Notes under the pieces: model-generated
Database searches by the model: none
Told to the model about the DNA's origin: nothing
The model's input: the letters and a program-made list of their open reading frames with translations, nothing else
Shown: positions 1-64,000 of the stretch, piece after piece
How the letters are laid out: each line of letters starts with the position of its first letter
Numbering within the stretch: position 1 is the first letter of the stretch
From: Chiloscyllium plagiosum
Lineage: Eukaryota
Assembly: GCF_004010195.1 (NCBI RefSeq)
Contig: NC_057753.1
Coordinates: forward strand, 12,170,842-12,234,841
DNA length: 64,000 nt
Reading direction: 5' to 3'
Program-made: the position numbers and the translations under genes

Positions 1-305
1 ACCCTAGTTCCAAACTTCCAGCTCAGCACTGTCCCCATGACTTGTCCTATCTGCCTATCTTCTTTTCCACCTATCCACTCCACCCTCCTCCCTGACCTAT
101 CACCTTCATCCCCTCCACCACTGACCTAATGTACTCCATGCTACTCTCTCCACACCCCCACCCTCCTCTAGCTTATCTCTCCACGCTTCAGGCTTTCTGC
201 CTTTATTCCTGATGAAAGGCTTTTGCCCAAAACGTCGATTTTGCTGCTCCTCGGATGTTGCCTGAACTGCTGTGCTCTTCCTGCACCACTAATCCAAAAT
301 CTACC
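1..305. mobile_element. Penelope-like retroelement tail fragment
   Basis: Pyrimidine-rich tract followed by CCTGATGAAAGGCTTTTGCCCAAAACGTCGATT...GCTGCTCCTCGGATG...CTGCTGTGCTCTTCC. The same motif family recurs inverted at about 22020-22090 and 25170-25250. Confidence 0.55.
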
Positions 306-678
306 TCTAATTGTCCAGAACAATGCGGCCATGAGCCATTTACTTGACAAACTGCAGTGCATCTGATATAGATATAGGAGTTACATTTACAATAAGTTAA
401 AGTGAAGTTAAATAAATGCGATTGCAATGTATCTGCTTAGTAAATGCAGCAAAAGCAGCATTCGATTCTACTGCTTCATTCATCAAAAATTGCCTTGAGC
501 AATAAAGCTTTGATTACAATGCAGGAGAAACATCGTCTGAAATCGTTGGATGCTGCAAATGAAATTGAAATGCAGATTCTCAGCTGCTCACAGTGTTCTC
601 CTGGGAAGGAGGACATATCTGCTTTCATTGAGCAGTATCGCGTGAAGTGTAATTGGATGTCGCAATTATTTGTACTTA

Positions 679-694
679 CAACTAGATGGCAGTG
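679..694 (+). promoter_or_regulatory. CTCF-like motif upstream of V1
   Basis: CAACTAGATGGCAGTG, about 260 bp 5' of the V1 ATG; present at the same position in all four paralogs. Confidence 0.5.
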
Positions 695-941
695 TGAATC
701 TGGGATAAATATTGACGACGTCGGCTGAAGGAGGAGTGACCTTCCAGACATTGAGCAACTTTCAATGTGAGAGGCTTGTTACAGAAACAAACACCAAGAC
801 TAAGCGTCTTCTGCAACTCCAATAGGAAGGCTTGTCTGCGATAGACGTCAAAATTTACTTGTGCAAATGTAACAATTGCGTCCAGTTCCTCAACAGAGCC
901 TTGCGGACAATTGTGTCTGCCACTGCTCTTGCAATCTGATA

Positions 942-1275
942 ATGTTCCGAATTTGCAGAGTCCTTCTGATGTTTTCCACTCTGACTTCCACGGATGTGAC
1001 TGGAGCAGGCGATGTCACGCAACTTCCTCCGTGGATGGTTGTTAGTGAAGTGGGAATTGTGTCCATGAATTGCTCCATTATCACTATGTCGGACGCAATA
1101 CACTGGTACAGACAGGTCCCGAATCAGCCACCCCAGCATCTGGTGATGGCCAAAAGGGAAAATGATCAGCCCGAGAGGATCACTGCTTCAATCAGTGGAG
1201 ATTACAAAATCAGCACCCTGACTGTGAAAGACGCCAGACTTAATGACACAGCAATCTATCTCTGTGCAATGAAGA
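942..1275 (+). CDS. TCR alpha/delta-type V gene segment V1, leader fused to V in one exon
   Basis: MFRICRVLLMFSTLTSTDVTG signal peptide runs in frame into AGDVTQLP...NC...WYRQ...DTAIYLCAMK, followed directly by an RSS. Confidence 0.9.
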
Positions 1276-1314
1276 CACAGTGTGACACACTGATGGAGAG
1301 CGTGTACTAAAACC
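1276..1314 (+). other. 23-RSS of V1
   Basis: CACAGTG + 23 bp + ACTAAAACC. Confidence 0.92.
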
Positions 1315-1739
1315 AGCACAGAGTGGGAGTTCCAGTATGGTGAGTTTGAAGTATCAGTGTTACTAATTCTGAGCGCCAAAATCTGAGACAATGGAAATAA
1401 CAGCAAAATACACCAGAAAGTATGGAACAGGTTAATTTAAAGATGGTCAAAAGTGAAGACAATTGGAGATGCGGATGGAGGTGAAGGAAGTATATGTTGG
1501 CAAACATGGAAGAGTGATGGAGAAATGGAAAAGTGGAGAGATACTTTAATAATACTTGCAGAGGGCAGAACGATGAGAAACGATTGAAGAAGAAATGGAA
1601 GAAAGAGAAAAATAACAAGGATGATGTGAAAGATCAGGTCAAATCACAGTAGAAGGAGACATGAAGGAAAAATAGTGGAATTTCCTTTAATGCAATGTAA
1701 CTTCACCGAATCTCCCACTGTCTACCTCGTGCGGGTTTC

Positions 1740-2960
1740 AAAGAATAAGAACTCAACTGGACACAACGCAGAAACTAGGATGAGTGCAGCGAGTAACATA
1801 TACTTCCTGCCTCCTGAAAGCCTGTCCACCGTCGACAAGGCACAAGTCAGTAGTGTGATGGAATACTCCCCACTTGTCTGGATGAGTGCAGCTGCAAATA
1901 ATCTGGAGATTCTTGACACCATCCAGGACAAAGCAGCCCGTTTGATTGGCACAACATTCACAAGCATCTACCGCCATTTAGCTAAGATCCTCAGATAGCA
2001 CCTTCCAAACTTGCAACCACTTCCACCTGCAAGGACAAGGATCAGCAGACATATGGGAACACCGCCACCTTAAAGATTCCGTCTCAGCCACTCACCATTG
2101 TTCTGGACTAGGCCAGTCCGCTCAAAACATTCTTAAGCAGGCAGCCCAGACCCAAAACTTTATAATGTGCTTCGATAAGCGACCAGTGAAATTTACACGC
2201 AGTAAGTTAGCGAGGTTGACTACCAGGTTTTAAAACAGGCAAAACTGTCTTCACAAAATTACGGAATGAATCACAAAGAAGAGAATATGGATGACCCACC
2301 GTAGTCAGTCTATCCAAACTAAATTAATTATGCTTTTCCGAATATACACAACAGTCCCAACAGACAACCCCCTTCAACAGAGAGTAAAATGAAACAGAGG
2401 TTTTCAGATCGAAGTTAAAAGGGCGAAGGAAAGAGAGATTAGCAGCCTGTTTCCAAACAGTCCACTACTGCGAACCTGACTAACACCAAGAATTCAGCTT
2501 CCTGGACTGACCATTACCCTTTCATAATACAGGCCACTTCTAAAACAATAAAGCTTTGGCCTAAAGTCTTATTTGTTTACGTATAAACAAAAAGGCCACC
2601 TCCCGCCCTCCACACCACAAAATCCTTTTCATCTCTGTACCAATTAAGTCGATTCGGAGCCCAGACTGTTTTACAGAAACTCTGAAAAAAAAAAGCCAAG
2701 GACACAGGTTGAGAACAGGAACAGCTTGTAGAAAAATGAACACCTTCGTGACACCATCCTGACTTGAAAATATATGGCCATTCCTTCAATGGGTCTGTGT
2801 AAAAATCTTGGATTTCCATCTGTGGCATTGTGGGTCAACCCACGGCAGGTTGACTGCAGTGGTTCAAGTAGGCAGCTCATCACCACTTTCTCAAGGGCAA
2901 CTAGGAATGGGCAATAAATGCTGGCTAGCCAGGGATGGCCACGTCTCACAAATGGATAAA
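1740..2960 (+). mobile_element. CR1/L2-like LINE 3' fragment, interrupted by a solo LTR
   Basis: Degenerate RT C-terminus (KAQVSSVMEYSPLVW...LDTIQDKAARLI). The same repeat occurs at about 4990-5650, 41700-42170 and 44230-44820. Confidence 0.6.
2099..2753 (-). mobile_element. Solo LTR with 4-bp target-site duplication
   Basis: TG...CA ends (TGTTCTGG...TTCGTGACA) flanked by CCAT at 2095-2098 and 2754-2757. Removing it restores the host repeat (CTCACCATCCTGACTTG). Confidence 0.75.
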
Positions 2961-3964
2961 TAAGTAAAAATATCATTAGTTATACAATCTAAGCATAGTC
3001 CACACAGTATGGCAGCGGGGCATTTGGCCCACCCAATCTCAGTTGGTCATCACACCAGATCGACCCTCACCCGACATCTCGTGTTGCTAATATTCCTGTC
3101 TGATCCATTATTGGACTGTGGGAGAATTCCGGAGCAAATATAGGAAACTCATGCAGACAGAGGGAAAACTTGTAAATTTCACGCAGACTGTCACCTGAGG
3201 CTGAAATCGAACCTGGCTCTTTGGTGTTTGGAGACAGGAGTGCTAACCGCTGAGCCAGCACAGCGACAGCACGCGAATGCTTCCTTGAATTCATGATTTG
3301 GTATTGCCGCACTCAGAAAGTGTTCATTTCTTGGCGCTGTAAATTTCCTTGAGATCTCGCCAGAGTACGATATAGTCACACTCACTGGGACCGTCTCTAA
3401 CGTGGTCTTCTTGTGAGCTGTTTGAATCATCAAGGCCACTTGCCTTCTCGTTTACTTTTGTGTCATCTATGGTACATTCACTTCAATCAGGATTTGGTTG
3501 GTCTGCTGACATGTATCTCTGCTCTTCCACCATTCCCAGTAAAATGAAGGAGGCTTTACAACAAAACGTTTCCTTTTTCTTTAGAATATTTAGTTGCCTT
3601 GTATGGGCGCTGCTGGCAATGCTCGACATCTGACACACTGCAGGGCATCTGATATAAACACAGCAGTTACGTGTACAATGAGACACGGTAAAGTTAACTA
3701 ATTCCGGTCACAATGGATCGTTTCAGTCAGTGCAGGAGCAAAAACATTTGATTTCACTGTTTCACTCATTGGAAATTTCGTTGCGGAATAAAGACTTGGT
3801 TACGAAGCAGTCTGAAATCGGTGGACGTTGCTCATGAATTTGAAATGCAGGGTCTCGCCTGTTCACAGTATTATACGGAGAAGGAGGCCACGTCTGTTGT
3901 TTTGAGCGGTATCCAGTGAACTGCAACTGGTGTGAGAGTTTGAAGATTGCAATTACTTATCAAC

Positions 3965-3982
3965 ACCACTAGATGTCAGTGC
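3965..3982 (+). promoter_or_regulatory. CTCF-like motif upstream of V2
   Basis: ACCACTAGATGTCAGTGC at the position homologous to the V1 motif. Confidence 0.5.
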
Positions 3983-4241
3983 GAATCCATGATAAATATC
4001 GAAGATGAGGGCTGGAGCAGGGGTGAACTTCCAGACAATGTGAACCACTGTCAGTGTGAGAGGCTTGATACAGAAGCACACACCAAAATTCAGATTCTTC
4101 AGCAACTCTACCAGGTTAAACGTGAGTTCGTCGTCAACCGTGCACTTTTCTAGTTATTTACTTGTATAAGTATAATAATTAATTGCAGTTCATCAACAAA
4201 ACTACATGGACAATTGCTTTCACCAATGTTCTAGCAATCAG

Positions 4242-4578
4242 ATGATGTTCCGAATTTGCAGTGTCCTCCTGCTGATTTCCACTCTGATCTCCGAGGAGGT
4301 GACTGGAGAAGGCGAATTGAAGCAACTTCCTCCCTGGATGGTTGTGACTGAACTGGGAATTGTGTCAATGAATTGCTCTTTTGGCACTACATTTAACACA
4401 GTGCGTTGGTACAGACAGCTCCCGAATCAGCCACCCCAGCATCTGATGATGGCGAAAAGGGAAGCTAACCCATCCGAGAGGATCACCGCTTCGATCAGTG
4501 CAGACGACAAAGTCAGTGTCCTGACTGTGAAAGACGCCAGACTTAATGACACCGCCACTTACCTCTGTGCAGAGAGGG
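4242..4578 (+). CDS. TCR alpha/delta-type V gene segment V2, leader fused to V
   Basis: MMFRICSVLLLISTLISEEVTG-EGELKQLP...NC...WYRQ...DTATYLCAER; open frame; RSS follows. Confidence 0.9.
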
Positions 4579-4617
4579 CACAGTGTCACAACAAGTGGTT
4601 GAGACTGTACTAAAACT
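4579..4617 (+). other. 23-RSS of V2
   Basis: CACAGTG + 23 bp + ACTAAAACT. Confidence 0.92.
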
Positions 4618-5990
4618 TGCATAGCTTCGGGAATTGCGTTATGCTGAGTTTGAAGGATCAGTGTTTCTCCACAATCAGAGATAAGGGAAATGAGAGCAAA
4701 TTACACGAGAAAGTATGGAACATCAAAATGTAAAGATAGTCAGACGTGATGACAATTGAATATGCGGATGGAGTTGAAGAAAGGCTATATGCAGAAATCA
4801 GAAACATTAATGGTGAAACGGGAAAGCGGATGGGTACAGTAATAATATTTGCAGAGGGCAGCATGGTGAGTAACTGTTGATGACGAAATGAAAGAAAGTG
4901 AAAAATAAAGAGCATGATGCACAGAGGTTAAAGATCAGGGTAAAGCACAACTGAAGCAAATTTGAAGGACCTATGTTGTTAGCATCATTTAATTAACCAC
5001 TGTCAACATCCTGGAGGTTTTACTGACCAAATACTCATCTGGACCCATCAAATATAAACAGTAGCGACAAGAGCAGGTCAGAGACTTAAACATTGCCGCC
5101 AGTAACATACTTCCTAACTCCCCAAAGCCTGCCACCATCTGCATGGCAGAAGTCAGGGGTGTGAGAGAACACTCCGTAATGCCCAGATGAGAGCAGTCTG
5201 AACAACACCCAAGGAGACTGACATCATCCAGGACAAAGCAGCCCGTTTGATTGGCACTACATCCATTAACATCCACTCCCTCTACCACCACGGCTCAGTC
5301 TGTACTACCTACAAGATGCAATGCAGAAGTATACCAAAGATAATCATACACAACCTTCCAATCCCACGACCACTTCCATCTCGAAGGACAATAGCCGGGA
5401 GATATTTGGGAATGCCACCACCTTCAAATTCCCTTTCAAGCCAGTCACCACCCTGATTTGGAAATATACTGACGTTCCTTCACTGTCACTTGGTCAAACT
5501 CCGATAATTCCCTCCCTAATGGCAATATAGGTCAACCGAGAACAGGTGAATTGCAGCAGTTCAAAAAGTCAGCTCAACTCCACCTTCACAAGGGCAACTA
5601 GGGACAGGTAATACGTACTGGCTAGCCAGTGGTGCCTACATCCTACAAATAAATTCATTTTTAAAATGTCAATAATTACACAAACTGAAAATAGAAATTC
5701 TGCTGTGTGGGTGCATGCCATTTGGCCCATCGAATTCACACCGAGCCTCTGAAGAGCATTATACCAAGACCCAACCTACCCCTGCATCTCCTATGTCTAA
5801 TTTACCTAACCTCCCCGTCTTTTGACTGAGGTACGAAAACAGAACAACCTCATGAAACCCATGCAGACGTAGGGAGATTGTGCAAATCCCATTCTGAGTG
5901 TGAAATCAAAACTTGGTCTTTGGTGCTATGAAGCAGCAGTGGTTAAGACTAAGCCACCGTGCCATCATCTCGAGAACGGTTATGAAAATT

Positions 5991-6490
5991 NNNNNNNNNN
6001 NNNNNNNNNNNNNNNNNNNNNNNNNNNNNNNNNNNNNNNNNNNNNNNNNNNNNNNNNNNNNNNNNNNNNNNNNNNNNNNNNNNNNNNNNNNNNNNNNNNN
6101 NNNNNNNNNNNNNNNNNNNNNNNNNNNNNNNNNNNNNNNNNNNNNNNNNNNNNNNNNNNNNNNNNNNNNNNNNNNNNNNNNNNNNNNNNNNNNNNNNNNN
6201 NNNNNNNNNNNNNNNNNNNNNNNNNNNNNNNNNNNNNNNNNNNNNNNNNNNNNNNNNNNNNNNNNNNNNNNNNNNNNNNNNNNNNNNNNNNNNNNNNNNN
6301 NNNNNNNNNNNNNNNNNNNNNNNNNNNNNNNNNNNNNNNNNNNNNNNNNNNNNNNNNNNNNNNNNNNNNNNNNNNNNNNNNNNNNNNNNNNNNNNNNNNN
6401 NNNNNNNNNNNNNNNNNNNNNNNNNNNNNNNNNNNNNNNNNNNNNNNNNNNNNNNNNNNNNNNNNNNNNNNNNNNNNNNNNNNNNNNNNN
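5991..6490. other. Assembly gap
   Basis: Run of 500 N. Confidence 1.
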
Positions 6491-6830
6491 GAGAGGCAGT
6501 TCTTCTTACCTCACTACAGCACTCGATTCAAGAGATCATCTCAACTCGCTGTGCATGAGCGAGTTCACACCATGCGACACCATTCTCCCGCCGTGAGTGT
6601 GGGAAAATATTTATCACTTCATCCAAACGTTTGGCACACCAATGATTCGCCTTGTGAATAGACCACATTCCTGTCTTGAGTGGGGGAAGGGTTTCACTAA
6701 TTCATCTGAACTGCTGATGCTTCAGCGTCTTCACACTAGAACAACGCCGTTCTTATGCCCTGAATGCCCTGGGAAAGGATTCATTGTCGTTCAATCTGGT
6801 CATACAGCAACAAATTCACAAATGAGATCT
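6491..6830 (+). pseudogene. C2H2 zinc-finger array remnant
   Basis: FKRSSQLAVHERVHT and [41 protein letters not shown] in shifting frames, with lost Cys/His residues. Confidence 0.7.
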
Positions 6831-6894
6831 CATTCATATCTTCTAACACATTGTTGTATGTCTTGGCGTATACAATGAATCAAACATTTTGCAA

Positions 6895-7073
6895 TGCAAA
6901 GATGTGCAGATCAGGTGAATTGGCCAAGCTAAATTGCCCATAGTGCTCGTTGCGTTAGGGGTAAATGTAGGGGAATGCGTCTGGGTCCGTTACTCTTCGG
7001 GGGGCCGGTATGGACTTGTTGGGCTGAAAGGCCTCTTTCTGTACTGTAGGGAATCTAATCTAATCTAATCTAA
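6895..7073 (+). mobile_element. HE1-like shark SINE, 3' part
   Basis: GATGTGCAG..AGGTGAATTGGCCAAGCTAAATTGCCC...GGCCT..TCTGTACTGTAGG with an (AATCT)n tail. Confidence 0.7.
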
Positions 7074-8029
7074 ATACTTTGAAGAAGGTCTATTTTATAT
7101 TGGTCATTGAGAAGGTGGCCACAGAGACATCCAAGATGTCAGACCGACCACGCAGTTTCCACTCGTGCAGACAACGGTTCCTAATGCTGTGGCTGGAGGG
7201 GTGTCGCCAGGAAAGAGCTTTCCACTTATCTGCTGTGATTTGATTTATTTTTATTGGGGACATCGATGTATATTTTAATGGTAGTTTGATGGAGTTTTAG
7301 GGGGACATGAGGAAAAATACATCAACCAAATGACTTGCGAAAGTTCAATTCACTGCCTTTCAGGTTGGTGGAGGAGAAACTCAAAAGATATATAACAAGA
7401 ATTTAGAAAGTCACTTACAATGTCAATAAATGTCTTCAATATCAGTGATCCTGAAAATAATTCCATTTGTTTTATCTTCCTTTACATAGTCCTACAATGC
7501 ACACATGTCTTCCCGAAACTATAAGCGTTCTGGGATTGGAAGCCACCGTATTTAAAGATTCGCATTTTTGTTTAGCTCCATGATTATAACAAATCCTGTC
7601 GAAGTAATCTCTGCAGAAACACAAACTTCTCAAATATCTGCACTCATCTCATTCAGGTCTTTTATGTATTCTTGATGTAAATTGCTTCATGACTGGGGGC
7701 CATTCTTTTCAGTTGCACATGACAAAAGTTCTGGAATTACCTCCTTAAAGTGCTCCCCCTCAATGCCTCCCTTTCCTCCTTAAATACACCCCTGAGCGAA
7801 TTCCTCCGGGACCAACATATCTGTCACCTGTTCTGGTATCACCGAGGCAAAAAAAACAAAACATTCCCGTCCTGGATACCTGAAATAAAAACCGAAATTG
7901 CTGCAGAAGCTCGGCGTGCCTGGTAGTATCTGTGGAAGAGAAACGTTTCTAATTGAGAAAGACAGTTCTACAGAACTGAAGAGACGTGGAAAATTGGTGG
8001 AATTTAGATTGTACTCAATGTTATATGAT

Positions 8030-8630
8030 CAGTTTCTCCCTCGTGTGGACTTGCTGATGTCTCAGAAGGGTGGAATGACTGAATGAATCTCTTCCACACT
8101 TCTGGCAGGTCAATAGAGTTGGCTCAGTTTGATATCACCAAAGTATTTTCTGCCCAGAACGGGAAATGAATCCCTATACTACATCGTTTCTCTGCTTTCG
8201 GAATCCAATTTGAAATAGAACATCCTTTCTTGTCCGTTCTGCTGAATCAGACATTTGAATTAAGGTTTGTCCACACAAGCAAGACAAGTACAGTTTCTCT
8301 TCACTGTGAACGGGGCTTTTTCCTCACATCTTCCAAAATCGACAAATGTTCAAATACTTTAAAATTAGACGTCTTCTCCCAGCTCTGCAAGAATGGTTGA
8401 CTCAATTTTCCATCCGTCTGTAAATTTACATTCCCTCTTCATTGCCTGTGAATTGATTTTAAATAGAAAAGCATCAGAGTGAGGACACTCAAAATTACGA
8501 AGGCAAGTTTTGAAAATGTGATGAAAGAACCTGATCATTTCTGGGGACATTACTAGGAAAACGTGACCAAGAACACCTATCGTATTGCCATTGAATCAGG
8601 AATTGTGAAGTAATACACTGGCCTCTGTAG
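8030..8630 (-). pseudogene. C2H2 zinc-finger gene remnant
   Basis: Minus strand reads VHSEEKLYLSCLCGQT and TCQKCGRDSFSHSTLLRHQQVHTREK; polypyrimidine + CAG acceptor near 8627. Confidence 0.55.
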
Positions 8631-10711
8631 AAAGAGACAAATAGGAGAGGCAGGAGAAGAATAATCGGGTTATTCCTTTCCGACAATAGCACCGGAATGT
8701 TGATAGAATCTCCCAAGCCGTTCACTTCCATCAATCAGAAGGACCAGGGCAGCAGGTCTCACACATTTCACTTCAACGCGCACACTCTCCTGTCTTGCGT
8801 AACATCTAGTACTGGAGATATCGATGACCAGTCACATCAACGAGTTCGTTCCAGGACGGAAAGAAGACCTTCGGCCCAGAGTCAATGCATCAGGTTCAGT
8901 GGCTCTTCTTCAGAACATCTGCATCGTCCCTGCGAGACACATCACCTTCATAACTCAGACATGTTTTTCGGGTGCAAAACAATGCAATGATATTCATACA
9001 AAACTACAGCCTAGTTACAGCAAAGAACGGAGGCCTTTCGATGACGCCTCAGTCCGTGTTACTCTCCCAGTTTATACTGCCTCACCTCGTTCCTCAACAA
9101 AGGTGTTGTTACACAATCTTGACAACAGGGCAGGAAAATGAAACTGCAGTCTCTTAGCTCTGTCATCATAGCTCTGACAGAGTGCAGTTGCCTGATTCAG
9201 GGGATACAATCACTTAATTCCAGCTCTTCTGAAGCAACCTATCTCTTTAGACTTATACTGGTACAGCTTCTTTCATTCAATCAGGGATCTGTTCTCACTT
9301 AACAATAACTTAATGGCGACAGCTTTCACGTAAGCAAAGCGTCTCGGAGTTTCACAGGAATTTCAGGTCATATTTAATCACATGACCGAATGCTTGGCCA
9401 AAGCGATCAGTTGTAGTGAGTGTTTTCAAGGAGGAAAACAAAGTAAAAGGTTTGCAAATATTTTGGGAGAAAATTCTAGGTTTCAGGGTCCAGGCAGCTC
9501 AGCAGGAGGGTATTCGAAATCGGCAATGAAGTGTGTTCGGAATCGGTGTTCTATGCACGTGGGCCCACAGCCAGAAATATGCGGATACTGGAGATCGAAA
9601 CTAATGATATTCAAGTGTTGGAGAGATTCAGCACATCTGGCAGCATTTGTAGAACACGTTTCAAAGGTGAATCTTTGGAATCGGAGCATTAACTATCTCT
9701 GTCTCTGTGAATGCTACCAGCGCTGCCGACTTCCTGATGTGCTTGCTCTTTTAATAAAGGTCTTACAATCTTCTTGTTTATTGACATGTTGTAAAGTGAA
9801 CGCTAGCTGAATCCACCTGTGCAATGGATAGGGATTCACTTTAACAAACTTTTAAAAAGTCCGAATCTCAGTGTTTCACCCAGAAGAGGTTTTAGCAGCG
9901 GTTAAAGGGGAAATAAACAAAGTGCAGTCATAGAACACAAATAGGAACATTCACAAGAGATCACACATCGTTATCTATTGGTAAAATCGTAGATGAAAAA
10001 CATTCAGAATCCACAACCAACGCTAAACCCTCGTCCAGAGAGGAAGAGCAATGATACTTCATCAGACTAATTGTTGGAATGGTCGGATTGTCCCTACAGT
10101 AAACTCCATCTGAATCCTCTACTGTATGGAAGAATGGGCGATAATCTTATTAAAACATGGAAAATCTTTCTCGGGTTAAATTATGACAGCAGTCAGAAAG
10201 GACTGTTGTAGAAACGGTTTGTTTGAATGTCTGAGAAAGTTAATTCATCATGTAAGTTCTGTGCGTTCACCACAACATTCTGACTGGACGATATCATTTT
10301 TGTCATCCTGACCTCAGTTGCATGACTGAGTGTAGCCACGTGCTTTAAGGTTCAGGTATCCTGATCAGATGTTTGACTAGGGTCCCACAGAGGTGCTCAA
10401 CATTAAATAATCACCAGCCCTATTGAATTAACATGAGGTGGGGGTGAGGCAGGGAGTTAAAGAAACTGATGCTGGGGACAGTGGAGTGGGGAACGCTGTT
10501 TTTGACTCCTTGCAGCATCATACCTCCACATTCTTTGTTCAACACATATGACTAAATAAACATGGATCGGGTACCCAGCTCATTACTGCGGGGCCAAGAA
10601 GGATTGCACCATGGCTGACAGAAAATGTCCTCACCTTCAACCCAAACCCCTCCCTTTGTTCATTGCGCGAGTGTGGGAGGTGGCTACATATCTAGTTCAC
10701 AGAGCTTGTGA

Positions 10712-10721
10712 AGTGACATAA
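10712..10721 (+). promoter_or_regulatory. TCR V promoter decamer/CRE-like site
   Basis: AGTGACATAA, a 9/10 match to AGTGAYRTCA, about 200 bp upstream of the NAR-TCR leader. Confidence 0.4.
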
Positions 10722-10919
10722 AACTGTCTGTTCCCTGCTCAAAACCTACTTATTCAAACAGTGCACGCCCAGAGACCTTGATTCCACAGGGCTCATTAAT
10801 CACCTCGTGGACACTGAAAAACAACCCAATTCATCTGAAATGCTTCAGTACAGGTCACGAAAGAAAATCCCAGAATAATTTGTCTTCCCATCATCAAACT
10901 ATCAGCTCCAAACACGGGA

Positions 10920-10965
10920 ATGATGGGCATCCTCCATGGTTTGATCCTGTATGTTGGTTTACCCT
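10920..10965 (+). CDS. NAR-TCR V leader exon
   Basis: MMGILHGLILYVGLP followed by a phase-1 GTGAGT donor. Confidence 0.85.
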
Positions 10966-11114
10966 GTGAGTATCGATCACAGAAACAAACATTGCATGAA
11001 ATTTAAAATACACTGTTGCCGATTTCGTTCACATTACAGGGATGGTCTGCAGTTTTCACTGCGTTGTATCGGTCAGTTCTAATGTCCGCTCATTTCTCTC
11101 TGTTTAATTTCCAG

Positions 11115-11401
11115 GTTATTTCAGTCAGTCAGTGACACAGAGCCCAGTAGCGGTTAATAAGAAGGAGTGTCAGTCTCTCACCATCAACTGTGTTTTTAAA
11201 AGTCGTTCTGTTCATCATTTTGAGAGTGGACATTTCTTTAGACAAACGCGGACAGCAACGGAATGGAAGCGGATCTCCAGTGGTGGGAGATTCGTTATGT
11301 TCACAGATAAAGCACAAAATTTATTTTCGTTGGAAATTCGGGATGTCAGAGTTGAAGACACCGCCACCTATTACTGTAAAGCTCGGTACCGGTACTACAC
11401 A
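11115..11401 (+). CDS. NAR-TCR V (IgNAR-like V domain)
   Basis: TTTCCAG acceptor in phase with the leader. SVTQSP...KECQSLTINC...FFRQ...KRISSGGRF...EDTATYYCKA has VNAR-like short Cys-Cys spacing with no CDR2 and a non-canonical FR1 Cys. RSS at 11402-11439 is CACAGTG + 22 bp + TCAAAAACT. Confidence 0.88.
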
Positions 11402-11741
11402 CACAGTGATGGGCCTCGGCTTCCCGTCGCTCAAAAACTCTCACTGGAGATTGTTACAGAAACAAATTGACAACTGAGCCAATCTGCCCAGAAAATCCCA
11501 CATTTCTGCTTCTCAGCTGCAAGTCAACCAATTTGCAATTAGACTGCATTATTGTTTATAAAATGTGTGTTTCACTGATAACAAGTGCGCTCTGATGGTG
11601 ATGTCTTTTTTCAAGGCTTGTGTGGGTGAATCGAAGTTAGGAATGATTGATCACAATTAAAGGAGACTGACGTGAGAAGTCTAACAACTGGAATCGGGAT
11701 TGCAAATCAGCTGTCATATCCAACTCCCAACAAGCCCTTGG

Positions 11742-11813
11742 AAGTTTTACACAGACTTATAGCACTGTCTCAAGTTGGAGCAAGACACAGTGAAAGGAGC
11801 CAGATCATATACC
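11742..11813 (+). other. NAR-TCR D segment (11770-11785) with 12/12 RSS
   Basis: AAGTTTTAC-12-CACTGTC [TCAAGTTGGAGCAAGA] CACAGTG-12-TCATATACC, midway between V and J. Confidence 0.8.
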
Positions 11814-12125
11814 TCTTTACAATTAAATTACAAATTCTCCGTCCCCAATAGTTAATTGTCAGCTTGAAGTTCACTTCGCTGTAATGCAGGTTGATATCTT
11901 TTCAATCTGCAGCAAGCACTAATTTCTTTACTCGATTCTTCTTCGCTGATATGAAGTGAAAATCAACCTCATGTATTCCTGTGCCATTTGAGAGAAGAAC
12001 AAGAGATTAGCTTGAGCCAAAGCAAACTTGGACACAGAGGACATGGTCTATTTATCTAAATCTCGTGAATAATTAGTTTGTTCAAGCAGCGTGCTGATGA
12101 TTTTTTGATGTTTTGAGGTACCACT

Positions 12126-12214
12126 GGTTCTTGTACGGAGGAGACTGAGAGGAGTATTGCTGTGTTATTATGACCATGTAGATGGATCCGGAACGGCGGT
12201 GACTGTCACAGCTG
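12126..12214 (+). CDS. NAR-TCR J segment (12165-12214) with 23-RSS
   Basis: GGTTCTTGT-23-TGCTGTG, then YYDHVDGSGTAVTVTA and a GTAAGT donor. The DGxGT motif is IgNAR-J-like. Confidence 0.88.
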
Positions 12215-14825
12215 GTAAGTGACTCTGCATTTCATCTTGCTATTCATTATGTTGCTGAACGATCGATTTATTTTTGTTCGTTTAAACGTGAAGAAAGTAA
12301 ACAAATATCTTAGAAAAAAATCGCTTCTGCTCCAATGCCGGAGTTGCGTGTCAGCAGAATATGCGTGTCTGGTCTTTGTTTCCTCAGGCGAAAAAAAAGA
12401 ATGACACCTGGCCCTGAGTCAGCGGTTTCGCTGTACCTGTGGTATCAGTGGCCCAGCGGGTCAATAGAGGGATACCACCAACATGGCGAACAGGTGCTTA
12501 AATGAAGGAGTGCCGACTGTCTGGAATCGATTCTACGAGTTACCTGCGACTGAGGGAGCTCCGTCTGTTGCTTAGGTCTGTGAGAAAGAACTTTGTACCA
12601 GGCAGAGATTCAAGCCCGAATTCCAAAAGTTCAACAAAAACATGTAACTCACGAGAAAATCAGAAATACTACTCAGCGAACCTCAGGTATAAGAGGTCTG
12701 GCTGTATGCCACGATGAATTATCCTATTTGAGGAATGGGTGTCAGGAATGATCGACTTACTATTTCTTTTCAATTCCTTTCATATATGCATTAATCTGAC
12801 CAATCATATTTCCATTTTACCAGCCTCTGAATTAAACGTGAAACTGTGAAGAATTTTGGTTTATTTAATGTAGGTATTTTGAGAAATCGATTTGTTGTAA
12901 TGAAGGTGCTTATTGGAATCAGTTCAAACTGAAGAATGCTCATTCGAGACAGCAAGTAACAATTCATCGAAAGGAATATTTGACAATTTCTGGGGCATCG
13001 ATCAAATTACAACTCCTCATCAAGCTGTTGAGTGAGTCATACAGAGGGAAGGGCTGGAATGGGTTCTAGCCTGAAATGATAGTTAGACATTTGTTCTCCT
13101 TAATTGAGAATGACTCGATTTGGTTTCGAGCAAGTAAAGCTACGCTTCACCAGGCATTCCCTTGGGATAGCGTTATTGTCTTCTGTGAGGGTATTCTGAA
13201 GCCTAAGCTCCATTACTTATCGTTTAAAAGAAGCAGGAGTGTTCTAATTTGAGCATATAGAATTTTAAGGGGTAGACATTAGATGGAATTTTCTCCAAAC
13301 AGGAAAGTCTAACCAACGGTCACAATTTGCGATTCAGGGACAGCAATTTGGACGACGAAGAGCAGAATGTTTTTCAGACGAACAATTGCCTTGAATTATT
13401 GGCATTCTGCATCTCAGAAAGCAGTGGAGACCCAAACGTTAACTGTTTCCACTGGTTCTGTTTTATTGGGGAAAAAACGAAGCATGAAGACACTTCATGA
13501 AAGTCTTAAATACGATGGCCTCGAAACTGGGATGAATGAGACTGAAATGTGAGTAATAGGCCACTAGCAGAACAAATAAAGTAATGAAGGTGAAGAAATG
13601 TGCAAAATGTGGAACTTGCCACAAGAGTAGTTGGAGCACATTGTATTGAGTCATTTATAGAACGTTTTGAAATCACAGGGAGGAGAATGGAATACATCCA
13701 CACAGTGTGTTGAATGGGCAATGTTAATTAGATTTCGGGCAGAAGTGAACTTTGGCATAAATGAACAGCCATAAATCAGTTTGGCTGAATGACCTTGCCT
13801 TCATATTTTAATGTAAAACTGAAAAGATTTCCACCCAGAATACAATAATTCAATCAAAGTAGCTGAAATTGAGGGAGATCTGAAAGATAGTTCCCAGTGT
13901 GCAACAGTCAAACAATCCCAGAAACAGGACAGACAGAACTCAACAGACAGCTGAGGTATTGGTGCAAGTTGCCAGGATTGCAAGAAAACAAAAAGGCGCA
14001 AAGGAAAGTCGAAGAAGAAAGTGACCTGATTGGGGAAAAGTTTGATCAAAAGTCGTGTATGCTCTCATGAACAGAGGAAACGTGCAGACAACGATTGAAC
14101 TAATCGGTGCTGATCAAACCCTATTTTGGATCCTGCTGTGCATGGTGCCGCACCATCGTTTGGTTACTTCTGCGTGGTTAATTTTGCAAATTTATTATAG
14201 AGTCACAGTGTCATGCAATTGATCAGGTTTCCCAAACCAACGTTGTCCATTTGCCTGTGTTTGGCCTGTATCTATTTCAACATTTCCCGCCTGTCATACG
14301 TTTCCAAATGATTTTTACCTGATTTCACTGTACTTGTCTCTAAGGACTTATCACTACACTTGGCAGTTAATTCCATATACGCACCACGCTCTCTGCAAAA
14401 CACTCCCTTTTAAATCATTCCCCTATCACCTTAAACATATGCCCTCCAGCTTCCAAGATAATCACTGGAGTTTGTCTGTCCGCCGAGTATGTGAATGCTG
14501 GCTTCTTCAGAATCTTTTATAATTGTTCCTACTGTACTTGCATTCTCCGCATAGCCCTTCATTGTCCGCCTGATTCAGCTGCTGTTGATTCCCCATTTGA
14601 ACTTTATTGTTAAATCACTTTCCAGCCCCCTTTTTGGCAATTTATTGCACGTCACAAGAAGAAGGTATGTAAAAGAAAGTGTCACCTGAACGCCTCATTT
14701 CTTCATATTCCGATAGAACAGAACAGATTCAAATCTAATGTCAACAAAGCGAACAGAATAATTCCTGTGCTTCGCAATTTATCTTTTCAACAGAGGCTGA
14801 ATAAATGTTCAATATCATCCCGCAG

Positions 14826-15133
14826 GTTTCTTTTCTCTCGTGTCCCAGAGTCCAAACCAACAAACCTCTGCTGTGGGTGACACCATTGCTTTAAGCTGTG
14901 AATACACAGGGTTCTGTCAGTACACAGTTTACTGGTACTGTCAGTCCCCAGGACAAGCTCCGAAATACATGCTTCAAAAATACACCTCAGGAGAGCAGGA
15001 TAAAGAAAATGCTGCAGGCGGGCGAATTTCTGCTCTCATTGATGCTGCGGCGAAAATCGCTTGGTTAATGATCTCGCAAATACAACAAGTGACTCCGCTG
15101 TGTACTACTGTGCACGAAGTGGCGCTCAGCACA
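14826..15133 (+). pseudogene. Leaderless supporting TCRdelta V of NAR-TCR, frameshifted
   Basis: CGCAG acceptor in phase with the J donor. FFSLVSQSP...LSCEYTGFCQYTVYWYCQ carries an extra CDR1 Cys. A 1-nt deletion near 15086 precedes SDSAVYYCARS. RSS at 15134-15172 is CACACTG-23-ACAAAAACC. No ATG-bearing leader exon was found upstream. Confidence 0.82.
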
Positions 15134-15420
15134 CACACTGATACACAGTGCGGAGAGAACTGCACAAAAACCTGAACACGCTGGGAATTACGGACAGTGT
15201 CACAGATCACGGAGACAGCTCAAAATACATGAACATGGGGTGATTGCAGACATAATGATACACAGCACAGAGAAAGCTTTCAAAAAAAAGGCTACTCGTG
15301 GTCGATTATACTGTGATAGTCACAGTACCACAGCACGGAGAAACCTGCACAAGATACTGAACATGGTCAGGTTACAGACAATCAGCGTCACAGAGCGTAG
15401 AGACAGCAGTACAAAATCAT
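15134..15420 (+). repeat. Tandem array of five degenerate RSS-like units (about 60-70 bp period)
   Basis: Recurrent CACAG..(C)GGAGA..(A/T)CAAAA..TGAACA units starting at about 15134, 15193, 15251, 15321 and 15381. Confidence 0.65.
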
Positions 15421-16992
15421 GTTGGCAGAGGCGTGAGGAGCTGGACTCTGAGCTCGGGATTTGGGTGGGTTTGAGCGGGATTGTTTTTATCCAGAATCTG
15501 CCAGATTAAATAGTGCTTTTTGTTTGGCAATGTGCTGTTTATGAAGGAAACATCATATTCACGGGAAGAATTCTAGCTTTATGTAAAGCAGGTCGAACAT
15601 AACTTGTTTCTTCTTTGCAAACTGTTAATAGAAAATCAATCAATTAAGGAGATGGCATGTGACATTTTGCACAAGAGGTGAATAACATGAGCAGATTCGT
15701 CATTAACTCATGTCTTCTAATTGAATTATTATTTGAACGAGAAATGCACGTTGGATTATTGAGAAAAATCAAAAGCTTGAGGACTAACTTAAGGGTCCCA
15801 GCTTCATGGGTGGGGATTGCATGCATATCGAGTAGCATTCCTCTGTGTTGTGTGAATGCGTGGTTTTAGTTTTCATCTTATAATCTTTTCTGAAGAAACA
15901 TAATTCTAAATATACATTCAGACATCAGTGGCACGTTTCATTTCCAAAAAGCATGTTTCTGAGAGAGGCCCACTTCAGTTCTATCAGGAACTGCTCACAG
16001 GAACATTTAACCAAAAGTATAAATTCATTTAAATTGAGCACTGACTGTGAGCGATCAGAAATTTTGACATATCAACAATTTAGGTCATGTTCTATCGGTC
16101 CCTTTTTGTCTATTGTTGGCCATAAGGAGGCTCGATATTATCGATTTCAAACTATTTTGAATGTTCACAGTCAATTTCTTTTTTATTTCTACAAATACTT
16201 TGTTCTCTTTGTGGTTTGTGCCCTCGTGGGAGTTTGTTCCAAAGTCTCTGAGTTGTCGGTTGGTTTCAGTTTGTGTAGGTTCAGATGCGGTTTTACTGTT
16301 CCTCAGTGGGAAATTCCTCTTCAGCGTACATGACCATCCCAATTCCCTCCAGTCAATTGTTTGATTCTCTCCCGTCTTGTCCGGGCCTAGCTTTCTCTGA
16401 ACTTTATATTATAACCAATCTGCAGAGCAGGCGCAGGACATTTACCTAATATGACCCTGCAAATATGTGTGCTTCACATGAACCTCTTTCCACTTTACAA
16501 CGAATGATATATTACCAGTTTTTTTTACTTCCCTGTTCCATCGACTGCTTGCATGAGCGTTTGTATTCTGTTCAAAGGCGCCTTTACAAGAATGCATTTG
16601 CCTTAACATCTCAATTTGTTCTTCTAGTGAACTTTGTCACTGAGTCATGAATAAAAATGGTTTTCCGAATTCATTTCATTTAACAAGGGCATCATTTAAA
16701 GCATCCCTGTTCAGTCACCATCTGTTTCCATGTTTTCTGGAGAAGAGTGATCCAACCTGTTCAAGCACATTTGCAGCCGCAGAATATAGCCCTGTCACTG
16801 AGTGTCTATTACACACGAATGAACGTTTGTGGATGCAGTTCTCATTAAGTTAGTGCCTTTTTACTGGATGTCATCGGATTTCTCGAGCCTTATAAGGAAG
16901 GTCAGCCGCCATCATACCAAATAGCACAGCTGACTCGAGGTTGGACTGCTCTTCTAACGTTTACGTTGATGCACGACCAGTGATAACATATT

Positions 16993-17300
16993 GGATTAGA
17001 TTCCCTACAGTATGGAAACAGGCCCTTCGGCCGAACAAGTCCACACTGTGACTGCAAAGAGTAACACGCCCAGACCCATTCCACTACACTCTATTTACCC
17101 CGCCTGATGCGCCTAACACTATGGGCAGTTTAGCATGGCCAATTAACCTAACCTGCACGTCTTTGGATTGTGGGAGGAAACCAACGCTAACAGGGGGAGA
17201 ATGTGCAAACTCCAAACAGATAGTTGCCCTTGGCAGAAATCAAACCCTGGTGCCGGATGCTGTGTGGCAGCAGTGCCAACCACTGAGGCACCGTGCCGTT
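16993..17300 (-). mobile_element. HE1-like SINE, near full length
   Basis: Reverse complement of a tRNA-like head (GGCACGGTGCCTCAGTGGTTGGCACTGCTGCC), body and AATCT tail. Confidence 0.75.
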
Positions 17301-17788
17301 TCAGCCGTGTCTTAGTAACTATGTCACTTATATTGAAAAGTAGCAGGTAGCGATCATGTTCTTGCTGAGCATTTTATCATTATAAAGTCAGCCAATTTTG
17401 ATGGCAGTTTTGTAGTTCTCTGCAGTGCCCTGAATCCTCTGGATTTTATTTTTTCACATCATCTCAAGTCTTTTATTTGGATTAATTGACAGACCTTTCC
17501 CTCCTCTCTCGGCTTCAGACCTAAAGACTCAACGTCATATTTTGTGAAGTTGCACAAACCAATGAAATTACAGTGAGCCTGTCCCCAAAGGGAAATATAA
17601 TCATTCAGCGTGTTGGAAGACACGAAGCAATTAGGTAATCTCTTTGTTCAGCGAAATGTAAGTAGGGCGCATACTCTACATTAATTGTCCCTGTTGCGAC
17701 TATCACACTGAATAAATGAGGGGCCATTTCAATGTGTCACAGAGCAAACCTCTATGGCGACAACCACTCCTGCAGTTTCTGAAGGAAG

Positions 17789-17869
17789 ATGCACGAACCA
17801 GTCATTGCCCCATTCTTTGTCCTTTCCTATTCAAGTCTCGCTGCTATCGGTGCCCCCCCCCCCCCCCCC
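17789..17869 (+). pseudogene. Orphan first exon of a GPR139/GPR142-like GPCR (exon 2 deleted)
   Basis: MHEPVIAPFFVLSYSSLAAIGAP with a poly-C expansion. It is homologous to the exon at 60818-60887. The matching exon 2 is present in the duplicate block but missing here. Confidence 0.65.
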
Positions 17870-19787
17870 GTCAGTCACTGATTTTCGAGAGAAACCATTA
17901 CCTCATCGTGTATTTCCAGAAGTTTACTTGTTTCCCTTCCAGGATTCGGTAGCACTTTGCCAACATGCAACTCTTTTATTTTCAGGCACTTCAACAGGTT
18001 TCCAGTCTGAATAATACATCATGAAATAATATTTGTGCTAAATCATCGTGCATTGCTCCCGATTTCATTATGATGAGGGGCACTGTGTTCTTCAATTTTG
18101 CATGCAGTGAACTGATAGAAAAATGATCTATGCGACGCTGAACTGAGAACTGTGGTGAATGACAATGCACGAACATTAACCTGTAATATTGTCACAGATT
18201 GAGTTTCAGCCCTATTCAGTAAAATGCAATTTGGTTCATTGCAGGATGAGTTGTCTATCATAGTGTGGTAAAATGCCTTTATGCACGGCTTTCATTGCAG
18301 CATCTAAATATGAATTATTTTGTGGCTGTACTTTAGGAGATAATTTGTGACATCAACCTACATTCAGTGATTAAACGAATCTACAATATGTGCTGTGGAA
18401 GGGTGTAATAAAGTATAGAATTCCCAAAGGACAACAGCATTGCTAATGTGGTCTTCGGACTTAAATGAAGTTTAGTCTAAAAGATGTCAGCAGTGATGCA
18501 CCATTTTTGAGCATTTATTAGCTTGCTTTTCTGCTGTGAATTCTCGCATATTTCGGATCATTATCTTTTAAATAATTTGCCAAAAAGATATTGTTTCTCA
18601 ATTATTAGAACGTGCGGTTTCACCTCGACTCAAGTTGTCACGCTGCCGAGAGCAAACACCAGAACAATTTACTTTCGAGGAATATGAGATATTGACAAAC
18701 GGTTTGATCGAAGGAACGTCTGAAATAAGAGAGCAGAAGCCGAACTGCTTTGGTGACAATTCCAAAAATTTGGGTTTCAGTCATTTAATCTATAACCAAC
18801 ACAGTTCGTTGTATTCAATTGAGGAAGGCACAGGACATAGTATCAAAGTTAACATGAGATTTCAGACAGTTGTATGATGCTGCGGCAAAGGATGCGGCTA
18901 GACTCTGAAGCATCTGAAAATTTGAAGGATGAGATTGTAAAGGCTAAGACATCTCTGGTAAGGTGCCAACGTCGGTCAACATTTATGGGTTGAAGGATGG
19001 CCGGTGCTTGATATGAATATGTTCATGGCAACCACATCATTCTTGCAATTTCGAATTGGACAAACAGCTACTTGGCATTAACTCAGTGACGGGAGAGCGG
19101 TTTTTATTCTGGGCTGATCACATTGACAGATGATGTGATGGTGCGGTGTTGAACTGGGGAGGAGAAAGTCAGACATGACAGTAGCCCAAGTTATTGTCCA
19201 ACTCTCGAATGGACCCCATTTGGTCCAGGGATTTATCAACCTTCAGTATAAGTTTTCTGTTCTCACTATCCAAGGATTTTCATGCATTGGTCTCCTCCTC
19301 GGATATCATCCATTATTGGGAAACAGTCATATCAAACTTTTGAGCTTTATTTAAAGACGAAAGTTGAGATAGCAAAACCGGAGAAGGAAAATCTTTCACT
19401 AATTTCATAACTAAAGATACGAAACAATTGGGAAAAATGCACAGAAGGACTGAGATGTCCTTCAAATTAGGCATAAGACCTAAGCTCACATTTGGAAATA
19501 GGAACTCTATTTGATTGAGTAATCAAAACACGTGGAAGGGGGCTTCAGAATTTGCAAGTTGCTTTTCTCGTTTTACGCGTATGCAATTGTGCAATATTCC
19601 AATGTTACATAGCAGGCATTAAATGGTGAGATATTACTTTCGTTCACCGGACCTGAAACGAAGGTAAGTGTTCGAAACGTATTTGACACTCTCTCGACTC
19701 TGAAATAGTTTAAACTGGAGAACGTTTTGTTTATGTCACGGAGCTCAAGCGAAGGGTTCTGAGATTTCCATTAGTTTATAACAAGCA

Positions 19788-21246
19788 ATGCATGGCCCAG
19801 CGAATGTCTCGTTCTATGCCCTGTATTATTCAGCTCTTGCTACTACTGGTGTCCCTGGTAAGTAACAGATTCTAAGTATTTGTTTTTAAGTGCAACAAAG
19901 TATTTTCTATTAAATTTCAGGATCGTCCTTTTTTTCTGATAGTCACCGTTGAAGGGAACAGCCTAGATCACTATGTATATGTAACTATTGAGTTATACTA
20001 ACCTGCACGCGTTTGCAGTGCACAGCAACATTATATCCAAACTGTTATATTGAGCAACTATAGAACAATTGGTTATTGGATTATTGATTTGTGAATTGCA
20101 ATGTGTGGCATTGCATGAATAATAATAATCAGATTAACTGCAAAAAATTAAATTCTATTACGATGCTGGAACCGTCAAGCTGTTGTTTTGTCTATTGTCT
20201 GGAATAATGCACTATCATTGTGTTCGATGTTTCTATGCACAGATACTATGATAATTCTGAAGAAAATTATTGCAGATACGTCATTATTTTAAAGATTAAA
20301 AGTATATCTAGTGATTACTCAAGTCAGTTCAAAATTGGTTTGCAGTTTCCCCCAGCCAACCTGCTGGTGATCGCCATACTATTACGAGGACCATGCGGAT
20401 TCTCTGGGTGCACCACTTTTTACTTGGTGGGGATAGGAGTGAGCGATTTTCTTGTGATCATCACTTGGTGCATCCTGAATCGGATTGGCGACATTTACTT
20501 CCGACACAGTGCCCTGTCCACGACCACTGCCTGCGCAGTCAGCACCGTGATGATCTATACCAGCCGAGATGGCTCAGTCTGGGTAACTGTGACATTCACG
20601 GTTGCCCGTGGTCACCTGCTACCAGAGTCTGAAGGCAAGTTACTGCGCCGAGAAAGCTGCATCACTGGTCATTGGAGTGGTTTGTGCTTTGAGCTGCATC
20701 AAGAAGCCTGCCTTCTGAATTCTTCGCCCAGCCCTTGTGCACTGTGGATGGGGAGTCCTGGTTCTGTGACTTCAGAGACACGTATTACAACTCACCTGCA
20801 TGGACGCCCTATGACTGGCTGAATCACGCCTTGACGCCTATTCTCCCGTTCCTACTTATTCTGCTGCTCAATGCCTTGACTGTCAGATTCATCTTGGCGG
20901 CCAGCAGTGCCCGAAGGAGGCTCCAGGACACAGCAAGCCACGGAGACTCGGAGATGGCCAACCGTAAGAGGTCCATCATATTGCTTTTCACCATCTCGCT
21001 CAGCTTCCTCCTTCTATGGGTCACCATGTCAGGCGCTTCCTCTATGTACGGGTTACTGGTGAGGCATACTTCAGTGGCTTGGACTTCACTGACCCACAGT
21101 TTATTCTCCAAGAAACGATGAACATGCTGTAAATACTAAGTTCCTGCAAAAACGTCTTCATTCATTCAATATCCCAGAACAAGTTCAGAGATGAACTGAA
21201 GAAGGTGTTGTTGTCTCCCTCCACATCTCCCGCTGGGTGCAAATAA
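19788..21246 (+). pseudogene. GPR139/GPR142-like class A GPCR pseudogene (exons 19788-19857 and 20356-~21246)
   Basis: Exon 1 MHGPANVSFYALYYSALATTGVP/GTAAGT. Exon 2 ANLLVIAILLRGPCG...YLVGIGVSDFLV...PFLLILLLNALTVRFILAASSARRRL...RKRSIILLFTIS, with frameshifts and a stop. Confidence 0.8.
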
Positions 21247-21934
21247 CTTTTTCATGTTCTCCGTCGATCAGAGTGGCTGAGTGTGTAACACACGCTCTCA
21301 CTCTCAACATTAAATGACGTTTGTGCGTGTTCCAACTTCTGTACTGGAAAATGGGCAGTCCATTTTACATCCTTGATATCCTCTGTTAAAGACGAATGGA
21401 AAATAAAACTAGCAGAAGATGTATTTTTAAGGACAAGATACTAAACTGTAATCTGTGCCTGTGATGACTATTTTGCTCTTCCAGTGGTCCAGGCTGTATC
21501 ATTTGATATTCATCTCTTTCTCTCCTCCCCTCCTTCCCTCACAGTCGCCATTCTTCCGTTACTTCCTTCCTTCTTCTCCCTCATTCGTGTCTCAGCACTA
21601 TTACATCTACTTATTTGAATTACTCACGTTGTCTTTCACTTTGACACAATCAAGATGAACAGCTCGTCACGTCCTCCACAATGATCACAACAGTTTTCAT
21701 GTTTTCGCTGGATCATATAATCCATGCCTGCCTTGACAAAGCTCAAATTCAGGCTAAGCCTTTCACAGTATTAGCAGCTCCAAAGAACTCAGCGCACCCC
21801 ACACGAAACCTCGACCTCCACACATACATTCTGCACAAAAGTCAAATGTTGTGCTCATTCCTTTAACCACATGAAAATCAAGGTTATTTTCATGATTTCC
21901 CAACGTTATGTGTTGCTCAATATTATACAGTGGA

Positions 21935-23800
21935 ACATAGAACATGACAACGCAGTACAGGCCCTTCGGCCCTCGATGTTGCACCGACCTGTCATACCAA
22001 TCTGAAGGAGAAAGTGAGGACTGCAGATGCTGGAGATCAGAGCTGAAAATGTGTTGCTGGAAAAGCGCAGCAGGTCAGGCAGCATCCAGGGANNNNNNNN
22101 NNNNNNNNNNNNNNNNNNNNNNNNNNNNNNNNNNNNNNNNNNNNNNNNNNNNNNNNNNNNNNNNNNNNNNNNNNNNNNNNNNNNNNNNNNNNNNNNNNNN
22201 NNNNNNNNNNNNNNNNNNNNNNNNNNNNNNNNNNNNNNNNNNNNNNNNNNNNTATGCTACCCCCACCTCCCCCCCCCCACCCCCCACCCACCCAACCCCG
22301 TGATCGCCGTCACCAGTCTTGGAAAAAAGCTCTCTCTGTACACCCTTTCTAACCCTCTGATTATCTTATATGTCTCTATTAAATCACCTCTCAACCTTCT
22401 TCTCTCTAAGTAAAACTGCCTCAAGTCCCTCAGCCTTTCCTCGTAAGACCTTCCCTCCATACCAGGCAACATCCTAGTAAATCTCCTCTGCACCCTTTCC
22501 AAAGCTTCCACATCCTTCTTATAATGCGGTGACCAGAACTGTAAACAATACTTCAAGTGCGGCCGTACCAGAGTTTTGTACAACTGTAGCATAACCTCAT
22601 GGTTCCGGAACTCGATTTCTTTATTAATAAAAGCTAAAACACTGTATGCCTTCTTAACAACCCTGTCAACCTGGGTGGAAACTTTCAAGGATCTGTGTAC
22701 CTGGACACCGAGATCTCCCTGCTCATCTACACTACCAAGAATCTTACCATTAGCCCAGGACTTTGCATTCCAGTTACTCCGACCAAAGTGAATCACCTCA
22801 CACTTGTCCGCTTTAAACTCCATTTGCCACCTCTCAGCCCAGCTCTGCAGCTTATCTATATCTCTCCCTTCATCTCTATCCACAACTCCACCGACCTTAA
22901 TGTCGTCTGCAAATTTACTAACCCACCCTTCTACGCCCTCATCCAGATCGTTTATAAAAATGACGAACACCAATGGACCCAACATCGACCCTTGCGGTAC
23001 ACCATTGGTAACTGGACTCCAGGATTAACATTTCCCATCAACCACCACCCTCTGTCTTCTTTCAGCAAGCCAATTACTGATCCAAACTGTTATATCTCCC
23101 ACAATCCCATTCCTCCACATTTTGTACAATAGCCTATTGTGGGGAACCTTACCGAACGTCTTGCTGAAATCCATATACACCACATCAACCGGTTTATTCT
23201 CACCTAACTGTTTGGACACCTTCTCAAAGAACTCAATAAGGTTTGTGAGGCACGACCTACCCTTCACAAAACCGTGCTGACTATCCCTAATCAAATTATT
23301 CTTTTCTAGATGATTATAAATCCTATCTCTTATAACCTTTTCCAACGCTTTACCAACAACTGAAGTGAGGCTCACTGGTCTATAATTAACAGAATTGTCT
23401 CTACTCCCCTTCTTGCACAGGGGAACCACATTTGCTATCCTCCAGCCTTTTGGCACCATTCCTGTAGACAATGACGATTTAAAGATCAATGCCAAAGGCT
23501 CAGCAATCTCCTCCCTGGCTTCCCAGAGGATCCTAGGATAGATCCCATCCGGCCCAGGCGACTCATCTGTTTTCACACTCTGCAGGATTTCTACTACTTC
23601 CTCCTTGTGAACCTCAACCATACCTAGTCGAGGAGCCTGTATCTCAGTAATCTCCTCGACAACATTGGCGTTTTCTAGAGTGAATACTGTCGAAAAATAT
23701 TCATTTAGTGCTTCTCCTATCTCCTCTGACTCCACACAAAACTTCCTAATACTATCCTTGATTGGCTCTAATCTTACTCTCGTCATTCGTTTATTCCTTA
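21935..23800 (-). mobile_element. CR1-like LINE ORF2 (RT), 5'-truncated, spanning the gap at 22093-22252
   Basis: ORFs 23025-23846 and 22257-22985 contain SPGPDGI, NYRPVSLTS, QHGFVKGRSCLTNL and KFADD. The insertion is absent from block B. Confidence 0.92.
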
Positions 23801-23905
23801 AAACAAGCCGAAACGATGTTTTGCTTGTGTTTTCGACAATTAACACAATTGTCAGGTCCTGATTGTCATTTCTCTCCTTTCCCTCTGTGAATATTATGGG
23901 GTAAG

Positions 23906-23922
23906 GACACCATCTGGTGGTG
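23906..23922 (-). promoter_or_regulatory. CTCF-like motif
   Basis: Minus strand reads CACCACCAGATGGTGTC; a paralogous site lies at about 35905-35921. Confidence 0.4.
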
Positions 23923-24093
23923 CATTCAGATAAACTATGTGCGCCGATTTTCAGTCACTGAAATTTAATGTTCTGGTACTAATTCTGCAGTAAAGATTAT
24001 ATTATCATTATGGCAAGCTATTGCTCCTCCATTGTAAGTATTGTGGACATCTTCATTGTTATTTATCTCTTTTGAATGACACTAAATAATTTA

Positions 24094-24094
<1 letters not shown>

Positions 24095-24125
<31 letters not shown>
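24095..24125. repeat. (AT)n microsatellite
   Basis: Direct reading. Confidence 0.9.
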
Positions 24126-27100
24126 AATGTATGTCATATATTATTGTGAATTGACATCTCCATCAAGTTTGTTGGGTATTCTTCATGCTGAAATAGAGTT
24201 TGGACTGATAAAAGTTTCAACATTCGTGCAGGATGAAAATGTAACAGAAGAGATGAATTGAACACCTACCTTTCATCTGCCATGTTCTTCTCGGTGAGAG
24301 CACGGGTGAGTGGATCTGAGTCCACGAAAAGCTCGGCCATGACCTTATTGCATGGTGGAGCAGGCTCCAAGGGTCGGACGGCCTACTCTTGCTTCAATTT
24401 CGTATGTTCTTATGTTCTTCTGAAAGTCAACTGGGACACGCACTTTTCTGATGAAGAGTCACCGGACTCAAATTTCTAACTCTGTTTTCTCCTAACAGCT
24501 CCTACCAGACCTGCTGAGTTTCGACGGTAAGTTGTGTTTGGTTTCAGATTTCAGCATCCACATGTCTTCATTTTGTTGTTCTGCTGCAGACAATAATATG
24601 AGATAAATATTAACAATTGTTCTGATAATACATTTGAAAGTTCTGAACACACAGTGGACTTTGACAAAATCCACACTTTTATTGTTTGTGCAACTCGACG
24701 AGTTGACAAAATGCACGAATTTACTTTTTCCTGTGTTGCATCTGCCGCACAGTTCAGTTTGTTCCGACAATGCAGACAGAAAATCGAAAATTGTTATATC
24801 ATCCAAGGGGCATTCCAGACATTTTCTTGATCATGGGTTTACGCACTGAGTTCAGTTATAACAGTGACCAGGTGTGAAGAGCATCAAAAAATACTTCAAC
24901 GTCCATCAAGCCATCAATAGCCCCGACATCCAAGTTACGAACACCCAAATCACACCTCGCTAACCTGGACATGGGTTAGAATGCCTAAGTTATGAGTACG
25001 AAAGCAAATCATCTTCACTGAGCTCAAAGTAGTACTCAAACGACAAAGGAAAATTACAAAGACAGCTTGAAGGCTTCCGTCCAGAAATGGAAAAGATGTC
25101 AACACGTGGGAGCCCGTCGTTCAGGAAGAACTGACTTGAATCTGTTGCAGTTGTCGTTGAGAGTGCAGTGCTGGAAAAGCATGGCCGGTCAGACAGCATC
25201 CGAGGAGCACAAGAATCGACGTATTCGGCACAAGCCCTTCATCAGGAATCTATCGCCTCCAGGGACACACTTTGAGAACAGCCACCCACAAGCTGAAACA
25301 AGGAACAGGAATTGGAGATAGGGCTGCCAGCAATGTCAAAGCCAAAAAGTAATTCCAAACCCCTCAGCACAAGCCAAGTGTGTGGTCTTAAATGGAGATC
25401 CTGAACTTGGGACATGACTCATGCCTGAAACCACAGAAACCGTGTCCAATGACAAGGAATTTTCTAGTTTGAAATCGAACGCTGCAACGAGTGATTTGAG
25501 AACCATGACCAGTTTAGACACATTGCAACATGCACCAGAACATGGTCGAGTCACACCTACGTCATGCTGGTCAGCAGTTAGATACTCTGTCCATCGCATT
25601 GTCAGCCCAGGTCGTGTTTTAGCAGATATCCTGCAGAATTGAGATGTTAACAGAGTCAAGACCGGGAAGAGTAAACGTCACAACATGAACAAAAAGCAAA
25701 GATAATAACGCTACTATTTCAACTGAGTCTTAAAAAGGCTTGCACTTTCTGAAAAACAAACCATATTTGTTCCCATATGGCTGCTTCACTGTCATCTCTT
25801 TCCCTGTTGGAAATTTCCCCCTTTTCATCCACAGTTATTCCTCCATTTCATAATTCACTCTCGGGAAATGCGCCTTCATGCCTAGTATTTTGAATTCAAC
25901 ATCTTGAACAAATTCATCGAGAAATTTCTGGCTATTTCTAGCCCGGGTTCTGGATTCAGACGAGTTGAAGGACACTTTTTATTGGTGATGTACAGCCCCT
26001 AAAAGCAGGCCCCTGTTCTTTTCTTTCGTGCAGCACGTTTGCTGAACAACATCAAATTATTACAATTCCACTTTCTTCCAAATGAAACCAAAGACGACAA
26101 TCTGAACCTGTTCAAACTTCAATGTTTTGCCAAGGATTGGAAGGCGTTGAGACTGGGAAAAACTGACAGTACACATTCCTACAGTCAGTATTTAGCAGAA
26201 TCAGGTTTCTCTGGTCCTGGTGCCTCTTGAAGCATCACATCGGAATACTTTTTATCTTAAATTCTGTAGCCCTGCTTTCCAGGTTCACACTGAGCAACAT
26301 CATTGTAAATCTTTTGGCAATATGCTCTGCGAAAATGCAGACATATCTACTGTATTCATTGATTATATGAACAATTATTCCATAAGTAAATGTTTTGTAG
26401 TTGTATTTATATCTGTCTGGCATTCCAAGGAAAAACTTCAAATGCACAAAGTGGAGAGAGAGCCTGCAGAATATTTATCGGGTGCATTTATGAAAAGTAT
26501 TTTCATCATCACTTGGTCAGCACAGACATGATGGGCCAAAGGGTCTGTTTCTATGTTGTAATGTTCTCTGACCGACTATGATTGTCGGTTCACCCTCTTG
26601 ACTGAATGAACAATAAATTATGACAGTGTTGGGAAATAAAAACAGAAAGAGCAAATGATACTGAAAATCAGGATGAAAAGCAGAAGTTATGGAAAAGCTG
26701 AGTAGGTATGGCAAAATCGGTGAAGAAAAATCCGACTGAAAGTTTTGGGTCGAATTTGAAGGAAGGATCATCACACCGAAATAGAAACTCAGAGTTTTTC
26801 TTCACAGATGCTGCTAGACCTGCCAAACTTTTGCAGCAACTTCTCTTTTTGTTCATTACATTATTGACGGTGGTACTGAGTTGTCGGAGACTGCAGTATA
26901 TCAATGTACAATGATGTACTGACACAAAGACTGAGCACTCCCATAAACCATCTTTGCAGCTGCCCACCAGAAACTCTCATCACTGCCGACTTCTCAATAT
27001 GTCATCTCACTTGTGATCCAATCAAAAGGTTTCACTTCTTCTATAACAAAAGGGTTATAACTGACTGGCAGAATGCACCAACCCCTGAGGGATGCTAAGT

Positions 27101-27697
27101 CCCAAGTGTATCCTCTGTTCTGCAGAACCACATTTTACAGGATCGAATGCCCAAACACAGGAACTTTACTTTCGTGGCACGCTACCAAAATTCGACATTG
27201 TTTTTCTCAGATATTGCCAGAGGGAGAAAAGCAACCCAATGGTCTATACGCAGCTTAAATATCTAGATGTGATTTGTTGACAAAAAAAATTAAGAAATTT
27301 GCTGAGAGCATCAACAACGTTCATTTCCGTCCAGCCTAACAACAGAAACCTCAAGTGACTGAGACTTTTACAGGCGGCTCTGACTCATTAGTCAGCCGCT
27401 ACTCAATGCTTTTAATTGGTTAGTGTGGTTCAGATGTGAGTTACGTCATGTCCACTTCTTGATATTTTAAAGCATGTCAGCGTTATCCTTGACCAGTGAA
27501 TCGATAACGTGCCTTTCTGGAATGGTTCACGTAAAGGCACAGGGGCAGTACTCAATATTGCACAATATGTTTGCCATTGTTCGGATTATTCTAAACTTTC
27601 ATTATGTGAATCCTATGGCAAGTTATTCTCTCAAACTGAATGCTGCAGTTCCATTTTACTGGAGGGTTTTGCTGGATCAAACATATTTGTTGAATTT

Positions 27698-28197
27698 NNN
27701 NNNNNNNNNNNNNNNNNNNNNNNNNNNNNNNNNNNNNNNNNNNNNNNNNNNNNNNNNNNNNNNNNNNNNNNNNNNNNNNNNNNNNNNNNNNNNNNNNNNN
27801 NNNNNNNNNNNNNNNNNNNNNNNNNNNNNNNNNNNNNNNNNNNNNNNNNNNNNNNNNNNNNNNNNNNNNNNNNNNNNNNNNNNNNNNNNNNNNNNNNNNN
27901 NNNNNNNNNNNNNNNNNNNNNNNNNNNNNNNNNNNNNNNNNNNNNNNNNNNNNNNNNNNNNNNNNNNNNNNNNNNNNNNNNNNNNNNNNNNNNNNNNNNN
28001 NNNNNNNNNNNNNNNNNNNNNNNNNNNNNNNNNNNNNNNNNNNNNNNNNNNNNNNNNNNNNNNNNNNNNNNNNNNNNNNNNNNNNNNNNNNNNNNNNNNN
28101 NNNNNNNNNNNNNNNNNNNNNNNNNNNNNNNNNNNNNNNNNNNNNNNNNNNNNNNNNNNNNNNNNNNNNNNNNNNNNNNNNNNNNNNNNNNNNNNNN
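27698..28197. other. Assembly gap
   Basis: Run of 500 N. Confidence 1.
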
Positions 28198-29367
28198 TCA
28201 AATATCTGTGTCATTAAGATTTCCTTGCTATTGAACCTTCTATTTGATTGAACTAAGATACTTGCGGGAAATAATTCAGAAAAAGAAAAACTTGATAATT
28301 TCTTGATGAGCACATGCTCATTATAATTTTTCCAAGGCTAATGGCGAGTCCTCATCCAAATAACCTTTAGTGATACAATTTTCCTACACAGATTTCAATG
28401 ACACTTCTTTTGTGGAAAATGCAGAATTAAAATAAATTTAATATTTAACAACTTTTTCAAAATGGGAGAGATAGGACCAGCTGTCCACTACAATTGCTCT
28501 GATTTTAATCATAAATTTATTAATGCAAGCGGACATTCTTCTGAAAGGAGTGAGATGAATAACTTTCCTTGCTCCAAGAATACGTGAAGAAAAGCGTGTT
28601 TGAAGTTAACTGGCTTGGTTAAACCTGACTGATCTTGCAAGGTGGACCATGGTTCTTAATGGAACCAACACCTCCTTACTGAGGTTTATAAGCGCAGTTA
28701 GTAAATGGTTATGTTTTATTCTGAAGTTAGTAGCCCCACGTTTGGGGAGATGTATAATCTGTCTTAAGTTCTGATAACCTTTTAAACATTTTTGTTACTT
28801 TATTAATGAACAGTAATTCTAATTTATGTAGTCTCAAGACCATTATACATCGTTAAGGAGTCAGATTGGAGCAGATCACCATTTCTTTGGCCTGCTGCAC
28901 ATTGCTTTTAAATTAAATCTCTAATCATTTGACCCACGGTAGCTGTACTGGAAAACTCTGAAGGAACAGTTTTCAAGTATATCTGGTCGGCATGGACGAG
29001 TTGGCTGGAAGGGTTTGTTTCTGTGCTGTGCGCCTCAATGATTCTATGCTCTGTGGTTATGGGTCCCTTAGTACTACCCCATTTACTAAATTTTATTTTA
29101 CGAGCTCTATCTCTTTAATCATTACATTTTTTTCCCATTGGAGCTAATGTTTATTCCAGTGTTACAACGTCAAAGGACTCCGTGCTCTATCTGACTTAGT
29201 TTACATCTAAGTACGCTCTGTAACTCTTACAGTTTCACTAGGCCATGATTGTAATGTGTCTAGTACGTGCCTCCTTGATGACCACACTGAGCACGCAGTT
29301 GTTAAATGCACAAGATCCGATGACTGGTTATGCAATTGCATTGTTTACCGAATCAGCTCCTGTCTCT

Positions 29368-31819
29368 GTTCACAGTTACTGATCAAACTGTCCACCTATT
29401 TATTTTCTACTCAATTGTCACTGCTATCGGTGCCCCTGGTAAGTCACTGATGTTCGAGAAACTCGATTACCTATTCGTGTATTTCCAGAGGTTTATTCCT
29501 TATCTTTCCAGGATTCAGTAGAATTTTCCTGAACTGCAACTCTTTGATTTTAAAGCACTTCAACAGATCTACAGGCCGTATAAAACATCATGAAATAATA
29601 CCTGCAGCAAACTTATAGAAAAATGGTCTATGAAAATTGAGAACTGCGTTGAATCACAATGCATGAACATTAAACAGATTGCGTTAAAATCCAATTCAGT
29701 AAACTGCAATTTGGTCCATTGTAGGATGATTGGTTTAACATAGTGTGGTAAAATGCCTCTCTGCAAGGCTTTCATTACAGTATCTAAATATGAATTACTT
29801 TGTGGTTGTACTTTAGAAGACATTTTGTAATATAAAGCTATGTTCACTGATTAAACGAATCTACAGCATGTGCCGTGCAGGGGGTGTAATAAAGTGTAGA
29901 GTTCCCAAAGGACAATAGAATCGTTAATGTGGTCTTAGGACTTATTGAAGTTTAGTCTCAAAGACGTCAATATCGATGCAATATTTTTGAACTTTTGTTA
30001 GTTTGCTTTTCTGCTGTGAATTCTCTCAAATTTCAAATCATTATATTTTCAATAATTTACCAAAAAGATGTTATCCTCAATAATGAGAACGCGCAGTTCC
30101 ACCTCATCTCAAATTATCTCACTGCATCCAGCAAGCACCAGATCAATGTGGCAAACTAATTTAGTTTTGAGGAATATGAAATATTGACAAATGCTTTGAC
30201 CAAAGGAACGTCTGAATGAAGAGAGCAAAAGCCGAGCTGCTCAGGTGGTAATTCCAACAATTTGGGTTTTAGTCATTAAATCTATAACAACACATTTTGG
30301 AATATTAAATTGAGGGATGCACAGGACATAGAATCAAACTTAATATGATATTTTAGACAGTTGTATGATGCCGCGTGAATGGAATTCACTAGTGTCGGGA
30401 GCATCTGAAAATTTGAAGGATGAGGTTGCAAAGAGTGAGACATCTCTGGAAGGATCCAATGTCGGTCAACATTTATGGGTTAAAGGCTGGCCCGTGCTTG
30501 ATATGAATATGTTCATGTCAGCCGCATTATTTTTGTTGTTGCGAATTGAACAAGTAGCTACTTGGCACTACCTCAGTGACTGGAGAGCGATTTTGTTTTC
30601 CTGGACTGATCACATTGACAGATGATGTGGTGGTGATATGTAAGACGGGTGGAGAAAGTCAGACGGGACAGTAGACCTGGTTATTGTCCAATGGGTTTGT
30701 TTAAAATAAGAAGATTTTGGACTGCTATTCCATCGTAAGGTGCATCGCAAGATGTTTAATGCTGCACTGGATGTCTAATAATTGTCAATGTTTTCAAAAA
30801 TAAGGTGGACACTGGAAGTGCCAAGGTGATAGTTGAAGGCTGTTCTGTGCAATATTTCACGAAGATTCAGACAAAGTTTCGATTGAGTTCAGTAATGTCT
30901 CATTTGGTTTTACACAGCCAATTTGCTGGCGATCATAATTCTATTGCGAGGACGGTGTGGTCTCTCAAGGTGTATCACCTACTACCTGGTGGCGATCGCT
31001 GTGAGTTAATTCCTTGTCATTACTACTGCAGTCATCCTCAATCGAATCAGCCGCATCTATTTTCAGAAATGTCTCTTCTCCGCCAATCCTGCGTGCACTC
31101 TCAGTGTCGTATTGGTCTATGCCACTCTGGATTGCTCGGTGTAGCTGACAGTGGCCTTTACCATCGATCGCTCTGCAGCCATCTGCTATCAGAGACAGAA
31201 GACCAGATACAGCAATGAGAAGACTGCATTACTGGTTATAGAAATGATCTGTGTTCTGTGTTGCGTCAAGACCATCCCTTTGTACTTTGCATTCCAGCCC
31301 TTGTTCATTTTGGAAGGGGTATCATGGTTTTGCAACATCAAAGCCAGCTTCTATACCTGGCCAGTCTGGCAGGTATATGATTGGCTGTTTCGCATCATGA
31401 CGCCTTTTCTCCCATTCTTTGTCATTCTGCTGCTAAACATCCTTAACATAAGACAATTCATAGCGGCCAACAGAGCTCGCAGGAGGCTCTGGGGTGGCGA
31501 GAATCGACAAGATCCAGAAATGGCGAACCGTCAAAGGTCCATTGTCTTGCTGTTTGCCATCTCTCTCAGTTTCCTCCTCATGTGGTCCCCTGTTGTTGAA
31601 CATTTTATCTATGTGCAGCTGAAAGCTAAGAGCGACTTCGATGGACTGGATTTCAGTAACCCGAAGTACACATTTGAAGAGAGCACCAACATACTCCAGT
31701 TACTTAGTTCCTGCAACAACGTCTTCATCGAAACGGTCTCACAGAATTTATTTCGAAAGCAGATGAAGAAAGTTCTGATTTACCCCTTCGTCATTCTCGG
31801 CAGACATTTTAAAAGATGA
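29368..31819 (+). pseudogene. GPR139/GPR142-like GPCR pseudogene (exons ~29368-29438 and 30918-31819)
   Basis: Exon 1 ...IFYSIVTAIGAP/GTAAGT has lost its ATG. Exon 2 reads ANLLAIIILLRGRCGLSRCITYYLVAIAVS*...DCSV*LTVAFTIDR and continues through TM7 (ORF 31151-31819), with two in-frame stops. Confidence 0.82.
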
Positions 31820-33687
31820 ACGATTAGAAAACACTTCATCTTGTTTCTTTCCCAACAGAGTGGCCTAGCGTTCACTACTACCATCTACATTCGATAAAGA
31901 AATCTGATGAAAAGAAGCCCCAGTCTTAAAGGGACACAAGGACTATACTCCTGCTGTACAGATACCTGAAGCATAGCCTGAAAGAATGCAGAAATATTGG
32001 AAATTATTTCCTTCTGGACATGAAGCGAATTTATGATTTGTATCCACCCACACTTCCTCCAACTCTCACTGCTCTCGTATAGTTCATATTTGTTTATTCA
32101 TGTCCTTTCCTCATTGTTTTGCTGTTGATATCATTTTCCCATCTCTTCATTCCTTACTCACAGCATTCCTTCCAGTTATCCTTCAGCACTGTCGCCCTGT
32201 TTGCCATTATTTCATTTCTTAGAGCTGTCATATCTCCCGGTCCATCTAGTTCACGATGTTCTGCAGAATAACGTGATCTTCAAGAAGACCCATAACCCAA
32301 TACTTGTGTTTGAACTGTGTCTTCAGGAATGTGTGTTCTTTTTCTTGTTGTGTCTGCAGGTTTTACATTTATTCTCCTGTACTCCTCGGAGTATTGAACA
32401 TTGTAACAACATCATTAGGTTCTTCCCTAGTTTCTAAATCAGAACTTCATTTTCTGGACCTGAATTTCATATAAACAAGAATACATGCTCAAACAAAACC
32501 AAAATTCCAGTTTCATGGCATCAATAATTTTGCAATAACTATGATTGAGACTGTCATTATATAAATTGCCACGCTCTATGTCTCAGATTCTTGGAGCACT
32601 CCAACTAATAACATTCGGCCATCCTGAGAATAATCCATTCCTTTCTACAATTTGAGCTCTCCTTATTAATTCATCACCTCAACTTAACATCAATCTCGTA
32701 TTCTCTAATATATTTACCGACTTCCTGTATGGGATGTTATCAAAAACTTTCAAAATAACGAAAACACATCACATCTGCAGGTTTCCCCTTATCAGTGCTA
32801 CAATTAGCATCCACAAAACGAATTCGAGAGGGTTAGCCAAACATTCCATCCCTTTTGTGACTCCGTATTAACTCATCTGAAACATATCATTGTTTCGAAA
32901 TGTCTATTTGTCGTGTCCTTCGTTATATGACCTGGTAATTCCTTATAATTGACTCTGGTCCATGTTTCTGATCCCGCTCTACTTAAATAGTTGGATTATT
33001 ATCCCTTTTTTTATAATCCTCAGGAACTTTTCCAGAACTTCTCGAATTTCCAACGATAACCATCAATGCACTCATTATCTATCCAGCCACCTCATGCAAG
33101 ACTCTGGAATGGACCCCATTTGGCCCAGGAATTTATCAACCTTCAATGTAAGAAGTTTTCTGATCTCAGCATCCAAAGGGTTTTCATGCTCTGGACTCCT
33201 CCTCAGATATCATCTATTATTGGTAAACAGACACTTCAAATTTTTGAAATTTATTTATAGATGAATGTTCAGACAGCAAAACCGTCGAAGGAAAATCATT
33301 CAATAATTTCACAACTAAAGATAGAAACAATTGGGAAAAATGCAGAGAAGGACTGAGATGTCCTTCAAATTAGGCAGAAGACCTAAGCTCACATTTTAAA
33401 ATAGGAACTCTTTGATGGAGTAATCAAAACACGTGGAAGGGTTCTTCAGAATTTGCAGGTTGCTGTTCTCGTTTTACGTGTGTGCAATTGTGCAATATTC
33501 CAATATTACATAGCAGGCATGAAATGGTGAGTTATTAGTTTCGTTCATCGGACCAGAAACGAAGGTAAATGTTCGAATGTAATTGACACTCTCCAGACTC
33601 TGAAATTGTATAAATTAGAGACCTTTTTGTTTATGTCACGGAGCTCAAGCGAGGAGTTTTGATATTTCGATTAGTTTATAACAAGTG

Positions 33688-35088
33688 ATGCATGGCCCAG
33701 CGAATGTCTCGTTCAATGCCCTGTATTATTTAGAACTTGCTACTACTGATGTCCCTTAGTCGGTAACACATTCTAACGATTTGCTTTTAAGTTCAACTAA
33801 GTAGTTTCTATTAAATTTCACGATCGTCTTTATTTTCTGATAGTAACCGCTGAAGGAAACTCAGCCCAGATCACTATGTATATCCAAAATATTGAGATGT
33901 ACTAAATTGCACGCGTTTGCAGTGCACAACAACATTATACCCAGACTGTTATTCTGAACAATTAAGTCACAATTAGTTATTAGATTATTGGTTTGTGAAT
34001 TTTAATGTGTGACATTGCCTGAATAATATTCAGATTAACTGCACAAAATTAAATTTTACTGCAATGCTGGCAACGTCAAGCAGCTGTTTTTGCTAATGTC
34101 TGGAATAATGCACTATTGTGTTCAATAATTTTATGCACAGATGACATGATGATCCCAAAGAAAATTATTGCACATGCGTCATTATTTTAAAGATTAGAAG
34201 TGTATCTTGTGATTACTCAAGTCAGTTCAAAAATTCTTAGCACTTTCCCCCAGCCAACCAGCTGGCGATCATTATACTATTACGAGGATCGTGCGTACTC
34301 TCTGGGTGCACCAACTTTTACTTGGTGGGGATAGCAGTGAGCGATTTTCTTGTGATCATTACTGGGTTCATCCTGACTCAGATAGGCGGCATTTAATTCT
34401 TACACAGCGCCCAGTCCGTGACTACTGCCTGGGCAGTCAGCACCATGAGAATCTAAGCCAGCGGAATGGCTCAGTCTGGCTGATTAGTATTCACCATCAG
34501 CCGTTTCGTGACTCTGAGGACCAGGTACTGCACCGAGAAAATGTATCACTGTTCATTGGAGTGGTTTTCGTCCTGAGCTGCATCATGAACCTGCCTTCAG
34601 ACTACTTCTACTAGCCCTTGTACATTGTGGACTGGGTGTTCTGATTCTGTGACTTCAGATACTCGTCCTGTAATTCATCTGCATGGAAGTCGTATTACCA
34701 GCTGAATCACATCTTGACGCTTTTTCTCCCCTTCCTCCTTATTCTGCTGCTCAGTGCCGTGACTGTCAGATACATCTTGGCAGTCAGTAGTGCCCGAAGG
34801 AGGCTGCAGGTCCATCATACTGCTCTTCACCATCTCGATCAGCTTCCTACTTCTGAGGGTCACCTTTTTGTCGGGCGCTTCTTCTATGTGTAGGTTACAG
34901 GTGAGGAATACTTCAGTGGCTTGGATTTCACTGACTCACAGTTTATTCTCCAAGAAACGACGAACATGATGCAGATACGACGTTCCTGCACAAACGGCTT
35001 CATTTATGCAATATCCCAGAACAAGTGTCGAGATGAACTGAAGAAGGAGTTATTGTCTCTCTTCACATCTCTCGCTGAGTGCAAATAA
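33688..35088 (+). pseudogene. GPR139/GPR142-like GPCR pseudogene, paralog of 19788-21246
   Basis: ATGCATGGCCCAGCG exon 1 with a stop and damaged donor; exon 2 from 34254 has multiple deletions and stops. Confidence 0.78.
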
Positions 35089-37569
35089 TTTTGTCATGTT
35101 CTCCGTCGATCAGAGTGGTTTAGTGTGTAACACACTGTCTCCCTCTCAAAATTAAATTACGTTTGTGCGTTCACGCTTCTGTCCTGGAATTATGACCAGT
35201 CCGTTTTCCAACCTTGACATCCTCTGTTAATAAGACCAATAGAAAATAAAACGAGCAGAAGATGTATTTTCAAGGATGAGATCCTCAACTGTGGACTATG
35301 TCTGTGATGAATATGTTACACTTCCAGTGGTCCGGGCTATATCATTTGATATTCGTCTCTTTCTCTCCCGTCGCTCCTTCCCTCACAGTCGCCATTCTTC
35401 CGTTATTTCCTTCCTTCTTCTCCCTCATTCGTGTCTCAGCACTACCACATCTACTTCTTTGAATCGTTCACGTTGCCTTTCACTTTGACACAGGTCCTGA
35501 TGAACAGCTCATTGCGTCCTCAACAATGATCTCGACAGCTTTCATGTTTTCGCTGGATGGTATACGCCACGCCTCTCCTGGTAAAGCTCAGCTTTAGTTT
35601 AAGTCTTTTACAGTATTTGCAGTATCCGAAGAACACAGCGCCCCCCCACCCCAACCTCCCCACACCAAACCTCGACATACACACGTATATTCTGCCCTTT
35701 AAGTCAAATGTCGTGCTCGTTTACTTCACCACAAGAAAATCAAGGTTATTTTCATGACTTCCCAACGTTATGTTTTGATTAATATTATACAAGACAAGCC
35801 GAAACGATGTTTTGCTTCCACTTTAGACAACAATTAACACAATTGTCAGGTCCTGATTGTCATTTCTCTCCTTTCCCTCTGTCAATATTCTTAATGGAGT
35901 AAGCAAACCATCTGGTGGTGCATTCAGATAAATTAAGTGCGACGCTGTTCAGTTACTGAAATTTAATATGTCTGGTATTTATTCCACAATAAATATGATA
36001 TTATCACGAGGACAAACAATTGCTCCTCCATTGCAAGTATTGTGGACATCGTCATTGTTATTTATCTGTTTTGAATGACACTAAATAATTAAAAATATAT
36101 ACATATGTTTAAACGTGTGTCACATACTCTTGCGAATTGAACATCTCCACCAAGTTTGTACGTATTCTTCATGTTGCAGTAGAGTTTGGACTGATAGAAG
36201 TTTCAACATTCGTGCAGGACGAAAACGTAACAGAAGAGATTAATTGAACACCGACCTTTAATTTGCCATGTTCTTATCGGTGAGAACACGGGGAAGTGGA
36301 TCTGAGTCCACGAAAAGATCGGTCATGATTTTATAATGGTGGAGTAGGCTTGAAGAGCTGGACGGCCTACTCTTGCTCCAAAGTTTTTATGTTCTAATGT
36401 TCTTATGATCGTCAACTGGGACACGCTGTTTTCTGATGAAGAGTCTCTGGACTCAACATTTTAACTCTGTTTTCTACGAACAGCTGCTACCAGACCTGCT
36501 GAGTTTCGACAGCAAATTGTGTTTGGTTTCAGATTTCAGCATCCACATGTCTTCATTTTATTGTTCTGGTGCAGACGATAAAATGATATACAAATTAATG
36601 ATTGTTCTGATAATATGTTTGAAACTTCTGAACATAAACTGGATTTTGACAAAATCCACACTTTTTTGCCACTAATTTAATCTTTCCTGTGTTGCATCCT
36701 CCGCACAGTACAGTTTGTTCCAACACCTGAGACAGGCAATCAAAAATTGCTACATCATCCAAGAGACGTTCCAGCCATTTTGTTGATCAGAAATTTGCGC
36801 ACTGAATTCAGTTATAACAGTGACCAGGTATGAAGACTATCAGAAAATGCATCAAAGTCCTTCAAATCATCAATAGCCCGAGCATACAAGTTACGAACAC
36901 TTAAATCCCACTCTGCAAATCTGGACATGTGTTAGGGCGCCTAGCCGATGACTATGAAAGTAAGTCATCTTCACTGAACTCGAAGGAGTACTAAAACCTT
37001 AAAGGAAGTTTTTAAAGACATACTGAAGGTTTCCCTCCAGAAATGGAACAGATTTCAACACGTGGGAGACCGCCGTTCAGGAAGAACTGACTTGAATTTA
37101 TTGCATCCAGGGACACAACTCTTTCAGAAAAACCACGCACGAGCTTAAACTTGGAACAGGAATTGTAGAAAGTAATGCCACCAATGTCGAAGCCAAAAAG
37201 TAATTCCAACTCACTCAGCAATGGCCAAATTCGTGGTCTTAAGTGTGGATCTTGAACTTGGTCCGAGTCATGCCAGGACCCACAGAAAAGTGGCCAATGA
37301 CAAAGAATTTTCTCGCTTGAAATCGAACTCTTTAACGAGTGATTTGAGAATCAAGACCAGTTTAGACACATTGTAACATCCACCAGAACGTGGTGGAGTG
37401 ACACCTATGTCCACCTGCGTAGCACTCAGATGTGCTGTTCTTTGCAGCGCCAGTCTAGATCATGTTTTAGCAACTATCTTGCAGAGTTGAGTTGTTCACA
37501 GAGCCATGAGCGGGAATAGTAACCTTCACAACGTGAACAAAAAGCGAAGATAATAATTGATACTATTTA

Positions 37570-37800
37570 CGTGGAGTTTGCACGTTCTCCCCGTGTCTGC
37601 GTGGGTTTCCTCCGGGTACTCCGGTTTCCACCCACCGTCTAAAGATATGCAGGTCAGGTGAGTTGGCCATGCTAAATTGCCCGTAGTGTTAGGTAAGGGG
37701 TAAATGTAGGGGTATGGGTGGGTTGCGCTTCGGCGGGTCGGTGTGGGCTTGTTGTGCCGAAGGGCCTGTTTCCACATTGCAATGTAATCTAATCTAAAAA
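37570..37800 (+). mobile_element. HE1-like SINE, 5'-truncated
   Basis: GTGGAGTTTGCACGTTCTCCCCGTGTCTGCGTGGG...AATCTAATCT; absent at the homologous site in block A (~25720). Confidence 0.8.
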
Positions 37801-39197
37801 AATTGAGTCTTAAAAAGCCGAGCATTTTTCTGGAAAGCAAACCGTATTTTTTCCAATATGGCTGCTTCATTATCATCTCTTTCCCTGTTGGAAATTTCTC
37901 TCTATTCATTCACAGTTATTCCTCCATTTTATAATCCAATCTCGTGAAATGTGCCTTCATGCCGAGTGCGAGTCTTTTGAAGTCAACAGATTGAACAACT
38001 TCGACGAGGAACTTCTGGTCAAATTTACCCAGGCTTCTGGAATACGACGAGTTGAACGACACTTTTTATGGGTGATGTACATCGCTGCAGCTCAGCGACT
38101 CCAAGCAGACCCTGCTCTGTTCTTTCATGCAGCACGTCTGATGACCAACTTTAAATAATGACAATTACACTTTCTTCAGAATGAAACCCAAGACGACAAA
38201 TTGAACCTTTTCAAACTTCAATGCCATGCATAGGATTGGAAGGACATTGTGACTGTCGACTTCTCAATATTTCGTCTCACGTGTGATCTGATCGAAAGGT
38301 TTCACTTTTTCCATAACAAAAGCGTTATGCTGATTGGCAGAATGTACTAACTTCTGAGGGATGCCAAGCCCCACGTTCATCTTCTATTCTGCAGAATCAC
38401 GCTTTACTGGATCTAATGCCCAAATTCAGGAAATTTACTTTTGTGACGAGCGACCAAAATAGTACCTTGTTTTTCTCAGTTATCACCATAAGGAGAAGAG
38501 CAACCCGATTGTCTATTCACAGCTTAAATATCCAGATGTGATTCGCAGACAAAGAATGAAGAAATTTGCTGAGAGGATTAAAAATGCTCATTTCCATCCA
38601 GCCTAACAACAGAAGCCTCAAGTGACTGAGACTTTTACTGGCGGCTCTGACTCATTAGGCAGCCGCTACTCAATGCTTTTAATTGGTTAGTGTGGTTCAG
38701 ACGTGAGTTATATCCAACCTAATTCTTCATATTTTGAAACATGTCAGCGTTATCCTTCACCAGTGAATCGATAACGTGCCATTCTGGAATGGTTAACGTG
38801 AAGTTACAGGGACAGTACTCAAGAATGCACAATATGTTTGCCATTGTTCAGATTATTCCAATGTTTCATTATGAGAATCCTGTGGCAGGTTATTTTCTCA
38901 AACTGAATGCTGCAGTTCCATTTTACTGGAAGATTTTGCTGGATCAAAACTAGCTGTTGAATTTTCCATAGCAGCTCATCTCTGTCACAGCATTTTCTAA
39001 CATCATCAAATGCACAATTTTTTTTTGTTTTACGTTCACAAAACTATTCGATTATTTCAATAATGGATTTATAATAGTTAAAGATTTGTGTCCGAATGTC
39101 AAGTATCAGATATCACTGTGAGCTCGAGAATCACTTCAGATATACTCCGAATCTCACTCTTTGTTGAACACACTATCATGTACAGAGATGCTCTTAC

Positions 39198-39236
39198 AGT
39201 TTTTGTACAGGGTCAGCCCAGTTCTCATTCTCTGTG
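39198..39236 (-). other. 23-RSS of V3
   Basis: Minus strand CACAGAG + 23 bp + ACAAAAACT. Confidence 0.88.
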
Positions 39237-40048
39237 GGACGCAGTGCGCAGTAATACACTGCGGAGTCTGTTTGTTCTGTACTCAACACATTCAGCTTGA
39301 TAGTGCGGTTCACAGGATCAAAATTCCAGGAAAGCCGGCCCAGTAGAAAGCTCCCCTTTTTCTCGCTGTATTGGTCTTTCTGTAGCAGAAACTGCACGGA
39401 TCCGTTGGAAGGTTGACGGTACCAGTACAGGTCAGGATTGCTGCTTGTTGTAGTGTAATTACAGAACAACAGCACATCGTCCCCCTCATTCAGTTTGATT
39501 GCAGCCGGTGTTTGTGAGACTGAATCGCCATGACAAAGTCCTGGAAGAGCCAGGAGTTATACAAAATTAAATAAGACACGACAATATACTTAACGTCCAT
39601 AATTCGCCCATGTATATTCATCAATAAACCGATAAATAAATGAGGGAAGTCAAACTAGATTCCATTTCATATGGGGTGATCATTGCCCATTTCATCTCGC
39701 GAAACCTGTAGCGAAACATGAAAACTGTTGGTGGATATAAAACTATCCCCTCGGTAAAATCATCTAAATTGCCTTAGTCCTGCCTGGATTTACACCCTGA
39801 CTTTTCCATTGCCAATGGCTCATCTACATTCGCTAATTTCTGTCAGACTCTGCTCATTGTTGGGGCAAGTTTAGATCCAGATTTTTTTTTTAATTGGGAG
39901 AAAGTATTGTTGCTTCTATGTTGCGCAAGGTGCTTGAATAAAATTCAATTCTCAGCAAAGAGCTGAAGCACATACATAGACAGGTGTTCAACCTACCAGT
40001 TAGAAGAGCTGCAGTTGCGAGGAGTAATCCCAGAGCTCCTGGTAACAT
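39237..40048 (-). CDS. Conventional two-exon TCR alpha/delta V gene V3 (leader 39997-40048, V exon 39237-39540)
   Basis: Leader MLPGALGLLLATAALLT/GTAGG and acceptor TTCCAG. V exon GLCHGDSVSQTP...FCNYTTTSSNPDLYWYRQ...DSAVYYCALRP is an open frame. Confidence 0.9.
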
Positions 40049-42570
40049 GTTTGCAGAGAGTTCACGGTGAATGTGAACAGAACTGGCTGAAGCTAAAATG
40101 GTTCTCGTCAAGAGTTGGGTAATTCAGGTTGAGTAATTTCCGGACCTCTGCTCGTTGGACCATTGTTGGCAAAGGCATCGTGTGAAAGCCAATGAGTACC
40201 AGGCTCCTTTGTTCTTCAGATGAGCCAATCAGCTTCAAGCTCATTTGAGCCCCACTTCATATTATGATTGATGTGATAAACTAACAAAGTTCAGAATACG
40301 GGTTACTGGATCTGGAAAGTTCACTCAGTTTTCTCATCACAGTTGCTGCCAGACCTGCGCCATTCTCCGGTTGTTTGTTTTTGTCTTGGATTTCCAGCAA
40401 CTGCGGTTCTTTGTTATTTTTGTTTCACCAACTGGCGTGATTAGAATCAGGTGGATCTCATTGACTATGAGTTCTTTCATTGGGATTGTTAAATCGATGG
40501 AGCCCTGGGCAAAAGGTAAACATACGAGATTTTGAGTCGCCTCACATCAGAGACAGACTCCAAACAGACTAGCCATGGCCAGTGTCCTGTCCACATATAA
40601 ATGAAGGGTGACCTGGTGACTAAATTTCAGTCTCTGTGCAGTTATTTCAAGAGCAAAGTAAATTTGTTCATCTATAAACAATGGTAAGGACAGAGATTAA
40701 ACCAAACGTTGTCCCACATCCATTATTATTTCTGTAAGCATTTATACAAATGGGAATTCGTTCATCCTGTTCGAGTATGAGAACTGTTGGTCTTAGACAG
40801 TCCCATTAGCTGATGCGTAGGACCAGTGAGTCTGGGACATTCTGATATAATCATGAGGAAATAAATAAATAAAATTTAAAAAAATGTTACAGTACAATCG
40901 AATGATGCATTTCCTGGTATGATACGTTGCAACTGCCTTTCATTAACTTTACTTTGTGCCATCGTAAACATAACTCCTGCATGAGTATCAAATACGCTGC
41001 AGTGCATCAAACACACAGCTCACCGCCACATTGTCTCAGATTATACAAGACTAACTGATTTCTCACAGAAAACAAAAGATAATCTGTCAATTCATTTGAT
41101 TGGGAATGGTGAAAGGGCAGAGGTGCATGCTTACGCAAATTCCAAATCCTGACTAATGTCAGTGTATGATTACCAGGTTTGCAAGTGACACGAAAATAAG
41201 TAACATGGCAATTGGTAATGATTATGACTTAAAGAGTCTCTTGAAAGACAAAGTCACAGACTGTTTCAAAGAGTGTCACTATACCATACTCGGGCGAGAT
41301 CTCCAGGAAATTTTCAAAAAAGAAATAAACAATTCATGAGTGGGAGGAAAAGCAAATCGTGAATTTTCATCTGCCATTCTCAAGATGATGGCACGGTGGC
41401 TCAGTGGTAAGCACTCGTGTTTCTTAAAACCAAAGACCCACGTTCGATTTCAGCCTCAGGTGGCTGTCATAATGGGGCCTGCACGTTCTCTCTATCTCTG
41501 CATGGGTTTCCTGTGGTTTTTCTGTTTTCCTCGCACAGTCCAAAGGCGGGCAGCTTAGGTAACTTAGATGTGGGAGATGCAGGGGGATGTTGTATCTAGA
41601 TGTGATGTTCTTCAGATGCTTGGTGTGGTCTCGATGGACCGAATGGCGTGCATCCACGCTGCAGGCATTCTGTGGTTAGATTGTTTATATATTGACCTTT
41701 ATTAAATGTCGTTGTTGGCAGGCTGTAGGCACAGCTGTCTGGCCAGCATTTATTACCTGTCCGAAGTTGTTCTTGTGAAGGTGGGAGTGAGCTGCCTTAT
41801 TAAACTGCGGCAGTTCACCTGCTCTGGGTTGACCTACAATGCCATTGGGGGGACGGAATTATCCGTTTTTGAACAAGTGAATTCCGATCAATGCTCTGCC
41901 AATCAAACAGGCTGCATTGTCCTGGGTGGTGTCAAGAATCTAAAGAGTTGTTGGAGCTGCACCCATCCAGACAATTAGTGAGTATTCCATCACAACACTG
42001 AGTTGGGCTTTGTAGATGATGGACTGGCTTTCGGGAGACAGGAAGTATATGTAACTCCCCGCATTAATCCTAGTCACTGACCTGCTCTTGTTGCTCCTGC
42101 GTTTCCGTGTTGTGCCCAGTTGAGTTTTTAATCATTAAAACCCGCACGAAGTAGACAGTGTCAGTTTCGGTGAAGTTAACGTGGCGTTAAAGGACATGCC
42201 ACTATTTTACCTTCATGTTTCCTCCAACCGTGATTTGACCCGATCTTTCACATCATCCTTGTTATTTTTCTCTTTCTTCCGTTTCTTCTTCAACCGTTTC
42301 TCATCGTTCTGCCTTCTGCAAGTATTATTAAAGTATCTCTCCACTTTTCCTTTTCTCCATCACTCTTTCAGTTTTGCAAACAAGTACTTCCTTCACCTCC
42401 ATCCCCAAACCCAATTGTCCTCACTTCTGACTATCTCTAATTTAATCTGTTCCATACTTTCTGGTGTATTTTGCTCACTTTTCCATTATTTTCCATTTTT
42501 CTTGGTTGGTGTCAGAATTAGTTGCAAAGAAACTTCAAAAGTAAGCATACTGGAACTCCCATTCTGTGCT

Positions 42571-42609
42571 GGTTTTAGTACGCGCTCTCCATCTGTTTGT
42601 AACACTGTG
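42571..42609 (-). other. 23-RSS of V4
   Basis: Minus strand CACAGTG + 23 bp + ACTAAAACC. Confidence 0.92.
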
Positions 42610-42943
42610 CCTTCATTACACAGAGATAGATTGCAGTGTCATTCAGTCTGGCGTCTTTCACAGTCAGTGTACTGAGTTTGTAGTCTCCACTGATTGAAGC
42701 AGTGATCCTCTCGGGCTGATCATTTTCCGTTTTGGCCGTCACCAGATGCTGGGGTGGCTGATTCGGGACCTGTCTATACCAATGCATTGCGTTGGACATC
42801 GTGGCAATCGAGCAATTCATGGACACAATTCCCACTTCACGAACAACCATCCACGAAGGACGTTGCGTGACATCGCCTTCTCCAGTCACATCCCTGGAGG
42901 TCAGAGTGGAAAACATCAGGAGGATTCTGCAAATTCGGAACAT
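42610..42943 (-). CDS. TCR alpha/delta-type V gene segment V4, leader fused to V
   Basis: MFRICRILLMFSTLTSRDVTG-EGDVTQRP...WYRQ...DTAIYLCVMK; closest paralog of V1. Confidence 0.9.
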
Positions 42944-43206
42944 TATCAGATTGTAAGACCAGTAGTAAAAGCAATTGTCCACGGGGTTCTCTTGAGGAAC
43001 TGGAGGCAATTGTTACATTTACACAAGTAAATATCGAGAACAATGCACGCTTGACGTCTAGCGCAGACCAGCCTTGCTGTTGGAGTTGCAGAAGAAGCTG
43101 AGTCTTGGTGTTTGTTTCTATAACAAGCCTCTGACAGTGAAAGGTGCTCACGGTCTGTAAGGTCATTCCTCCTTCAGCCGACGGCGTCAATATTTATCCC
43201 AGGTTC

Positions 43207-43223
43207 ACACTGCCATCTAGTTG
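43207..43223 (-). promoter_or_regulatory. CTCF-like motif upstream of V4
   Basis: Minus strand CAACTAGATGGCAGTGT. Confidence 0.5.
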
Positions 43224-44822
43224 CATGAAAAAATAATTGCGACATCCACATCCTCGCACCAATTACACCTCAAGCGATACTGCTCAACGAAAGCAGATAC
43301 GTCCTCCTGCCCAGAAGAAATCTGCATTTCAATTTCTTTTGCAGCATCCAACGATTTCAGAACATGTTCCTCCGGCATTGTAATCAAAGCTTTATTCCTC
43401 AAGGCCATTTTTGATGAATGAAGCAGTAGAATCGAATGCTGCTTTTGCTGCATTTACTGGGCAGATATATTATAATCGCAATTATTTAACTTTACTTTGT
43501 CTTATTGTAAATGTAACTCCTATAACTATATCAGATGCACTGCAGGTTGTCAAGTAAATGGCTCATGGCCACATTGTTCTGGACAATTAGAGGAAGGTGT
43601 CAGCATTGTGAGCCACTCCCATACAGGATTGCCAAATGATTTAAAAGGGAAGAAAACACAAATTGGTAAAGTCTCCACCATCTGAAAGGGAATAGTGTAA
43701 GACCAGAGGTACATGACAACGTGGGAACCAAATCCTGATACGTTTACAGATGACACAAATATAAATGGTAAGTGTTGATGATTCAGAGTCCATAAGAAGA
43801 CCAGGTTATCACCTGCTCCAGTGAGTGTGACAAATGCGTACTCTGATGAGATCTCTTGTAATTTTGCAGCACCAAGAAATGAGTAATTTATGAGTTAGTG
43901 GAATACCAAATCATGAATTTCCAGGAAGCATCCCAAAAATGATGGCATTGTGGCTCAGTTGTTCGGACTGCTGCCAAACAGCACCAAATACCCAGGTGCT
44001 ATTTCAGCTTCAGGTGTCAGTCTGCACATTTTCCCTGCGTCTGCATCAGTTTCCTGCAGGTGTTCTGGAATCGTCCAATAATCCAAACGTGTAGCTGAAT
44101 TAGCCAGAGGAGGAGATGCAGGGATAGTTTGGGTGTGTTTTCCTTCAGAGACTCGATGGTTCCAATACCCTGCAGCCATTCTGTCGGGATTCTATGTTTA
44201 GAGTGCTAAAACTTTTTTTCAATTTGTGAGATGTGGGCGTCGCTGGCTTGCCAGTATTTATTGCCCATTCGTAGTACGTTTTAAGGATTTTGTAGCGAGC
44301 TGCCGTCTTGAAACGCTGCAGTCCACGTGCTGTCTGAATACGCATAATGCCATTGGGCAGGGATTTCCAGGATTTTCAATAAAGGACAGTGATGGAACGC
44401 TGATATATTTCCGCGGTAAGACGGTGATTGGCTTCGACGGGAACTTGAAAGTGGTAGTGTTCCCATATATCTCCTGGCCCTGGAAGTGTTTGTGGGTTGG
44501 GAAGGTACTTTCGAACGATCGTTGGTAAACCTCTGCAGTGAAACTTGCAGGTAGTGCACACTTAGTGGCACACTTAGGAGAGGGAGTGGAAGCCTGTGGA
44601 TGCTGTGCAAATCAAATGGACTGTTTTTTCTTGGTTGGTGTCAAGATTCTTGAGTATTGTTGGGGCTTCACACAGTCAGGCAGGTATAGAGTATGCCATC
44701 ACACTCCTAAATTGTACCTTGTAAATGTGGGCACTCCTTGGGCAGTCAGGAAGTACGTTACTCGCCACAATAATCCGAGCCTCTGACCTGCTCTTGCACC
44801 CATTGCGTTTATGTGGTGAGTC

Positions 44823-45032
44823 ATTAGATTAGATTAGATTATTTACAGTGTGGAAACAGGCCCTTCGGCCCAACAAGTCCACACCGACCCGCCGAAGCGC
44901 AACCCACCCATACCCCTACATTTACCCCTTTAACCTAGCACTACGGGTAATTTTAGCATGGCCAATTCACCTGACCCGCACATCTTTGTGACTGTGGGAG
45001 GAAACCGGAGTACCCGGAGGAAACCCACGCAG
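44823..45032 (-). mobile_element. HE1-like SINE, 5'-truncated
   Basis: (AGATT)n tail, then the reverse-complement SINE body; closely similar to 37570-37800. Confidence 0.78.
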
Positions 45033-45285
45033 CTGCCCACTGCAAGTATTATTAAAGTATCTCTATACTTTCTTTTCTCTCTATCATTTTTCTGATTTCC
45101 AAATATACACTTCCTTCACCCCCATCCGTATATCCAATTGTCTTCACTGCTGACCATCTTTAACTTTAGCTGCTCCACACTTTCAGATGTATTTTGTTCG
45201 CATCTCCCATATCTCGGCTTTTGGGGCACAGAATTAGTAACAAATATACTTCAAAATCAACATATTGGAGCTCCCAATCTATGCA

Positions 45286-45324
45286 GGTTTTAGTACACGC
45301 TGTCAAGCTGCTGGTGACACTGTG
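45286..45324 (-). other. 23-RSS of V5
   Basis: Minus strand CACAGTG + 23 bp + ACTAAAACC. Confidence 0.92.
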
Positions 45325-45658
45325 CCTTCATTGCACAGAGGTAGGTAGCGGTGTCATTAATTCTGGTGTCTTTGACAGTCAGGGTACTGGTTTTGTAATC
45401 TCCACTGATTGAAGCGGTGATCCTCTTAGGCTGATCATCATCACTTTTAGCCATCACCAGATACTGGGGTGGCTGATCAGGGAGCTGTCTATACCAATGC
45501 ACGTTGGTAGTTGTTCTTGCAAAAGAGCAATTCATGGACACAATGCCCATTTCACGAACAACCATCCAACGGGGGAGTTGCTTCACTTCACCTTCTCCGG
45601 TCACCTCCGTGGCCATCAGAGTGGAAAACATCAGGAGGATTCTGAAAATTTGGAACAT
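45325..45658 (-). CDS. TCR alpha/delta-type V gene segment V5, leader fused to V
   Basis: MFQIFRILLMFSTLMATEVTG-EGEVKQLP...WYRQ...DTATYLCAMK. Confidence 0.9.
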
Positions 45659-45923
45659 TATCAAATTGCAAGAACAGTGGTGAAAGAAATTGTGCACGTA
45701 TCTCTAGTGAGGAATCAGAGAGAAATTTTATTTTTATAAGAGTACATACCTGGAATAATGCATGCTTTATGTCTAACTCAGAACCGCCTTCCTGTTAAAG
45801 TTGCAGAAGAAGCTGAGTCTTGCTTTTTGTTTCTGTAATACGCCTCTCATACTCACAGTTGCTCACAATGTCTGGAAGGTCACTCCTCCTCCAGCCCTCA
45901 ATTTCAATATTGAGCACAGATTC

Positions 45924-45942
45924 GCACTGCCCTCTAGTGGCC
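45924..45942 (-). promoter_or_regulatory. CTCF motif upstream of V5
   Basis: Minus strand GGCCACTAGAGGGCAGTGC, a near-consensus CTCF core. Confidence 0.65.
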
Positions 45943-46124
45943 TCTACACGTAATTGAACAACTCACTCATTATCGTTCACTGGATACTGCTTAATGAAAA
46001 CAGGTCTGCCCTCCTTCCCGGTAGAACATGTGAACAGGTGAGATCCTGCATTTCAAATTCGTTTGCAATATCCAATGATTTCCGAATGTGTTCCTCCTGC
46101 ATTGTAACCAAAGCTTTCTTCCAC

Positions 46125-48215
46125 ACAGCGATTACTCTCAGAGAAATGTCCCCACATTCATCCTGAAATACCGGTGTGTCCTTGAAATTGTGTGAATCCT
46201 CAAACTGATTACACTATGTTTCTGGTAGGTATCATGTGCGAATCCATGATGAAAGGTAGCATCACCTTCATCTACCAGAGAAGGGGGAGCAGGAGGAAAT
46301 TAGAAACTTTTGGCCAATATCATTGCTGAATGCAGACTACAAGATCCTGTCTGAGGTCATCGCCAAAAAGGTCAGCGAGATCCACCCTGCCATACCAGGT
46401 AGAATGATTTAAGGGTGTCTCAGTCCCCTCAGGGATGCAAACGGAGGACATGGGGTTGGATAACTCGCTCACCAGCCCGGACCAGGAGAAGGCCAATGAC
46501 GGGATGGATATCGTACACCGACATGCAAGACGTGCTCTCCAAAAATTGATTTCAGGAGGGAATCTGCAAACGGATCTGACTGCTCTGCACCAACATTGTC
46601 AGTTACGTCTCAGACAATGGGTGGGAATCAGAAAGCCTCCTGATCAGATCCACTGTCAGGCAGGGCTGTCCCCACTCTCTGGTCTTGCTCGTGTGTTGTA
46701 TACAGCCCTTTGCTGAGTACCCCAGGAAGAATGTGAGCCTGAGAGGGGTGACTATTGCAGGCAGCGGAGGCCAGCAGGTCAAAGCCTCCCTGTACACGGA
46801 TGGTGTTTCGTTTCAACTCTCTCTGGAGCCAAGGTAAATCGAGGCAAGAATGGAGGCCATGTTCTTTGGGAATTGGGCCGCCTGATCTTTCGTTCCCTTC
46901 AGCGTCAGGACAGATAACCGGAAAGTGCTCAGAGTATGCACAAAATGTTGAGGGGAGCGCAGCACCAAAATTAAGCAGGAACTGGTCTTTTGGGAACACT
47001 GCGCCCTCGATATTGTGGGTAAAAACCTGGCCATCAGGCCTGAGGTATCCTCTCTGTTGTTGGACATGGTGCATGTCTGGCCCATTCCCTGAACCTGCTC
47101 CGTTTCAGACAACCCAGCCATTTTCCACTTCATCTGCAAGCCTAAGATAGATCGGGTCTGGAGGGACCCCACGTACAAAACTCTGGATAAGGGGTGTAGA
47201 TACTTACCCAACGTTGCCCTCATCCTGGGAGCCACTTTTGTGTGTGACTGCATCAAGCAGTGCGTCGATCCTCGGTACGTCGACACCAAGTGTCAATATG
47301 CACTGAGGTTCTGCCTGTCCCCAGTGTTGTGAATGATGTGCCTGGCCTCATAACTGCAGAATTCTCCAAGTCGACGGACCATCCTGTATCATCTGCCCTA
47401 CATCAAGAAATTTTCAAAGCGAAACACCTTTGACAACCAGACTATCAGGAAGTGGTCAGCACAAAGCATCCTCGAGACACTGACAGAAAGGTGGATCCTG
47501 TCCGGTGGCTCCCTGAGCAGATGCTCACAGTAATTTCGCAAAATACCTCCTCACCAGAACTTCCTCACAATTACCAAGATATCGCTGGTCTGGTGGCGAG
47601 AAGGGCCCGAACTCAGATCCTCCATTCACACCCAGTCAGCCCTGCACCAGCGCACACTGCCTTTGAAGCGAATGTGAGGGATCAGACTGTCAGACAATTC
47701 CTTCTGGAATGTGCCTTTGCAAAGTGAGTCTGGAGGAGGTGCAATTATTTGTGTCAAGGGTCGACTCGAGCAGCTCTGTGACACAGGGACGCACACCGAA
47801 AGACCGTCAGGTCGGTGAAAGATGCTCGTTGATCTGCCCGAAATTTGTTGATGTTCCTGAACAAGGATTTGGCCCCCATTGAGTATTGCAGACTGGCACA
47901 TCCCAAAGGTCACTTACATGGTCAGGGACGCACTAAAGCTTGGGGCAACTGCCGCAATGGGGAAAGAACACTGTCTGAGGTCTTTCTGCTGTAGGTAAAT
48001 GGGTGTCTATTCTGTTATTGGATCCTGCTCGTGCCTAAAGTATTAGTATATATTAGTATTGGATGAGTAAGACAAGTGTTGGTTTTCTGGATAGATTCTA
48101 AGTTTAATTTCTTTCGTTTTGGTTATTTGATGTGAAACTGTATAGAACTGAACTGCTTTTGTGACAATGCATACAGATAGATTTTTAATGAATAAATTAC
48201 ATTTTTGAAATGAAA
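46125..48215 (+). mobile_element. Tx1/L1-clade non-LTR retrotransposon, degenerate ORF2 3' part
   Basis: KGSITFIY...PISLLNADYKIL, VRQGCPHS, SLYTDG (YxDD remnant), C-terminal QTVRQFLLEC; AATAAA and A-rich end near 48190-48215. Confidence 0.7.
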
Positions 48216-49144
48216 AAAATATTTATTTCTGTTAGGCGTAACATTCCCACAGGAAGATCGACGTTGATAGCTCATTACAGTGAATCACTTTGTTGGGATC
48301 TGTCAGAAATCACTCTCCTCCACCTCTCTCACACACACACACACGCACACTTCATTCATCTCCATCTTCTACTGGGTGCAATGAATTCTTTATGCTGGTG
48401 TCTATAAGAAAGTGAAATGTGACGAATTTGGAGTAGAGTTGGAGTCATGGTTAGTGTGGAAACTGGAAGGGTGTAGGGTAAGAGTGTCAGAATAAGGGTA
48501 TTTTGCCCATCGAATCTGTTCTGCCATTTGATCATGGCTAATATGTTTCTCAAATCCATTCTTCTGCCTTCTCCCTGCAAGCCTGGATTCCCTTATTAAC
48601 CAAGAATCTATCTATATCTCTCTTAAATACATTCAATGAGTTGGTCTCCACTACTTCTGCAGCAATGAATTCGACAGATTCTCAACCCTCTGGTTGAAGA
48701 AATTCCTTCTCATTTCAGGTCTAACGGGTCACTCTATTCAGTTTCTCAGTATTCTGCAAGTTTCAATCAGATTTCCCCATCCTTCCAAACTTCATCAAGA
48801 ACAGACTCAGAGACTTCAACCACCTCTAACATGACAAGCTATTCATCCTGGGATCTTTATTGGAAACTTTCTCTGAATCACCTCCAAGACCAGCACACCC
48901 TTCCTTAGAAGTCAGGTACAAAAATGCTCACAACATTTAAAATGTTGTCTGACCAGAGCCTACACAGCCTCAGTCATGCATCCCTACTCTTGCATTCTGA
49001 TGCTCTCAAAATGAATGCTGATATTTCATTTGCCTTCGGAACTGCCAACTCATAGAGTCATTCAGTACTGAAACAGTCACTTCAGCTGTGCTGAACAGAC
49101 ATCCCAATCTGACCTAGTCTCACTTATGTGCTTCTAAGCTTAAT

Positions 49145-49312
49145 ATTTATGCTTGTGTGTGTGTGCACGCATCTCTGTGCGTTTTATATTCATGTGCTTG
49201 TGTGTGTGAATCTTTGTGTTTCTATCCGTGTGTTTCTGTCTATCTGTGCGTGTGCCTGCATGAGCATGTGTTTCTATGTGTGTCTGTCATTGTGCGTTTC
49301 TGTCTGTATACT
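49145..49312. repeat. Degenerate (GT)n-rich simple repeat
   Basis: Direct reading. Confidence 0.8.
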
Positions 49313-49599
49313 CATTTCTGCACTCAATGTGGGAAACGTAGATGGAGGTTGCTCTCTTCTGCCTGAAATGACATAATGTCACCACCTGCTGGCGGATCGA
49401 CGCTACTGCACGAGCGATAAATTTTTAATAAGGCATTTTTGTGAGGGATCCTCTTGGGAATTTTCTTGTTGGTTACATTCTGATTTACGGGGAATGGAGT
49501 TAACTCTAAGGTCCATGGATTAAAAATAAGGAGGCATAATGTAAAACAGAGATTAGTGGAAGCCATTCTGAGGCAGCTGAATTAATGGCATCATTTTTG

Positions 49600-52525
49600 G
49601 CTCTTTGCAGAGCGAGGGAGATCGAGGTATAGAAATGTGATAGTTACAGGAGATTCAGTCGTAAGGGAATAGATGGGTGTTTTTGTGGGTGGAAACAAGA
49701 GTCCAGAATGGTGTGCTGGCTGCCTGGTGCTGGGATGCTCGATGTCTCAGAGCAGTTGCAGGACATTCTGGAGGGGAAGGGCAAGTAATCAGTAGTCGTG
49801 GTACGCCTTGGTATGAACAACATAGGAAAAAAACTAAGATGAGATTCCAAAAGCAGAATGTATAGAACTAGGAAAAAAGTTGAAATACAGTACCTCAAAG
49901 GTACTCAACTCAGGATGACTACCAATGTAATGACGGAGTCAAAATCGAAAAGCAGGATGTATATGATGAACACCTGGCTTAAAAGATTGTGTAAGGAGGA
50001 AGTTGTCAGATTGGCCGGGCATTGGGACCGGTTCTGAGGGAGTTGGGACCTGCACAAACTAAAATGATAACACTTGGACTGATGTTTTGGGGGTTTAATT
50101 GGTTAGACTAGTTGAGGAGGGTTTAAACTCGTGTGACAAGGGAATGGGTACCAGAGGAGTAGAGCAGCAAATGGAGAAAGTAAGGGAGATTTAGAAGCAT
50201 AACAAATATGACTAAGGAAAAGAACAGGAAAGGTAACGCTGCTGAAAAGACCAGGGGAGGTGGTCTGAAATCCATATATTTCAACGTGAGAAACATAAGT
50301 GGAAGGAATAGGGCCTGTCAAAGCAGGAAGTTGGAAGTTGTGTGTGGAATCTGTGGAGATGAGAGTGGTGTTAAACTGTGGTGCTTCACTCAAGAACACG
50401 GGAATATTGTAGAGGAGAAGGCTGAGATACGGGCAATTAGGCTTGAAACGATTGAGGTTAGTAAGGAGGAGATGTTATCAATTGTAGAAGGTGTGAAACT
50501 AGATAGGTCCCCTGCGCCTGAAGGGATTTTTCCGAGAATTCTCTAGGAAGCTAGGGGGAGATGGCGGAGCCTGTGGCCTTCATCTTTGATTCGACATTAT
50601 CTACAGGTTTCAGGCCAGACGAGTGGAGGATTGCAAATGTTGTGCACTTGTTCAAGAAGGACAGTTGCGATGACATAGCTAATCGTAGACCAGTGAGCCT
50701 TATTTCTGTTGTAGGGAAAGGTTTGGAAAGGTTTATAAGAGATAGGATTTATAATCACCCTGCCAGCAACAATTTGACTGGAAAGAGTCAACATGTATTC
50801 ATCAAGGGCAGGTTGTATCGCACAAATCTCATTGAGTTTTTTTGAGAAGGTGACCAAGTATGTGGATGAGGGTAGGGCAGTTGATGTGTTGTACATGGCA
50901 TTCAGTAAAGCTGTTGATACGTTTCCACATGATACGCTATCGGAGAAAATGCGGAGACATGGGAAGGAAGGTGATTTAGCAGTTTGGATTAGAAACTGGC
51001 TTTCTGTAAGAAGGCAACGAGTGGTGGTTGATGGAAAATATTCTGCCTGGAGTCCAGTTACTAGTGGTATGCCTCAAGGATCTGTTTTGGGACATTTTAT
51101 AAACGACGTGAACGTAGGCATAGGTGGATGAGTTAGTATGTTTGCAGATGATACTAAAGTCAGTGGAGTGGTGGGTAGTGTGGAACAATGTTGCAGGTTG
51201 CAAGGAAACTTGGATAAACTGCAGAATTGGTCTGAAAAGTGGAAAATGGAGTTCAATGCAGACAAATGTTAGGTGACTCACTTTGGGAAGAATAAAAGGA
51301 AGGCAGAATATTGGTTCAAAGGAAAGATTCTTGGTAGCGTGGATGTGCAGATTGGTATTGAAAAGCAAAAGGTATTGTGTGCCTTAAAAAGCATTAAGGT
51401 AGATAGGTCCTCAGGACCCGGTGGGATTTACCGCAGAACATTCAGGAAGGCAAATGAACAACATGCTGCTGCATTGACAGATATCCTTGTATGCTCTTTG
51501 GACACAGGTATGATCCCAGAGGACTGCAGAATAGACAATGTTGTCCCATTGTTTAAACATAGAACAGGGATAATTTAGGAAATTACACGCCTACGACCTT
51601 CACACAGTGGTAGGGAAATTATTGGAAAACATTATCAGCGATAAGATCTTTACGTTTCAGGACCAATTGGTCTGAATCGTGATAAATAGCACGGTTTTGT
51701 GCAGAGGAGGTTGGGACTCACTAACTTGCTTGATTATTTTGAGAAGGTAATGAAGATAACTAATGAGAGAAATGCAGTTGATGTGGTCTACATGGACTTA
51801 ATTAAAGCTTTTCTCAAGGTCCCTCATGGCAGGCTGGTGCAAAAGGTAAAGTCACATTGCAATAAGGTGAGCTGGTAAGATGAATACAGAACTGGCTTAG
51901 TCATAGGAGACAGAGGGTAGCGGCAGAAGGATGTTTTTCGGAATAGAGACTTGTGGCGAGTGGGGTTGCACATGGATCAATGCTCTGACCTCTGCTGATC
52001 GCGGTCTACATAAATGACTTGTAAGAAAACGTGACTGGTCGATAAAGTAACGTTGAGGACCATACGAAGATTGGTTGGAGTTGCAGATAGTAAAGAGGGC
52101 TCTCAGAGAATATATCAGGATATAAATCATTTGGAGGCATGGACAGTAAAAAGGCAGATTGAGTTTTATTTGGACAGATGTGAGGCGATGAATTTTGAAA
52201 GGTCAAGTACAGGTGGAAATTTAAAAGTGAATGGCAGAACTTGTAGGAGTCTTGATATGCTCAGGAATCTGTGTGTGCAGGTCCACAGATCACTGACGGT
52301 GGTAGTTCAGGTAGATAAGGGAGCAAAAAAAGGCCTATGGCGTGCTTGCCTTCATTGGAAATGGCATTGAATATAAGGATAGAAAGATATGCTGCAACGT
52401 TATGGAACCTCAGTAAGGCCACGCTTGAAATCTTGATAAAGTTTTGGTCGCACACTACTGGAAAAATGAGACCGCAGAGGAGAGGGTGCAGAAAAGGTTT
52501 ACAATGATGTTGCCTGGTAAGGGGG
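49600..52525 (+). mobile_element. CR1 LINE fragments (ORF1 esterase remnant and two RT fragments)
   Basis: VTGDSVVR...SRMVCWLPGA (GDSL-like ORF1). DRSPAPEGIFPRIL, RPVSLISVVGK, MPQGSVLG and MFADD follow; a second RT copy starts at about 51350. Confidence 0.85.
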
Positions 52526-52539
52526 AGTTTTTTCTAAAA

Positions 52540-55500
52540 GCATTTTGGGGCATAAGACAAGCTTCCGGCCAGAGCTTCGTCCTGTGATGGACAGTAATTG
52601 GGATAAGTGGAGATCCTACACTACACAACCAAGGGTACAGAGCACTTGCAAGCGCTTACCACAGGATAAAAACGAAGCCCAAGAGGGTGGAAAGGAGGTG
52701 AAAGGCCTCGGTTGTTTCCATAATCGTAAAGTGAGACTCCTAAAGACACAGTGCGAGATCATTAAAGAAAGGAACTGTGGGAAAAGATGTGGTAAAATAA
52801 GCTAAGCGACTGGCGTCAGTGAAGGTCGTAAAAGAGACCCCAAGAAGAGCCAGGGAGCTGCAGGAGAGTGCACAGTCTCGTCGGGGTTGGGTGTGGAGTT
52901 AGTACCTGATCTCTCCAAATAATTTACCTCTATTATGAAGGTAACACAGGAAAAACAGGCGGAGAAGGTCAAGAAGTTATAATTTCGAGAGTTATAGGAT
53001 CTAACCAGTCGCTGGTGGTAAGGAATGAGCGAATATGCCCTCTTTCTGATCTGTTCCTCTTTCTGATCTGTGTAATTTGTGGGATAGATGGACAGACATT
53101 TAGCATTAACCTGTGTAAAGTCAGGATGGAGTGCCAACTTAAGTCTGGGGAAGTTACAGTGGGAGTGATTGACAGAGTGTCAGTTCCAGGAATTCAGTTT
53201 GTCTTGGGAATGATTTGGCAGGATGCAAGGTAGGGGAGTGACACCTCTTGTTGTGGGGAAGCTCAATAAACAACAAGAAACTGAGGATTTAAAACATAAA
53301 TAGCCTGGTATTTTGTCAGACTGCGTGGTCACCACATCCTACTATCATAAGTCACAGCACGAAGCGAAAAGTAAAGTGAATAGTGAAGGAGAAGAGGTTC
53401 AGTTAGTAGATACACTTATGACTTAATGGTGCTGGGGAACAAAAACAGAACTGGCAGAGAGACACACAGAAGTATTCAGTCCGGAAAGGCTCAGAGACTT
53501 GCAAAAGCATGACAAGACAATAAAAGATGTATTTTTGTTTGCTTACTCTGAAAAGCAGGCCTAGAATATTCCAGGTTATTATCTGAAAGATAGAATCCGA
53601 AGAAGGAAATAGAGACGACGGCAGGATAGTGCAGAGAGGAAGTCGGCTAAGGTGCATCAGATTGTGTTGTCGGTAGCATACAGACAGGAGGTCATACGCG
53701 TAACACATGAACTACCCATAGGAGGTCACATGGGATACGAAAGTTACAGGCTAAAGTACAAAAACATTGCTATTGGACTTGAACGCGCAAGGATGTGATT
53801 AACTTTTGATGTACGTGTCATACATGCCAACTGGTATTTAAGTCAAAGGCAGTAATAAAGCCACAACTTTGTTGCCAATTCCCCCATTTGGAGAACCTTT
53901 CAAGCGGGTTATAATTGATTGTCTATGACCGTGCCCGAGTACAAAGTGAACCAGTACTTGTTCACCATAATAGATGTGTCTACCAGATTTCTGAAGGCAA
54001 TTCCATAATGGAGTTTCAAGGGGAAATGGGTAGTAAAGGAGTTAGTAGCTTTCTTCACACGGAATGGTCTACCCAGAGAGATTCAGTCGGACCAAGGGTC
54101 AAATTTTACTGCCAGGCTGATTAAAGAGGTTATGGATAGTTTAGGTATACAGCACTTTAAATCCAGTGTGGATCATCCTGAATCCCAGCGAGCTTTAGAA
54201 AGTTGTCATCAGACCTTGAAGACCATGTTGAGAAAATACTTTTAGGATTACCCGAATGATTGGGATAAAGGCAGCCCATTGGTATTGTTTACCATGAGAA
54301 ATGCCCCACACGAATCGACTCAGTTTACTCCTTTTGAGTGAATATTCGGTCCTAAAGTGAGAGGCCCTTTGAAATTAATGAAATAAAAATTGACAGGACC
54401 AAAGTCGGAGTTCTTGCACTTAGATTCGGTATCGGAGGTGAGGGAGAGATTAAACTGAGGAGATGAGTTCGGTAAACAGCACCTGTCGAGGGCACAGTAT
54501 AGAATGAAGCAGGTAGCAGATAAAAGCTCTGAGACGCTAAAGTTTTCCTGAGAGGATAACATATTAGTACTGTCACCAGTGATAGGAGATCCCTTCAAAG
54601 CCAGGTCTAGTGGTCCCTATCAAATCGAGAAAAAGTTGACTCAGGCGAACTATTGAGTAAAGATGCCAGATAGAAAGAGAGACATACTGCGTTTGTCATG
54701 TGAACATGTTTAAACCGTATTACACTGGAGAGAAAGAATTAGAGAAAAGGTGTTAGTTACTGCCCCCCAGAGGGAGGAATCAAATCCAGACGATATTGTT
54801 TTTGAAGTGCCTCAAAATACATTAAAAGATGAAGACGTCTTTTGGCCGTGGTATGCGTTAGCAAGCTATCTGTCTCAGGAGCATAGAATGCAGTTCAAAA
54901 ATGTGTTACTGCAGCACACAGACATATGTAAGAATCAGATGGGGTGGACTAATGCTATTGTACATGAAGTAGACATAGGAAATACTGCTCCAATAAAACA
55001 ACACCCCTATCAGCTGAATCCTTTCAAAACCAGACAGGTCCAGAAGGGGGTGGAGGCCATGCTCGATGAGAACATCATCGAACCAAGCCAGAGCGAGAGG
55101 AGTTCGCTGATCCTCTTATTTCCCAATCCGGATGGGACTCAAAAGTTCTGCGTGGATTATCAGAAGGTCAACATCATTACAAATTCGGACTCATATCCAA
55201 TTCCAAGATTAGAGGATACCATCGAGAAAGTCGGACAAGCCAGTTACATCACCAAGTTAGACATAACGCGTGATTACTGGAAGGTACCTTTGTCAGAGTT
55301 GGCGAAAGCAATTTCTGCGTTAGTAACCACAAATGGGCTAGATCAGTTTAAAATAACGCCTTGTGGAATGAAGAACGGGCCCGCCATATTCTAAAGACTC
55401 ATGAAGAGAGTTGTGGCTGGGTGAACAAACTGTGTAGTCCATTTGGACCATGTAGAGAACTTTAATAAGTCCTGGAAAGATCACATGGTACAGCTGACGG

Positions 55501-55554
55501 AGCTCTTGGAACGATTATGATAGGCAGAAGTGGTAATAAACGTAAATAAAATGG
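52540..55554 (+). mobile_element. Gmr1-type Ty3/gypsy LTR retrotransposon internal region (IN upstream of RT), decayed
   Basis: Integrase HELPIGGH...CHTCQ, IIDC, QSDQGSNF, HPESQRALE and GPY at about 53700-54720. RT follows at 54750-55394 (IKQHPY, FCVDYQKVN, DSYPIPRLED, KLDITRDYW). Confidence 0.82.
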
Positions 55555-56054
55555 NNNNNNNNNNNNNNNNNNNNNNNNNNNNNNNNNNNNNNNNNNNNNN
55601 NNNNNNNNNNNNNNNNNNNNNNNNNNNNNNNNNNNNNNNNNNNNNNNNNNNNNNNNNNNNNNNNNNNNNNNNNNNNNNNNNNNNNNNNNNNNNNNNNNNN
55701 NNNNNNNNNNNNNNNNNNNNNNNNNNNNNNNNNNNNNNNNNNNNNNNNNNNNNNNNNNNNNNNNNNNNNNNNNNNNNNNNNNNNNNNNNNNNNNNNNNNN
55801 NNNNNNNNNNNNNNNNNNNNNNNNNNNNNNNNNNNNNNNNNNNNNNNNNNNNNNNNNNNNNNNNNNNNNNNNNNNNNNNNNNNNNNNNNNNNNNNNNNNN
55901 NNNNNNNNNNNNNNNNNNNNNNNNNNNNNNNNNNNNNNNNNNNNNNNNNNNNNNNNNNNNNNNNNNNNNNNNNNNNNNNNNNNNNNNNNNNNNNNNNNNN
56001 NNNNNNNNNNNNNNNNNNNNNNNNNNNNNNNNNNNNNNNNNNNNNNNNNNNNNN
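55555..56054. other. Assembly gap
   Basis: Run of 500 N. Confidence 1.
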
Positions 56055-56619
56055 CACCAAGGTCGGATATCATTGAAGAACATATGATTCAGGAACGTCC
56101 TTCATGAAGCAAAGCTGCTAAATCACTCCGTGTGGCCGACGTGTGGCATATGATACGTTACAAACTATCCTCTGAGATGGACGGGCAGCAAAGAACAATA
56201 CTGCCAAGGATGTTTACATTCCATTTAAAAAAAGAAGTCAGAGTAGATGACTGTCAGGGTCCTTACTTCTTGAATATTAATTTCTTGAACAATTCTTGCA
56301 GGACGATTCTGATGCATTTCATCTGGCTTTTGGTTCCTGTAGCAAATGCATGAAATTTCGAACTAATCACTTCAAATTAATCATTAAAAGGGAGATTCGC
56401 TTGGAACAATGAAACAATTTCTTCACTGACCGTGTGTCAAACTTCTGGAACTTCATTCCCCTCAGAATTGTGGGCGTGCTTACTCCTGAAGTCTACAGTC
56501 GTGGACGCAGGCTGCTCACCAGCACCTTGTTCCCTGAAATTAGTACTGGGTAATAAATGTTGGCCTCACGAATGACTACCACAGGTATATTGTTATAATA
56601 TGTTTGTTTTTCGGAATTA

Positions 56620-58240
56620 ACTGTGATAGTGTAATGTTGGGAGATGATCAGCCGTGACTATAGTTCATGTAGAGCTGGCTTTTAGGTGGAATGTCCGGCA
56701 TGATTCTATTGCTGATATTGGCCCCTCACCACTATGATTTCTGGCGCTTGCTGAAAGAAGAGATCTGCAACAACATAGTTTGATCTGGAAAGTGAAAACA
56801 ACTGCTCTATTTTCTATCGTGTGTCAATACTATCAGTTTGAAAGGTTATTCTGTCCTGGGCTTTGTTTGAAGAGACGTTGTAAAGGCATAGGTTTAGAAC
56901 AGCATTCGGGAGAGGTCTTAGGTAAACAAGGTAAGAGTGATTTAGTTTTTTTTTAATGAAGCTGGAAGAATGGAAGCAATGGGAGTGACTAGATCTCACA
57001 AACTATGCTTTCTAGGTTTTTTTTAGCTTGATCAGCCAGAAGCTGTTTGCGGTCCAAGAAGACCCGAACTCTTCAGTGAGCTGCTACTTTCTCTGAAATC
57101 CGTCTTGATGTTGTTTCCTCCTGTATTGGAGACTGCATGAAAGAACCTGTCTTTGAATTTACCTTTTGTGCCAAGAGGTGCGTTTAGAATACGATATAAT
57201 AGATCAGATCAGAATATAATAAAATAGAATAGAATAGCACTTTCTTTATTGCAATGTATACTCCATTTTAAGACTATAGTGGAAACGTTTTAACCTGTCT
57301 GCCTTCTTATGCCGAGATCTTACTTCCAAGTGCCTCGGTACACATCCTGAATACAACAGAGCAATAAATATAGCTGTATTAATTTACAGGGATAAAAATT
57401 AAGTTGAACAAAGACTATTTAAAGGTTTGACATTACAGCAAGGTAAGATATTTCAAATACACATCACATTGCAGCAGCTTAGCACAGGGTGCCCACGCAG
57501 ATCTCAATCTCACTGCCGTCTCAGCTCCGCTCGAAGACTCCAGTCTGCTTCATTGTGCCACTCAGCTGCTCCAAGGTAAATTCGAGTACGACCTTCCCCA
57601 GCCAGTCTTGGGCCAAAACTCGCTTCTTACTTGCGGCTCCAAAGCTGCTTGCTCGTGCCATTCTGTGACTCATAGCTCACGTGCTGCTCCGGGACTTGCA
57701 GCCCATGAACTGCTCCAGAGATTCTGGGTTTTCGCAGTCCACGTGTTGTTTCAGGTTGTGCAACCCAGGCGTGGTGTCAGGGCTCATTGCTCTGGTACAT
57801 GCTGCCCATGCCTGCTGCTGCTCCATGATTCACTTTTGTGGCTAGGGAAGAACAAGAAAAAAAGACAGAAAAGAAAAGAAATAGAAAGAAAAAGAATTGG
57901 TGGGGTAGAAGACCTCTCGCAGGAGCATCTTCCTCTGCCATCATCTTGCCACGGAGATGTTATCAAATTTATTGCGTTATGACAATTAATTAGCAACCGG
58001 TACTGCACCTATTTTTCGGTTATGGTTTTCAATAGTTAAGCTGTTCTAAATTCTGCTTTCTTTTTTGTGTCTATTAACTACAGTGTTTGAATAAATTGTG
58101 TTTGGTTTAACCTCGTGTTGGCGGACCAGTCACATCACATCTGGAACAACCAGTTCGCATCTATCTTTAAAGTAAGAAAATGTTAGGTTCTAGGCTCCAT
58201 CCTTAAAATATTTTCAGGGGCTCTGGTCAAATCCATAGTA
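56620..58240 (+). mobile_element. Probable LTR with a nested insertion at about 57230-57950
   Basis: The 3' end (AATAAA...GGTTCTAGGCTCCATCCTTAAAATATTTTCAGGGGCTCTGGTCAAATCCATAGTA) resembles the reverse complement of the start of the solo LTR at 2099. The 5' boundary is uncertain. Confidence 0.4.
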
Positions 58241-59138
58241 ATTGGAAAATTGGGAACAAGGAGTTGACATGACAAAAATATTTCAAAATATGCATACGTT
58301 CAAGACGCGAGTGTAAAAAATCCGTATTTTATGCACAGGTGAAGAATAAAGAAGGATCAATGCAGCAGTTCGATAACAGGACTGTAAGAGAAAGAAATGT
58401 TTTTGTTATCGAATCGCATCAGAGTATACACGTCATTGACAGAGGAGTGCATGGAACTCGTGGTGGTGATGCCTGGAGAAGGAAAATTAGAGTAGGGGCA
58501 AAGGAATAGAAGAACAGGATGCTTTGGTGAAAATGGTTTGTGATGGTTAGGGAGTGAAAGGTTAGTGTAAAGTACAAAATTCTGGTTGACGGTTGATTAG
58601 CCCGCCCCTGCCTTGAACATCTTACATCATGTAAAATTCAGAGGTTCGGGTAGCACAGCGCAGAATAAGACAAATTTTCTTTGTCCGGTATTTAAGTTGT
58701 AGCGGACGCAGCAGATGCACTTCCTAGTGAGTAACAGTAAAACCAGAACAAAGCCTACAGAAACGGAAACAAACTGAGCATTTTGAGTCTGCCAGGCAAG
58801 TTCTCACGATGGTGCACAATCTCAAACAAACCAAGGTAGGATTAAACTAAGTTAAAATAAAGTTAACTTTCAATTCAAATAAAGTCGAAGTGGAAAACTC
58901 TACTCACATGAAGGAGGAATATACCTCCCATGACGATTAAAGTAAACAAAAGAAACGCATAATTTTTGACGATGGAAACCCAGCTCAACCGAATCTATCC
59001 TTTTCACTTGATTTTCAAATAAGCAGTAAGAAACACAGTTTATGCTTTTCCATAAAATCCTGTTGGAAAATACTTTTCCATCTACATTTAGACTAGGATT
59101 TATTTTTCCTGAAGGGAAAAAATCCTACAAATACAAAT

Positions 59139-60887
59139 TTAAAAACAGATGGCCACAAAACGGTCGAAGGTAAAGGCAACTGTCAGCCAGACCGAACAAT
59201 CCCAGATGGCAAAGACTACTACGATGCTGAGAGTGCATGCAGGAGTGGTAGACAAGACACTTTCCCGGAAGTAGAAGCGGCTGATTCGGTTGAGGATGAC
59301 TGCAAAGATGATGACAAGGAAATCAGTCACTGCGATTGCCACCAGGTAGTAGGAGATGCACCGGGAGAGACCGCACCGTCCTCGATATAGAACTATGATT
59401 GCCAGCAAGTTGGCTGTGAGAGATCAAAAGAGAAAGATATAACTGAACGCATTCCAAACACTATCTGCTGCTTTGTGCATTCTTCAAACATCAACCTGCC
59501 ACTTCCAGTCTCTGCCTTTTCTGACACTGTTGACAAATATAGGACATCCAGTGCAGCATCAAACATCTATCAATATAATCAGTCCTGGGAATAAACATCG
59601 CTCTCTGGTCACTAAATAAATACCAGTTGTGATTTGTACAATTCAGGAACAAATGAAGTAATGTTATTGCGATGAATTCATACCAAACCCCGGTCAACCT
59701 TCAACTCATAAAGATGAACGAGTGATGTATCATTCTTTATAATATCAACCTACGACTTTTCTGAACTTTAGATGACTCACCACATCGGCTTCATAAAATC
59801 ATACAAAATGATCTGAAATCTCAGCTAACTTTAATCTGTTTCCCGTGTATCCTAAAATTGATACTACTAACTATGTCACTTAAAGTTTTAACTCATAAAG
59901 CCACTCGTAACACTATCTGGAATTGTCACCTCAGCTGCTCTGCTTCTGCGCCCTTCTATCAGATGTTCCATTGATCAAAACTTTTGGCAATATCTCACAT
60001 TTCTCGAGTCTAAATCGGTTTGCAAAAGTTGTTTTGGTGAATGCTACATACAGTGAGGTATTTCGAGGCGAAATGCCACTACACTTTCTCGTAATTGTGA
60101 ACAACGCTTTTCTGGGTATTATATAAAAATACAATTATCCAAAATACTCGAAACTTTGCTGCAGAGAATCAAAATATCAATAGCTTAAAAATATTGCATC
60201 TCCACTGACGTCTTTGGATAAACTTCAATGAATTCCTGAAAGCACTGGTGCCATCCATTGGGAATTCTATACTTTTACATATCCTTCCATAGCACACACT
60301 GTAGATTAATATGATTACTAAAGGTTTATTTAAATACAAACATCTTATAAAGTACGACCACAAAATAAATCATCTTCAAATACTGCAATGCGATCCATGC
60401 AGAAGAGCATTTAACTACACTATGATAAAATATTCATCCTACACTCAACTAAAAGGCTAGATTGCATTCTGTTGAATTGGAATGGATACTATATGTAACA
60501 ATATTTACAATTTAATATTCAGGCATATCTGTTCCTGACAATTCAGCTTCTAATGGACCAGTTTCCAATAAATACACAACATGCAAGAAACAAGAACAGC
60601 TTGCTTTGTATTAAAATGAAATTGCAAGTAGTGCACGATTATTTGCCTTGGGACTATAGGATCCATAATGCAATGTATGCACAGGAATCCGGTTGAAGTC
60701 ACTTAAAATCAAAACGTTCAATATTTTAAAAGATCAGCAGGATCCTGAAAGTGAAAAGAATAGTTTTTTCCAAATATACTATTAGGTAAACGATTTTCTC
60801 GAGCGTCAGTGTCTTACCAGGGGCTCCAATAACTGCGAGAATTGAATAGCAAATGAGAAAGAAGGGGGCGATGACTGGCGCGTGCAT
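59139..60887 (-). pseudogene. GPR139/GPR142-like GPCR truncated after TM3 (exons 60818-60887 and 59139-59413)
   Basis: Intact exon 1 MHAPVIAPFFLICYSILAVIGAP/GTAAGA. Exon 2 ANLLAIIVLYRGRCGLSRCISYYLVAIAVTDFLV...WLTVAFTFDRFVAICF* is followed by unrelated sequence. Confidence 0.82.
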
Positions 60888-63800
60888 CTTCGTTCAGAAA
60901 CGATAGCAGTTGGCTGTTGCTGTGGATGTTGGTTCTGTGACACATTCAAGTGGGCTCTCAATTATTCTAAGTGATTGTCTCGAGAGTGACAATTAAAAAA
61001 CAGCATGCACCTTACTTACAGTCCGCTAAACAAAGAGATTAACTCTCTGCTTCATGTCTTTAAACAAGGTGAATGATTGTATTTGAAGTTGGGACAGGGT
61101 CGTTGGAATTCCTTTGTTTCGTCCAGCTCAACAAATCATGATGTTGTATCTGTATCAAGTAGATCCGCCAATGCTAGACATTGAGCTCCTGAATCTGAAC
61201 TTTCTTTCTACTTTTACTTCTGCTATTTCCCAGTTGATTAATCATTTAAAGCGTTGTCCTAGATTTTCATTTGTGTTCATTCATATATCTTTTAGTGACT
61301 GATATTTTAACATTTTCATAAATTTGTGTTTGAACTTTTGGGAAACAAGCATGGGGAATTAGGGAGCATGGGAAGTTAATGTGGTTATGGTTATCAAATG
61401 CAAATCTTGTCACACTGAATCTGAAAAATCCTTCATTTAATCTGAACGATCAGAATGCCGAAAGTCCGTTTAAGTGCTGAAGTTCCTGTTCACAGCTGCT
61501 TGTTCAGGAACAGTTGATCGACGTCAATGTTTAATATAAGGACAGAAATATCAGGTTAACGAGTGACTAGAAGCTGGTTTAAAATATGTTGCCAGGTTCA
61601 TCAGCAAAACAGACTTGGTCAATGTAATGCAGAAATTCCACAGTGTTTTCAGGAACAATTGGGATGAAGCTGATTGTAGTGTTCACAGGGACAGACGTAG
61701 TGTAACTTTGAAAGAGGTATATAAATTTGCAGTCGCAATTAAGACACGTAAAGTTGCAATATGAACCAAGACATTGTCTAATCCAGTAAATAACGTGATT
61801 GCATAATGCCATTAACACTGTGCCAAGAAACAATAATTCAGATAGAGGCTAATTTCATACATCAGTGACACAGAATGTAAGACTTGACAGTTCAGTACAG
61901 GCCCTTCGGCCCTCAATGTTGCGCCGATCTGTGGAACCAATCTGAAGCTCATCTAACCTACACGATCCAATTTTCGTCCATATGCCTATCCAATGATTAT
62001 TTAAATGCCCTGAAAGGTGGCGAATCTACAACTATTGCAGGCGGTGCGTTACACGCCCCTTGCTACTCCAGGGTGGATGGGTCAATTACTTAGCGACACA
62101 GGTTCAAAGTGCGAAGGGGAGAGTTCAGAAGGAATGTGCGAGGGAGAGGATTTCCAGATGAACGTTGGCAGAGGAGGAGACAGAAGCAAGCACAAGACCG
62201 GATTTTACGGAGCTGCTGGACTAATATAGCAAGAGGAAGGGAATTAAACGATACAGATCCTGTTTGTAAAGGCGGTGTCAGTATGGAATAGAAAATATGT
62301 GTCAGCGCAGGCTCAGAGGACTGAAGGTCAATTTCCGTGCTGAATTGTTATTTGTACTCCGTCTTTCCTCAAACCCCTCTTATGGAAGTAAAATGGCCCC
62401 ACTTTCTTCACTCCAGTTCCATTAGGAAACTCCCTGGACCGTGAAATAATTCTTGCAAATGATTCTGAGTGCTCTGTCATTCCTTGACATCCGTCCTAAA
62501 GAACGTTGCCCAGACTCTGGCACAACGATCGCGTTGGTGTCAAAGCGTGTTCTACAGATTTAACACAACCTAGTTGGTTTTTGTTTTGGCCCCAAATCCC
62601 TCTTAATAAAGCTTATGAAGCCGTATACTTTATTTTATAACCTCTCACGACAGTTTCATTACTTTTGGTATGGTTGCCAACTTTCTGCGACAGTCCATGA
62701 CCACACTGCTCCTCCAGTTAACTTTGCAAATAATCGTCATTCTGCAAATCGGGGAACTCATCCCCCTCGACTTCACTTTTCTGGCAATTGCTTCAAATTA
62801 TTTCATTTCGTTTCAGAAGCAATACCTCTCACTTCGTGATATTTGTTTGCTATTTCTCATCCCGTGAATTCGTCCCAAACTCCCGCAATTGGCGTTTGGA
62901 TTCAGTCAGTGACATTTACACTGTGGTTTCAACGTCACTGAGGACTAGATTCTCATGATATCAAGGTCATCAGTTTATTCGTGATCACGTCTCTGTATTT
63001 TCTGGCAAAGTGTGCTCTGAAATCTGCATCATATGGCATCTTTACATTCGGGCGGCTATGTTGGCTGAGTGGTTAACACTGCTGCCTCACAGCACCAGGG
63101 ACCCGGAATGGTTTCCAGCCTCGGGTGACTGTTGTGCGCTGCAAATACCTCCTTCCTCCCGAACTGGAAGAAACACGTTTCTACCTGTTTCTTGTTTCCT
63201 TCTATTCCCTTCCATTTTCCTATCCCCACTTTGCAACGGTCCTGTCATCACATTGAAACATTCACTCCAACCAGTCAACGTATCAGCCAGCTCCACACTC
63301 TGAACTGTCTCCTTATGAATGCAAACCTCTGAATATATCTATCTGTTATGTTGGCACTTCATGTATTGACAGAGCTTTGTTCTGGAGCGATTTACAGTTG
63401 AACCAATATCTCCACATGCATTTGATTCAGCCTTTATCCGAAGACTGAAAAATTTCTATGAAACCTCTTCATACTGTCGACCTTTGCGAGAAGGCCCAGT
63501 CTTTTCAAACTTTCCAAATCACGCGTAATTCTGCTCAACCGTTTACTCAGTGTTGTAAAATAAAATCAAAGTTGATGATGCAAAATGCTATGATATCTGA
63601 ACAGGAGAGGCCATTCCTCCATTTATTTGGGCCCTAAAATGAGGGATATTAGGGCGGCCCGTCTGTCTTCACATTATGCCCCACGCTGTTTCCAAATACA
63701 CTGAGCCCTTTTGTATTCAAACATCGATCAAAGTGTGGATTACATATCGGATCCCTTAAGAAATGGATACGTTTTAATTAGATATGGCTGTTCTTTTATA

Positions 63801-64000
63801 AGTTATATTTAATATAATACAAACGCGTACAATCCGATGGTGGCCATATGCGGAGTCAAAGCAGTGTACAGCCCAGAAACAGACCCATCAGTCCAATTCA
63901 TCCATGACGACCAGATATCCTAAATTGATCCAGTCCCATTTGCCAGCATTTGTCCTACATCCCTCACAACCCTACCTATTTAAATGCCAATCAAGCTGCC

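What the first reader, a model, noticed from the sequence alone, without database searches (positions are those of the whole stretch)
679..45942. Oriented CTCF-like motif about 260 bp upstream of every intronless V gene
Seen: CAACTAGATGGCAGTG (679), CCACTAGATGTCAGTG (3966), CAACTAGATGGCAGTG (43223, minus) and GGCCACTAGAGGGCAGTGC (45942, minus). Each sits at the same distance from its V ATG and flips with the gene. Known: mouse Tcra/Tcrd V promoters carry CTCF-binding elements that shape cohesin loop extrusion and V usage. Inference: V-promoter CTCF architecture may already exist in sharks, which would make it an ancestral jawed-vertebrate feature of translocon TCR loci.
Basis: partly seen in the sequence, partly recalled or inferred. 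Interest (0 to 1): 0.7.

Follow-up and report, generated by a model that had tools for sequence, protein, structure and literature searches.

The report
CTCF sites before shark V genes
One family of T-cell-receptor gene segments in this shark-type genome carries a conserved two-part sequence motif for the chromosome-folding protein CTCF in its promoter, which likely helps loop these distant genes towards their joining partners as in mice, but binding is untested and the other gene families in the cluster mostly lack it.

Summary
The four motifs are real and sit 263-282 bp before the ATG of four intronless V genes. Each is a two-part CTCF-type site: core plus upstream (ZF9-11-type) motif. Across 15 paralogs these two parts are conserved while the spacer between them is not (identity between clades 0.77 / 0.84 versus 0.21), and core changes favour tolerated bases (p<=5e-5, recalled matrix). 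The window lies 2.3 Mb upstream of D-J-C in a TCR alpha/delta locus. The site is family-specific: 16 of 21 family members versus 8 of 134 other V segments (background 5%). So it reflects one ancestral site spread by duplication, not a general V-promoter rule, and ancestry with mammals is untested. The strand flip may be an assembly artefact. A second, dispersed element (likely old transposon ends) supplies CTCF-type sites facing inwards around D-Jdelta-Cdelta, placed like mouse INT1/2 and TEA. No binding data were found. The scan earlier noted RSS-side CTCF motifs in other shark TCR loci; I found no promoter-side note.

The parts
661..694 (+). Promoter CTCF-type site 1: upstream motif (C)GCAAT 661-666, variable spacer, core 679-694; 263 bp before ATG
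   Evidence: (13.8 bits)
942..1314 (+). Intronless leader+V gene 1 (family F0) with 23-spacer RSS 1276-1314
   Evidence: (Pfam V-set)
3948..3981 (+). Promoter CTCF-type site 2: TGCAAT 3948-3953, core 3966-3981; 279 bp before ATG
   Evidence: (14.8 bits)
4245..4617 (+). Intronless leader+V gene 2 with 23-spacer RSS 4579-4617
42571..42943 (-). Intronless leader+V gene 3 with 23-spacer RSS 42609-42571
43208..43241 (-). Promoter CTCF-type site 3: core 43223-43208; 280 bp before ATG
   Evidence: (12.7 bits)
45286..45658 (-). Intronless leader+V gene 4 with 23-spacer RSS 45324-45286
45925..45958 (-). Promoter CTCF-type site 4: core 45940-45925, strongest in the window; 282 bp before ATG
   Evidence: (22.6 bits)
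49366..49410 (-).
   Evidence: (18.7 bits)
11108..11439 (+). V segment of another family (split leader); no CTCF-type site upstream: internal negative control
14801..15172 (+). Frameshifted V pseudogene of another family; no site upstream
39198..39556 (-). V segment of another family; no site upstream

Best explanation
The motifs are conserved two-part CTCF-type sites in the promoter of one intronless TCR alpha/delta V family, spread by gene duplication, that likely bind CTCF and would anchor cohesin loops between these distant V genes and oppositely facing sites next to D-J-C. Shown: sequence, position, conservation footprint, family restriction, orientation, locus map. Inferred from mammalian work: CTCF zinc fingers 3-7 read the core and 9-11 the upstream motif, finger 8 bridging the free spacer; a bound site facing D-J-C stalls loop extrusion and, with the adjacent promoter, brings the V near the recombination centre (as for mouse Trbv1). 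Since V genes here lie on both strands (72 +, 83 -), contact followed by diffusion is likelier than one-way RAG scanning. In the 13.40-13.53 Mb part of the locus the family sits once per repeated multi-gene cassette, so one site may serve the neighbouring V genes of other families as well.
For: Geometry: upstream motif 12 bp before the core equals the published CTGCAGTTCC + 5/6 bp linker + 3 bp layout (PMC12885311, passages); lamprey ChIP-seq shows this two-part mode in all vertebrates (PMC5504073, passages); shark CTCF has 11 fingers (PMC7471279, passages). Footprint over 15 intact paralogs: parsimony changes per column 1.07 core, 1.4 upstream motif, 3.27 spacer, 1.79 promoter background, 0.95-1.39 codon positions; between-clade identity 0.77, 0.84, 0.21, flanks 0.51/0.62, coding 0.72; conserved-gap-conserved contrast ranks 1 of 289 promoter positions. 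The 14 distinct core substitutions cost -1.9 bits on average against -4.3 for all possible ones, p<=5e-5 also with transition bias. 14 of 15 intact members on contig C44 keep a site of 12 bits or more, 2 of 6 pseudogenes or fragments do. The core+flank pattern hits only this family's promoters, 15 of 15 genome-wide, and none of them matches the dispersed-element profile. 14 of 16 sites face D-J-C. Around D-Jdelta-Cdelta 4 of 4 hits upstream are + and 4 of 4 between Cdelta and the first Jalpha are -. Skate TAD borders show the CTCF orientation code (PMC10115646, passages). Mouse Trbv1 precedent: PMC10772921, passages.
Against: No occupancy, accessibility or contact data. The scoring matrix is recalled, and hits exceed the random-sequence expectation about 3- to 5-fold in every region, including C and D, which hold no intact family gene, so p-values from the matrix are too small. 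The core is only among the best promoter blocks (15-nt window rank 16 of 376); other blocks near -387, -208 and -157 are as conserved, so another factor could explain part of it. Three of the four window sites have a non-preferred base in the core (12.7-14.8 bits). One intact member (L020) has lost the site by deletion and two pseudogenes on C44 keep strong sites (24.9, 15.9). Other families lack a promoter-proximal site. In mouse, locus contraction was not much reduced by CTCF deletion (PMC7696796, passages). Whether the family is expressed was not shown.
Confidence: 0.65

Rival explanations
1. CTCF binds, but acts locally: it insulates or positions nucleosomes at this family's promoter, or separates neighbouring cassettes, and plays no special part in long-range V-to-J contact.
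For: Sites with the upstream motif are typical of enhancer-blocking insulators (PMC12885311). In 7 cassettes at 13.40-13.53 Mb the promoter site forms a divergent pair with a second-class site 2.0-3.8 kb away, a boundary-like layout. Most V genes of other families have no such site yet are intact.
Against: 14 of 16 sites, and all family members in mixed-strand gap-free pieces of regions A and B (12 of 12), face D-J-C, where reverse sites lie; in region A the second site is in tandem, not divergent.
Confidence: 0.2
2. The block is a conserved promoter element read by other transcription factors, and the CTCF likeness is incidental or vestigial.
For: Several other promoter blocks are equally conserved; conservation runs on past the core into GAATC; matrix hits are common in this locus.
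Against: Substitutions track CTCF-tolerated alternatives; the two conserved parts are separated by exactly the free linker that CTCF finger 8 bridges.
Confidence: 0.1
3. The site is a neutral passenger: a chance or transposon-borne motif upstream of one ancestral V gene, copied by recent duplication.
For: All copies descend from one; second-class sites in the same locus are copies of a dispersed inverted-repeat element; two pseudogenes on C44 keep the site.
Against: The spacer is randomised between clades (0.21) while both motif parts stay at 0.77-0.84; the promoter site is found nowhere outside the family and does not match the element's profile.
Confidence: 0.05

Closest known systems
CTCF sites upstream of mouse Tcra/Tcrd V promoters (PMC5859386, passages and section 21)
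   Same: Same locus type; site upstream of V promoter; most such sites face J-C.
   Different: Mouse has 144 bound sites for 131 V genes, 129 facing J-C; here the promoter-proximal site belongs to one family (16 of 21 versus 8 of 134), array-wide hits are balanced (64/62), V genes lie on both strands, and binding is unmeasured.
Mouse Trbv1 promoter CBE (PMC10772921, passages)
   Same: CBE beside the promoter of a far-distal V, convergent with sites at the recombination centre.
   Different: Single gene, TCR beta, function shown by mutation; here a multi-copy family, function inferred.
Mouse INT1/INT2-TEA loop (PMC4995090 passages; PMC5859386; PMC7696796)
   Same: Two two-part forward sites near the last V (C44:14,521,627 and 14,525,325) and two two-part reverse sites between Cdelta and the first Jalpha (14,579,288 and 14,589,449, the latter about 1.5 kb before Jalpha1) bracket D-Jdelta-Cdelta over 54-68 kb (mouse 80 kb).
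   Different: The shark sites match a dispersed element's end profile (15.5, 39.6, 38.0, 48.7 bits), so independent origin is open; one forward site lies upstream of the last V; no contact data.
Two-part CTCF site, core plus upstream (U/M2) motif (PMC12885311; PMC5504073)
   Same: Core consensus and 12-bp offset of the upstream motif.
   Different: The family's upstream part reads GCAAT/CAAT rather than TGCAGT in most copies; one copy (L013) has it displaced by a 6-bp insertion.
Chicken TRAV1 single-exon leader+V genes (PMC10972964, passages)
   Same: Leader and V in one exon in a TCR alpha V family.
   Different: Orthology not tested; that paper does not mention CTCF.

Membership tests
Two-part CTCF binding site | Core matching the CTCF consensus | tested here: met
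   0-1 mismatch to the IUPAC core in 4 of 4 window sites; 12.7-23.2 bits in 15 paralogs; consensus and matrix partly recalled, core confirmed against PMC12885311
Two-part CTCF binding site | Upstream motif at 11 or 12 bp with free linker | tested here: met
   12-bp offset in 4 of 4 window sites; identity 0.84 against linker 0.21; genome-wide, 15 of 25 strict two-part matches have 11-12 bp, 6 have 10 bp, reversed-pattern control 0
Two-part CTCF binding site | Purifying selection that follows CTCF base preferences | tested here: met
   paralogs of one genome only
Two-part CTCF binding site | CTCF occupancy in vivo | not testable with these tools
   no ChIP run was listed; no evidence either way
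Mouse-type Tcra/d V-promoter CBE architecture | Locus is a TCR alpha/delta translocon | tested here: met
   155 V-like loci, one D with 12/23 RSS, 10 J, a C1-set exon, then 105 J, all D-J-C on +; the Cdelta label is by position; Calpha not found
Mouse-type Tcra/d V-promoter CBE architecture | Sites upstream of many V promoters across families | tested here: not met
   8 of 134 non-family V have a same-strand hit within 1.2 kb, background 4.8%; 18 of 134 have a second-class copy within 2.5 kb, 7 of them at 12 bits or more
Mouse-type Tcra/d V-promoter CBE architecture | Strong orientation bias towards J-C over the V array | tested here: not met
   64 + / 62 - at 12 bits, 18 / 15 at 18 bits; met only within the family (14 of 16)
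Mouse-type Tcra/d V-promoter CBE architecture | Convergent sites flanking D-Jdelta-Cdelta (INT/TEA-like) | tested here: met
   4 of 4 + upstream, 0 inside D-to-Cdelta, 4 of 4 - downstream; interval chosen after seeing the map; motif only
Mouse-type Tcra/d V-promoter CBE architecture | Common descent with the mammalian elements | not testable with these tools
   no other vertebrate genome held; no look-alike stretch in other scanned genomes
Mouse-type Tcra/d V-promoter CBE architecture | Effect on looping and V usage | not testable with these tools
   needs Hi-C, repertoire or mutation data
Transposon-end (MITE) derived CTCF motif | Dispersed copies with inverted partner ends | tested here: not met
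   for the promoter sites: 15 of 15 matches are family promoters; met for the second-class sites: 56 dispersed matches, inverted copies 561-617 bp apart

The most novel reading that the evidence does not exclude
The shark TCR alpha/delta locus already runs on a mouse-like CTCF loop plan: forward V-promoter anchors, plus an inward-facing pair that encloses D-Jdelta-Cdelta exactly where mouse INT1/2 and TEA sit, with the enclosing sites recruited from the ends of an old DNA transposon. Either the plan is as old as jawed vertebrates or it was built twice.
Probability: 0.3. Interest if true: 0.75.

Novelty: new member of a known kind. Interest (0 to 1): 0.52.

Why it matters
How antigen-receptor loci fold for V(D)J joining is known almost only from mice. 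A shark TCR alpha/delta locus with selected CTCF-type sites at V promoters, and inward-facing sites around the delta recombination centre, gives exact coordinates at which to test whether loop-based control of receptor assembly dates from the origin of adaptive immunity. The locus offers built-in controls: an intact family member without the site (L020), other families without it, and V genes on both strands, which speak against pure one-way RAG scanning. I found no paper on this in the held library: searches listed none joining CTCF with a cartilaginous-fish antigen-receptor locus (titles and abstract starts only; three key papers were not held).

Tried and rejected
ChIP data: one run search with the word ChIP listed no run; none listed, not none exists; no reads were laid, expression untested. 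Full-length V-J-C relatives of V1: none scored, so use with Calpha or Cdelta and the nurse-shark family name stay open. Calpha: a published nurse-shark primer found no match; motif and tblastn hunts over 14.69-14.92 Mb found none (several gaps), so an Ealpha-side site could not be placed. One search used a spacer one base too short and was repeated as (10 of 15 hits in this locus or its unplaced copies). PDB search with the C exon gave only generic Ig heavy chains. My first reading, that the INT/TEA-like sites are unique elements and point to homology with mouse, was weakened after one search suggested transposon ends and searches showed a dispersed element. The idea that promoter site and second-class site are two ends of one element was rejected: no similarity in 7 of 7 pairs, tandem orientation in region A. 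A strong hit after the J cluster (14,705,794) was set aside: its flank recurs at 14,490,868 and it lies beside LINE-like frames. Kolobok identity of the element is recalled and unproven: similarity runs past the supposed TTAA end; the preprint read does not link Kolobok to CTCF. Not held: PMC7909615, PMC3528579, PMC4575630. No supplements were read. Left out of the conservation test: near-identical unplaced copies L002, L007, L015; L020 (site deleted); pseudogenes L010, L018, L022, L023, L025. About 1.1 Mb of the V array between 12.07 and 14.92 Mb was not fetched.
Full report
Observation. The four motifs are present exactly as stated, and a pattern built from them with two mismatches finds no other site in the window. 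Each lies before an open leader+V frame with no intron and a 23-spacer RSS. Core-to-ATG distances are 263, 279, 280 and 282 bp. Three other V segments in the window, of other families, have no site (best 6.5 bits).

Where the window lies. It is G000:C44:12,170,842-12,234,841; the V1 protein finds 28 matches (150 of 259 candidates scored), 26 rows of this family including fragments, from 12.17 to 13.53 Mb and on unplaced contigs. I fetched stretches of C44 and analysed 1.664 Mb including the window, plus 100 kb beyond. They hold 155 V-like loci in 13 clusters, one D with 12/23 RSS at 14,552,203, 10 J, a C1-set exon at 14,569,291, then 105 J up to 14,693,667, D-J-C all on +. This order is that of a TCR alpha/delta translocon; the Cdelta label rests on position, and Calpha was not found. 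That the animal is a shark is inferred, not tested: IgH-like V segments in the locus fit the description in PMC12227049 (passages). The window is about 2.3 Mb from D.

Is it a CTCF site? The published two-part site is CTGCAGTTCC, a 5-bp (variable) linker, three bases, then CCACCAG(G/A)GGGGGCC (PMC12885311, passages). The shark sites fit with a 6-bp linker. In 15 intact paralogs, parsimony changes per column were 1.07 (core), 1.4 (upstream motif), 3.27 (spacer), 1.79 (promoter background) and 0.95, 1.07, 1.39 (codon positions). Between the two clades of the family, identity was 0.77, 0.84 and 0.21, against 0.51 and 0.62 for flanks and 0.72 for coding sequence. This contrast ranks first of 289 promoter positions, though the core alone ranks 16 of 376 windows. 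The 14 distinct core substitutions are milder under a CTCF matrix than random ones (p<=5e-5 with transition weights 1, 4, 8). The matrix is recalled (JASPAR MA0139.1) and could not be checked here; a plain IUPAC count gives the same family sites, with 25 hits at one mismatch or fewer in 646 kb against about 3.4 expected. Genome-wide, 25 strict two-part matches exist, 15 with 11-12 bp and 6 with 10 bp offset, none in the reversed control. Lamprey CTCF binds the same two-part motif (PMC5504073), shark CTCF has 11 fingers (PMC7471279), and skate TAD borders show oriented CTCF motifs (PMC10115646); all read as passages.

How general is it? A same-strand hit of 12 bits or more within 1.2 kb upstream occurs in 16 of 21 family members on C44 (14 of 15 intact, 2 of 6 broken) and 8 of 134 other V loci, against 4.8% of random windows (Fisher 5e-12, which overstates since the copies are related). 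The core with its flank matches 15 places in the genome, all family promoters. So this is one ancestral promoter site kept through duplication. L020 is intact but has deleted it. Fourteen of 16 sites face D-J-C; the two that do not are the window's minus-strand genes, in a gap-bounded piece whose orientation is unverified. Over the whole array, V genes (72 +, 83 -) and matrix hits (64 +, 62 -) point both ways, and mixed strands occur inside gap-free sequence. Mouse has 129 of 144 sites facing J-C (PMC5859386).

A second class of site. Other two-part sites (window 49392, minus) share a different core and a downstream flank. A strict pattern finds 56 copies genome-wide; some have an inverted partner 561-617 bp away. 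A profile trained on 11 copies from other contigs finds 55 copies in the analysed regions, none in the 5' flank, the Jalpha array or the 3' flank, and none at the family's promoter sites. They are likely old transposon ends, copied with V cassettes; 18 of 134 other V loci have one co-oriented within 2.5 kb, mostly decayed (7 at 12 bits or more). In seven cassettes at 13.40-13.53 Mb one faces away from the promoter site 2.0-3.8 kb off. Four copies stand where mouse has INT1/2 and the TEA site: 14,521,627 and 14,525,325 (+), 14,579,288 and 14,589,449 (-). All 4 matrix hits between 14.519 Mb and D are +, none lies between D and Cdelta, all 4 between Cdelta and the first Jalpha are - (1 in 256 if independent, intervals drawn after seeing the map). 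In mouse, INT2 and TEA form a convergent 80-kb loop that confines RAG (PMC4995090; PMC7696796).

Mechanism. Most likely CTCF binds these promoters with fingers 3-7 and 9-11 and stalls cohesin, so that the distant V is looped to the reverse sites near Jalpha, and joining follows by diffusion, as shown for mouse Trbv1 (PMC10772921). Binding, looping and any effect on usage are inferred. Rivals are a local insulator role, another factor's site, or neutral carry-over.

What is known. V-promoter CTCF sites are known in mouse; a single-exon leader is known for chicken TRAV1 (PMC10972964). Searches listed no paper on CTCF in a cartilaginous-fish receptor locus. Other papers seen: PMC5931798 (passages), PMC5278385 (passages, nothing used), PMC13470930 (passages), bioRxiv 2021.10.18.464293 (passages). 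The scan has eight notes on RSS-side or V-linked CTCF motifs in other shark TCR loci and none found on promoter-side or INT/TEA-like sites.

Verdict. A real, selected CTCF-type promoter element of one V family, a new member of a known kind. The claim of an ancestral, locus-wide V-promoter architecture is not shown and fails two of its tests here. The INT/TEA-like bracket is the more surprising lead, tempered by its probable transposon origin. Interest 0.52.

Noticed in passing
G000:C44:14,521,627-14,589,449 (L119, L124, L125): Inward-facing two-part CTCF-type sites bracket D-Jdelta-Cdelta at the positions of mouse INT1/2 and TEA; they match a dispersed element's end profile.
   Followed up: yes
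L189-L199, L201-L210; window 49366-49410: Dispersed element whose ends carry a full two-part CTCF-type site; 56 strict copies, clustered on C8, C48 and unplaced contigs; some inverted pairs about 600 bp apart, one pair facing inwards (L203). Family not identified.
   Followed up: partly
G000:C44:14,620,305-14,685,795: Nine reverse-strand CTCF-like cores (13.2-16.2 bits, no upstream motif) about 100 bp before one duplicated Jalpha subfamily; 13 of 15 hits in the Jalpha array are minus.
   Followed up: no
G000:C44:13,815,996; 13,973,471; 13,993,559; also V ends at 12,291,648 and 12,436,521: Same-strand CTCF-type cores 68-76 bp past the V end (just behind the RSS) in five V loci, the layout earlier notes report from other shark TCR loci.
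   Followed up: partly
G000:C44:13,187,607 and 13,890,576: Orphan copies of the family promoter keep the CTCF-type site (15.6, 20.2 bits); the V gene is truncated after the leader or gone.
   Followed up: partly
G000:C44:13.39-13.53 Mb: Repeated multi-gene cassette: intronless V (+), second family (+), two families (-), with one divergent CTCF-type pair per cassette.
   Followed up: partly
window 734-745 and paralogs (about 208 bp before ATG): Conserved AGTGAC block 55 bp past the core, resembling the CRE-like decamer of V-beta promoters (recalled, not tested).
   Followed up: no
window 20208-21121, 31145-31819, 34213-34614, 59139-59423: Several broken rhodopsin-type GPCR genes lie among the V segments (7tm_1 for two of them).
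   Followed up: no
G000:C44:14,245,955-14,351,810: Nine IgH-like V segments inside the TCR alpha/delta V array, near the D-J end.
   Followed up: no
G000:C44:14.716-14.725 Mb: Broken retrovirus-like gag/pol/env pieces just beyond the Jalpha array; observed only.
   Followed up: no
window 15134-15172 and 1276-1314: A heptamer-like sequence inside the 23-bp spacer gives a nested 13-spacer RSS-like signal.
   Followed up: no

Follow-up and report, generated by a model that had tools for sequence, protein, structure and literature searches.

We wondered what kind of antigen receptor unit lies in a 64,000-nucleotide stretch of the bamboo shark genome (Chiloscyllium plagiosum; G000:C44:12170842-12234841, hereafter the window) and whether this unit could still work. 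The shark receptor NAR-TCR has been known since 2006. Parts of PMC1845163, PMC5931798, PMC12227049 and PMC6795676 describe it as a doubly rearranging TCR-delta chain of nurse shark and elephant shark, and parts of PMC12227049 map it in several shark genomes. The unit in the window is a new instance of this known system and is broken as assembled. We lean towards reading it as a broken germline NAR-TCR cassette, likely a null allele, at a locus where other animals have an open supporting V. Two separate contigs of the same genome, C95439 and C75653, carry sister cassettes, and contig C44, to which the window belongs, also holds other NAR V copies.

Composition of the cassette

The cassette begins with a leader exon (MMGILHGLILYVGLP, 10920..10965, plus strand) that ends in a phase-1 GT donor and is followed by an open NAR V exon (11115..11401, plus strand). 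The V exon matches the Pfam V-set, has a cysteine in the a-b loop (KKECQS) and carries F at the position of the canonical W (GHFFRQ). The sequence-only reading had named a leader and a VNAR-like V; both were found, and the joint between them (10965>11115, GT..AG) occurs in contigs of the sequence runs X3, X9 and X19. The spliced X9 contig is identical to the window (0 differences), including position 10817, at which C95439 differs. Although their records do not give RNA as the source, runs X9, X16 and X19 behave as RNA in that they yield spliced contigs. A search of PDB sequences with the first V put VNARs on top (8hgi, 2ywy and others; E 6e-17).

Downstream of the V exon lies a recombination signal with a 22-bp spacer (CACAGTG-22-TCAAAAACT; 11402..11439, plus strand), followed by a single D segment of 16 nt (11770..11785, plus strand). 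The D is flanked by signals with 12-bp spacers on its 5' side (11742..11769, minus strand), where the heptamer is damaged at 11769, and on its 3' side (11786..11813, plus strand). The J segment (YYDHVDGSGTAVTVTA; 12165..12214, plus strand) is preceded by a signal with a 23-bp spacer (12126..12164, minus strand), ends in a phase-1 GTAAGT donor and reads D-G-x-G where F/W-G-x-G is canonical. With gaps of 368 and 379 bp, the proposed arrangement of 22, 12/12 and 23 spacers at about 370-bp spacing is borne out. The chain of V-RSS, D-3'-RSS and J-RSS was seen in 0 of 300 single-letter shuffles of 10001-16000; the shuffles gave a mean of 0.02-0.03 matches per RSS class compared with 2, 1, 1 and 0 observed, the 0 being the damaged D 5' signal.

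From the J donor, a phase-1 intron of 2611 bp leads to a phase-1 acceptor at 14826 and a leaderless supporting V-delta (14826..15133, plus strand), which has a cysteine in CDR1 (GFCQY), a frameshift in FR3 and its own RSS with a 23-bp spacer (CACACTG / ACAAAAACC; 15134..15172, plus strand). The J donor is thus in phase with a leaderless V 2.6 kb on that carries a 23-RSS, as had been claimed, and both extra cysteines that had been pointed out are present. A search for a supporting-V leader among the 8 ATGs in 14101-14826 found none: the 3 closest to the exon give peptides that are polar and short, and two hydrophobic stretches further upstream, at 14213 and 14495, are, judged by eye, not leader exons. 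Leaderlessness is also seen in a sister cassette, where the J is spliced straight into the exon. The cassette has a further cysteine in FR2 (WYCQ) that is present in 6 of 78 relatives.

Beyond the supporting V, the nonamer of its RSS is also preceded, across a 13-bp spacer, by a second heptamer at 15144, and five degenerate RSS-like units lie about 60 bp apart (15136..15407, plus strand); CAC together with a 21-23-bp spacer survives in units 1 and 4 only. Extra signals with 22-23-bp spacers also lie 3' of the supporting Vs of C95439, L041 and L045, and a second signal follows one of the two conventional Vs checked.

To place the two V domains we used 85 relatives, mostly predicted gene models, which had been picked up by similarity to the query and come from sharks, sawfish, skates and rays. 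The closest named ones, from bamboo and epaulette sharks, show 87% identity across 96% of the V and 93% identity across 62%. The a-b loop cysteine is present in 78 of 82 relatives (3 not aligned, 1 with F), F replaces the canonical W in 80 of 82 (1 with L, 1 not aligned), and 75 of 78 have the supporting-V CDR1 cysteine. Both V domains stand in one gene model in 73 relatives, and 70 of 73 have the loop and CDR1 cysteines together (3 have one only). None of the 81 displayed names (4 of the 85 relatives are nameless and long names are shortened) contains NAR-TCR; public names of such units include 'uncharacterized', 'DSCAM-like', 'lachesin-like' and 'Ig chain-like'. This agrees with the earlier remark that automated annotation often misses the system.

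The tree had 63 rows and 98 columns, with 29 of the 85 relatives chosen and 18 near-duplicates dropped, and carries a long-branch warning. Its rows are free of named nurse shark NAR-TCR type sequences, and the IgNAR label of 4 rows is our own, given for a YWY motif and likeness to aligned VNAR. A clade of 26 NAR-type and these 4 IgNAR-type Vs (100/99) contains the first V and excludes 12 conventional TCR Vs. On the TCR V side of the tree, 21 supporting Vs form a clade (97/89) that contains the second V. The phylogeny that had been proposed as a check, here drawn from rows other than the nurse shark type sequences, hence groups the first V with IgNAR V and not with TCR V.

The relevant part of PMC1845163 gives five marks of NAR-TCR: a NAR V with a leader, a cysteine in its a-b loop and loss of the canonical W of WYRK, and a supporting V-delta that is leaderless and has a cysteine in CDR1. 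All five are present in the cassette, which together with the place of the first V beside IgNAR V in the tree upholds the earlier identification as NAR-TCR, as far as that part of the source goes. The likeness extends to the V-D-J set of its own and to the location within the TCR alpha/delta V field. Unlike NAR-TCR as described, the window copy has a frameshift, a damaged D heptamer, the FR2 cysteine and five stacked RSS-like units. IgNAR V belongs to the same V lineage, in one clade (100/99) against TCR V, but IgNAR has W in the WY motif, three D segments and C exons of its own (PMC4279169). TCR-mu of marsupials and monotremes likewise has three extracellular domains, in which a supporting V bears an N-terminal V that is unpaired, but uses VH-like V genes, clusters of its own and its own C, and is regarded as convergent in the parts of PMC3457774 and PMC7615758 that treat it.

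Predicted folds of relatives are Ig domains (P0007, pLDDT 65; P0039, pLDDT 78), and the top Foldseek matches among those listed were engineered double-V antibodies, Fabs and scFvs. In a sequence search of known structures, there was no NAR-TCR structure among the 60 listed of 143 matches. A complex prediction for the two V domains of P0039 scored 0.03.

Breaks near 15085 and at 11769

A functional cassette would have open frames and CAC-bearing heptamers throughout; this one fails in two places. The D 5' heptamer (11763-11769) reads CACTGTC instead of CACTGTG, so that CAC is gone on the working strand; in C95439 and C75653 it reads CACTGTG. RAG needs the CAC of the heptamer. In the supporting V one base is missing near 15085, within a CC pair, which puts DSAVYYC out of frame with the rest of the exon and removes the YYC motif. 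The sister supporting V on C95439 has one base more at this place, and no stop lies between the frameshift and the RSS. The sequence-only reading had called the cassette complete: every part is present where it had been placed, but the supporting-V frameshift and the D 5' heptamer defect speak against completeness in the functional sense.

We looked at both breaks in filtered, short contigs from other sequence runs. X1, X2 and X3 come from the same species, three samples and two studies, and the kind of library is guessed or unrecorded. In all three runs every contig over 15085 carries the extra base. Contigs of window type have C there (depth 26.3, 7.33 and 7.75 in X1, X2 and X3) and an open frame, those of sister type have T (depth 83, 11.9 and 18.3), and in each run the two sum to full depth. 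Window-type contigs differ from the window at 2 of 360 letters in X1 and 8 of 666 in X2. Both supporting-V types occur in all three runs, and the sister-to-window depth ratios of 3.2, 1.6 and 2.4 are compatible with the window and C95439 being alleles or paralogues. At 11769, one contig covers the site in each of four runs and all four have G, so the heptamer defect is in none of the run contigs that cover it. The X3 contig with G has a depth of 23.3, similar to window-type intron contigs (20.8-29.6), and among the X3 contigs listed at 13252-13533 there is none of C95439 type. This hints at linkage between the intact heptamer and the window's locus. The window also has private letters at 11510, 11965, 12709 and 12712 that differ from C95439 and from four runs.

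Evidence that such cassettes rearrange came from run X16. A contig of 399 nt (record 3) consists of a V end, 25 letters, a J and then a spliced supporting V of C95439 type. Aligned by hand, the 25 letters of the junction break down into 6 of the germline C75653 V end, 4 without template, 12 of the C75653 D and another 3 without template; the J shows both differences that a C75653 origin predicts. The reading frame of the J is kept across the join, which, again read by hand, holds an in-frame TGA. This single contig (depth 5.8) shows rearrangement and splicing of a sister cassette and is non-productive because of the stop in the junction. The splice from J (12214) to 14826 that had been suggested as a check was therefore seen as a J-to-supporting-V splice, in a cassette other than that of the window. 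In X9, X16 and X19 the 3' half of the supporting V is covered by sister-type contigs only, and such a gap in cover does not mean silence. In X21 (single-cell, 2% read) 5 reads matched, all on a repeat.

How, then, are the breaks to be understood? One or both might be errors of assembly, with the cassette intact and functional in the assembled animal too. We rate this as unlikely, with a good deal in its favor: the missing base is found in all three same-species runs and the heptamer defect in none, the region is gappy with four N runs in the window, and near-identical sister contigs could confuse a consensus. However, two independent errors would have had to fall on two critical places, and the four further private substitutions resemble a real haplotype. 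Together with two disabling changes on one haplotype, these four substitutions favor a real null allele over error. That the cassette is instead decaying throughout the species, the frameshift being a later event in one lineage, appears quite improbable. The dN/dS of the supporting V against its sister is 0.68, compared with 0.33-0.59 in 8 other pairs, although this rests on few changes, and five of the nine other C44 NAR Vs have stops or frame breaks (L010, L012, L015, L016 and L019) while a sixth, L011, aligns with a gap. Against such decay stand the frame that is open in all three runs, the spliced X9 contig without a difference from the window and the window-type intron contigs in X9 and X19.

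We give next to no credence to the explanation that the unit is a stray IgNAR cluster, or that two unrelated V genes happen to be neighbors here. The first V does resemble VNAR, and a first tree, flawed by one mistranslated row, had nested IgNAR inside the NAR V group. However, the cassette has one D where IgNAR has three (PMC4279169), F for W and the a-b loop cysteine mark its first V, TCR-type C queries matched no C exon in the surrounding 276 kb, and IgNAR-type Vs lie elsewhere, at C44 0.56-1.22 Mb. In 73 relatives one gene model carries both V domains, and the sister contig that joins V, D, J and supporting V largely refutes this explanation.

The practical value of this finding is in annotation, and otherwise it has little importance by itself: which animal is sequenced would decide whether the cassette is miscounted as a functional unit or a pseudogene. 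What NAR-TCR binds is unknown according to part of PMC7615758, and the window cassette makes that question no more testable. The intact sister cassettes, in a shark of aquarium size, are usable material.

Sister cassettes and a possible exchange of modules

In the C95439 cassette every part that was checked is intact. Window and C95439 encode the same NAR V protein but supporting Vs of only 79% identity; per 200 bp, the two loci are 93.5-100% identical at 8400-13400 and then 75-91%. An X19 contig combines the window leader with a V of C75653 type (11 of 12 listed letters), and one contig of X3 (record 31) looks like the window towards its 5' end and like the sister towards its 3' end. We tentatively suggest, as a possibility short of an even chance, that modules (leader, NAR V and supporting V) are swapped between bamboo shark NAR-TCR cassettes in the germline, through either gene conversion or unequal exchange, and that null alleles segregate; the pairing of NAR V and supporting V would then not be fixed and would differ between animals. 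The X19 and X3 mosaics could be chimeric contigs.

Constant region and proposed working

A search of 276 kb around the cassette with the C-bearing relatives (tblastn; TCR-type C queries) found no C exon. With the C of related V-V-C gene models as query, a single exon matched in the whole genome, at C44:14569300 (plus strand). A D flanked by 12/23 signals (14552209-14552229) and 10 J motifs precede it (C44 14.552-14.570 Mb) and 59 more J motifs follow, an order as in a TCR delta locus with the alpha J segments behind it, and the exon is likely C-delta. This label is based on position and on a transmembrane motif; in the sources, relatives are named 'T cell receptor alpha chain ...-like'. The D-J-C block is 2.37 Mb from the cassette, the 12-RSS of its D at 14.552 Mb fits the 23-RSS of the supporting V, and gene models of another shark join V-V-J-C (P0029, P0036, P0039).

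In an intact copy, RAG would join V (22) to D (12) and D (12) to J (23) within the cassette, the leader would be spliced to the V and the J to the leaderless supporting V. Judging from the signals, the supporting V would separately join the D-J-C-delta block 2.37 Mb away via its 23-RSS. The product would be a three-domain TCR-delta chain in which the NAR V would bind antigen alone and a Cys-Cys bond would likely link it to the supporting V, a model outlined in parts of PMC3457774, PMC6795676 and PMC1845163, the last of which terms the interdomain disulfide 'putative'. Without the CAC, V and D of the assembled haplotype should be unable to join, and direct V-J joining would go against the 12/23 rule. 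The frameshift would remove the second canonical cysteine of the supporting V; because no stop precedes the RSS, the junction could restore the J frame, and the domain would likely be misfolded.

The search for NAR Vs gave at least 19 matches, of which 10 lie at C44 12.2-13.7 Mb, 5 on small contigs and 4, of IgNAR type, at C44 0.56-1.22 Mb. Three of the 9 other C44 NAR Vs at 12.2-13.7 Mb are open (L006, L007 and L009), two of them with an open supporting V 4-6 kb on. The window cassette and the D-J-C block are on the plus strand; for the cassette this may be a choice of scaffolding, since its piece sits between 500-N gaps. The 9 other NAR V matches are on the minus strand, as are five conventional Vs (14.497-14.517 Mb) in a gap-free stretch with the D-J-C block, and on these orientations most of the V field would rearrange by inversion.

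Supporting V, its flanking signals and variation of the NAR V

The leaderless supporting V of the NAR-TCR cassette is followed on its 3' side by five degenerate RSS-like units, which are spaced at approximately 60 bp and occupy window positions 15136-15407. A perfect second heptamer is located at 15144 and also uses the first nonamer, with a spacer of 13 bp. FR2 of the supporting V carries an additional cysteine (WYCQ, window 14938-14940) that is also present in 6 of 78 relatives. The NAR V exon differs among animals over window 11118-11352. When contigs from sequencing runs of the same species were compared with the window, those of run X2 displayed 13 differences and those of run X3 none; over this stretch, the letters listed for contigs of run X1 were identical to those of X2.

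Further NAR-TCR parts and the sister contig

Shortly past the window, an open NAR V together with a J is found at G000:C44:12238099 (loci L006 and L026). We found no supporting V for this NAR V within L026 or the right end of the window. Roughly 4 Mb separate the TCR V field from a decayed, supporting-V-like orphan (L107, G000:C44:7916290-7916644), for which no NAR V match was detected within the 15 kb examined. The end of the contig carrying the sister cassette (G000:C95439:14274-15368) aligns to window 28198-29298 at 95.7%. As this match sits about 11 kb past the preceding one, the window contains about 11 kb absent from the sister contig.

Conventional TCR V genes and non-immune sequences

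One short family of conventional TCR V genes has four members in the window, at approximately 940-1315 and 4240-4617 (plus strand) and at 42570-42940 and 45285-45635 (minus strand). Its members have the leader within the V exon as well as 23-RSSs, and they lie on opposed strands in separate contig pieces. Another conventional TCR V (39198-39610, minus strand) has a leader, an open frame and a 23-RSS, with a further signal of 22-bp spacer 116 bp downstream. By eye, a degenerate V-like stretch was noticed at about 3420-3750; an RSS-like site with a 22-bp spacer, at 3709, forms its end.

Rhodopsin-type 7TM receptor fragments in two frames (20208-21120, plus strand) match Pfam 7tm_1 below the cut-off (E 0.0003) and are likely a pseudogene. 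LINE reverse transcriptase fragments, also in two frames, occupy 22260-23954 (minus strand; Pfam RVT_1).

Near the D-J-C block of contig C44, the last five conventional Vs (L087-L094, G000:C44:14496000-14570000) point away from the block in a gap-free stretch, and a single V at C44 14522966 points toward it.

Follow-up and report, generated by a model that had tools for sequence, protein, structure and literature searches.

V segments are taken to carry one RSS each. Several RSS-like signals beside a single gene segment, as at the locus described here, are also a feature of the human IgH DIR segments, in which a D-like segment is flanked by multiple signals of the 12- and 23-spacer types. The DIR elements differ in being D-like and in having signals of mixed spacer length on both sides, whereas here a one-sided, regular repeat of 23-RSSs lies behind a V. 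The cassette that contains this V is of a known kind, the NAR-TCR cassette with a supporting V-delta, which was reportedly described by Criscitiello et al. in 2006.

In the sections of PMC1845163, PMC12227049, PMC6795676 and PMC3457774 that were available, the NAR-TCR cassette has the same architecture as found here, wherein a leader and NAR V-D-J precede a V-delta that has a cysteine in CDR1 but no leader, all within the TCR alpha/delta V region. These sections mention a single RSS at most behind the supporting V, whereas the members described below carry three to five. We have not found an RSS array behind a supporting V in print, and an earlier mention is possible: the literature searched, which left out Criscitiello 2006, Deiss 2019 and Ott 2021, held no description of one, and the supplement of PMC3964593 gave no match.

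Two further systems are instructive. The supporting V of TCR-mu in platypus and marsupials likewise supplies the second V domain in a TCR chain of three domains, but the available part of PMC3457774 presents it as convergent, with IgH-like Vs in compact clusters, and mentions no RSS array. The platypus supporting V joins V to J directly, without a D (PMC3457774), just like the finishing join proposed below, and thus a D-less supporting domain can work. In mouse Igk (PMC11153149, PMC13190342), strong RSSs drive capture by diffusion whichever way a V points, and the nearest strong RSS upstream is used in secondary joins. The likeness to the present case lies in a megabase locus with Vs in both orientations, in capture set by RSS strength, and in a first join that can be replaced when an upstream RSS joins a later J. 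The mouse system differs in that each V has one strong RSS and the V is replaced, whereas here there are several RSSs and a second join would keep the V.

The window, by which we mean the whole 64,000-nt stretch of Chiloscyllium plagiosum DNA analysed (G000:C44:12170842-12234841), lies within the shark TCR alpha/delta V region. It includes a NAR-type V-D-J with a supporting V downstream in the same orientation (Table 1).

Table 1. Features of the cassette and of the array behind its supporting V, in window coordinates.
Feature	Position	Strand	Description
Leader exon of NAR-TCR V	10920..10965	+	ATG, hydrophobic core, GTGAGT donor
NAR-TCR V exon	11116..11439 (V coding part 11116-11401)	+	Single 22-bp-spacer RSS at 11402
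D-like segment	11763..11813 (D itself 11770-11785)	+	3' 12-RSS at 11786
Cassette J	12126..12214 (J itself 12165-12214)	+	Upstream 23-RSS, minus-strand heptamer at 12164; splice donor 12215
Supporting V-delta exon (assigned by sequence marks)	14826..15133	+	CDR1 cysteine, splice phase as J's, 1-nt frameshift behind 15085
Unit 1	15134..15192	+	CACACTG-23-ACAAAAACC plus linker; heptamer plus nonamer score 25 (conventional median 23)
Unit 2	15193..15250	+	Decayed 23-RSS copy, no CAC, plus linker; score -1; profile E 0.005
Unit 3	15251..15320	+	Decayed copy (CATAATG), longer linker; score 2; profile E 0.084
Unit 4	15321..15380	+	CACAGTA, spacer cut to 21, poor nonamer, linker; profile E 2.7e-7
Unit 5	15381..15419	+	ATCAGCG-23-ACAAAATCA, most decayed, no linker after; score 2; profile E 0.029

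Among the marks that PMC1845163 gives for NAR-TCR are a cysteine in the a-b loop of the NAR V and the loss of the tryptophan of WYRK. The translated NAR V has both, with the cysteine in KKECQSL and HFFRQ in place of WYRK, and its RSS reads CACAGTG-22-TCAAAAACT. The CDR1 cysteine of the downstream V lies in CEYTGFCQY. The phase-1 donor after J is compatible with the acceptor at 14825, which would bring J and supporting V together in frame, and gene models of other sharks splice J directly to the supporting V. The sole convincing leader of the cassette is the one in front of the NAR V, 4.2 kb from the first RSS of the supporting V (RSS1); it is also kept in C95439 and L038. A leader scan of the interval 12217-14825 returned one weak candidate (14213, poor donor GTATCT), in a rough test that overlooked the leaders of two conventional Vs. 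The D-like segment is kept in five other cassettes; its 5' signal (11763-11769) is weak, with GACAGTG instead of CACAGTG and a weak nonamer. Judged by the marks in PMC1845163, the downstream segment is a NAR-TCR supporting V-delta.

Immediately behind this V stand five head-to-tail RSS units of the 23-bp-spacer type with a period of 58-70 nt. The first-pass annotation had placed the five units correctly, with their heptamers and nonamer-like ends, and its TGAACA linker after three units is present after units 1, 2 and 4. A repeat-family search recovered a five-copy family with spacings of 59, 58, 68 and 62, although Tandem Repeats Finder, which had been proposed as the check, missed the array at score 30. 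Pairwise identity between units is 56-76% over 45 nt (random 60-mers, 0.50 with a maximum of 0.65). A profile of unit 1 plus linker built from 14 cassettes, which includes window unit 1 and therefore matches it by construction, recovered units 2 to 5 in a scan of the whole 64 kb. The next match elsewhere in the window had an E value of 0.61, which bears out the earlier claim that no other V in the window has such an array. Contigs from three DNA-like runs (X1 and X2 across the whole array, X3 across part) agree at 99% identity, and thus an assembly artefact is ruled out. The window RSS scan gave no minus-strand RSS between units, so all signals face one way. A cluster of D segments was also considered and is rejected because the pieces between units do not have an RSS on both sides.

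The units differ greatly in quality. Unit 1 combines a CAC heptamer, a 23 +/- 1 spacer and a consensus nonamer, whereas units 2 to 5 do not: three of the four are without CAC, and in the other the spacer is 21 nt long. Scored with our own heptamer and nonamer matrix, which was derived from 66 conventional RSSs in the locus and is distinct from RIC, units 2 to 5 reach -1 to 2, compared with a conventional 10th percentile of 13.4, and none of the four falls in the conventional range. The score of unit 4 is 0 with spacers of 22-24 and 6.5 with a spacer of 21. Unit 1 is thus likely to be the only window unit that RAG would cut, as predicted from these features.

The V itself had been called a pseudogene in the first-pass annotation, a view that does not hold. 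The 1-nt frameshift is present in the assembly and in the X1 contig, but the X2 and X3 contigs carry the missing base. A fixed pseudogene is therefore rejected, and the window supporting V is a polymorphic null allele. Because units 2 to 5 are below working range while the gene is seemingly intact in other animals, this lineage, at least, can do without the extra units.

DNA and protein searches of the genome found 16 supporting-V homologues. C5958 was omitted because its contig ends before its RSS, and all 15 homologues with downstream DNA have arrays behind them. Fourteen of these arrays were parsed into three to five units each, and L047 was counted by three profile matches. C95439 and C84158, and likewise C22974 and C17418, are near-identical pairs, and some homologues are probably alleles of one locus. 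Among 83 conventional TCR alpha/delta Vs, none had a downstream match to the unit profile; isolated weak RSS-like sites lie behind eight, none at about +60. A genome-wide pattern of two tandem near-consensus 23-RSSs gave five matches, all behind supporting Vs, and none in the reversed control. The array is, as these counts confirm, a family trait of the NAR-TCR supporting Vs examined in this genome.

One conventional V family, represented in the window at 39236 and 39120 on the minus strand, has a second RSS-like site 116 nt past its RSS. This site reads CACAGTG-22-ACACAAATC in the window and recurs in L076, L089 and L109. It scores 11.8-16.3 in four of the ten members shown, and its spacer is unlike that of the supporting-V unit.

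Extra units also appear in other sharks. A search with protein profiles of the unit in three frames, applied to protein models and not to DNA, found them in read-through models from Hemiscyllium (P0005), Rhincodon (P0037) and Stegostoma (P0045), and five RSS units in P0049, an ENA record. These matches score 13.8-30.5 bits, compared with a maximum of 11.8 in 550 shuffles. The other seven of the 11 tails examined contain unit 1 only or weak further matches; P0050 and P0052 were excluded from this evidence, because the C. plagiosum genome has cassettes that match their tails. In the sawshark model P0025 the protein breaks off within a few residues of entering a possible second unit (2.2 bits, below significance), and the sawfish models end at the first heptamer and are thus uninformative on extra units. 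The first-pass annotation had asked whether other supporting V-delta genes in this and other sharks carry the array, and both parts of the question receive a positive answer. No short cDNA-derived supporting-V proteins were among 128 candidates, and a metagenome scan yielded 54 loci, none above 43% identity and none with a supporting V.

The D and J segments that a supporting V would join share the contig with the window cassette. An RSS scan mapped one D-delta, 19 nt long with a 12-RSS before and a 23-RSS after it, at C44:14552210 (L117:2210-2228). Behind it come about 11 J segments and, beyond a gap, more than 100 others at 14.59-14.69 Mb, all on the plus strand (L117-L131). Many of these J segments have CACAGCA or CACAGCC heptamers, and parts of the region read N. 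C-delta was not located: TCR constant exons were absent among the best 150 matches listed of a Pfam C1-set search. The window cassette lies 2.37 Mb from D-delta and would be joined by deletion. The contig's other nine supporting Vs, which lie on the minus strand, would need an inversion to join, provided that the scaffold orientation is right; thus nine of the ten C44 cassettes point away from D-J-C. Well over 80 conventional Vs compete with a supporting V for the single D-delta. Reads on the exons and array of the C95439 cassette were absent from two single-cell runs (about 2 and 6 in 100 reads sampled, respectively) and from one probable RNA contig set, and X5 had zero reads on the window; the RNA sampling left the cassette uncovered.

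Whether the extra units have been kept by selection was approached by comparing six cassettes, drawn from four lineages, in which the V is intact or polymorphic; the pairs that they form are not independent. Cross-lineage identity is 0.694 for unit 2, 0.688 for unit 1 and 0.755 for the V exon, compared with a random-level 0.517 for flanking 60-mers, a contrast that would be inflated if, as may be the case, the flanks are not orthologous across lineages. Unit 2 is more alike than its flanks in 13/13 cross-lineage pairs. Within a cassette the identity of unit 1 to unit 2 is 0.663, no higher than the 0.676 seen across lineages, and recent homogenisation is therefore not the general cause of this likeness. 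Working-grade distal units exist outside the window. Of the 39 distal units, 11 combine CAC with a score higher than the conventional 10th percentile; all 11 belong to the 35 from other cassettes, and several are a perfect CACAGTG-23-ACAAAAACC with diverged spacers. The remaining 28 score below working range. Consensus-grade heptamers stand in units 2 and 3 of C22974 and C17418, in units 2 and 4 of the cassette at C44:13002k and in unit 2 of that at C44:12318k. Five of the eight cassettes with an intact or polymorphic V have a working-grade distal unit, which in four of the five outscores RSS1.

Other comparisons point the opposite way. Across the 39 distal units, agreement with the consensus is no better for heptamer plus nonamer than for spacer plus linker (0.71 versus 0.72, p 0.59), and the values for intact cassettes are 0.75 and 0.73. 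C22974 alone differs (0.80 versus 0.65, p 0.036 uncorrected); the internal units taken together show a weak excess (p 0.04). The test is itself weak because unit 1 reaches just 0.83 versus 0.74. Conservation drops with distance from the V, to 0.52 in the last units, as decay would predict. Taken together, the sequence evidence for selection on the extra units is mixed.

A separate question concerns the inner CACAG that the first-pass annotation had reported as kept in all five units and better conserved than the outer heptamer. The motif is indeed in 5/5 window units (at +10, +8, +10, +8 and +8), but it outdoes the outer heptamer in this copy and lineage only, being present in eight of 14 units of the window's lineage and in two of 34 units of other lineages. 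It is found in two registers, and a single substitution separates each of them from the start of the family spacer. A conserved 12-type RSS nested in each unit, letting the array pair with 23-RSSs, could be imagined from unit 1, where a perfect heptamer stands 13 nt from a perfect nonamer, together with the presence of the motif in every window unit. This nested CACAGTG-13-nonamer is seen in the window copy only, the spacing varies from 12 to 15 among units, and the nonamers of units 2 to 5 are poor. Among conventional Vs, one in the window with its RSS at 1276 shares this nested 13-nt pattern, and in five of the 83 an inner CAC precedes the nonamer by 11-15 nt. As a family feature the nested 12-RSS is rejected because the inner CACAG is lineage-specific, and we regard a conserved function for it as extremely improbable.

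What, then, is the array for? The reading that we favor, with about even confidence, is that an old 23-RSS amplification provides additional targets for RAG, which aid the capture of a promoter-distant V, the distal units having decayed in the window. Several RSSs behind one V would raise the chance of capture at D-delta/J-delta, as is suggested by the capture of Vs with strong RSSs in mouse Igk (PMC11153149, PMC13190342). A cut at a distal unit would join the linker, and not the V, to D or J, and its product would be mostly dead. Such a join would, under the 12/23 rule, keep RSS1 upstream of the joint and mostly stop the V frame. RSS1 would then be within a few hundred bases of the J segments left over, which carry 12-RSSs, and because of this proximity a second, short-range join of RSS1 to a later J could finish the exon. 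The family-wide part of the first-pass proposal, that the units concentrate RAG or offer alternative cut sites, thereby stands as the best reading for the family but sits poorly with the decayed units 2 to 5 of the window. For the window copy its other suggestion, a fossil, fits best, and its distal units are best read as relics under every reading considered. A transposition origin, also suggested there, is unsupported: the units run head to tail, and no signal-joint (heptamer-to-heptamer) arrangement was seen in the aligned arrays.

The main rival is that the whole family trait is a neutral relic, wherein one slippage or unequal crossover in the ancestral supporting V was copied with the cassette and has decayed since, with occasional refreshment from unit 1. 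Because the supporting Vs share one ancestor, 15/15 would count as one event, not fifteen. The 28 distal units below working range, the window's four among them, agree with this account, as do the increase of decay toward the last unit, the lack of extra conservation in heptamer and nonamer, and a weakly supported unit tree that groups units 1 and 2 of one lineage. It leaves unexplained why, between lineages with flanks at random level, unit 2 equals RSS1 in conservation and why several distal RSSs remain perfect despite diverged spacers, and a strong distal RSS that is neutral should cost productive joins; we consider this account somewhat unlikely. That units, spacers included, bind RAG or another factor and hold it near RSS1 while rarely being cut would account for conservation of the whole unit, in which distal spacers match the family consensus at 0.76 (conventional RSSs, 0.43), and for nonamer A-tracts that persist in units that have lost CAC. 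Yet nothing would prevent RAG from cutting a perfect distal 23-RSS, and distal nonamers are not specially kept (0.70), which makes such an antenna decidedly unlikely. Joining at unit 2 or later might instead add about 20 residues per unit to the CDR3 of the supporting V as a germline length switch, given that the V frame is open to unit 2 in C95439, C84158 and C4989 and through five units in P0049. We hold this to be very improbable: a stop precedes unit 2 in four of the five cassettes that have strong distal RSSs (+5, +5, +52 and +55) and lies at +5 in the window, unit 2 is dead in two of the three open cassettes, and of 56 protein models from cartilaginous fish, 26 go no further than the first heptamer. 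The open frame of P0049 runs for 105 residues through its five units, with TGG in both of the units whose frame would usually meet TGA at the heptamer, and may be chance among many models.

In a more elaborate version of the extra-target reading, the ladder programmes two steps. A sacrificial distal join would first bring the whole cassette, from megabases away, next to D-delta/J-delta and the locus enhancer, and the retained RSS1 would then finish the exon by a local join of V to J, possibly also licensing the NAR V-D-J join. We think this version unlikely; if true, it would mean that self-editing of one V segment is built into the germline.

If the extra-target reading is true, a row of RSSs would be a third way of tuning V usage, beside RSS strength and chromatin, confined to a single V family that is without its own promoter and needs two productive joins. 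The order and efficiency of the two NAR-TCR rearrangements would become testable by PCR on thymus DNA, and the window lineage, with its distal units dead, would be a natural control.

Two observations concern the cassettes themselves. At L046 (C44:12229500-12239499, overlapping the window end), a NAR V and J with frames that look intact lie on the minus strand; no supporting V was found downstream of them in L046 or the window, which makes this an orphan half cassette. In addition, the interval 10500-13300 of the window matches L044 (C95439) with a NAR V protein 100% identical and surroundings at 93-100%, whereas the supporting V plus array is only about 78-88% identical. The two halves of these cassettes thus seem, from the sequence comparison, to have different histories, by recent conversion or recombination between cassettes.
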